Positions 1-48,641 of a stretch of DNA of 48,641 bases are shown piece by piece; within the stretch, counting starts at the first letter, position 1; every line of letters begins with the position of its first letter. The position numbers and the translations under genes are program-made. The notes beneath the pieces were generated by a model. That model ran no database searches, had not been told where the DNA came from, and saw only the letters and a list, made by a program, of their open reading frames with translations. The DNA is from Reclinomonas americana ATCC 50394. Taxonomy: Eukaryota. The stretch spans positions 39,100 to 87,740 of the forward strand of contig PS015369.1 of NCBI GenBank assembly GCA_048213135.1. Direction: 5' to 3'.

Positions 1-462
1 AGAGAGCGAGAACGAGTGCGCGTGAGTGTCATGTCACACACACCGACTGACTCCACAAAAGACACTCTCACTCACCGCCGTTTCGGCGCTTAGTCGTCAT
101 GTTTCGGCAAACAGAAGATTGTCAACGAGTGACCAGGAGAACTCTGTGCGCGCGTGCGCGTGAGCAACAAAAAACGCCATGTGTGCCATGCACATTCACA
201 ACAACACGCGCACACACGCACACACAACGACACGCAGAGAACAAGATGACACCGAAAGAGAGCACGTGGAGACACCTGACTAGCACACACAGATACGCAG
301 AGACGCACACGTGTGTGTGAGTGCTTTGCGACCACGCAACTTTCGTGTGATGAGCCAATCGATTGGGTCGGACGGTGAAAGTCACTTTGATCACGCGCAT
401 TTCTGTCTGTGTGCACACGCGTGTGTGTGTGACTCAGAGAGGCCAGGAGTGGAGAGAGGAGA

Positions 463-3431
463 ATGGGAGACCGCCTTGCACGCTCCATATATATTCCGCG
501 ACTCCATCGCGATGTTGCGTGCAAGAAAAACGAAAGCAGTCTATGCAAAGTCTCAGTCTCTCACTCATTGCACTCTCTCTGTGTATACACACACAGACCA
601 ATGACAAGGCGCTTTGTGAATTTGTGCTCTCGCGATTCAAGAATCGCGGGGTTGTTGTCACGGATGTGCTCTCCAATCGAGCGCCGGAGGGACACAAGTG
701 GGCCATTGTGGAGCTGAGCACCGAGGCAGCTGCAGCGACGGTGCTGCGCGAGTTGCAGGGCGTGGACATTGATGCGGAGGGCATTGTGTCGCGAGAGTTG
801 CGTTGTCCAAGTCGCATGCGGAGATGAGCCGCCCGCTCAGATGCTCACTGTTCATGCAACTCGTGCAGTGTGCGACCAAAGATGGCGGCGAGACCGATTC
901 AGCGTGGCGCCAACAAGGGTCCGTTTGGTGCGCCGTCGCCTGCACCCTCGACCGCATCGTCGGCGTCGTCGTCGTCGTCCTCGCTGTCGTCGTACTCGTC
1001 GTCGTCGTCGTCGTCTGGATCGGCGTCGCGGTCCGGGCGGGCGTCTGCGCCCAGCGTTGTGCAATCGCCGGCGGCTGTCGCAGCGACTGCCAAGGCAGCG
1101 GCGGCGGCAGCAGCAGCAGCGGCGGCGCACGTGGTGCATCATCACCATCACCATCACCACCACTACGCCAATGCGGCGGCGGCGAATGAGAAGGCGGCGG
1201 CGCGAAGTGGCGGCAACAGCAGCAGTGCTGCCTCCGCCGCCGCCGCCACTGCCAATGGGGGGAGCGCGTGGTTCAGGCCAACGTCGGCAACCGCCACTGC
1301 TGCGGATGTTGTCGCGGTGAAATCAACGGCGCCACCGCAAGCGCACACCGCCACAACCGTCACTCCCACCACTGCTGCGGCTGTGGTGACCATGCCAGTG
1401 GCGGATCCATTTGCGTCGAGTGGCGAATCCGTAGGTTTACCACTACGACCGCCATCCGCCATGTCTGCACGTGCAGGTGCGCGTCCAGCGGCGCCCCAGT
1501 CGCGTGCCGCGGCTGCCGCACTGTCATCGCCGTTCATGTCGGCGGCGTCGGCGTATTCCGACTTTGATGCCGACGCCGATGTGGACGCGTTTGCCGCCTC
1601 GCTGCTGGCCGATGTCGACGACGATTATGACGACGACGACGACGGCGGTGGTGGTGGTGGTGCTCTCTTCCACAGACACAAGAGTGCATCGAGTGCAGGG
1701 CCACCCCTTCAGGCAACTCCCGCACCGGCGTCCCTGGTGTCTGCCACGACCACGGCCTCCACGAAAACGAATACGCATGGAGCACCACGAGCCAACGGCA
1801 GATTAGGCGGCGATCACGCACCGATGTCGGCGGCCGCGTCGGCGCCGCTCCGTGTTGCTGCCTCGTTGTCGCTGCAAGTGGCGGCTCCGGTTGTCGGCCT
1901 GTCGCGAAATGTGAGCAGCAGCTCCAGTCGCGCACCACGACCGACAGCTGGTGTCACCAGTTCAACTGCCACCGCGGCTGCTACCGCTGCTGCACCAGCG
2001 TCCCGACAGTCGACCAACGAATTCACTGAAGACGATGTGGCGCGAGGTGTGTGTGTGTGTGTGTCACTTGGCAGGGAACTGATTCCTTCATGCGCTCCCC
2101 TGAACACCGCCGCCGCACACACATAGGTATCGTGTACGTTGGGCGCCTGGCCGGTGTTCCACGAATTCGCGTTCTCGAAGAATTCAGCAAACGGTACGGA
2201 CGCATCACGTCGGCGTCACACAAGGACGACAAGACGCCGTACTGCATCATTGGCTTCGCGAGCACCGACGCCACACGGCGCGCACTTGCCGACCCTGAGC
2301 CACCCATGTTTACCAATCGCCGAATCCGGTTGCGTCCGCGTGACTACCAATCGTTTCCTGTGTCACTCGCTCACTCACACTCTCACATCTGCTGCGTGCA
2401 CGCTCCAGAATCAAGCCCTACAAACGCTCCCTGCGGAGTGAAGTCCGAGGCAACCGTCTCGCGACTCTGGTTGACAGCATGCTCACGCGGTCGCCACCAT
2501 CCGCCTCGCAAGAGTTGGTGGATGTGGTGAACTCGCTGGAAGTGGTACAAATGGATGTGCAGGCGGCACACTTGTGCGACGAGATTGTTGCGGTAGAGAT
2601 GCAGCTTCGCGACATGCCGCAGGTGAGGATCACGGCTTGAACTCCTTCGACTTGCCGACATGCTCACGCCAGACATGTGTGTTGCAGGGCACGGAGCGCA
2701 GGGCCATGATTGGGCGGCTACGTTCTGCCGTCGATCGCCTGAGTCAAATGGCCAACGAGTATGCCGAGCGGATGGCGACGGACGAGACTCCCGACGTGGC
2801 GTGCACCGAGGAGGAAATGTTGCGTGCGCGCGTGCTGGCATGTGCGTGTGCTTGTGCGTGAGTGTTTGCTCAAATCGATTGGTCGTGCCAGCTGCCCGAT
2901 TTGCCATTCGGGCCTGTCGGAGAGTGAATCAGTGCGGCTGCAATGCGCTCACGACTTCCACCGGCAATGTCTGGTGGAGTGGGCCAAGATCGACAAGCAG
3001 GATACGTGCCCGATTTGCCGAGGCCCTGTCGACCGACAGGCGCTGGGAATCACCGAAGTGTTGCAGAAGCAGCCGGAGGAGGCCGAGTTGCGCGACTTGG
3101 CACTCGCTCTGCGATTGCAGTTGCAACTGGCTCCACCAGGTTTGGGAAGAAGACTGTGCATTGTTATTTAGCGCCGCCTCAACCCTTGTCGCTGCTGCGA
3201 GCAGGACGCGAGCGAGATGCCATGGAACAGAAGCTGCGTGACATTCAGGACAAGTTGCCAGTCGCCGTCGATCACGGGCTGGCCAGCCGCACGTCGTCGC
3301 AACCCGAGGAGTGGGTGATGCACTCGGCGCGAAGAGTGACAAGCAGCGGCGGCGGTGGTGGCACCAGCAGCAGCGGCAGTAGCAGCAGTATCGGTAGCGT
3401 CGCTGCGCCGAGGCGTGGAGGACGACGATGA
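463..3431 (+). CDS. RRM-RRM-RING-H2 protein (putative RNA-binding E3 ubiquitin ligase), about 8 exons
   Basis: Spliced RRM1 (SIYIPRLHRD|TNDKALCEF...KWAIVELST), a long Ser/Ala/His low-complexity linker, RRM2 (IVYVGRLAG...YCIIGFAST) and RING-H2 CPIC...CAHDFHRQC...CPIC. GT-AG introns, e.g. 514-596 and 2819-2891, keep frame. Start codon uncertain. Confidence 0.75.
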
Positions 3432-3569
3432 TTTCTCTGTCCTCTGTCGCTCACTCCCCCCAGTCTACATGATGTAACAAAAGAAAAAAACGCATATCCA
3501 CCCAACAGTGTGTACGCGAACCGTGCATTTATATTCAATTAGCCAACAAGCAGCTCGCACACACACACA

Positions 3570-4979
3570 TTATCCGTCGACAGAGTACGGGCGAACGCGA
3601 CCAATGCTGCGAATCTCGCGGCCGCCGTAGTTTTGCAAAACCTCTAGCCGGAACACGCGGACGTCGGTCGCCGCCTCGGTGAAATCTATAAACAGCGAGG
3701 TACCGTTGGAGACAATCGGGATCAGGTACTCGCCACAGTCGACTTGCGACATGCCACCAGAAGCCGCGCCTCCTTCGCCAAAGCACACGACTCGCATGAC
3801 TCGAGGCTGTGAACGCGCACAACCCTTATTTTACAAGTTGCTTTTGGGGAAGTGGAGCACAATCATGCAAACCTGCGACGGCCAGCCCTCCAGCGAGTGC
3901 TCCACCTCCAGCCGGAAGCCGGCGATACGCATCGGCGCGCCAAACATCAACTCGAGCGCAGGTGGATCCGTAAACTGCTATGGGAGTGAGTAGGGGGACG
4001 AGGAGAGTAAACATGCGCGAGAAATTGAGAGCACCTTGCGCTGCTGGTCCACAGGCACCATGGTCTTTTCGGTGAGGGCGCGCGCCACCATGGTGGTGGC
4101 ATACTTGGGCACGTAGGCGTTCGTGAAGCGATGCGGATGCAACGGAGCAGCAGTGCTCGTTGGTTCTCCACTGTAACAAGGTGAGTCCCGCAGGCTGCAA
4201 AAAGGGGAGATCATAAAGACGCAACGCGGCAGCGGCCGTGGCCACGGCGGCAGTGGAGTCCGTGCCGCCAGAGTGCAGCGCCATTGAGATGCGACGAGTG
4301 GATGGAGGGTGCGGGTGGGGTTGCGATCCGTGTGGATGAGGTCGGTGATGGTGCAGGCCAGGCGAGTCCAGGTTGTGCACCGACGACTGCAGCGTCGCTT
4401 GCACGTCACCGTGTGCACTCGATGCAGCCGGACTCCAATTCGTGAACGGGTAGCCGAGCACGTGCAGGCGGTGAATTCTCAACCGACACGTCGGCTCCAC
4501 CACATGAGGCCTCGTGAATCGCACGCAGACCACTCGCCCAGTTACCGGCTGCGCCAGTGCGCCCAACAACGACGAGGACATGGGCGACGATGTGACTGAC
4601 GAATGCATGGCTTCGGCTGGCCATCTCCACAGATCGATAAAGATTTCGCAGTTGACGAGTGCGCGACTGACACCGGACGCCGAAGCTCCCGGATCTACGA
4701 CGCCGTGAGTGCGCCTGGTGGTAAGGGAGGAGAAATACACACACTTACACACGAACACGCACCGACAGCACTGACAGTGTGTGCCAGATCGGCCTCGGGG
4801 TGACGCGGACGCACAACAATGCCACTGGCGTCATCGCCAGTGTCGTCGTCGCTAGGCTGACGACCGGCAACCTCGGCCAAATTCCACCGACCGACCTCGG
4901 AGAGGGTGCTCAGATCGTCGCCCACCTCCACCGTCACAATCGGTATCTGTCCATGCTCGTAGCTGCCAGTCGCCAGTCA

Positions 4980-5053
<74 letters not shown>

Positions 5054-8000
5054 CGTACGTACGTACGTACGTACCGACGTACCGTACCCGACCGTACCGT
5101 ACCGGTACGGTACGGTACGGACGGACGGTACGTACGGTACGGTAGGTACGGTACGGTACGGTACGGTNNNNNNNNNNNNNNNNNNNNNNNNNNNNNNNNN
5201 NNNNNNNNNNNNNNNNNNNNNNNNNNNNNNNNNNNNNNNNNNNNNNNNNNNNNNNNNNNNNNNNNNNNNNNNNNNNNNNNNNNNNNNNNNNNNNNNNNNN
5301 NNNNNNNNNNNNNNNNNNNNNNNNNNNNNNNNNNNNNNNNNNNNNNNNNNNNNNNNNNNNNNNNNNNNNNNNNNNNNNNNNNNNNNNNNNNNNNNNNNNN
5401 NNNNNNNNNNNNNNNNNNNNNNNNNNNNNNNNNNNNNNNNNNNNNNNNNNNNNNNNNNNNNNNNNNNNNNNNNNNNNNNNNNNNNNNNNNNNNNNNNNNN
5501 NNNNNNNNNNNNNNNNNNNNNNNNNNNNNNNNNNNGAGAGAGAGAGAGATGGGGTGAAGATGAAGCTCCGCTGTCAACACTCACCCCGCACTGTCGGTGA
5601 CGAGGCACAGTTTGGTGAGGTGCGATGGCGTCGGCAGCACAATCACAAAGTCGCAGGTGGAGACGTGCATGGGGGCCCACCACGACTGCAGTGGCAGCAC
5701 ATCGGGGGCACACAGTGCCACTTCTGCGGGGGCCGATGTGGAACCGACGGGCTGCGTGCGCGGCAACGTGAGAGAATGCCGAGACTGTGCGGCAGAAAAA
5801 GACACGAGACGCACCACTTGGTTCACCACCGCCGCATGTGGGAACTCAGACAACACAATCTCCGAGGAGGCGATGCGGTACGAGCGGCTGGTGCGCGTGT
5901 GTGGCGACAGGCCAGAGAAGAGAAGCTCCTTGTCCCACAGCCGTTTCGACACCTCCTCGGCCTCCTCTTCGTGACGACCTGCGACGGCATCGGTCAGGCA
6001 GGGCGGTCAAGACAACTGAGGGGTCACACAGCACACAACGCAACGAGCAGCCATGACCAGCTCGCCCAGTACATGCTGCTGGTACGCGAGAACGTCGTGA
6101 CAGCGTGAGCACACACGATGCGAGGCATCCCAGTCGAACTCCATGATCTGTGCACAGTGTGACTGTCAGCAATTCTCGGGGAATGAGAACATGGGAACCC
6201 AAAAGCCCACTCAACTTGCCACTTGGACGGCGCCAGGCACTTGGTGCAGAACGAATGGCGGCAGTACCGGCAGCTCTTGCGAGTGCCGAAACGACCAAAC
6301 TCTTTCTGGCACTTGTGGCACATGACCTCCGACTTGGCCATGTTCTGACGAATCATTTTCTCGGCACGCTGCATTCCCCGCGAAGGCATGTCAGACAGAC
6401 GTGTGAGAGCGAGTCTCATGGGATTACACAACAGTACCTCATCGCGACGGTGCACAAAGCGATTCGGGTTAAAGTGTGCCGCATGCAGGCCGAGACGGAG
6501 GAGCACCATGTCACGCTGTGCGTCAGGTGAGTCGCACGAACGAAAGGGAAAAAGTAACGCTGCAAGCACTTGCCTCCTTTGGTGACAGTTCCAAGCGTAA
6601 CCGCACACTCTCGAGCGCCAGCGCCAGTGTGAACGACATGCCAGTGGGGCGCTTGACGCCATAGTTGTACGCGACGCCGACCACTTGGTCGTTGATCAGC
6701 TCCTCGGCCGAGGCGAGAGCCAACGCAGAGCCGAGGTTGCTGGCGACACCGGAGGCTGCCGCCGCCGCCGCCGTTGCTGTCGTCGTATCTCCAGCCGCAG
6801 CCAAGCTCTCCTGCGCCAACAGGCCCAGTCGCAGCGGTGGTGGACCCCGATCGCTGTAGTCCTGGAACGACGTGTAGTGGCGCACCAGCATCTCGTAGGC
6901 GCGCTGTGGTCGACGAGAATTCATGAGACAGAGACTGGTGTGGTGGGTGGTGAGACGAGGCTACCGCACCATGCGATCCTCCGTGTGCTCGGCGGTTTTG
7001 CGCTCGACCGCAGCCGTGGCGCCGTCACCCAGCGAGTCCAGTTGAGCACTCTGGTGCTTCCTGCCAGTGACACCCGCCGCAGTCTCTGTCTCCTTGCGCA
7101 GCAGCAGCTGAACTTTTTCACCCACCATCTCCACCTGCAAGATTTGAAAGGGAACGGGTGAGTGAGCTGAGAGGCATGGCATGGCCTGGGGGGAGGGGGG
7201 AAGAAAAACGCACCGACTGCCGCTGGTAGATGCCGTTGAGCTCCAGCTGGTGGACATTAAACAAGTGAGTGAGAAGCAGATGGCACGCCAACAACCTGTC
7301 GCCGTGACACGCACCCGAACATCCACCGGCGACAGCTTTCGGTGCTTGTCGACGCCAAACACCTCAATGTTGCGCAGCACCATCTGTGCGTCGCCAGGTG
7401 GTCCGCGGAAAATGAGTTGTACGGCACGCACCAAGCGACGGAATCGCGGCGTCGAAGCTGCAGCAAAGAATAACGGCTTCAGCAGAAGACTCACGAAAAC
7501 TGAAAAGTCCACGATGGGCGCAACTCGAGCCATCAAAGTCGTAGAGGGTAGAGTACGCTGTGGAGCCCGAGATGCGCGGAGGCATGGTGAACACCATGCG
7601 CGTCTCGTCCAAACATTTGGGAATGTACACATCCTGTGCGCACATGACAGGCTGTCGGCAACACACGAAGAAATCGACCGCACATAAGCTCGTCTTCCAC
7701 TTGCCTGCAACGCCACGTCCATGTCGTCGAGGTACTTGCCGACCAGAATGTCCATGTAGCGGGTGGCATTCACGTTGCGCAGCGTGAGCGCAATCATCGA
7801 CAGCTGCACGTACTCGGGAAGCACCAGCCACAGCTGCACGGCCTCCGGGCAGCCAGGCAACTCGAACGGCTCGGCCTTGGGTCGCGGAGACGAGGCGGCT
7901 GGCTCGGGCGAGGATGCAGCAGGCGCCGCATCACCTGTGTGTGTGTGTGTGAAGAGCGTGAGTGTCGGCAACTTTTAGTGTGCTCGCTTGCTCGCCACCA

Positions 8001-8993
8001 ACTGACCTCCGACAATCTTGCGATAGAGGGCCCGGAAGAAGCCGCCCACCACACCCGATTGCGCCGCCGGTTCCTCCGCACCCGCTGCCGCCGACGACGG
8101 TGCTGATGGAGAGCCACTCCGGTCGCCGTCCCCCTCGTCGGAGCCCGCCAGTGATGCTGCGCAGTGAGAAGGGAAGTGTGAGGTGGAAGTCAAGAAAAAC
8201 AGATGAAGAATTTGAAAAGATTAAAAGCCGCACCGAGACTGGCTCCCACAGATGGGGGTCGCAACAAGCGCAAAGAAGTCGGCTTGCACAGGTAGTAGCC
8301 GTGCTGCATGAAGAGGCGCTGGCCGGCGCTGGCCGGCGTCATGGACGGCGGCGAGAAGACCACGGCACTGCAAGGGTTGTTGCTCAGCACCACGGTGCTG
8401 CGTGGGAAGCCGGGAACGTGCACATCGCTACACATGGAAAGGGAATCGATGAGCATCCCAGAAACGAAGAGGGGTGACATGGGCGGCGCAACGTGAGTCG
8501 CTCGAGGAACAAGTCAAACTGGACCTGGCGATCCGTGTCGTTGAAGACGTTTTGGTAGCGCCGTTGCAACACCTGCACGCTCACCCTGTGGTGAGCCACC
8601 GACGCCACAGCGAGAAGGCAGCATGCCATCACGCAACAATAAATGTGTTGATGGGAGCCGACGGCAGGTTCGGAGCAAATGCGCGAATGTGCTTGGTGTG
8701 CATGGCCGGGCTGTTGGTGTACAGGAGCGACATGATGTCGCCGACTTGGACTGCACAAAAGAGGAGGGTGAGTCACATTTGCCTGCAGGCCTGTATCTCA
8801 CTGCCCAACGCAACTGGTGAGCTCGGCCAGTGCGCCGGCCAACTGCGGCTGCAGCACACGCTGCAGTTCGTTGACCGTCATGCGCAGGAAATACCACTCT
8901 TCGGGGAAGTTGAGCTCGGGCGGGAGCTGCACGCCAAGATGCGAGCCGCCAATTGACTCCTCGTCACTGAAACGGCGGAAACCTGCAGACGCA

Positions 8994-9042
<49 letters not shown>

Positions 9043-12000
9043 GAGGAGGAGGNNNNNNNNNNNNNNNNNNNNNNNNNNNNNNNNNNNNNNNNNNNNNNNN
9101 NNNNNNNNNNNNNNNNNNNNNNNNNNNNNNNNNNNNNNNNNNNNNNNNNNNNNNNNNNNNNNNNNNNNNNNNNNNNNNNNNNNNNNNNNNNNNNNNNNNN
9201 NNNNNNNNNNNNNNNNNNNNNNNNNNNNNNNNNNNNNNNNNNNNNNNNNNNNNNNNNNNNNNNNNNNNNNNNNNNNNNNNNNNNNNNNNNNNNNNNNNNN
9301 NNNNNNNNNNNNNNNNNNNNNNNNNNNNNNNNNNNNNNNNNNNNNNNNNNNNNNNNNNNNNNNNNNNNNNNNNNNNNNNNNNNNNNNNNNNNNNNNNNNN
9401 NNNNNNNNNNNNNNNNNNNNNNNNNNNNNNNNNNNNNNNNNNNNNNNNNNNNNNNNNNNNNNNNNNNNNNNNNNNNNNNNNNNNNNNNNNNNNNNNNNNN
9501 NNNNNNNNNNNNNNNNNNNNNNNNNNNNNNNNNNNNNNNNNNNNNNNNNNNNNNNNNNNNNNNNNNNNNNNNNNNNNNNNNNNNNNNNNNNNNNNNNNNN
9601 NNNNNNNNNNNNNNNNNNNNNNNNNNNNNNNNNNNNNNNNNNNNNNNNNNNNNNNNNNNNNNNNNNNNNNNNNNNNNNNNNNNNNNNNNNNNNNNNNNNN
9701 NNNNNNNNNNNNNNNNNNNNNNNNNNNNNNNNNNNNNNNNNNNNNNNNNNNNNNNNNNNNNNNNNNNNNNNNNNNNNNNNNNNNNNNNNNNNNNNNNNNN
9801 NNNNNNNNNNNNNNNNNNNNNNNNNNNNNNNNNNNNNNNNNNNNNNNNNNNNNNNNNNNNNNNNNNNGTGCCAGGACTTGCAGGCCGGCGACTGCATCCC
9901 GCAAAGTAGAATTCAAAGAGAAGAATGAACGAGTGAGGGAATGGCAAACACAAAACGACGATCGTCTTGCCACAACTGCACAACACGTAAACGCAACAAA
10001 ACACCATGATATTCGTGCGATCGAGCGAATCGGCACAGTTGATGCGGAAGTAGCCTTTCTGGCGCGCGAACACATTCGGGCCCGACGCGTAACCCACCGG
10101 CCGACCGTCCTCGTTGAATGTGTACCTGAAAACAGCAAAGTCACTCGACAGTCATGTGTGCCCGTCGACGGAAAATGCACGTACTTGAGGTAGCCTGACG
10201 TGAGACCGTAGTCACGGAAGAGTGACGACAAGGAGCCCCACATGCCGCGCACGGTGTCGTTGAAGCCGAGCGTCTTGCTGTTGGAGTGCCAGTCAAAGTT
10301 CATGAACTGCACGTTCAGTTCCATCTCGCTGCGCACGCGGCGCAGTGCAACTTGATAGTTCTGCAAATGGGAAAGTGTGAGACAATGTGTGTGGGGAGAA
10401 GGAAGGTGAAGGAGAAGAGAAGTCGCACCTCCACCAGCAAGCTCTCCATGTGATCAGGCGTGGACTTGAGCAAGCTCACGCAGTGGAAGGGCACCGGACC
10501 GTATCGCCCAACCATGTGACGCCAGTACACATCGGTGTCTGCGTGATGTCACAAAGTGAGCGATCACGTGCTGAACGCGCAATCATCCGTCCAAGTACGA
10601 AACTACGGAAGGGGTCCTTGTCGATGACGATCTCCGGCTCGGCCACGCTGTGTCGCAAGTGGGTGCGCCAGTGCAGTGGCACGGTGCCACGGCGCAGCAC
10701 CCAGGTGGCAAACGAGACGCCGACCGGGCTGTGCATCATGCAAATCTGCTCCTCCTCGGCCTCGTTACCGGGCCCTGCATCGCCGATCAACGTGGGTGAG
10801 AGAATTGCGAATAAGTGTGCTGACGCGGTTGTGCGACGACGCAACAGGATTGATCGTTCAGTCCGCGTGCCACGTATCGCGTGCCCGCATTGAAGGAGCT
10901 GCGGCGCACAATAATCGCCACCGTGACTGAACGCGTCATGTTAGAGCAACTGAGCAAGGGTGCGAGTTGACGATGAGGGGGCATACGCAACTGGAGAGTG
11001 AGGGAGCCGACGACGACGGCGACGACGACGGAGCCGCCGTGTTCATGTAGCGAGAGGCGGCCACGCCCTGGCACAAGACCACGCAGAGGTGGCGGAGTCC
11101 GCGGGCGCGGAACGGTGCACTGAGCTCGGCGTTCCACCAGAATTCCGGTGAAGGCCTATCGAGGGAAAGGGGAAGGGAGGGGGGAGGGGAATGGATGGTG
11201 AGCAGGAGGAAGACTGAGGAGGAGGAGGAGGAGGAGGAGGAGGAGGAGGAGGAGGAGGAGGAGGAGGAGGAGGAGGAGGAGGAGGAGGAGGAGGAGGAGG
11301 AGGAGGAGGAGGAAGAAGAACAAGAACGAAGAAAAAGAAGAAAAGAAGAAAAAGATGCGGAAGGAGGAGGAGGAGGAGAAAGAAGAGAAGGATGAGGGCA
11401 GTAAGAGGAGGACGGAGGATGGAAGGAAAGAAGAGACACAGAGAGAGAGGAGGGGGGAGAGAGAAGCAGAGAGGATAGAGAAGCGAGAGGCATCATGAGA
11501 ATCGAAGACAAGGGCAAACCCTGAGATAAGTGTGCACTGAAAGAACACCAAGTGATGACACCGCCTCCGAGCAGATTGATTACCCACACACTCAACTCCT
11601 CAATCGGATGATGCGTCGAGGGGAACGGTCGCGTAATGTCCGTGGTCTCGCAGTAATAGTGCATGGTGTCCAGCGGGAACTGCGTCAGCATGTCGCAGGC
11701 CCGCACAAACTCAGCCTCGTGCTGCGGCTCCGTGACCACGTGATGCAGCGGGATTTTGATCCACTGCACACACGCACATGCATGAGAAACGTTCACACAA
11801 TGTGGAATAGGGCTCCAGAGGCGCAGGCCAACACACAAACCGTCGATTCCATGATGGTGCGCACTCGGTGGCCACCGGGAAGCACCAAATCGTCCTTGAC
11901 ACGCGTGGCCAGCAACAGCAGCGCAGTGGCACCGTACACGCGGTAACCCACCAGCGCACAGCCGCGTCTTGACGGCGCACACAAATCAGCACATATGTAC

Positions 12001-13407
12001 GTACACGAGTTCGTGCGTGAACAGCAAAACGCAACTGCATGCTGACCACCGGTCCGTGCACCGCCACCAGCGACTCCAGCGCGCCACCTTCGTTCGGGAA
12101 CAAATCGCTGCCGGCCAGCGCCGAGTAGCGCAGTTCGCCGGCCAGTGGATCAATGGCCACCACCTGGCAGTCGCGTCGACCGGCGATGGTGGAGACGAGG
12201 AACTGCGCGAGACATGGATGAAGGGAAGGGAGAGAGAGAGGGTGTGTGTGAGAGAGAGAGACGACACACTTGTCAAAAACGAGGATTGTGCGTGTTATAG
12301 ACAACACTTGACTTGGGTCTGAAGAACGACCCAAGTCGCAGTGTGACTATGCGAGACTCTGACGACACACTTGTCAAAAACGAGGAATGTGCGTACCACT
12401 GACAACATTCAACAAAGGTGAAGCACTTGGCAAGTTACTCTCTATGCACCACNNNNNNNNNNNNNNNNNNNNNNNNNNNNNNNNNNNNNNNNNNNNNNNN
12501 NNNNNNNNNNNNNNNNNNNNNNNNNNNNNNNNNNNNNNNNNNNNNNNNNNNNNNNNNNNNNNNNNNNNNNNNNNNNNNNNNNNNNNNNNNNNNNNNNNNN
12601 NNNNNNNNNNNNNNNNNNNNNNNNNNNNNNNNNNNNNNNNNNNNNNNNNNNNNNNNNNNNNNNNNNNNNNNNNNNNNNNNNNNNNNNNNNNNNNNNNNNN
12701 NNNNNNNNNNNNNNNNNNNNNNNNNNNNNNNNNNNNNNNNNNNNNNNNNNNNNNNNNNNNNNNNNNNNNNNNNNNNNNNNNNNNNNNNNNNNNNNNNNNN
12801 NNNNNNNNNNNNNNNNNNNNNNNNNNNNNNNNNNNNNNNNNNNNNNNNNNNNNNNNNNNNNNNNNNNNNNNNNNNNNNNNNNNNNNNNNNNNNNNNNNNN
12901 NNNNNNNNNNNNNNNNNNNNNNNNNNNNNNNNNNNNNNNNNNNNNNNNNNNNNNNNNNNNNNNNNNNNNNNNNNNNNNNNNNNNNNNNNNNNNNNNNNNN
13001 NNNNNNNNNNNNNNNNNNNNNNNNNNNNNNNNNNNNNNNNNNNNNNNNNNNNNNNNNNNNNNNNNNNNNNNNNNNNNNNNNNNNNNNNNNNNNNNNNNNN
13101 NNNNNNNNNNNNNNNNNNNNNNNNNNNNNNNNNNNNNNNNNNNNNNNNNNNNNNNNNNNNNNNNNNNNNNNNNNNNNNNNNNNNNNNNNNNNNNNNNNNN
13201 NNNNNNNNNNNNNNNNNNNNNNNNNNNNNNNNNNNNNNNNNNNNNNNNNNNNNNNNNNNNNNNNNNNNNNNNNNNNNNNNNNNNNNNNNNNNNNNNNNNN
13301 NNNNNNNNNNNNNNNNNNNNNNNNNNNNNNNNNNNNNNNNNNNNNNNNNNNNNNNNNNNNNNNNNNNNNNNNNNNNNNNNNNNNNNNNNNNNNNNNNNNN
13401 NNNNNNN

Positions 13408-13440
<33 letters not shown>

Positions 13441-13832
13441 GAGAGAGCCCCAAGTGTGCGCAGGTAATAAGAAATGCCACTAAAATCCGCAGTTTCTCTC
13501 CCGCCCGAGTGACCATACATGTCTCCCGCAGCACCGAAGAGCGAGAGAGAGCGTGCGTGTGAGACAGAGGAACAGGCACACAGGTCGAGAGCGAGGAAAT
13601 ACGAGTTCGGCAGACAACACGCAACAGAGGAGTCAGAGGAGCCTCATTCTGTCTCCACAAGTCTCTCTACAAATGACCGTGCTGTGCGTGTGAGTGAGAG
13701 AGAGAGACAGAGAGAGACACACACAGAGAGAGAGAGAAAAAGTGATCACAGACAACACAAACAAGAGAAGACCGCCAATCTCTGTGAACCATGCGTGTCT
13801 CTGAATAACACCAGTGTGTGTGTGTGTGTGTA

Positions 13833-13922
<90 letters not shown>

Positions 13923-14492
13923 NNNNNNNNNNNNNNNNNNNNNNNNNNNNNNNNNNNNNNNNNNNNNNNNNNNNNNNNNNNNNNNNNNNNNNNNNNNNNN
14001 NNNNNNNNNNNNNNNNNNNNNNNNNNNNNNNNNNNNNGAGAGAGAGAGAGAAAGTGATCACAGACAACACAAACAAGACTGGACCGCCCATCTCTCTGTG
14101 AGCCACGCATGTCTCTGAACACCACCACAGAGAGATAGAAAGAGCAAGAGAAGACAACAAGAACAGAGAGAGACAGAGAGAGACAGCAATCAAAAAAAAC
14201 TCACCGAGTACCCATCAGTCATCTTGACGACCGCATGCGCCGTCTCCAAATTCATCGGATCCAACCTGTTCACCGGCGACGCCACGCCCCCCGCTCCGCC
14301 TCCAACCGAGGAACCAGACGCCGAAGACGCCGACGTTGCAGGAATCACCACCATCTCCGCACTTTCACCAACAATGTCCTCTTCTTCTTCTTCGTCTCTC
14401 ACGGCGTCCGCCGGCTCGCGATCGCCATTACCACTATCAAGCAGTGAGCTGGGCTCGTCAATGGCCAACGTGGCTGCGGCTTGCTCGCTCAT
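3570..14492 (-). CDS. SAC9-like SacI phosphoinositide phosphatase with an internal FYVE-like zinc finger, many exons, spans gaps
   Basis: Catalytic RINCADSLDRTN (CX5R) motif near 10010-10050; RRSS...GTRYVARGLN...PGNEAE; LRRGTVPLHW; LQRRYQN...RQVQFDLFL; N-terminal DCQVVAIDPLAGELRY resembling plant SAC9. Assigning the 5' exons (14492-14204 and about 13667-13626) to this gene is inferred across a gap. Confidence 0.75.
11215..11313. repeat. (GAG)n trinucleotide microsatellite in a SAC9-like gene intron
   Basis: About 30 tandem GAG units. Confidence 0.9.
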
Positions 14493-14734
14493 TTTTTTTT
14501 GGGGGGGAGAGATGTCGAGCTCTCACACACTCACTCACGCGCGCTTAAAGCACACAGACGATGCGGCGTGTAGGAGGATGCACGTGTGTGTGTGTGTGAC
14601 AGACAATGAAGGTTGCGTCTGTCTGTGCGCGTGTGTGAGTTGTGTGTCGTGTGTGTTGTGATTCGAGAGCTCGCGCGCGCGGGAAATCAAGTTGTCGCCG
14701 AAGTCACTTTGACGTAAGTCGGAGCAAACGCACA

Positions 14735-14990
14735 CACTTCACACACTTACACATCCTTACGCACACAAACGCACGCGTTGCACACGTTTGCACACTTTTG
14801 CACACTTTCTCACTCACAGTCGCGCACACTCTTGCACCCACAGAGAGAGAGAGAGAGACTTGCATATCCTTACGCACACAAACGCACACAAACGCATGCG
14901 TTGCACACGTTTGCACACACATCTGCACACTTTTCGCACACTTTAGCACACTTTTGCACACTTTCTCACACACAGTCGCGCGCACACATG
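14735..14990. repeat. Degenerate CA-rich direct repeat in the divergent intergenic region between the SAC9-like gene and Arp10
   Basis: atccttacgcacacaaacgca...gttgcacacgtttgcacac...cacttttgcacactttctcac...cacagtcgcgc occurs twice. Confidence 0.6.
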
Positions 14991-15163
14991 CACACACACA
15001 CACACACTGTCACAGTCGCACGCTTACACACATTCACATACTCACACACACTCCCTCACTTCCTCTCTCACTCACTCTTTCTCTCTATCACTCCACTTTG
15101 CACACTTCCACCTTCTCACACTTTGGTCGACTTCAGGCGTCACATACTTCCACTTTAGCCGAG

Positions 15164-17236
15164 ATGAGCAGCGCCGCTGTGCCTCCATCGTCATCGTCTG
15201 CGAGCAGTGCCACCACTGCTTCATCCGCTTCCGCTGCTGGTGCTGGTCCTTTGCCTGCACCATCATCTTCGTCATCATCTTCGTCATCTTCCAGTGGAGA
15301 GAATGTTGTCTTGTTGGAGATCGGCTCACGCTTTGTGCGGTGCGGATTCAGTGGAGACGCGCGACCGCGATTTCATATTGATTCGCCACCGCTGCTGTTG
15401 GGACCGCATGCGCTCATGTGGCGTGCGCGGGAGCTGTCGGCCAAGCAGCGCAAGCAGTACAAGACGCAGTTGGAGTTGTTCATTCGACACATCTTTCTCG
15501 AGTTGCGCTAACAGTGGCGTGTTGTTTTTTGTTGTTGTGTGTTGTGTTTTCGTGACACGTTCGCACTGCAGCTTCTTCTATGTGGAGCCGCGACACGTGT
15601 CGGCCATTGTGTGCCTCAACTTGCACATTCCCTCGTTCCTGGTGCGCTGTTTGACGGAGATTCTGCAGACGAACTTGCGGGTGAGTGCTGGAAGAGAAAG
15701 GAGGAGGATGGCGGATTGCTGACCAGTCGCTGCTTGCTACAGATACGGCACTTGCAGTTTCTCACCGCACAGCATGGTGCGATCTATGCCACGGGCAAGC
15801 AGTCGGGTATTGTGATTGACTGTGGGCTGTCGGAGACGCGAGTGCTGCCGGTGTACAACATGCAGTCGTTGGATACGTTTGCCTCGGTGGTGCCGTTTGG
15901 TCACCTCACTGCGCAGCGGGCGCTGGCGCGTGCTGTGGGTGAGTGGAAAGGGGAAGGGATGGGGGAAGGGGAAGGGGGTTATGTGAGAAGCGGGTATATT
16001 TCCTGGCGCACTTTGCGTGGAGTCCTCTCTGGGCACTAACCTTCCAGTATGGCCTTCCTTCATCAAGTTGTCTTTGTTGGGAGAGAGAGTCGTCTGAAAG
16101 AGACCTACTGAGACACGTGAGAGGGAGACAGCCACATACCTTGCTCTTTACCTCTCTCTCTCCTCCATCGTTGGTGGTGTGGAGTTACGGAGCACGAGAG
16201 AACGAGCATCGTCTGAACAAGACCACCAAAATACGTGAGAGTGTACAGCTCCTTTGCCAGACTTGAGGAGCAAGAGAACGAGAGGCATGGCTGCTGAGAA
16301 TGAGAGAATTGTGTATGACAACAGCTTCATTCTCTCTCGCTCCTTCGCAAACATGCGTCAATATCGTTCATTTCTATCTGCTGCCAACTTTTCTTCTTGA
16401 TTGTGTGGGCAGCACGAGAGATGAAGGATTCGTGCCTTGTCTTCCTCTTTCTCCTTTTCTCTCTCACTCTCCTCTCCTCGCCTTCTTTTCGTCCCTCCCT
16501 GCCTCTTCCTCACCCTTGAATCCCAATGTCAGGACTGTCCATTCCACGCGGCGCACGACCCAACCTCATGCTCACCGCGGAGAGCGGCAATGGCACACCC
16601 ACACTCCTCTCCGACCCGCGCCTGCTGGAGCCCCTCGACTGGGATCCCAACGTGGACCTCGAGTCAATGGCGCTGGCCGCCGCAGTGAGTCCGCTCTCCT
16701 CGCAGCCGCCCNNNNNNNNNNNNNNNNNNNNNNNNNNNNNNNNNNNNNNNNNNNNNNNNNNGGTGAGAGAGGGAGGGGAGACAATTTGCTCATGCGCTGT
16801 CCGCAGAGACGTGCACATTCCAGGCATTGTGCGGGGCACTGCTGCGCACTGCCTCGTGTATGATCACGACGGTGGTGCGGATGGAGAGGGCGCGACGCTG
16901 AGCACGGCCATTCTGTCGACGCTGCTGCGCTGTGATCTCGATCTGCGGCGGGAGCTGGCGGCGAACATTGTCGTGGCGGGCGGTGGCTTCATGATCACTG
17001 GCCTCCCCACTGCTCTACACCGACAGCTCGTGCACGATGTGGAGCACAAGGCCGAGTTCGCTGCACTACGAGGTATGATGACAATTGTGAGGATATGCCC
17101 GCACTCCCTTCCTGTGTACCCACAGTGTGTGTTTGTGTGCTGTGCAGGCCTCAAGTCGACACTGATGGTCAGCAAGCTCGCCGTGGACCCATTCCTCACC
17201 ACGTGGACCGGACTGGCGGTGCACAGCTGTTTGTGA
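15164..17236 (+). CDS. ACTR10: Actin-related protein 10/11 (dynactin pointed-end Arp)
   Basis: VLLEIGSRFVRCGFSGDARPR; ATGKQSGIVIDCGLSETRVLPVY; TLSTAILSTLLRCDLDLRRELAANIVVAGG. Multi-exon, with a small gap. Confidence 0.75.
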
Positions 17237-17431
17237 CGAGAAACAAATAAATAACAAGCGATACTTTACGCGAGAGGAATGTGGGGGACTTCATTCTTTC
17301 AGCCAGCGAGCGTGGCAGGCGTATTTCACATCTGCCAGCACGGCCCATAAAAAAAAAAGCAACCCCGCACACACACTCTCTCTGCCGTTAATGTGTCGCC
17401 GACTGCGGAACGGGCAGTCGCGAGTGCCTGC

Positions 17432-19268
<1,837 letters not shown>

Positions 19269-19677
19269 GGCTCGGAAGAATCGAGAGTTGTTTTACTGCA
19301 GAATTCCACAGTCCGGCCGATCGGTCGGGCGTGAGGTCTACACAATGATGAAAACAGAAAACGAGGATATCTGCACGCCCCATGCGCTGGCTGGATGGCC
19401 ACTTTCCACTGTATCCAACGCATCGATCTCGACCGCAGCTGCATTTTTTCTGTCGGACGCTTGTTCAACTTCCGAGCTCGAGGAGATCATGATCATCCCA
19501 TGGTGGAATCACGCAAGTTGTCACGTGAGGTGTGTGAAGGGGGAGCGAGAATGTGCCAGACGAGATGATCTTTCTCTTCCACAGACACAGACAGGAACGT
19601 TGCGTGTCGCGGCGGGTGCCGGACGACTTCGTTCGAATTCTCGCACGCGTACGCACCGAATTCGAAGAGCGCACGCA

Positions 19678-20794
19678 ATGACTGGCAAGGTGAGTGTGCA
19701 CAGTGCTTGCCCACAGCGTGCGCAGTGCTTGATGGCAGAGGTTCGTGCAGGTACTGCGAGGAGACTCGGGTTATCTGTCTGCAGTGGCTGTGACACCCGA
19801 CTCCATGCACATCGTGAGCGGCAGCCATGACAGGACTGTGCGAATGTGGTCGCTTGCAAGTGGCGAGCAGGTGCGCCGCGGCGCACTGCAAGGCCACGGG
19901 CAAGAGGTGAGGGCAGTGGCAGTGGCACCGGATGGCCAGCACTTCGTGAGTGGCAGTGATGACAAGACTGTACGAGTGTGGTCACTGGCAACTGGCAAGG
20001 AGGTGCGCCGACTGAGAGGCCACACGCGTTTTGTGTTAGCAGTGGCAGTGACACCCGATGGCCAGCACATTGTGAGTGGCGGTGGTGACTTGACTGCACG
20101 AGTGTGGTCACTGGCAACCGGCGAGGAGGTGCGCCGACTGGAAGGTCACACGAACACGGTGCTTGCAGTGGCAGTGACTCCAGATGGCCAACACGTTGTG
20201 AGCGGCAGTTGGGACCGCACTATACGAGTGTGGTTACTGGCAACCGGCGAGGAGGTGCGCCGGCTGGAAGGCCACACGAACACGGTGCTTGCAGTGGCAG
20301 TGACACTTGATGGCCAGCACATTGTGAGTGGCAGTGGTGACTTGACTGTACGAGTGTGGTCACTGGCAACCGGCGAGGAGGTGCGCCGGCTGGAAGGTCA
20401 CACAAATCGGGTGGTTGCAGTTGCAGTGACAGCCGATGGCCAGCACATTGTGAGCGGCAGTCATGACAAGACTATTCGAGTGTGGTCACTGGCCAGTGGC
20501 GAGGAGGTGCGCCGACTGGAAGGCCACAGAATGGGGGTGCTTGCAGTGGCAGTGACACCCGATGGCCATCACATTGTGAGTGGTGGTTATGACAGGACTG
20601 TCCGAGTGTGGCCCACGACACACTGCCATGCCCATGCCGAGCTGCAGGCCGCCAAGGAGGCCCACCAAGCCATAATCGAGATTCAGCCGCCGCCCGACGA
20701 GGGCGACGACCCGCGATGCCTCGTGGAGATTGTGCTGCGTTGCTTCATCGGCGAGGACGCAGAAGCTATTCTCTTTCGGTCGCCGACTTTTTGA
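19678..20794 (+). CDS. Seven-bladed WD40 protein with highly conserved internal 42-aa repeats
   Basis: ATG at 19678 (MTGK), intron 19690-19750, then 7 repeats of LEGHTxxVLAVAVTPDGQHIVSGSxDxTVRVWSLATGEEVRR and a short unique C-terminus. Confidence 0.9.
19885..20612 (+). repeat. 126-bp tandem coding repeat (WD40 units 2-7)
   Basis: Near-identical nucleotide units, e.g. cgagtgtggtcactggcaaccggcgaggaggtgcgccg recurring at about 126-nt spacing. Confidence 0.9.
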
Positions 20795-20827
20795 GCGCAT
20801 GCGCAAGTCGCACCGACGGAGTCTTTG

Positions 20828-20873
<46 letters not shown>

Positions 20874-21876
20874 GAGAGAGAGAGAGAAGAGAGAGAAGAC
20901 ACACAGAGAGACAATAATTAACGTTACGTAGTAGTCGTCGTACGTACGTAACGTACGTACGAACGTAACGCGTACGTACTTACCTACCGACCGACGAACG
21001 TACGNNNNNNNNNNNNNNNNNNNNNNNNNNNNNNNNNNNNNNNNNNNNNNNNNNNNNNNNNNNNNNNNNNNNNNNNNNNNNNNNNNNNNNNNNNNNNNNN
21101 NNNNNNNNNNNNNNNNNNNNNNNNNNNNNNNNNNNNNNNNNNNNNNNNNNNNNNNNNNNNNNNNNNNNNNNNNNNNNNNNNNNNNNNNNNNNNNNNNNNN
21201 NNNNNNNNNNNNNNNNNNNNNNNNNNNNNNNNNNNNNNNNNNNNNNNNNNNNNNNNNNNNNNNNNNNNNNNNNNNNNNNNNNNNNNNNNNNNNNNNNNNN
21301 NNNNNNNNNNNNNNNNNNNNNNNNNNNNNNNNNNNNNNNNNNNNNNNNNNNAACCGTAAGGGGTAACGTTTTTACGGGGTTACGGTAAAACGTCCGCGAC
21401 ATTGACCAGGTCCAGAGCAAAGCTTGCGAAGCCAGTTGCACAGATGAGACGGGGAGAGAGAGAGAGAGAAAGAGAGAGAAAGCACCACTGAGTGACATAA
21501 TTAACGTTCATGGCTGCGTACAAGTCGAGAACTGCGATCTTCACCGCACAAGCGTGGCTGACCAGTGGATTTGACGCACTTGTTAAGGTAATTGACCGCA
21601 GCAAAGCTGGGTCCGGTTCAAGAAGCTATCCGGGATCCGTGGTCATGGATACGGCAACGTAGAACAGGCGTCATCCGGATCGATATCCTGAACGTAACGA
21701 TCGCGACCGCGACGTTCGTCTAAGATCGCGATCGCCGTTCGAATTCGAGCGCAGCAAGGCTGCCACGGACTGTAGAATAGTGTCACAACGGTCACCAGAG
21801 CGGTACACTCGGCTCAGAATGGCCAACGTCGAGAGACAAGATCGTCGACGTCCTTCGTAGTTTTTCTGACACAAGA

Positions 21877-24520
21877 ATGATCAGGCCGCTGCCGAGCGCA
21901 GCACGCTGGTTCAAGGACGCTCTGTCGTTCTGGCTCGCTGCTCGCTCGGGCGCGATCCTATGCTCTCCATACAATCCATACACCTCCTGGATGACAGTCG
22001 CATCATCATCATCTTCATCATCTTCATCGTCATCATCCGCCAGCAACGCAGTGGCGAGTGACGGCAGTGGTGGGGATGCGATGGCCATGGATCACCAAGG
22101 CGAGGCGTATACCACAGATGCCGTGGCGCACACCAGTGGACCCATTCCTTTTTGTGCCACTCTCGAGTCGTACTATGGGTACTGGCTGCTGTTCCTCATT
22201 GTCTTTGCTGTTGCGTTTCGCGATTGTGACGGCAGGGGAGAGCGTGTGTGTGAGAGAGATGCGAGAGCGCGTGTGGCGCGAAGATCCATCATCAATGTGT
22301 TCGTTATTTTTCTCTCTCTCGCGTCGTGATCACGCGATGCTCCTCTTGTGCTGTCTGCGCTTGGGTTCAGCTGCGTCTGTGATCGTGGGGTTCATCGAGT
22401 GCGATCATCTGCTCAATCCGTCGTTCGTTGTCTCTCTGGATCTCTGCAGCAGTCAAGAGTGACAGTTGTCCTTGGGATGATCGCTGTCTCTCTGTCGCTC
22501 ATTCTGTGCAATCTCTTCGTGCTGGCGACTGGATCTCATGTCCTTAGCTGACGCTCACCTCAATCAGCCATTTCGCTCAGCTGTCTGTGATTGGCGCACC
22601 TCTCTCTCTCTCGTTCCCCGTCTATTCGTGATGTACTGGATCTCTGCAGTCACGGGTGACTGTTGTCTCTGGCGGGTCGGTTCGTAGTGGATCTGTCTCA
22701 TCTCTCTGTGTATTCTCTTTCTTATCTCGCCATGTCCTTGGCAAATCGCTGTCCACGACAATGCTGTTCACCATTCGTTGACATCCGGATCTGTTGTCCG
22801 TGGGTTGATCGCTGTCTCTCTGTCGCTCATTCTGTGCAATCTCTTCGTGTTGGCGACTGGATCTCCTGTCGTTAGTTGATGCTGTCCATCGCAATGCTAT
22901 CTCTCACCTCAATCAGCCATTTCTTTGTGAACTCTTCGTGTGGACAACTGGATCAGTTGTCCGTGGCTGATCGCTGTCTCTCCCGCTCCTCGCCTCTCTC
23001 ACTTGTCAATTCATCCACCATGCCTCTTTGCGTTGCTCAGCACTTTCCCCCTTCCCCTTCTCCCTCTCCTTCACCCCCTTCCCCGCCTTCTCTCCTCTGC
23101 AGACCCTCGGCGAAATCCACCACCAACTCCTCCGCCGCCTCCTGCGACCCTTCCCCGTCATTCGACAACCCGACGGCCTGCTGGTGGTGGAGGACGCGGC
23201 GGCCGCCGGACCCGTGCAGCTGGTGGTGACCGCATACAATCTCAAGTGGGCGCTCCTGGGTGCCCTGGCGCTCGTCATCTTCACCATGGCCGATCTGCTG
23301 ACACCGCTGCCTTTCTCGGGTCGCACAGGTCTCTCTCATTGTCTTCTTTGTCCCACGAAGCTCTTTCCCCTTACACTCCTCCTTCTTTGCAGCCTCGCCC
23401 TCCTCTGATCCCTCCAGTGTGCTGGTGCAGTGGCAACTCGTGCCGACGCTGCTCGTGTGCGCCGTCGTTGCCGGCGTGCTGGAGCTGGTGCACCGTGCTG
23501 CGCACCACAAGGTCTCCTGGTTCGCGCTCTTTCCCAACGCCAACTGCGTCCTCTTTCTGGTGCTCCTGGTACGCGGTGCCGGACAGCCCATACCGGCCTG
23601 GCTGGCCATCATGTCCACCTCCGGTACCTTTGCGTGGCCGACGGTGCTCTGGCTCTTGTGGTTTCGCGGCTACACCGTGGCCGAGTACTCGTACCTGTTC
23701 GTGGCGGTCGGCTTCCTCTCCATCTACTCGATTGTGCACGGCTCCTTCACCATCGTCAACATGCTGCTGGCCATCGGGCAGGAGATTGGCCGCGTGCACG
23801 CGGAGCACGACATGCAGGAGCGTCTGCAGGCGGCGCACGGCGGGCCAGTGCATGGTACGCACCAAAGGGGGGCAGTCGCACACGCACACACGCCACCACA
23901 CACACGCTCACACTCTGTCATTCGCAGGCCTCGTGGAGTATCTGCGCGCGTCACCGGCCGAGCTGCGCAGTCGACTGAATCCGAGCCAGCGGCAGGCACT
24001 GGCACGGGAGCTGATGAATCGAGCGCTCGCGCTGCAGGAGGTCGATGAGGAACCCGTGTCGTCTCCGCCGGATCCTGTGCAGGCGATTGACGTGCCGCTG
24101 TACTGCCCGGTGTGCACGGGGCCGCAGAACGACGCACCGCCGCAGGAGGACGCACTGCTGGTGCCACCGTCGCACAAGCTGATTCCGTGCGGGCATGCCT
24201 TTTGCCGCGAGTGCATCGAGGCAGTGGAGGACGCACCGCACTTGGCCGGCCGCTGTCCGATGTGCTTGAATCCCGTCATCGGGCAGGAGCCCATCCAGTA
24301 CGCTGCGCGCGAGCCACGCGGTGCACAGGTCGATGTGCAGCGACACACCGCAGCCGAGGTGAATCGACTGCTCGAGCGATTGCAGAACGGACCGGAGCTG
24401 CTGCACCGATTGTCGTCCGCGGCACAGCAGGCCGTTCGCAGCAGCTTGGAAAGATATCGAGCAGTGAGCGTGGGGGGCGCCAGTGCCAGCGGCCTCCACG
24501 CGCACGCCAAGCAAGAATGA
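21877..24520 (+). CDS. Multi-pass membrane protein with C-terminal C3HC4 RING finger (putative membrane E3 ligase), 4 exons
   Basis: Several hydrophobic segments; CPVC...CGHAFCREC...CPMC; intron 22210-23102 joins LIVFA|TLGEI in frame. Confidence 0.7.
22430..22985. repeat. Intronic degenerate direct repeat (about 328-bp period)
   Basis: tgatcgctgtctctctgtcgctcattctgtgcaatctcttcgtg at 22478 and 22806, with a partial copy at about 22968. Confidence 0.8.
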
Positions 24521-24774
24521 GCTTGTGTACATGCATATGTGCAATAAGGTTAACTATTTATGAAACGGCAATGCCAATAATCGCTGCTTGCCTTTGTCGG
24601 CTGTGATCAAGAGCGGCTTCCGACCTCTTCTTCGCTATGCGAGCATCTTTCACAGGCGACGTGGTACCGTAGACAAAGATGGTCGCCATTGCCGGGTTTT
24701 CGGCAACCAACCAGTCATTTGACAGGACGAGGAACCTGTCATTCATTCACCGCGACTGAGAGAGAACTCACAAA

Positions 24775-27700
24775 ATGTCGGCCCCCGTCACGCGCGCCAA
24801 TGCACGTGTGATTAACCGCGGCCCCAGCGGAGGTGCTGGTGGCGCACAAGCCGCTCAACAGCAGCAACAGCAACAGCCGCAGGCGCCGCCACCACGCGCC
24901 AGCGTTGCTTCTTCTTCTTCTTCGTCCGCCCCTGCTCCTCCTCCTCCGCCACCTCCGGTGGTTTCCGCTGCTGCTCCCCCACCACCACCACCACCACCAC
25001 CACCACAAGCCGCACCAGTTGAGCAGGCGCAGAGATCACCGCGCTTTGCCACGCCCTCAGGAGAGTCGGAGAAGGCCGCCACCTCCGCCGCCGCATTGTC
25101 TGATGGTTTGTTGTTGTGAGACCGCCATGTCCTCACGCAGGGCAGGCATTCCCCCCTCCACACACACACACGCACACGCTCTCCTTCGTCTTCATCGCTC
25201 CCCATTGCTGACTGAGGGATTCCACATGAGCGAGCGAGCGCACACGCGTTCTGACACTTTTTTTGCACGTGCTCCCACACTTCGCCGGTCGCACTTAATC
25301 ATGCACTAAAATCAACTCTACACAATCACATCGCTTTCTCTCTCTCGCTCTCGCTCTCTTCTTGTGCCCCCTTTTCCTATCCGCGGCGTCGTGTTTGCCG
25401 TGTGCTGTGCGTGTCCATCTGACAAGAGGCGCACATCTCACAGAGGGCACTCGGAAGCGAGAAGAGTTCGAAATGGCCAAGCAAATGGTTCTGCGCGAGG
25501 AGCGATTCTCCGAGGCGCTGGTGCTGCTGCAGGAGAGCGTGCAGTACTTTGAGGGTGTCATGGGTCCCGATGACGTGCTGGCACTGGAGGCATCGTATTG
25601 GCTCGGTGTTGTGCTGTTGGAGTTGGATCAAGTCGACCGCGCCGAGCAGGTGCTGAGCGAGGCACGTGATCGGTGCCAACGGGTGTTTGGCAGCTCCAAC
25701 ACGTACACGCTTATGACGGCGTTGGAGTGCGAAAAGGCACGAAACAGAAACCACACTAGCACCAAAGGTACACGCGCGCGCACGCGCGCTGAGTTCTCGT
25801 TAATTGTAATACTCACCACGCTCCTGTTTGTGTGCTTGTAGCGGCGGCCGAGATGCAGATCCAGGGGCTGACCGAGGACTATGCGCAGCTGCAGCGGGAG
25901 AATCAGGAGCTGAAGGATGCGTACAGGAAACTGCACGAAGACAACGAGATGCTGCGTGAACAGCACGCCAATGCTCGTGTGCCTGTCGTCGACGAGGGCA
26001 ATCCACTGAATTTGCCCGCCGGTGAGTGTCGCGCTGCTGCTCCTCCCCCATCATGCGTGTCACTAACTCTTCTGGGGGCGGCGATGCAGCGGAGACGAGC
26101 GCGCATACTGGTGCACGCAGGGCTGTGCGCGAAATCATTGACCCACTGAAGCCGTCGGAGATTATCAAGTCCGTCGGCAACCCAGACGAGCACGACAGAC
26201 ACTCCAAGGACGAGCTTCGTGTGTCGGTCGCCCAGAGCCTGGAGCAGTGGACTGTTGCGCTGCAGCCGCTGGTTCGTGATGGTGCAGCGGCGGTCGGCGC
26301 CGCCGAGGGCTCCTATCATCGACGCCTGCATCAGCGCGTCAGAAAGGTGGCCCGCNNNNNNNNNNNNNNNNNNNNCGAACTCACCACCACGTGGAAGAGA
26401 GCAATCGAGGACATTCCGCGTCGTTTGGCCGAGGCCAAGGAGCGGGCCGCACAAATGGAGGCCGCCAGCCGCGACGAGCGCAGTCAGCTGATTGCGCAGT
26501 TGCAGATCAACAGCGTGCGGCTCGACGAGTTGGAGCGCGTTCGGCAGCAGCTGGAGCAGGAGACAACTGTGTGCGAGGATGTGACGCATCGTCTGCGGCA
26601 ACGCACCAAGGCGGTGGAGCACGTCTGCGAGCAGGTGGTGCACTGGGCGCCGCAGGTGCTAAAGGATGCACGCCAGGCGACTGCCAACGAGCTGGTCGCG
26701 TGGCAATCGGACGCCGACGAGAGGCACGCACGGCGCAACGCCACCGACGAAACCGTGGAGCTCTGCAAGGAGGAGCTGAAGACGCGAATCGGGCGCTACG
26801 CGTTGCTGAAGGAGGTGAGCAGGGGGTGGGAGCAAAGGAGTGAGGGAGGGAGGGAGGGAGGGAGCCACAGATATTGACGCCTGTGCGAGTGGGGTTAGTC
26901 TTTGGTCTCATAGACTTGTGTGTGTGCGTGTGCGTGTCTGTAGGCACTGCGGGAGGTGGCCACCAAGAACGCCCAGTGGAAGATGAAGAGAATGCCGTCC
27001 ATGGTCAAGCAGGATGAGGAGGAGGAGATCAAGGGCAAGGCCAGTGCTGCTGGTGCCGATGCACGAGAGTGGCTGGCAAAGTCTATTGAATTCGCCGCCA
27101 CGTGGAAGTACCGCAGTCGTGAGGAGGCGCGCGTGGAGTTCCACGAGATCGCCATCTCGGAGCTGCGGCAGCAGCTGCAGGGCGCGCCACCGAGCGAGAT
27201 GCTTGACGAATGTTGCGTCCTCGACATTGTGTGATCACTGTTATTCGTGCCTCATTTGGATCGCTGCACAGTGTGCCTGCCTACCGATGGTCTGTCGAGT
27301 CACTCGCTGCAGACGCTGGACTCGCTGTCACAGTCGCATTCGGGTCCGGTGGACGTGCAACAGCGTCGCGAGTCGCGCACATCAGTGCAAAACATTCTGA
27401 ACCAAATGTTCAAGTCAGCCGCCCCCGAGAGTGTCAAGTACGAGGACGAGCGACTGGAGATCGAGTTCCGCGTATCGGCACTATCCGAGAGTTGCGCGGA
27501 AAAAAAGAGATAGCAGGCCAGCCGCTCACTGTCTGTTTGTGTGCGTGCTCGCTCACCTCTTGTTGCTGCAGTTGTTGGCGACCCAGATGAGTCGACTCTG
27601 GCACAACAATCGGCGCACGCGGTGCGTGTGGCACAACACGCACTGGGCAGCCTTTTGCGTGATCGGAACACGGCTGCCGTGCCGCAGGTCAATCGCGTCT

Positions 27701-27951
27701 CGTCTTCGCGGGTGGTGCTGACGGCGCACATTGGTGGACCCGACCGTCTGGTGGCGCTGGGTGCACCGAACGGCGCCCTCGCCCACGCCATTAGTGTGGC
27801 CAGTCGCGATCTGGATGGTGCTTCAGTCGAGGACCTGCTGCAAGACGAGGGACCCATTGAGCCGCTCGCCGCCGTCCTTGCCGCTGTGGCAGCGCGGCAC
27901 GCTATAGTTTCACCGGTGGCGTCAGGTGCCTCCGGTTCCGCCGCACAGTGA
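24775..27951 (+). CDS. Pro-rich N-terminus, TPR-like pair and long coiled-coil; unknown function, about 7 exons
   Basis: EALVLLQESVQYFEGVMGPDDVLALEASYWLGVVLLELDQVDRAEQVLSEARDRCQRVFG resembles kinesin-light-chain-type TPRs; heptad-rich exons; in-frame GT-AG introns. Confidence 0.6.
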
Positions 27952-28159
27952 ACAAGTAAAGTAGGGCAAGATAAGAGGAGTGGAAGTGAATCCGTCGAAT
28001 CAATCAATCAGTTGTCTTTGCAGCGTGTTGGTGAGCAAAGGAAACGCGCCTTTGCATCCTTTCCTTCTCTCCCTCTTCTCGCACCCTTTCTCTCTCTCTC
28101 TCTCTCTCACACACACTCACTCAATATATCTCACTCTGATTTGTGGTGTGTGTAGCAAC

Positions 28160-29393
28160 ATGTCCGCCTCCAAGACTCGCGCTCCGCGCCTCCTCGTGAC
28201 CCTGCTGGTGCTCCTCGTGGCACTGTGCTGCCATGCGTCTGCCTCAGGTGAGTGGATGCGCATGCGCTAGCAGTTTGTCAGTGTGTTCAGATTTGTGGGT
28301 TTGCTTCTCTTTTGTTTTCTCTCCCGCCCGCGCGTTGTTGGTTTCCTTCCTTCCTTTCACACCCGCGTCGGCACCACTGTTGCCTTCTTCGTTGTGCACA
28401 TTTCTCCCTCGCGCCACCGCGTTCACGCAGAGTGCGTGGGGAGATATTTTTATGCGGAACATGAATGTGCGGTTAAGCGCGCGAAAAATTTTCGCGCGCG
28501 CGCGAGAAATGTGTTCCTTTCTCTTTTCCAACGGTCTCGCTTTCCCGCCTTTCGTGTATTTCCGTTCTCCGCCTGTGTTGAATGCACTCACATAGAAGGG
28601 GGCTGTATGCGATGTTATGTGTGTTCAGTTCGGATCGGGCGTGCTGTATTCGCTGTCTCACATGCATACGCCTTTTGCATTCTCTCCCTTTTCTACAGTC
28701 CTCACCCCCGCCAACTTCGCCATCAAGGCCGGTGTCGACAACCAGTCGGTGGACTTCTCCATCGCCTCCAATCCCGCCCCTGTGGTTCCCGGCACCTCCA
28801 CCGCCACCCTCTTCACCGACCGCTCGTGCACGGGCGCGTCGACGTCGCTGACCTCAGTCACCATCGTCACCCCCACGTCGCTGACGTTCTCGGCTGCTGG
28901 CGACATCCACGGTGGAGAGCGTTACTTGTGCATCGACCTGGACGGCGCCGGCGGAGCGACATACCGCAACGAGTTTGTGGCCACGGTGTTTGTCTGTTGC
29001 GTCTTGCATTATTGCGTGTCCTGTGTGTCGATCGTCCTCTCCTCACTCACCTCCGTCGCTGTCTTCTCCGCAGTCACCATCGATGTGGACACTGCGGCAC
29101 ACGAAATCGTGAATGGCCTCGCCGCATACCGCCTCACCGTCACCGGCAATCACTTTGCCAACCGCCAGTTGGGCAGTGGTGGCTCGTTTGGTCTGTACGC
29201 GTCGTCCACATGCGCTGGATCGCCAGCCAGCGACTCGAGTGTGACGCTGCAGTCCAGTGATCCGACCACGCAGTACGTGGTGTTCTCGGTGGCGACTGGT
29301 GGCTCGTTTGGACAGGGTGCTCTCGGCGCCACTGCCACTGGCACATGCACACTGACTGCTCCCGGCGTGTACTACCTGTGTGGCAAGTTGAGC

Positions 29394-29447
<54 letters not shown>

Positions 29448-29744
29448 CGAGAGAGAGACGTCGTCGTCGTACGTACGTTCGTTCTTCTCTCTCTCTCTCT
29501 CTACTACTACCACCTACCTACCTCCTCCTCTCTCTTCTCTCCTTCCTTCCTTCCTTCCTTCCTTTCCCGTTCCGTCGTCGTCGTCGTACGTACGTTACCG
29601 TTCGTCGTCGGNNNNNNNNNNNNNNNNNNNNCGGTCGTCGGCCGCCCGTACGTCCGACCTACCGGTCGACCGAACTACGTACGACACCTACGACTACGTC
29701 GTCCGCCGGTCGTCGTACCTACGTCGTGGTCGACGTAGTAGACG

Positions 29745-29801
<57 letters not shown>

Positions 29802-31003
29802 GAGAGAGAGACTGCCTTGACTCGGTTCTCTTCTCAGTCTCTCTCATTCACCCACTCACTCTCCTCTCTCTCTCTCTCTCTTTCCCGCTGCGTGCAGATT
29901 CCAGTCTGGCGGCTCGTCTGTGTATCGCCTGCAGTCGAGTGCCATCACCGTCACCGATGCTTCGTCGACGCCCCTCATCTCGTTTGCGGCGCCTCCGATC
30001 CTCAAGTTTGGTCAGGCCAACGTTGTGGTGATTGGATCTGCGGCCCTCAACCTCAACGACTGCTCGAGCTTCAAGTTGGTGGCCGCTGGCCAGTCATGCT
30101 CGTCGACCCCCGACTACTCCACCTTTGCGGATGCCACCGGTGCGTCGCTGTCTCGCAACGGTGCCGATGCATGCATCAACAAGACCGGCTGCCGCCTTTT
30201 CCGTGTGACGATTACTCCGAATGCGTCGACTGGCGGCACTGCGTTGCAGCTGTGCGTGGCGGCCAACAACGGAGCGTATGTGGCGGCCAACGAAGAGTTT
30301 GCGTCGGGCTTCATGGCATTGGCTGGTGGTCAGGATGTTCCGTCGTCGCCGCCGCCGATCCAGACGCAGTCGGCGCACGTGAGCACTCGCGCACTGACAC
30401 AAAAGACGGTGTCGTTCACGTTTCCGCGGCAGTTCCACCGCCGACCTCGACTGTTGGTGGCGTTTGCTGGGTACAACGTGTGCGGGTCTGGCTTTTGCAC
30501 GACCTCTGTGGGCAACCGTGCTGACGAAGCTGCGGACGGCACGTTTGCGTTTTGTGCCGACCCTGTGTTGAGCGTGTCTGGCTTTTTCACACGATGCTAC
30601 GGTGTGGCGTCGACGGCCTTCAGTCCGATGGCGGTTCCCGATGGTGACGGGCCGTCAGTGCTTCTGAGTTGCGTCTTCATCAGACAAGTGGGTTTTGAAT
30701 GGGTTCGACTCGCGTACTTTGTGTGCTCTTCTGTTTGGGATATGCCGCGGCTTGTGACACCTTTTTGAGGAGTCCTTGGTATTCTGGTTAATCACTCACC
30801 GTTGCCTTCTGTTTCTCTCTTTCGCACGTTGCAGACTATCTGGCGTACTATGTGCACCAGACAAATGCGTTCTCGATGGATGGCCAGCGCGCGCTGACCA
30901 GCACGGCATGGACCACGAACTCGATTTCGAAGAACTTCTCCGCTGTGCGTCGTGTGCTCATTGATTTCGTGGCGCATCAGAGATGGAAAGCGGCGCTCAC
31001 TTA

Positions 31004-31042
<39 letters not shown>

Positions 31043-32154
31043 TCTCTCTGTCTCTCCACCAGTTTGTCAGCGTGTCGTCGCAGTACCAGTTCGCGTCGGT
31101 GCCGACCATGCCGGTGGCGCTGATGGGCGTGCAGACGTATCGCCTGCCGGTGAACAGCAGCACTGGATTGGTGCGCAGTGACACGTTTGCGCTGTCGAGC
31201 AGCGTGGCGACGCGGACCAACTTCTCGATCAAGGGAACGGTGACTGGCGACTCTCGTGTCGACGCGCTGTCGTCTCGCTTTGCCGTGGCTCCGGCGCGTC
31301 CCGACGCCACCAACAACAGCGGATTCATCATGCTGGCAGGAGGTGAGAGGCAGATAATTGTTGCAAGTTACAGGTGTCGGGTGAAGGAAACTGACTTTGA
31401 TGCCTTTTGATGGCACACAGAGACGGCGCACACGAGCAGCACACTGCAGCAGACTGTGAGCTTTGTGACGCCGGCGTCGCCGAACGGACTGGTGTTGGCC
31501 ACCATCACCACGCAGCTGTTCCTGCGTGGGTGGAAGTCGGCAGGTACCGGCGCCATCAACCACTTTGTGCTGAACTCGTCCAAGCAGTACATCACGAAGC
31601 AAGTCGGCAACGAGGTGTACGCGACGGGCATGACGTTTTCGACGATGGATCCGGGCGCCAACAACATCACATATGTGACGTGGGCATCGATCGGTCGTGC
31701 AGTGCCTGCGGCGCAGCCGGTGTGCCCCGCGGGTTTCGTCGGCTCGGACTGCAGCCTGTGCACACTGAGTGACGGCACGACTGAATGCTCGCTCGACAAT
31801 CGACGCGTGCTTACATGTGTGTACGGCAAGACGTCTGTGGTGGCCACATGCACCGCCAAGCAGTCGTGTGAGGTGGTGTACGGCACGGCGTCGTGTGTGT
31901 GCACCGGTGCGGCTGACGGCGCGAGCTGTGGAAGCGATGGCGATTGCTGTCATAACAATTGTCAATATGGTACATGCCAACCGGCCTGCGGTGGAATCGA
32001 CGCGTCGTGCACGGCGGACGGGCAGTGCTGTTCATCTCATTGCGTGTATGGGTTCTGTGAGGCGACCTGTGGCGCCGATGGCCACGCATGCGATTTCCAC
32101 ACAGACTGCTGCAGTGATAACTGTGACACTGGCAAGTGTGTGTCGAGCACGTAA
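28160..32154 (+). CDS. Secreted beta-rich protein with H-type-lectin-like segments and C-terminal Cys-knot repeats, 7 exons
   Basis: Signal peptide MSASKTRAPRLLVTLLVLLVALCCHASA; VSFTFPRQFHRRPRLLVAFAG motif; three terminal C-x5-CC-x3-C-x4-C repeats. Confidence 0.65.
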
Positions 32155-33290
32155 GAACTGACATGTCCGGGATCGCCTCGACTCAGCTCGAGCTCTGTGC
32201 TAGCTTTCCCCGTTTTTTTGATTTTGTGTGGCCACTTCATTTACCCCTTCCCAGACCTCCCCACGTTTCTCCACTGTTTTTCTCTTCTCTTGTTCTTTGA
32301 TCTTTTCCCCAACGTCGCTATCTACGTGGCATTGAATGCCCGCATGAATACTGTATTGTGAAGGCTGGGTATTGATGAATGCGAAACATGCGCTACCATC
32401 AGTAGCTGTTCTGCCTTTCACTCGTTGAGCGCTTGGCGTGTGCTCTGGAAGAGCTATCTTGGCGCCATCTCTCGTCGACAGCTGCGTGCACGACATGAAC
32501 AACGCTTCTGATACACAGCGGGTACAGTTGCGTTCAGTGTCGTTGGCAAAACCTCAAGTGTCGCGTTTGCCTGTGACGGCACCGGCCGCGTCATGTGAAT
32601 GGCAAGAGTTGCAGTTTTTCCTGTCAATGCTGGCTGGTTTTTCCGGCGCCATGAGCTGTCTCTGTTTCTGGCTGTGGTCCGCGCGCATGCTGTGCTAGTG
32701 ACCATGGGGACAAAGTGGCTGCAGGAAGTGTGCTGGGCGTGGCGATCATCATGCTTTTGCAGCTTGCTGTGTCATCAAAAACGTTAAACTGCACTTGTTT
32801 TTGTCGAGAGTCCATTGTTTTCGAAATGAATATGTCTCTATGGTATATGCCAACCGACCGTGGAGTAATCGCGGGCTGGCGTATGCGGCTCTACGTTTGC
32901 TATTTTCCCTCGTATCGTCTTGCTCTTTTCTACTTTTTGCGAAGTCCACTTTTTCACCCCTTTCCAGCTCTCCCTCCCTCCCTCTTTTATTCTCTGCTTG
33001 CGGGTTTCTCTTTGCTCCGCAATGAATGCCAGTGAGGGCCGGTCAGCAGCGCTTTTGCCATCAGAACAAGTCAAAAGGAGATCCGAACCCGGGCAAGACA
33101 CACTCTCATGGTTGCCAAAGCTGGAAATTGCGAACATACATTGCTGTGTGTGAGCGCGAGGTACGTGTCTCCTCCCTCGCCTCCCTCCACCGCCCGCCTC
33201 GTGCTCTCTGCCCTCTGTCTCTGTCTCTGTCTCTCTTTCCACACCGCGTCCTCACTGGGAAGTCGCAGTCACGTCAGTTGAGCAACACAC

Positions 33291-36182
33291 ATGTCGCGAC
33301 TCTCCGCCCCAGGTGTGGAGAGCGGAGGATCCGCCGTCGCGAGTGGCGGTGATCAGCAACAGCAGCCCGAGTACCACGAAGTGCGCACATGGCAGACGTT
33401 CTCGCGGCGCAGCGACCGCGGTGCGCTGGGTGACGTGTTGGCGCCGGCGGCCACCACTCATGTGCGTCGCCGCGCCCCTGTCCTGCGCGCCGGCCACGTG
33501 CACACCACTCCCGGCGTGCATGTCGGCCGCCTTTTGCGTGGCGCTATTGGTACAGCGGCCGCCTTCCAATCATATCTGCTTGCGCACTGGGGATTTTTCG
33601 CAGATTTCATTGACGCCTGTCTTCGCGGCATCAGTGAGATCTTCTTCGCCTCCAACCCCATCACGGGACTGGTTATTGTCGTCGCGGCGCTGGCCACACA
33701 GTGGTACATTGGCATCGGCTTGCTCATCGGCGTCTTCTCGGCCACGGTCACCGCGTACGTGTTCGGATTTGACGAGGGATCGCGACGCGCTGGACTGCTC
33801 GGCTACTCGGGCTCGCTGGTCGCCGCCGGCATCTGCCTGTTCACCTTTGGCAGCGGCGCAAACCCATTCCCGCAGCCGTGGATGCTCATTCCGATGGCGT
33901 TCATGTCGGCAGCGGCATGTGTGCTGACTGTGGTCATTGGCTCGTTCTTGTCGGGGCACTTTGGAGTGGCGCCCTTCACGCTGCCCTTCCATCTGTGCAT
34001 GTGGGCCTGGCTGCTGATGTGCCAGCGCTCCGGCTACTTTCACGTCAACGGCACCATTCTGCAGCCAGCCTTGCTACCGCAGCCGACGGTGCTGCCCGAC
34101 GCGCCGCTCGTACCATATGACGTGCCACAGCTGGTGCGCGCCGTCTTCACCTCGGTGTCGCAAGTGATTTTTATTGAGAACCCATACTGCGGGGCGGCCA
34201 TTGTGGTTGGGATGATAGCCTACTCGTGGATCAGTGCCGTGGCCACCGTCGGCGGAGCCGTGGTCGGCGTGTTCGGTGCTCTGGCGCTCGGCGTGCCGGG
34301 TGCGCCCATCTACGCCGGCCTCTGGGGCTACAACCCGTGCCTGGTCGGCATCGCCATCGGCGGCATTTTCTACGTGCCGTACGGCTTCCGGTTCGCTTTC
34401 GTGTGGCTCTTTGCCTGCGGCCTGTCGGTGGTGTTCCACGGCGCCGTCGGCGCGTTCCTCGCGCCCGTCGGCATGCCGGCCCTGACCTTGCCGGCGGCGG
34501 CCACCTGCGTGGCCTTTTGCTTGCTGGCCGGTGCCATGCGCGACGTCACTGCCGTGCAGCTGGCTGCCATTACGGTGCCGGAGGATCACCGCCACCGCTT
34601 TGTCGTGTCGCAGGCGGTCACGCGCCAGCTCGCACTCCTCGGCCACCGGTCGACAAAGAGCAGCAGCAGCCACATTCGCAAGGAGGAGTTGCAGCGCATC
34701 GAGACGCACCTGTTGCCGGCGCTACTGTGCTCACTGGCCTCGGTGGCGAGCTCCCCCAATCCGGCCATTGCGGAGCAGGCGCGGTCGCAGCTGGAGGGTC
34801 TGCTGTCGAGCGGCGCCGACGCCTCGGCCGTTGACTACGATCAGCGCAGTGCGTTGCATGTCGCAGCCTGTGGTGGCAGTGTGCCAGTGGTGGCCACGCT
34901 GTTGCGGCACGGCGCCGAGGCGGACGCCGGCGACATGCTCGAGAGCACGCCACTGTGGGATGCAGTGATTTACCGGCGCACGCAGGTTATCGACGCCCTG
35001 GTGCGCCGTGGTGTACGCCTCACCAACTCGGTGCGCCTTGCCGTCTACGCCTGCTCGGCTGCCGCTCACAACGACGTGTCGACCTTGCGTCTGCTGGTGG
35101 CCGCCGGCTGCTCACCCAGCGTGGCCGACTACGACATGCGATGCCCGTTGCACCTGGCGTGTGCCGAGGGCCGAGTGGAGGCCGTGACGTTCTTGCTCAG
35201 CAAGGGCGCCTCGCTGCGCTCACTGGATCGCTACGGTGACACACCGCGGGCGGCCGCCGTGCGTGCCGGCCACCGCCATATTGTGGACCTGCTCGACCAG
35301 CACAACCCCTCCAGTCCTCGCTTGTTGGCTCCCCAGACACCACCGCCACTCGGTAGTGGCAGTAGCGGCAGCGGCAGCAGCGGTAGCGGCCACATTCATC
35401 ATGCCTCTGCCACGGCGTCACCACCATTGTCGGCGCGTCTACTGGTGCCATCGTCGTCCACGCCAGGCTTCTTGGCGCCGCGGCAGCTCCTCGGCAACAT
35501 TCAGGGCGGTGCTGCTGCTGCGTCGGTGGCGGCGGAGCATGGTGAGCCGGATCCATGGGCCTCCAGTGTCGTGTCGCTCGACGAGTTGCTGCGCATCGTG
35601 CTGTTCTGTGACGCGGCGTCAGAGGACGACACCACCCGCCTGGAGAGTCTGCTGGCGGCGTCGGCGGAGCCTGACCGCATTTTGAATGGAGGCGACTACG
35701 ACGGACGCACGGCCACGCACTTGGCGGCTGCGGAGGGTGCGGAGAACGCGCTGGCGTTTTTGTTGGAGAGCGGCGCCCGCACCAATGTGCGCGATCGCTG
35801 GGGAACGACGCCACTCATCTCGGCCCTGCTGGCCGGTCACACGCACCTGGCGACGGCGCTGCGCAGCAAGGAGGACCCGTCGGCCGCCATGCAGCACTTG
35901 TCGCTCGCCCAGAGCCACTGGCTGGTGCAGATGGTGTGCGACATGGCCTCCAACGGCGACATGAAGCTGCCGTCGCTGTACGAATTCAGCGCCATTCCGC
36001 CCGAGATCGCCGACTATGACGGTCGCACTCCGCTGCACATTGCGTGCTCGTGCGGCAACGGCGACCTGGCGCAGGCACTGGCGCGAGCCGGAGCGCCGCG
36101 CCACATGCGCGATCGGTGGGGCCGGCTGGCGGCCGACGATGCGCAGGATTTGGGTTTGTCGGTGGCCATTGAGATGGCCTGA
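33291..36182 (+). CDS. Urea transporter (UT/SLC14 family) fused to C-terminal ankyrin repeats; single coding exon
   Basis: UT pseudo-repeat motifs SNPITG/GLLGYS/PFTLPF and ENPYCG/GLWGYN/PALTLP with about 10 hydrophobic segments; four DYDxRxxxHxA ankyrin modules; 963-aa uninterrupted ORF. Confidence 0.88.
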   Translation: MSRLSAPGVESGGSAVASGGDQQQQPEYHEVRTWQTFSRRSDRGALGDVLAPAATTHVRRRAPVLRAGHVHTTPGVHVGRLLRGAIGTAAAFQSYLLAHWGFFADFIDACLRGISEIFFASNPITGLVIVVAALATQWYIGIGLLIGVFSATVTAYVFGFDEGSRRAGLLGYSGSLVAAGICLFTFGSGANPFPQPWMLIPMAFMSAAACVLTVVIGSFLSGHFGVAPFTLPFHLCMWAWLLMCQRSGYFHVNGTILQPALLPQPTVLPDAPLVPYDVPQLVRAVFTSVSQVIFIENPYCGAAIVVGMIAYSWISAVATVGGAVVGVFGALALGVPGAPIYAGLWGYNPCLVGIAIGGIFYVPYGFRFAFVWLFACGLSVVFHGAVGAFLAPVGMPALTLPAAATCVAFCLLAGAMRDVTAVQLAAITVPEDHRHRFVVSQAVTRQLALLGHRSTKSSSSHIRKEELQRIETHLLPALLCSLASVASSPNPAIAEQARSQLEGLLSSGADASAVDYDQRSALHVAACGGSVPVVATLLRHGAEADAGDMLESTPLWDAVIYRRTQVIDALVRRGVRLTNSVRLAVYACSAAAHNDVSTLRLLVAAGCSPSVADYDMRCPLHLACAEGRVEAVTFLLSKGASLRSLDRYGDTPRAAAVRAGHRHIVDLLDQHNPSSPRLLAPQTPPPLGSGSSGSGSSGSGHIHHASATASPPLSARLLVPSSSTPGFLAPRQLLGNIQGGAAAASVAAEHGEPDPWASSVVSLDELLRIVLFCDAASEDDTTRLESLLAASAEPDRILNGGDYDGRTATHLAAAEGAENALAFLLESGARTNVRDRWGTTPLISALLAGHTHLATALRSKEDPSAAMQHLSLAQSHWLVQMVCDMASNGDMKLPSLYEFSAIPPEIADYDGRTPLHIACSCGNGDLAQALARAGAPRHMRDRWGRLAADDAQDLGLSVAIEMA

Positions 36183-36760
36183 ACGTGAGAGGAGGAGAAG
36201 GCGACGAGAGTGTCTTGTAAAGGAATGCACCATCAAAGTCAATCTCGGCCGCCTCCTCTGTCGACAGAAATCTGCCCTTGATGGCACCGTGACACGCAAC
36301 CTTGTCGTGATAGTAGACCTCCGCAACTGCGCGTGCGGCAGTGTGTGTGAGGAGAAGCAAGCAGTGATGAGATCATGCACAACTCATCCTTCCATAAGTG
36401 CATTTTCTTTCAGCTGCTCTGCGCATGCACACTCTCCACTCTCCACGCACCTGTGTCGCGCGCCACCAGATGATGCCACCTCTCATGGGTCCTGATCTCG
36501 ACCACTGGAAACTGCCGACCGCGCGTGAGTGAATGTGCACGAAAAACTGGCCGTATGTTTTTTGTAGGACGCCACCAATGTTGCTGCATTTACATGCATG
36601 TTCGTCTGCAGGTTTTCTCCCGTCGACACGCATGCAGGCTTCCTTCCTCACACACAAACACACACTCCACGCGTCCCACAAACCCCATTGTCACCAATGC
36701 AATGCACACGGCAGTTCCGTTACGAGACCGTTCACGCGACGACGCGCGCGTAAGCAACAT

Positions 36761-37491
36761 ATGTCGCGACTTTACATTCTGTTCGCTGTCACCTTGACGC
36801 TGCTGCTGGTCTCGCTGGTGTGCTCCGCCTCTGCCGCCGAGCGCACCGATCGCGAAGCACTGTTGCGCGCGTCTCCCTCTAGATCTTTCCTCGCGATCGC
36901 AGTGCTTCCCACTCACTTTTCGCTGCTTGTTTGCAGTGCTGAGGCGCATGCCGCAGAGAACAAGGTGTGTGTGCACTGCGCGCAGCGACGCGTCGCACAG
37001 CAGCCTCACCACATCATTATGCGCGTCACAGCTCAAGGCGTCGGCAAACAGCGCCGTCGCCAGCATCCAACACCTGGTGCGCAAGGCCGCCAAGGACGCC
37101 CACCACGCAAACGACGTCAGCAAGGTGGTCGAGCGCGCCAAGCGAGCCATCAATAGCAGTGTTGCGGCGTTCACCAGCGCGGCTGCGACGGCCGGTAAGC
37201 CGAAACCCAAGCCCAAGCCCAAGCCCAAGCCGACGCCTCCGCCTACTAGCTAGTACTCCCGGTGGCGGTGGTCCAGTGGAAGCCGACGAGACATTCTCGG
37301 TTCCCGTGAACTACCCACCGGTGTCGTCGTCTGCGATTGATCAGCAGCTGAGGCGTGTGGAGGAGGCGCACCGAACGGCCATCAAGGATCTGGAGAAGCT
37401 CATCAGCAAGGACGCTGCCGCCGGTGCAACGCAGGCCAATAAGGTCGGCCACGGACGCCGTCGCTTCGAGATCACGGATCCGGGAGGATAA
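36761..37491 (+). CDS. Small secreted Ala-rich helical protein of unknown function
   Basis: Signal peptide MSRLYILFAVTLTLLLVSLVCSASA; in-frame introns at 36862 and about 36965; the last junction (37195-37249) is ambiguous. Confidence 0.55.
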
Positions 37492-38205
37492 AACGGGTAC
37501 TGCTGAGAAGAAGAGAAAAAGTGGAATGCACGCGCGCGCCACGACAACAACAATTGCAACAATTGCAACTTCATTCACCAATTACGACGAGAAGCTATCT
37601 TGATGACAGACTCAATAAACTGCGTGAACGAGAGCAAGCAAATGAAGTATGCCCTCGTCTTATTGGTGACAAGTGGAAAACGAGAGATTAAATTAATTAC
37701 GTGTGCGACAATATCGACGGTATCGCTGCACGAACAATACACACAAGGAACCTTCTGCTGCCCTCAAGACTGGTGTCTGCGTTGATGTTTTGTTGAACTT
37801 GGTCGTCAAGACAGCTACAGCTGTTGTACAAGCGCTATATGCAGCTGTGCATGTTCGAATATTAATCCTGCGCGCGATTTAATACATGATCTCACCTCGA
37901 GCTTGCCCGTGCCTTGCTCCATGGCCAAGCTTAAATTAAGGCTCGTTACTGCGATCATGTGCACGTGATCATGAAGGTGGCTCGAGTACTGTACGTACAA
38001 TGCACACAGAAACGGCTTTCTTGTCGGAAAATGTTCAGCGTTCTCGTTGTCACACTCATCAGCAAGCGGAGTTTGCGCCTCACAGTGCCTCACTGGAGAC
38101 ACCACACATGTGCGATGACAAAATGCATGACACGCGCCCGCCCGCGAGTGTCCAAAAACCCTCCACACCTTTCTCTTTCTCTCTCTCCGCAAGGGCATAC
38201 ACACA

Positions 38206-40560
38206 ATGAGTGGCCGCCACTCTCTCTTGGCCTTGCTTCTTCTCTTTGTGCTCACTTTCGTTGTGAGCTCTCCGTCTGCTCCAGTCGCGCACGCGCAGAG
38301 TGTGCTCTTCTTTGATGACTTTACCGGAAGTGCCATTGACATGACTGTTGCGGAAAGAGGAAGAAAGGAGAAGAACAAGAAGAAGAAGAGGAAGAAGAAN
38401 NNNNNNNNNNNNNNNNNNNNNNNNNNNNNNNNNNNNNNNNNNNNNNNNNNNNNNNNNNNNNNNNNNNNNNNNNNNNNNNNNNNNNNNNNNNNNNNNNNNN
38501 NNNNNNNNNNNNNNNNNNNNNNNNNNNNNNNNNNNNNNNNNNNNNNNNNNNNNNNNNNNNNNNNNNNNNNNNNNNNNNNNNNNNNNNNNNNNNNNNNNNN
38601 NNNNNNNNNNNNNNNNNNNNNNNNNNNNNNNNNNNNNNNNNNNNNNNNNNNNNNNNNNNNNNNNNNNNNNNNNNNNNNNNNNNNNNNNNNNNNNNNNNNN
38701 NNNNNNNNNNNNNNNNNNNNNNNNNNNNNNNNNNNNNNNNNNNNNNNNNNNNNNNNNNNNNNNNNNNNNNNNNNNNNNNNNNNNNNNNNNNNNNNNNNNN
38801 CTCTCTCTCTCTCTGTCTCCTCTCAGTCGAAAGTCTGTGTTGCTCGTGGTCACTCCGGCTGCCGAATCCCTATCGCAGCGTCTTTTGTGTCCCTTTGCCT
38901 CCATTTCTCTATCTTGAGTGCTCGTTGGTGGGCAATTCTTCACCTTTGTCTTCCACGCTCACCGCTCCCTTCTCACACAGCACCGGTTCGCTCGACCTGT
39001 GGGGGTCGCAGCCGGCCAACATGTGCACGGGTGGGTGCTCCATCTCGATGAACTGCATCCCTCGCTGTTCCACCCCTCTCACTCCTCACACAGGCAACGC
39101 CTTCTACGGCTGCTCGCGCTCCGCCGCCGCCTCGGGCAACTACCTCAACCCGATCATGGTTCGCCGTTCTGCAATGAAGTTTGATTCATTTCCCCTTGCT
39201 TACTCTTGTTTGCCACTGCCCGCAGTCGGCCCGCCTGCGCACGGCCGAGTCGTTCACCTTCAAGTATGGTCGCGTGGAGATCCGCGCCAAGCTGCCGCGT
39301 GGTGACTGGATGTGGCCGGTGAGTGTGGTCAAAGAATACAGCGTCGATTATCTCTGCTCACCAAGTATTGCAATGGCAGGCCATCTGGCTCCTCCCTGCC
39401 GACAACGCCTATGGAGGTGCGCCTCTCTTGTGTTCTTACTCAAGAGTTCATTATACTCACTTCCATGCCTCTTCCCACAGAGTGGCCGGCTTCTGGAGGT
39501 TTGGATTGCAGGTTTTGACCCTGTTAAATTTCGTCGCACTCACACCGCTCTTCGTCATCGGCAGAGATCGACATTGTCGAGTCGCGCGGCAACGGTGTGA
39601 TGCATTGTTTGCCCCCTCTTCCACTTCACTCGCCGCTCACTCTCCTTGCCTCCTCCCAGATCCGTCGTACCCTCCGGGTGGACGCAACAAGGTGCTTTGC
39701 TGTCTCCGTTGTTGTCTCTCTGTGGCATCGCCGTGTCTTATCTGGTTCTCGCTCGCACTAGTTCGGCTCCACGCTGCACTGGGGACCGTACTACAACCAG
39801 GACAAGTGGCCGATGGTGAGCGGCGAGTGGAGGAGGGTTTGCATTGCCAGTGTGACTGACAGTGACGTGCACACAGACGCACGCCGAGTACACGCTGCCG
39901 TCTGGCGACTTCTCCACGGACTTCCACGTCTTTGGATTGGTGCACACATCTTGCCTTTTGCTTTCCATGTACAACTTTTATCGTTGCTAATATTGATCAA
40001 TGGTGGGCACAGTACTGGAGCGAGACGTGCGTCATACACACTCTTTCGCTGTTTCCCGTTCCCCTTGTCACTCATCACGCGTGACACAGTGAGATTTACA
40101 CGTACATTGACTCGCCGAGCAACCACGTGCTGCACGCGTTCTTCAACAAGAGCCTGTGGGAGCAGGGTGGCTGGGGTCCGAGCTGGGCGAACCCGTGGAC
40201 TGGCCGCGGCAACAATGCGCCGTTCGATCAAAAGGTGCCGTGTGTGTGTGTGATTCTCGCTGCGACGCTGTGCGATTGTCGCTGACCTCGCACGCAGTTC
40301 TACCTGATCTTCAACGTGGCCGTGGGAGGCACGAGCGACTACTTCCCTGACGGATACGGCAAGCCGTGGGCGAACGCGTCACCGACGTCCGTGAACCAGT
40401 TCTACGACGCCAAGGGACAGTGGTACCCGACGTGGTTGGCGGCTGGCGACAGCGTTGCGTTGTGTGTGTCTTGGTGGCGGTATGGAGTTATTTTCGACTC
40501 ACTTCTGCATCACAGGCTGCAATGCAAATCGACTGGGTCCGCGTCACCTCGCTGACTTGA
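38206..40560 (+). CDS. Secreted GH16 beta-1,3-glucanase (beta-glucan recognition protein/laminarinase type), more than 12 small exons, spans a gap
   Basis: Signal peptide; [37 protein letters not shown]; spliced catalytic [37 protein letters not shown]. Confidence 0.9.
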
Positions 40561-41457
40561 TGAGGAAAAGAGGTCACAGCATCTCTTTTCCATTTCTTTT
40601 CAATTTTCTCTTCTCGTCTCTCTCTCCCCCCGTTTCTCCCCGTCCTTCGTCTTGATGAAGTGTGGATTTGTCACATTGCACGTTCCTGCATGCGTTGAGT
40701 TGCTTCTCTCACCTGCTTCAGTCAGCCGTCACAAAACACGAGGTCAACGACCCGAGTCTCTGGCATCGTCGGTGAGTGGCCACCACACATTCCGGGATAG
40801 TGAGTACCCCAACCACATGTGATGAAAGAAAGAAGCCATTGTTGAGTGGACACCGAACAGAGGAGACGAGCGCGGGTGCATTGCTTTGAAGATCGCGCGT
40901 CCATTTTGCGGGCGCTGCAGACTCGTGCATCTTGTGGCTGTCTCTATTGTTTGTTGTTTCCGTGAGAATCGCGAGAGTACTGATTGGTTAGCGGTGGTGA
41001 AGTGGGGGGCACTTGCTGAGGCATTGTGGTTTTGAAATCTCACGATTAAGTGTGTTGCGTGTGCCGCAGGCGATGTGCGGAGAAGTGCTCGGTGGCCTCT
41101 GCAGAGTCGACGATGCCCTGCGCCTTGATGATAAGTCCCTGAAAGGGAAAATGACTGTTGGAGAAGATTATCTATATGTTGTATATTGTTGGTGTGCCAA
41201 GGTCATTGTCGGCAAGGAATTTGTGGGCATTTGTCGCATGATTGCAATGTGGTGAATGTCTCCCGAGTCGACAATGTTCGCGCCGATCGAGGCGCTCACC
41301 AAGCCGGATGAGCATGCTGGGGAGCCAGAACTTGGACGAGAAAGGGACGACTGGGGGAGCACACACGGAGCGCGACAAGTGATGGAAACAAGTTGCTTGT
41401 GACAGCAGTTTGACGGCTCTGTAGGAGAGCATGACGCAAAAAATTCTACCGCCCTCT

Positions 41458-44031
41458 TCACTGAAGAGTGACGCGCTCAAAGAGATAATCCGTGGTGACG
41501 CAAGCGCCCTCGCGCAGCAGAATGCGCTTCTTGTCCTCATCATTGACGACCCACACATTGACACCTGGTGCGAACACGCGTTAGGTTTCACACAAAGACA
41601 TGGCAAGAGATGGCGACAAACCATAGCCTGTGGGAGCAAGTAAGCACACACACACACACACTGCGAAAGAAACAAACAGGACAACCGCACCTCGATCACG
41701 CAAATGTCGGACCAGACGCTCCGTTGTTAGCAGGCTGTGCATGCCGAGTGCCGTGGCGCCGATAAATGATGGCAGCCACGTCATGCACGACCAATAAATA
41801 AAGAAATCCCACAAAAATGTTGCATGTTGCATGTACCACGGCAGCGCATCCAACGCCGACGGATCCTTGGCAGTGTCTGTGCCTCTCTGGTCAGCAAGCA
41901 TAGTCGGAAGGGAGGAGCTCTGTGGCGCGCAACTGCTGCACTGCCGAGACACCAGGTACCGCTGCGCCAGCAGGGTGGTGCGCACTTTCGGGTCGAATTG
42001 CCGCAGGTAGTACAAGAACAGCGGATTGAAGGAGATTACGTGGCAACGCTCGCGCACGTCGTCACCTGCGGGTGGAAATTGAGAAGGGAGGGAGGGAGGG
42101 ACAAGTGAAGTGAGGTCTCTGTCCACGAACCATGTCTCTCGAAAAAGTCGGCAAGCAGCTGTGCGTTGTGTCGCGAGTTCTTGAAGGGCTTGACCTCGAT
42201 AAACAGCATCCTGGCGAGACAGGGAGAGATGAGCATTACTTCGAAAAAAGGACTGGGGGAGAAGACGAAACTTCTTGTAGCGATTGACCAGCGCCACCAC
42301 ATCCTCCAAGGTGGGGATTTGAATGAGGGCGCTAAACAAACAAGATGAGTTCTCATTTGCGTGAATTACACAACAACACTCACTACCAACGCAACTCGGA
42401 GCCGCATGGCGCATTGGAGAGTTCCGGGTGCGCCTGCACCATCTTCTCCACCGAGAAGGCGTTGTACCGCACGTGACTCAGCAGCTCGTGGGAGGAGTGC
42501 GCTGAGAGTGGTCGCTCGACGCCAAACATGCGCTTGAGGGAGAAGTCGTGGTTGACAACGGCCACCTGCAAGGTGGGGAAAGGGGTGGCGGGAAGGGACA
42601 TGATGAGAGACATGACGAAGATCACAATGTTCGCTCTGTGACCGATGAAGAGTGGCAGAGAGGAGGAGGATCGCAGCGTGGTTGAACAAAAGACGAGAAG
42701 GTGATAAAGGGGGAGCTGCAAGATACCGATGCAGATGACGAGAAGAGGAGAGAGACACCAACAGTCGTCGCGCTCAGAGTCGAAGAGGTGAGAAGCCGAC
42801 GAGATACGGAGGAATGAGCAGCTGGGGCATTCTGAAGAACACAATGCTCGAGACAAGCAAGAGGAGGAGGACGAGAGAAAGAGATTGCGTGCTCAGTGTT
42901 TGAAGAGGTGAGAAATAGACGAGATGAGGAGTCGGAGTTGACATGAGAGGCATTCTGAAGAACACCAGGCTCGAGATGAAGAGCTGCGAGAGACACACCA
43001 GTGCAGGTTGGCAAGAGGAGAAGAGAGTGAAGAAGAGATGAAGCACTCAGTGCTTGAGAGGTGAGAAACCGACGAGACAAGGAGGCGCAGACGGCATGAG
43101 AGGCATTGTGAAGAACATCAGGCTCGACATGAAGAGCTGAGAGACACAAGTGCAGCTGACAACACACAAGCTGAGGACGAGAAGATAGAGAAGAAGAGGC
43201 GACGAGGCGCAGATGACATAAAAGGCATTCTGAAGAACACCAGGCTCGAGATGAAGAGCTGTGAGGCACACAAGCGCAGTTGGAGAAAGAGGAGATGAAG
43301 CCCTCGGGATTTGAAGAGATGAGAAATCGACTGAGATGAAAAGTCAAGGCACACAAACAATCACTCACACACACGAGAGACACACACCACAGAAGCACTG
43401 ATGCAACTCACCTCATCACTCGTCCAATGAATATCAATCTCAACTCCATCAACTCCCGCCTCCAGTGCGTGATAGAGCGAGGCCAGAGAGTTCTCCGGCA
43501 ACGTCGGCTTAACAGCACCACTAACAAAGAGAGAAAAGAGAGAGAGAGAAGAGAGTGAGAGAGAAGAACGACATGTCACGAGTCATGACAAGTTACAAAC
43601 ACACACACACACAGACACACACAGAGAGACACACACAGAGAGACACACACAGAGACATAGAGAGACACAGACACAGAGAGAGAGAGACACACACACACGG
43701 AGACACACAGAGACACGCACACACACAGGGACACACAGAGACACAAAGAGAGACACACAGAGACACATAGAGACACAGCACTCCCACACAGAGACACACT
43801 CTCAGTAACTCACACACACACTCACTCTCAACACACACATACACACACTCCCCCTTCTCATTCATCTCTCTCTCTCACTCACCGATGCCCAATCAGCTTC
43901 CCTGTGAGTTGCGTCTGCGCAGCGCGTCGCAGTTGCAGTGAGGTGGGGCCGACACGGAGCCAAAAGTAGGCCACAGTCGCCATGGCACTAAAGAGCATGA
44001 TGGCGCCGGCGAGCGCCTCGAGAACTGCCAT
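41458..44031 (-). CDS. Glycerophosphodiester phosphodiesterase (GDPD/GDE1-like) with N-terminal TM anchor
   Basis: [49 protein letters not shown] and GACVTTDY after splicing. Confidence 0.88.
42770..43335. repeat. Intronic degenerate tandem repeat (about 120-150 bp, 4 copies) in GDPD intron 2
   Basis: ggcatt(c/g)tgaagaaca...ctcga at about 42826, 42949, 43102 and 43224. Confidence 0.8.
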
Positions 44032-44806
44032 GATCGTGACAGACAGAGAAATCGAAAGTGTCACGTGGGACGCTGCTTTCCAACTGACGCACGTGTGAAT
44101 GCAGCAGCGTATACGCTGCCATTTGCGCTCTAAAAAAGCACATGCGGTCAGGCCTGCACCGATATCCATTGATTTATCGAGTTCGATATCTGGATCCGGC
44201 AAGTTGCGACTTCGCCTCTAAAGACAGCTGTGCTTCTCGGGTCCGGATACGCGCGTCACCTGGCGGTTGTCGTGGTGCGCACTATTGGCAGTGAGTGACC
44301 GGCTTGCAAGGCGATCACGATTTCGATATCAATTGCAAGCGACGCTCTGCAGACAGCTTCTCAGCATCCCCGTCTCCAATCCCTCGTCTTTGTGCATACA
44401 CTCTCCGCTTTCATGTACGCGCGCTACTTGATCATCGCAGTCAGTGCCAGCAGTTGTCGCTTGTATCGATATCGATATCGCGAAGTTCATTTTTTCCTCA
44501 ATTGAGCTGGCGACGCTCTTCGCGGTCAGCTTCCCGGCCTTCCCATTGCAGTTCGGCGGGTCTTGATATGCGCGAGAGTTGATAGCTGTCGTACAAGACT
44601 GTGAGTTGTCGACGTCCGGATGGATATCCGTTTTTCCTAAATTGATCGCGACGCTCTTCACAGACAGCTTCCCGGCATCCCGCCTCTCCAGTCCCCCCTT
44701 ACTCTGGACCGCGCACCACCTGCTCCTCTTCTACGTGGCACACACACACACACACACACAAGGCAGTGCGTGACAGGATTTGTCCGTTTTCTACTTTCGA
44801 GCGAGC

Positions 44807-46732
44807 ATGGGCAACAAGGCCTCCTCCGACCTCCTCAAGGCGCGCGTCAAGCAGCTCCACAACAGCAGCAACTCCTCGTCGCACACCAAACCGGCCGCAG
44901 AACGAGTTCCGTCTCAGTAACTCTTGGTTTTCTCTTTGTATGCACAGTGACAAGTGTTGACAGACGCGTGCCACACACTCACAGCCGACAGCCGCCATTG
45001 TGTGCTCCTCAGTGGACCCCACACGGTGAGCACTCTATCACACTACTCTTCTTCTGTCCTCCTCCCTCCTCACACATTCTCCCCACAGCTCCGGTCGCTC
45101 AGGCTCCATCACGCGAGTCACTCTCAACGCACAGTCACAGTCCAGTCATCATGTGCAGCAACGACGAGGCTCTGCACCCACTCTCTCTGTGGAGCCTCCA
45201 CTACACAAGCCACCACTCGTCAGTGGTCGTCGAGGCTCCACGCTCTCCACGCGTCTGGCCGAGCTCAGTGCGCTCTTGCACGATGTGCAGTGTGCCATTG
45301 AGCAGCGAGAGGAGCAGGAGGAGGAAGAGGAAGAGGAAGAAGAAGAGTTCCAGTCACTGGCCGCGGACAGTAAGCTGTCGATGTTGTTGCGCGTGCAGCA
45401 GTGCGAGTCACCGGCCACGTGCACCCTTGCGTCTTCGTCGTCGGCGATCACCGACTTGGATGAGATGAGTGGGAGGGCGGACGAGTCGACGGATAGTGCG
45501 GCCACGATGAGTGCAGAGGATGAGGAGGAGCGAGAGGAGAAGGAGCAAGAGCAGAAGGTGTCTGTGGAGGCACCACCACCACCAGCTGTCGTGGTGTCGT
45601 TGGTTGGCGAGACGCGACCTCGACCTGTCCGCTCACCACTGAGGTCTTTGCGGTTGCCGTTCACTGCGTCTCCTCTCTCCTCGACTGACTTTCGTGGCAT
45701 GCAGTGTGCTGTCGTTTTTGAGTGGTCGCTCGGAGACGGCCCTGCGTCGCGAGTTGTCGCACGTCACCGACGCGTTTGCGGAGGTGTCGATGACGGAGGT
45801 GGTGCCGCCGTGCATTCTCAGTGTCGTGGCGCAGAACCCGGCGGTTTTGCTTCCGCATGGGTTGACAGTGCCGCCGCTGCGTTTGCATGATCCGCAGCGT
45901 GCGCTTTTCAATGCCGCGTGGCGTGGCGACGTGGCCGCGGCGGAGCAGCTGCTGCGCGACGAAACACTGCAGTCGCAGGTGGATGTGGATGCACAGGATG
46001 CGCGCGGGCGCACCATGCTGTACATTGCGGCGTTTGCCGGTCACGAGCCTCTCGTGCACTTGCTGCTGCATGACGATTTCAGCGCCGACCCCACCATTCC
46101 CACCGACAAGGGCAGCACGCCGCTGCACTGGATCGTGGCATCGCCGAACAAGTTCTCCGCCAGCACTCTCCGACTGTTGCTGGAAAAGGGTACGCACAGC
46201 GATGCTGTCTCGCGATCGATGTGTCGCTTTTTAATTTACCTCTCCTTACAGGAGCCGACGTCAACGCGTGCGATCACCAGGGCGTCACGCCGTTGCAGCA
46301 GGCGATTCTGCACCGACACGCCGAGGCTGCAGCCACCATGCTCACCTACGCCTCACCTCCCATCTGTGCCGCCGACTTGTGGCGCACCGACGCGTGGCGA
46401 CGCTCCGTGCTCACGATTCTCCACAGCTTCTCCAATGTTACGCACACTGCTGCCTCGACAAGAACAAGACCCCGCTGTAGCTCAAGACTATGTGTTTACA
46501 GAACCTCCTGGCACGCCAGCTCATCGAAAGCGCCTGCCATATCCTCGTCGGCGTCTCCGACGAAGACGTCGGCAGTGCCGGCTGCGACGTTCGCCTCAAT
46601 TCCTCGCCACCGCAAGCCGCGCGCGGCAAACAACGACGCGCGTCTCTCAGTCTCATTAGTCAGTCAATAGCCCCCGTAGCGCCAGTGGAAGAGCCAGAGC
46701 TTGGAAGTCCAGGACAGCTTGTCCTCGTCTGA
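44807..46732 (+). CDS. Ankyrin-repeat protein with N-myristoylation-like start (MGNKAS)
   Basis: DARGRTMLYIAAFAGH, DKGSTPLHWI and DHQGVTPLQQAI ankyrin repeats; acidic low-complexity N-terminal part; 5' exon phases uncertain. Confidence 0.65.
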
Positions 46733-47058
46733 GTGAATTGTCCAAGGCGCGAAATCAACAAAGTGTGAGAGAGTGTGTGTGTGAGAGAGAGAGGAAAAGA
46801 GCAGTGTGCGTCTCTCTCTGTGTGTGTGTGCGTTTGTGTGTGTGTGTGTGTGAGTTTGAGAGGGAGAAAAAGGTGAACGTTGTCCTCACACACTTTCACT
46901 GTCTCTCTTTGTTGACTGTGACTCTGTGCGCACAGAGAGAGTGTGTGTGTGTCTCTCTCTGTTTGTGTGTGTGCGTGTGTGTGTCTGTGAGTGAGAGATT
47001 GGGAAAATCGCATTCGCTGCTTTTTTTCTCTCTTTCTCTCTCTCTGTGGAAAGAGTGA

Positions 47059-47993
47059 ATGCCACTTTCCGATTATGAAGTGCTTGGTGTGTTGGGACAA
47101 GGCACTTATGGAAAGGTATGTCTGTCTGTGTGAGTGAGTGTGAGTGAGAGAGAGAGAGAGGGAGACAGAGAGCGCGGGCCCTCGCGACTCCTCGAGAGAG
47201 CAACACAGCTTGTTGTCTCTTTCTTTCTCTGTCTGTGTTCTTCTCTCTCTCTCTCTCTNNNNNNNNNNNNNNNNNNNNNNNNNNNNNNNNNNNNNNNNNN
47301 NNNNNNNNNNNNNNNNNNNNNNNNNNNNNNNNNNNNNNNNNNNNNNNNNNNNNNNNNNNNNNNNNNNNNNNNNNNNNNNNNNNNNNNNNNNNNNNNNNNN
47401 NNNNNNNNNNNNNNNNNNNNNNNNNNNNNNNNNNNNNNNNNNNNNNNNNNNNNNNNNNNNNNNNNNNNNNNNNNNNNNNNNNNNNNNNNNNNNNNNNNNN
47501 NNNNNNNNNNNNNNNNNNNNNNNNNNNNNNNNNNNNNNNNNNNNNNNNNNNNNNNNNNNNNNNNNNNNNNNNNNNNNNNNNNNNNNNNNNNNNNNNNNNN
47601 NNNNNNNNNNNNNNNNNNNNNNNNNNNNNNNNNNNNNNNNNNNNNNNNNNNNNNNNNNNNNNNNNNNNNNNNNNNNNNNNNNNNNNNNNNNNNNNNNNNN
47701 NNNNNNNNNNNNNNNNNNNNNNNNNNNNNNNNNNNNNNNNNNNNNNNNNNNNNNNNNNNNNNNNNNNNNNNNNNNNNNNNNNNNNNNNNNNNNNNNNNNN
47801 NNNNNNNNNNNNNNNNNNNNNNNNNNNNNNNNNNNNNNNNNNNNNNNNNNNNNNNNNNNNNNNNNNNNNNNNNNNNNNNNNNNNNNNNNNNNNNNNNNNN
47901 NNNNNNNNNNNNNNNNNNNNNNNNNNNNNNNNNNNNNNNNNNNNNNNNNNNNNNNNNNNNNNNNNNNNNNNNNNNNNNNNNNNNNNNGTACGT

Positions 47994-48056
<63 letters not shown>

Positions 48057-48641
48057 TTCTCTCTCCTCCTCTGCTTCTCTGCGTGACTCTCCATTCTTCT
48101 GTCGCTGACTACTGTTGCTTCTCATTGCGCCTTCGTGCTTCCCTGTTGAGTTCTCGATCAGAATTTTGTCATTGATATGATCGCATGCTGATCCCAGTCT
48201 GCCGTTTCTTCTTCCTGCCTCTCTCTCTCTCTGACTCTCTGTGTGGTGTTGCTTGAGTTGTCGATCTGCACATGTCTCTGATTCAAGATCATGTACTCCA
48301 AGTTGATCTCTGTCTCTTTCCGTCCCTCTTCTTCTCTGTGCGACTCTCCATTCTTCTATTGCTGACTGCTGGCGTTGAGTTGCTGTTCTTGTCTTTGCTA
48401 CTCGCACGGACATCACAGTCCGATTGTTTTCTTTCTTCCTTCCTTTCTATCTCTCTCTCCCCTCTCATCGGGTGTCCCTCTTTACCATTCGATCTGTCGC
48501 ACCCTTATCGCAATGTTGTTGGAAAGAGAGTGATTCCTGCATGGTCTCACCCTTCCCTTCTCCTCCTCCCCCTCCTCCCCCTTTACCCCCTTCGTTTTCA
48601 AACAGGTCTACCGCGTTATTCGCCGCGCCGACGGCTTCGAG
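47059..48641 (+). CDS. Ser/Thr protein kinase, NEK-like, 5' part only
   Basis: Exon 47059-47115 MPLSDYEVLGVLGQGTYGK (AAG|GTATGT donor) joins 48606 onward VYRVIRRADGFE: Gly-rich loop and subdomain I; runs off the window. Confidence 0.75.

Follow-up and report, generated by a model that had tools for sequence, protein, structure and literature searches.

How does the spliceosome find the start of an intron when the exon before it does not end in G? The question is raised by one 48.6-kb stretch of DNA from Reclinomonas americana ATCC 50394 (48,641 nucleotides, hereafter the window), in which many introns seem to begin with GTTGCG. An earlier note had read 26 positions as such intron starts, never preceded by G, had put the class at about a third of all introns among other donors mostly of the G/GT type (a slash marks the cut), and had proposed a shifted or bulged register, or a variant U1 or U6, as a main splicing route. 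If the shift reading is true, a rare human oddity would be routine intron marking in this intron-rich eukaryote.

GTTGCG as an intron start

All junctions were placed by reading frames and protein homology. The gene models are home-made, requiring GT...AG and using no donor matrix (donor-blind), and they over-predict, with 112 predicted introns versus 74 after curation. The curated table, drawn up with the hypothesis known but with exon position -1 in none of the models used, comprises 26 GTTGCG introns (S), five introns with related GTT-NN-G-Y donors (S2: GTTGAGT, GTTTCGT and GTTCCGT) and 43 ordinary introns (N); 45 of the 74 were placed by frame and coding only, and five others are weak or ambiguous. 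The GH16 segment 38982..40557 (+) serves as reference for ordinary donors: its 12 homology-verified introns display 11 of these (ten after G, one after C) and one GTTGCG. The best protein matches of the window lie at about 50-60% identity.

The observation as a whole is confirmed. Indeed, GTTGCG is found at all 26 positions on the strand given, none with G before it, and 24 of them are supported as intron starts: six by homology across the junction (18827, 40454, 10845, 9997, 12035 and 10991), 14 by frame and coding with no rival consensus-like donor in frame, two weakly (514 and 22210) and two with a same-frame alternative (28996 and 42395). The other two (13625 and 38347) adjoin masked N runs and were kept outside the accepted set. 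Two GTTGCG donors, 7524 (-) and 2329 (+), were added, and the class does amount to about a third of the introns (26/74).

S class, plus strand
514..596 (+): gat/GTTGCGTG, 83 nt; weak (short first exon, negative upstream coding score)
797..868 (+): aga/GTTGCGTT, 72 nt; frame/coding
2329..2408 (+): ccg/GTTGCGTC, 80 nt; added; sole GTTGCG donor with G at -1
2819..2891 (+): aat/GTTGCGTG, 73 nt; frame/coding
15502..15571 (+): cga/GTTGCGCT, 70 nt, actin-related gene; frame/coding
22210..22399 (+): candidate, gct/GTTGCGTT; weak, acceptor uncertain
27212..27271 (+): aat/GTTGCGTC, 60 nt; frame/coding
27491..27586 (+): aga/GTTGCGCG, 96 nt (81 nt with alternative acceptor 27571); frame/coding
28996..29073 (+): candidate, tct/GTTGCGTC, 78 nt; ambiguous (read-through open, alternative GTGTGT at 29023)
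30668..30834 (+): tga/GTTGCGTC, 167 nt; frame/coding
36862..36936 (+): act/GTTGCGCG, 75 nt; frame/coding
40454..40515 (+): agc/GTTGCGTT, 62 nt, last of GH16; colinear with 13 homologues (..GEDSALQIDYVKVW)
38347..38352 (+): GTTGCG outside the accepted set; N run begins 48 nt downstream; G at +7, unlike every accepted donor

S class, minus strand
4171..4225 (-): cgc/GTTGCGTC, 55 nt; frame/coding, only GT candidate in frame
5979..6044 (-): ctc/GTTGCGTT, 66 nt; frame/coding
7458..7524 (-): cga/GTTGCGCC, 67 nt; added
8428..8492 (-): cac/GTTGCGCC, 65 nt; frame/coding
8573..8637 (-): att/GTTGCGTG, 65 nt; frame/coding
8751..8814 (-): cca/GTTGCGTT, 64 nt; frame/coding
9892..9997 (-): ttt/GTTGCGTT, 106 nt, directly past the SAC catalytic motif; homology
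10775..10845 (-): cct/GTTGCGTC, 71 nt; homology
10927..10991 (-): cca/GTTGCGTA, 65 nt; homology
11968..12035 (-): gca/GTTGCGTT, 68 nt; homology (colinear; the sequence a few residues upstream is variable)
18760..18827 (-): tgt/GTTGCGTC, 68 nt, cyclophilin; homology
19050..19205 (-): gct/GTTGCGTC, 156 nt, cyclophilin, after the putative signal-peptide exon; frame/coding
41877..41933 (-): gca/GTTGCGCG, 57 nt, GDPD; frame/coding
42332..42395 (-): candidate, cga/GTTGCGTT, 64 nt; ambiguous (gta/GTGAGTGT, GTGAGT, at 42383 in the same frame)
13620..13625 (-): GTTGCG outside the accepted set; island flanked by two N runs

S2 relatives
6148..6215 (-): caa/GTTGAGTG, 68 nt, splits a FYVE finger
10539..10603 (-): gta/GTTTCGTA, 65 nt; homology
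11156..11596 (-): gga/GTTGAGTG, 441 nt, contains a (TCC)n run; homology
42211..42271 (-): gaa/GTTTCGTC, 61 nt
44906..44984 (+): cga/GTTCCGTC, 79 nt

The exons flanking the 18827 intron match 1cyn_A 21-41 and 43-67 (1ak4_A 19-39 and 41-65), so that a single residue is left between them for the codon that the intron splits; the first exon of this cyclophilin gene, of 21 aa, appears in our reading signal-peptide-like. At 10845, Pfam Syja_N passes from 181 to 185, exactly colinear, RGLNDQS^WPGNEAEEEQI (a caret marks the junction) facing RGLNDKSSPGNEYESEQI, and at 9997 DRTNIMVF^FAGLQ..VLA is colinear with DRTNLICFFNSIQ..VLAE in relatives. At 10991 the conserved block starts two residues past the junction and the upstream flank is of low complexity. 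Among the S2 introns, the junction KDPF-R^NTDVYW at 10603 equals its relatives in length, an alternative donor at 10606 losing a residue; that at 11596, THHPIEE^PSPEFWWN, is colinear within one residue with THSP-QDYTEEFCWN; and the first half of the finger split at 6215 matches positions 7-39 of 67 of the FYVE profile, its second half being probably, as we read it, ..RVCSRC. The exon after the 2819..2891 intron opens with the first RING-finger Cys, and the same-frame alternative 2846 would leave a 46-nt intron. Site 2329 is the only consensus-like donor in frame, and an RRM profile stops at the exon end before it, which fits 2329 and does not exclude 2353. The frame evidence for 41933 is weaker because read-through remains open. 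One candidate was discarded: GTTGCG at 2587 (+) is probably exonic, because cag/GTGAGG at 2623 uses the same acceptor in the same frame.

The hexamer might stand by chance beside mis-modelled introns, as GTTGCG is not enriched in the window overall (52 sites versus 45.4 +/- 6.2 in shuffles, 16 of 100 shuffles reaching 52) and home-made models over-predict. Such an artefact is highly improbable and, once tested, was rejected: eight S/S2 junctions (the six above, 10603 and 11596) are colinear with homologous proteins, and the donor-blind model placed GTTGCG at 17 of 112 predicted introns, versus 0.86% of 6018 GT sites (binomial p=2e-16). The repeated 7-nt start and the common CTCAC branch motif could hint at introner elements, a mobile family whose copies bring their own donor, but this origin has hardly any likelihood and, once tested, was rejected as well: the interiors share nothing, the best pairwise matches being low-complexity runs of 10-15 nt and the pairs reaching 20 bits representing 1.0% of S-S, 0.2% of N-N and 1.1% of S-N; lengths vary from 55 to 190 nt; and ordinary introns have the branch motif too. 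Furthermore, curated donors account for 26 of the 52 GTTGCG sites of the window, and of the 11 GT hexamers matched to it in composition, none but GTGCGT serves as a donor (6/68 sites). The class is present in 10 of the 12 intron-bearing genes, and a pyrimidine at +7 follows all 26 donor GTTGCG versus 15 of the 26 non-donor ones. Judged from frames and homology, ordinary GT-AG introns of the U2 type in this organism do have an abundant class of 5' splice sites that read GTTGCG(T/C). A literature search found no description of such a GTTGCG donor class.

The base before the cut and the register of the motif

G is found at -1 in 39/43 N, 1/26 S and 0/5 S2 donors (Fisher 2.8e-15, curated table) and, on homology-verified junctions only, in 14/16 N versus 0/8 S/S2 donors (p=6e-5). 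The ordinary donors are therefore mostly G/GT, as the earlier note had it; its statement that GTTGCG never follows G holds for its own 26 positions and has one probable exception in the added site 2329. Seen from the exons, 30 of the 34 ending in another base use S/S2 and 39 of the 40 ending in G use N. S/S2 donors mark introns after exons ending in A, T or C, and G-ending exons use the A-G/G-T-G-C-G-Y family. G at -1 of donor GTTGCG (1/26) is not significantly rarer than at non-donor GTTGCG (4/26; p=0.35); it is rarer than expected from base composition (p=0.0016).

Under the ordinary-donor matrix, positions +3 to +8 of S/S2 score -6.96 bits in register versus +6.30 bits at offset +1, N donors scoring 3.96 bits with their own matrix. 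C at +5 (29/31), G at +6 (31/31) and Y at +7 (31/31) are near-invariant. G-T-TGCGY is the ordinary G/G-TGCGY cut one base earlier and with T for G as second base. The exon side follows: S(-1) matches N(-2) (p=0.40) and S(-2) matches N(-3) (p=0.48), while S(-1) differs from N(-1) (p<=0.0002) and S(-2) from N(-2) (p=0.008). This match one position out argues against a bulged nucleotide and for a shifted register. It is thus well supported that the two donor classes are one motif in two registers, the displacement covering the whole motif; from the earlier proposal of shifted or bulged recognition, the shift is retained on the sequence statistics from -2 to +8, and the bulge is disfavoured by the exon side.

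Branch point, acceptor and length are common to S and ordinary introns. The last CTNAY, about 20 nt from the acceptor, is CTCAC or CTCAT in 26/37 N and 19/24 S/S2 introns having one, 43/43 N and 29/31 S/S2 introns end in YAG, and median lengths are 68 (N) versus 69 nt (S/S2).

Possible readers of the two donor forms

The explanation that we favour, and hold to be somewhat probable, is a U2-type donor class in which one motif in two registers meets a single reader. The most probable candidate for it is the 5' end of U1 snRNA, which would bind both donor forms alike; the intron's own first G would stand in for the exon's last G, and the later spliceosome would cut at the first GU met, so that within the U1 footprint the cut would fall one base further upstream than usual. 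No snRNA gene was found in the window. Nearest-neighbour folding against the canonical U1 5' end predicts hardly any stable pairing for S donors, whatever the register, with a mean of -0.9 kcal/mol for S (n=26) versus -6.9 for N with -1 G (n=39), and the shifted register is the minimum-energy duplex in few S donors. As S donors are predicted to pair so weakly, a shift on canonical U1 is an insufficient explanation alone, which leaves room for a lineage-specific or second U1. Also against the favoured explanation, the shifted H/GUUGCGU has no advantage over H/GUGCGU in the number of pairs with canonical U1, yet is about seven times commoner (30 vs 4); the probable exception at 2329 and the comparison of donor with non-donor sites at -1 weigh on the same side.

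A dedicated or lineage-modified snRNA, which we regard as rather doubtful, could be either a sole U1 with a changed 5' end, e.g. G-C for U-U at positions 5-6, able to pair with the G-C that both donor classes conserve, or a second U1 paralogue, changed at position 8 and fully complementary to GUUGCGU. The predicted binding of S to canonical U1 is very weak despite an almost invariant motif, and when U1 positions 5, 6 and 8 were varied in a what-if scan, circular by construction, the canonical end ranked 31st of 64 in fit to the window's donors; the best-fitting ends have G-C at 5-6, and S donors become perfect complements once position 8 is changed. However, few RNA sequences of eukaryotes are as conserved as the U1 5' end, many organisms tolerate weak U1 complementarity with protein help, and a modified single U1 would be compatible with the favoured explanation rather than opposed to it. 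The same possibility is raised by Irimia and Roy where they discuss the GTGCGTG donors of Ostreococcus (PMC2483917). A bulged U is unlikely: G+1 and U+2 would pair normally, an extra U at +3 (or +2) would bulge and GCGU would pair like +3 to +6 of GUGCGU. The intron side can indeed be written GT-T-GCGY, GTGCGY plus one inserted T, and the +2/+3 bulge register is reported as experimentally validated in humans, with 54-68 predicted sites (PMC4856993); but a bulge keeps the exon side in register, with G expected at -1 and A at -2, where S differs and instead matches N one base out, and it costs energy and gains no pairs over H/GUGCGU, yet S is far commoner. Distinctly unlikely is plain compensation with no register change, in which an intron lacking the exon G would need a strong intron side, GTTGCGY being the lineage's strongest motif there, read by a protein, U6 or U5. 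It agrees with the degenerate intron side of ordinary donors with -1 G (GTGCTT, GTGCAC, GTGCCG and GTTTGG are homology-verified in GH16), with G at +5 in 32/39 of these and with the strong intron motif of every donor after a non-G base, but it leaves unexplained the exact one-base displacement on both sides of the cut and the low use of the available H/GTGCGT (4/34).

Likeness to known splice-site systems

Roca and Krainer reportedly described shifted-register atypical human 5' splice sites in 2009, and Roca et al. are said to have described the bulge +2/+3 register of human sites in 2012. Like the human shifted sites, those of the window have GU at the cut, a poor canonical fit, downstream bases that match one position on and the intron's first G where the exon's last G normally pairs. 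They differ in forming 26-31 of 74 introns and nearly the sole solution after a non-G exon end, in a motif that is GUUGCGY and not A-rich, in very weak predicted pairing with canonical U1 and in being sequence-based. According to PMC4856993, proof that U1 can bind in a shifted or bulged register exists for rare human donors; the validated non-canonical registers add up to about 1.5% of 201,541 donors. Cases are also reported there in which U1 base-pairs elsewhere than at the cleavage site, the position of the cut being set by U6. The human +2/+3 bulge sites described there (Tan et al. 2016) likewise have an extra U between GU and the remainder of the consensus; here, unlike the bulge prediction, the exon-side positions are shifted too.

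Among Mamiellophyceae, AG/GTGCGT(G) donors are described for Ostreococcus (PMC2483917) and Micromonas (PMC3879977). The ordinary class of the window is alike (GTGCGY, preceded by G in 39/43 and with A at -2 in 21/43), and the question whether snRNAs changed to match was raised there too. The passages that describe their donors include no GTT-type class; the branch motif is (N)CTGAC, versus CTCAC here, and the algal genomes are intron-poor outside special regions, versus genes with up to 12 introns or more in the window. The protein identities also show that the window comes from none of those species.

U12-type introns also display a second highly conserved donor motif beside the main one. Their signals are an RTATCCTT donor and a TCCTTAAC branch site; neither an RTATCCTT-like donor nor this branch site was found in the window's introns, and S introns differ from U12-type introns in having the branch motif, acceptor and length of ordinary introns.

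GTTGCG donors in the intron complement of the window

The window (48,641 nt, 57.9% GC) is eukaryotic in character, dense in genes and rich in introns, whose lengths are mostly 55–110 nt. It includes 3,820 N, distributed in ten runs that break several genes.

Runs of N (window coordinates)
5168–5535
9053–9867
12453–13407
13923–14037
16712–16761
21005–21351
26356–26375
29612–29631
38400–38800
47259–47987

All 26 GTTGCG sites that an earlier note had listed as intron starts exist, and 24 of them enter a curated table of 74 introns; the sites at 13625 and 38347, which adjoin N runs and are not judgeable beside them, were excluded. Two GTTGCG donors, at 7524 and 2329, were added beyond that list. 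The table comprises 43 introns with ordinary donors, 26 with GTTGCG (the S class) and five with related donors of the form GTT-NN-G-Y (the S2 class).

S2 donors (donor position in the window)
6215, GTTGAGT
11596, GTTGAGT
10603, GTTTCGT
42271, GTTTCGT
44906, GTTCCGT

According to the evidence behind them, 24 of the 74 junctions are homology-checked, 45 are backed by frame and coding content with a single consensus-like donor, two are weak and three are ambiguous. The ambiguous donor pair 6606/6558, donors within microsatellite sequence near 2050 and all uncertain predictions from low-complexity or untranslated sequence were also left out of the table. The candidate donor GTTGCGAC at 8265 (-) is in the wrong frame for the shared acceptor, carries A at +7 and was not counted, and the GTTGCG at 2587 is probably exonic. 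S donors are present in 10 of the 12 intron-bearing genes.

The GTTGCG hexamer as such is not enriched in the window (52 sites versus 45.4 +/- 6.2 in shuffles). Gene structures were predicted by a small Viterbi model with a self-trained coding model, which requires only GT...AG, uses no donor matrix and gives a bonus at the 3' end for a CTNAY-like motif and YAG. This donor-blind model, which over-predicts (112 introns), picked GTTGCG for 17 of its 112 introns, versus a share of 0.86% among the 6018 GT sites (p=2e-16). In a second model, whose neutral prior gives 'G at +5' the same credit as 'T at +3 with G at +6' and ignores position -1, the last exon base, GTTGCG again led the donor hexamers (18/73). 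Guided by content scores that were weak there, this model moved the donors at 10845, 2329, 2819, 19205, 30668 and 42395 to same-frame alternatives. Among these six, homology, including Pfam coordinates, settled 10845 only; GTTGCG was reinstated at 2329, 2819, 19205 and 30668 as the sole consensus-like donor in frame, and 42395 remains ambiguous.

Junctions were checked either by searching exons one by one or by aligning homologues locally to script-spliced models. Exons 3, 4 and 5 of the cyclophilin gene correspond to residues 19–39, 41–65 and 67–93 of human cyclophilin A (1ak4_A), and exons 3 and 4 to residues 21–41 and 43–67 of cyclophilin B (1cyn_A), leaving exactly one residue per split codon between mapped exons. 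Therefore, both the GTTGCG junction at 18827 and the 779-nt intron at 18681 are verified. The hand-curated 12-intron model of the GH16 gene is colinear with 13 homologues and has gaps at none of its junctions, the GTTGCG one at 40454 included. The 9-intron model of the SAC domain, stop-free over 438 aa, is colinear with full-length relatives: its junctions at 10845, 9997, 10603, 11840 and 10428 are gap-free, that at 11596 fits to within one residue, and those at 12035, 10991 and 10184 are colinear but adjoin variable stretches. Pfam profile coordinates, which are independent of these alignments, make 10845 exactly colinear (181 to 185), while the exons at 17649 abut (123/124).

Other searches were less productive. 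Exon by exon, Pfam gave no match for 4/10, 8/10 and 4/9 exons in three batches, many exons being short. A search with a SAC exon against longer proteins gave no match, nor did the exact look-up of two single-exon window proteins in a protein collection, and no RNA family was matched in the whole window at Rfam gathering thresholds. The single match of the metagenome scan, a 1271-nt contig, belongs to a distant organism of lower GC whose introns are of the GTGAGT/GTAAGT kind, and is uninformative for the GTTGCG class.

The last exon base and the register of the motif

The two kinds of donors differ sharply in the exon base that precedes them.

Last exon base (-1) by donor class
Ordinary donors: G in 39/43 (G39 T2 A1 C1)
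S donors: G in 1/26 (T11 A10 C4 G1)
S2 donors: G in 0/5 (A5)

Over the 74 curated introns, this difference is highly significant for S versus ordinary donors (Fisher, p=1.4e-13) and for S and S2 together (p=2.8e-15). It persists among homology-checked junctions only, with G at -1 in 14/16 ordinary versus 0/8 S/S2 donors (p=6e-5), and after removal of four junctions beside variable stretches (14/15 versus 0/5, p about 4e-4, calculated by hand). The statement of the earlier note that other donors are mostly G|GT thus holds, while its observation that none of the listed GTTGCG donors follows G becomes a near-rule for the class, with one exception, 2329, that looks genuine. Taken from the exon end, non-G is followed by an S or S2 donor in 30/34 cases and G by an ordinary one in 39/40. 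The four ordinary donors found after non-G all have a strong intron side (GTGCGT, GTGCGG, GTACGT), whereas those following G are often degenerate (GTGCTT, GTGCAC, GTGCCG and GTTTGG, each verified in the GH16 gene). At GTTGCG donors, G at -1 is rarer than expected from composition (p=0.0016); the difference from GTTGCG sites that are not donors (1/26 versus 4/26) is not significant (p=0.35).

The ordinary consensus consists of A at -2 (21/43), G at -1, GT, G at +3 (28/43), C at +4 (25/43), G at +5 (36/43) and T/C at +6 (31/43). In S and S2 donors the same bases appear one position further in, after an additional T: T at +3 (31/31), G at +4 (28/31), C at +5 (29/31), G at +6 (31/31) and T/C at +7 (31/31). 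Indeed, when positions +3 to +8 of these donors are scored on the window's own ordinary matrix, the score rises from -6.96 bits in register to +6.30 bits after a displacement of one base, compared with 3.96 bits for ordinary donors scored on themselves over the same columns. The exon side is displaced as well: position -1 of S donors is indistinguishable from position -2 of ordinary ones (p=0.40), as is -2 from -3 (p=0.48), whereas the comparisons in register give p<=0.0002 for -1 and p=0.008 for -2. Since both sides of the cut are displaced, |G-T-TGCGY is equivalent to A-G|G-TGCGY in which the second G is replaced by T and the cut lies one base upstream. The original observation is confirmed and can be stated more precisely: the full motif is GTTGCGY, part of a wider GTT-NN-G-Y class, the dependence on -1 has one exception, and the shift affects both sides of the cut.

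The S and S2 introns otherwise resemble ordinary ones. In both groups, the last CTNAY motif sits some 20 nt before the acceptor; among the introns with such a motif, it reads CTCAC or CTCAT in 26/37 ordinary and 19/24 S/S2 introns. The acceptor is YAG in 43/43 ordinary and 29/31 S/S2 introns, whose median lengths are 68 and 69 nt, respectively. Intron phases 0/1/2 differ (22/16/5 in ordinary versus 5/15/11 in S/S2 introns, p=0.003), a difference that would be expected if third codon positions are mostly G or C in this GC-rich genome. With GT..AG present in all 74 curated introns by construction, a CTNAY-like branch site, YAG and proteins restored on predicted removal, the introns of the window appear to be of the GT-AG U2 type.

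The branch-point-like CTCAC/CTCAT, found in the last 45 nt of 45/61 curated introns with CTNAY (e.g. 18770–18785, -), has C at the purine position of the usual CTRAY, and CTCAC is 7-fold enriched in the 3' parts of introns.

What could read the displaced motif

The proposal of shifted or bulged recognition is better supported in its first half. If an extra U were looped out at +2/+3, the motif would also move one base into the intron, but the exon side would remain unshifted, with G at -1 and A at -2. This prediction fails, as G at -1 is found in 1/31 S/S2 donors and position -2 differs from that of ordinary donors (p=0.008); the statistics of the sequence thus support a shifted register in preference to a bulge. 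A separate origin or type of the introns fares no better. U12-type introns are marked by an RTATCCTT donor and, near the acceptor, the branch site TCCTTAAC; here, donors read GTTGCGY, and the CTCAC/CTCAT branch motif is shared with the ordinary introns. Introner elements are likewise rejected, the introns having no similarity along their length: comparison of intron interiors found nothing in common beyond low-complexity matches of 10–15 nt, so that the GTTGCG introns represent no separate type and no family of introners. Pairing of the donor within the intron finds no support either, as its complement, CGCAA, occurs internally only twice in 1935 nt of S introns.

The pairing of donors with U1 was evaluated by nearest-neighbour folding, using the canonical U1 5' end as presented in excerpts of PMC4856993, which may not be that of this organism.

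Mean duplex energy with the canonical U1 5' end
Ordinary donors with G at -1 (n=39): -6.9 kcal/mol
Ordinary donors with non-G at -1 (n=4): -2.0 kcal/mol
S donors (n=26): -0.9 kcal/mol
S2 donors (n=5): -3.3 kcal/mol

The minimum-energy duplex adopts the shifted register in few S donors. Furthermore, shifted H|GUUGCGU (H being non-G) forms no more pairs with canonical U1 than H|GUGCGU, yet is about 7 times commoner, and canonical U1 gives no explanation for the near-invariant C at +5. A hypothetical scan of U1 positions 5, 6 and 8, circular by design and able only to frame a prediction, puts the canonical end in 31st place among 64; its best-fitting ends carry G-C at positions 5-6, and with these the shifted register is the one predicted for S donors. 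A tentative reading, which we consider rather unlikely as it stands, is a two-register donor code with a co-evolved spliceosome, in which a non-canonical U1 5' end or a second U1 would pair with G-N-U-G-C-G-Y and the cut would afterwards be made at the first GU. If so, the U1 footprint and the cleavage site would lie one base apart at about 40% of introns, and this would be the first organism in which recognition in a non-canonical register is a constitutive genome-wide rule and not a rare exception.

In humans, U1 is firmly known to use shifted as well as bulged registers, though at few donors, unlike the frequent GTT-type donors of the window: excerpts of PMC4856993 give validated non-canonical registers for about 1.5% of 201,541 donors and 54–68 predicted sites for the +2/+3 bulge. 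The same excerpts report that U1 sometimes pairs away from the cut, U6 then fixing the cut site. The AG|GTGCGT consensus of Mamiellophyceae corresponds to the ordinary donors of the window, and the portions of these accounts considered (PMC2483917; PMC3879977) mention no GTT-type class, which the window has; in one of them (PMC2483917), Irimia and Roy also raise the idea of a U1 change, with regard to the Ostreococcus donors, GTGCGTG. Literature searches with the GTTGCG motif returned only primers and unrelated RNAs, and those on shifted or bulged registers and protist donors no lineage-wide case; supplementary donor logos (e.g. PMC3879977) could bear on the presence of GTT-type donors in Micromonas.

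Work on two standing questions, how U1 tolerates diverse donors and what sets the cut once U1 has left, has been confined almost entirely to humans and yeast, where non-canonical registers are rare. An organism with at least a third of its donors shifted, a near-invariant motif and a simple rule of use (after exons with a last base other than G) would be a natural test system for register choice, the U1-to-U6 hand-off and the co-evolution of snRNAs and splice sites. More practically, gene finders trained on donors with G at +5 will mis-annotate a large share of the introns of this lineage; our own donor models also misplaced several before the homology checks.

Other genes and features of the window

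Genes and introns (window coordinates)
about 3270–13700 (-), apparently one very large gene with four N runs inside and >25 introns
11156–11596 (-), intron of 441 nt
17903–18681 (-), intron of 779 nt
19805–20794 (+), intronless WD40 gene
33291–36182 (+), intronless gene for a 963-aa protein
38982–40557 (+), GH16 beta-1,3-glucanase / glucan-binding-protein-like gene in 13 small exons

The very large gene encodes an N-terminal SAC phosphoinositide-phosphatase domain, with relatives of 1350–1460 aa, and a FYVE-like finger near 6050–6370. The two introns are unusually long compared with about 68 nt; that at 11156–11596 contains a long (TCC)n run whose in-frame poly-serine reading misled the gene model. 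Among named relatives, those nearest to the GH16 gene belong to the fungus Actinomortierella wolfii and to animals. The 963-aa protein fuses a urea-transporter domain (PF03253) to ankyrin repeats; its closest relatives, 50–60% identical, are all metagenomic, and one of them bears the name of an archaeal MAG, probably through mis-binning of a eukaryotic contig. The WD40 gene carries seven nearly identical 42-aa repeats, which look recently homogenised or expanded.
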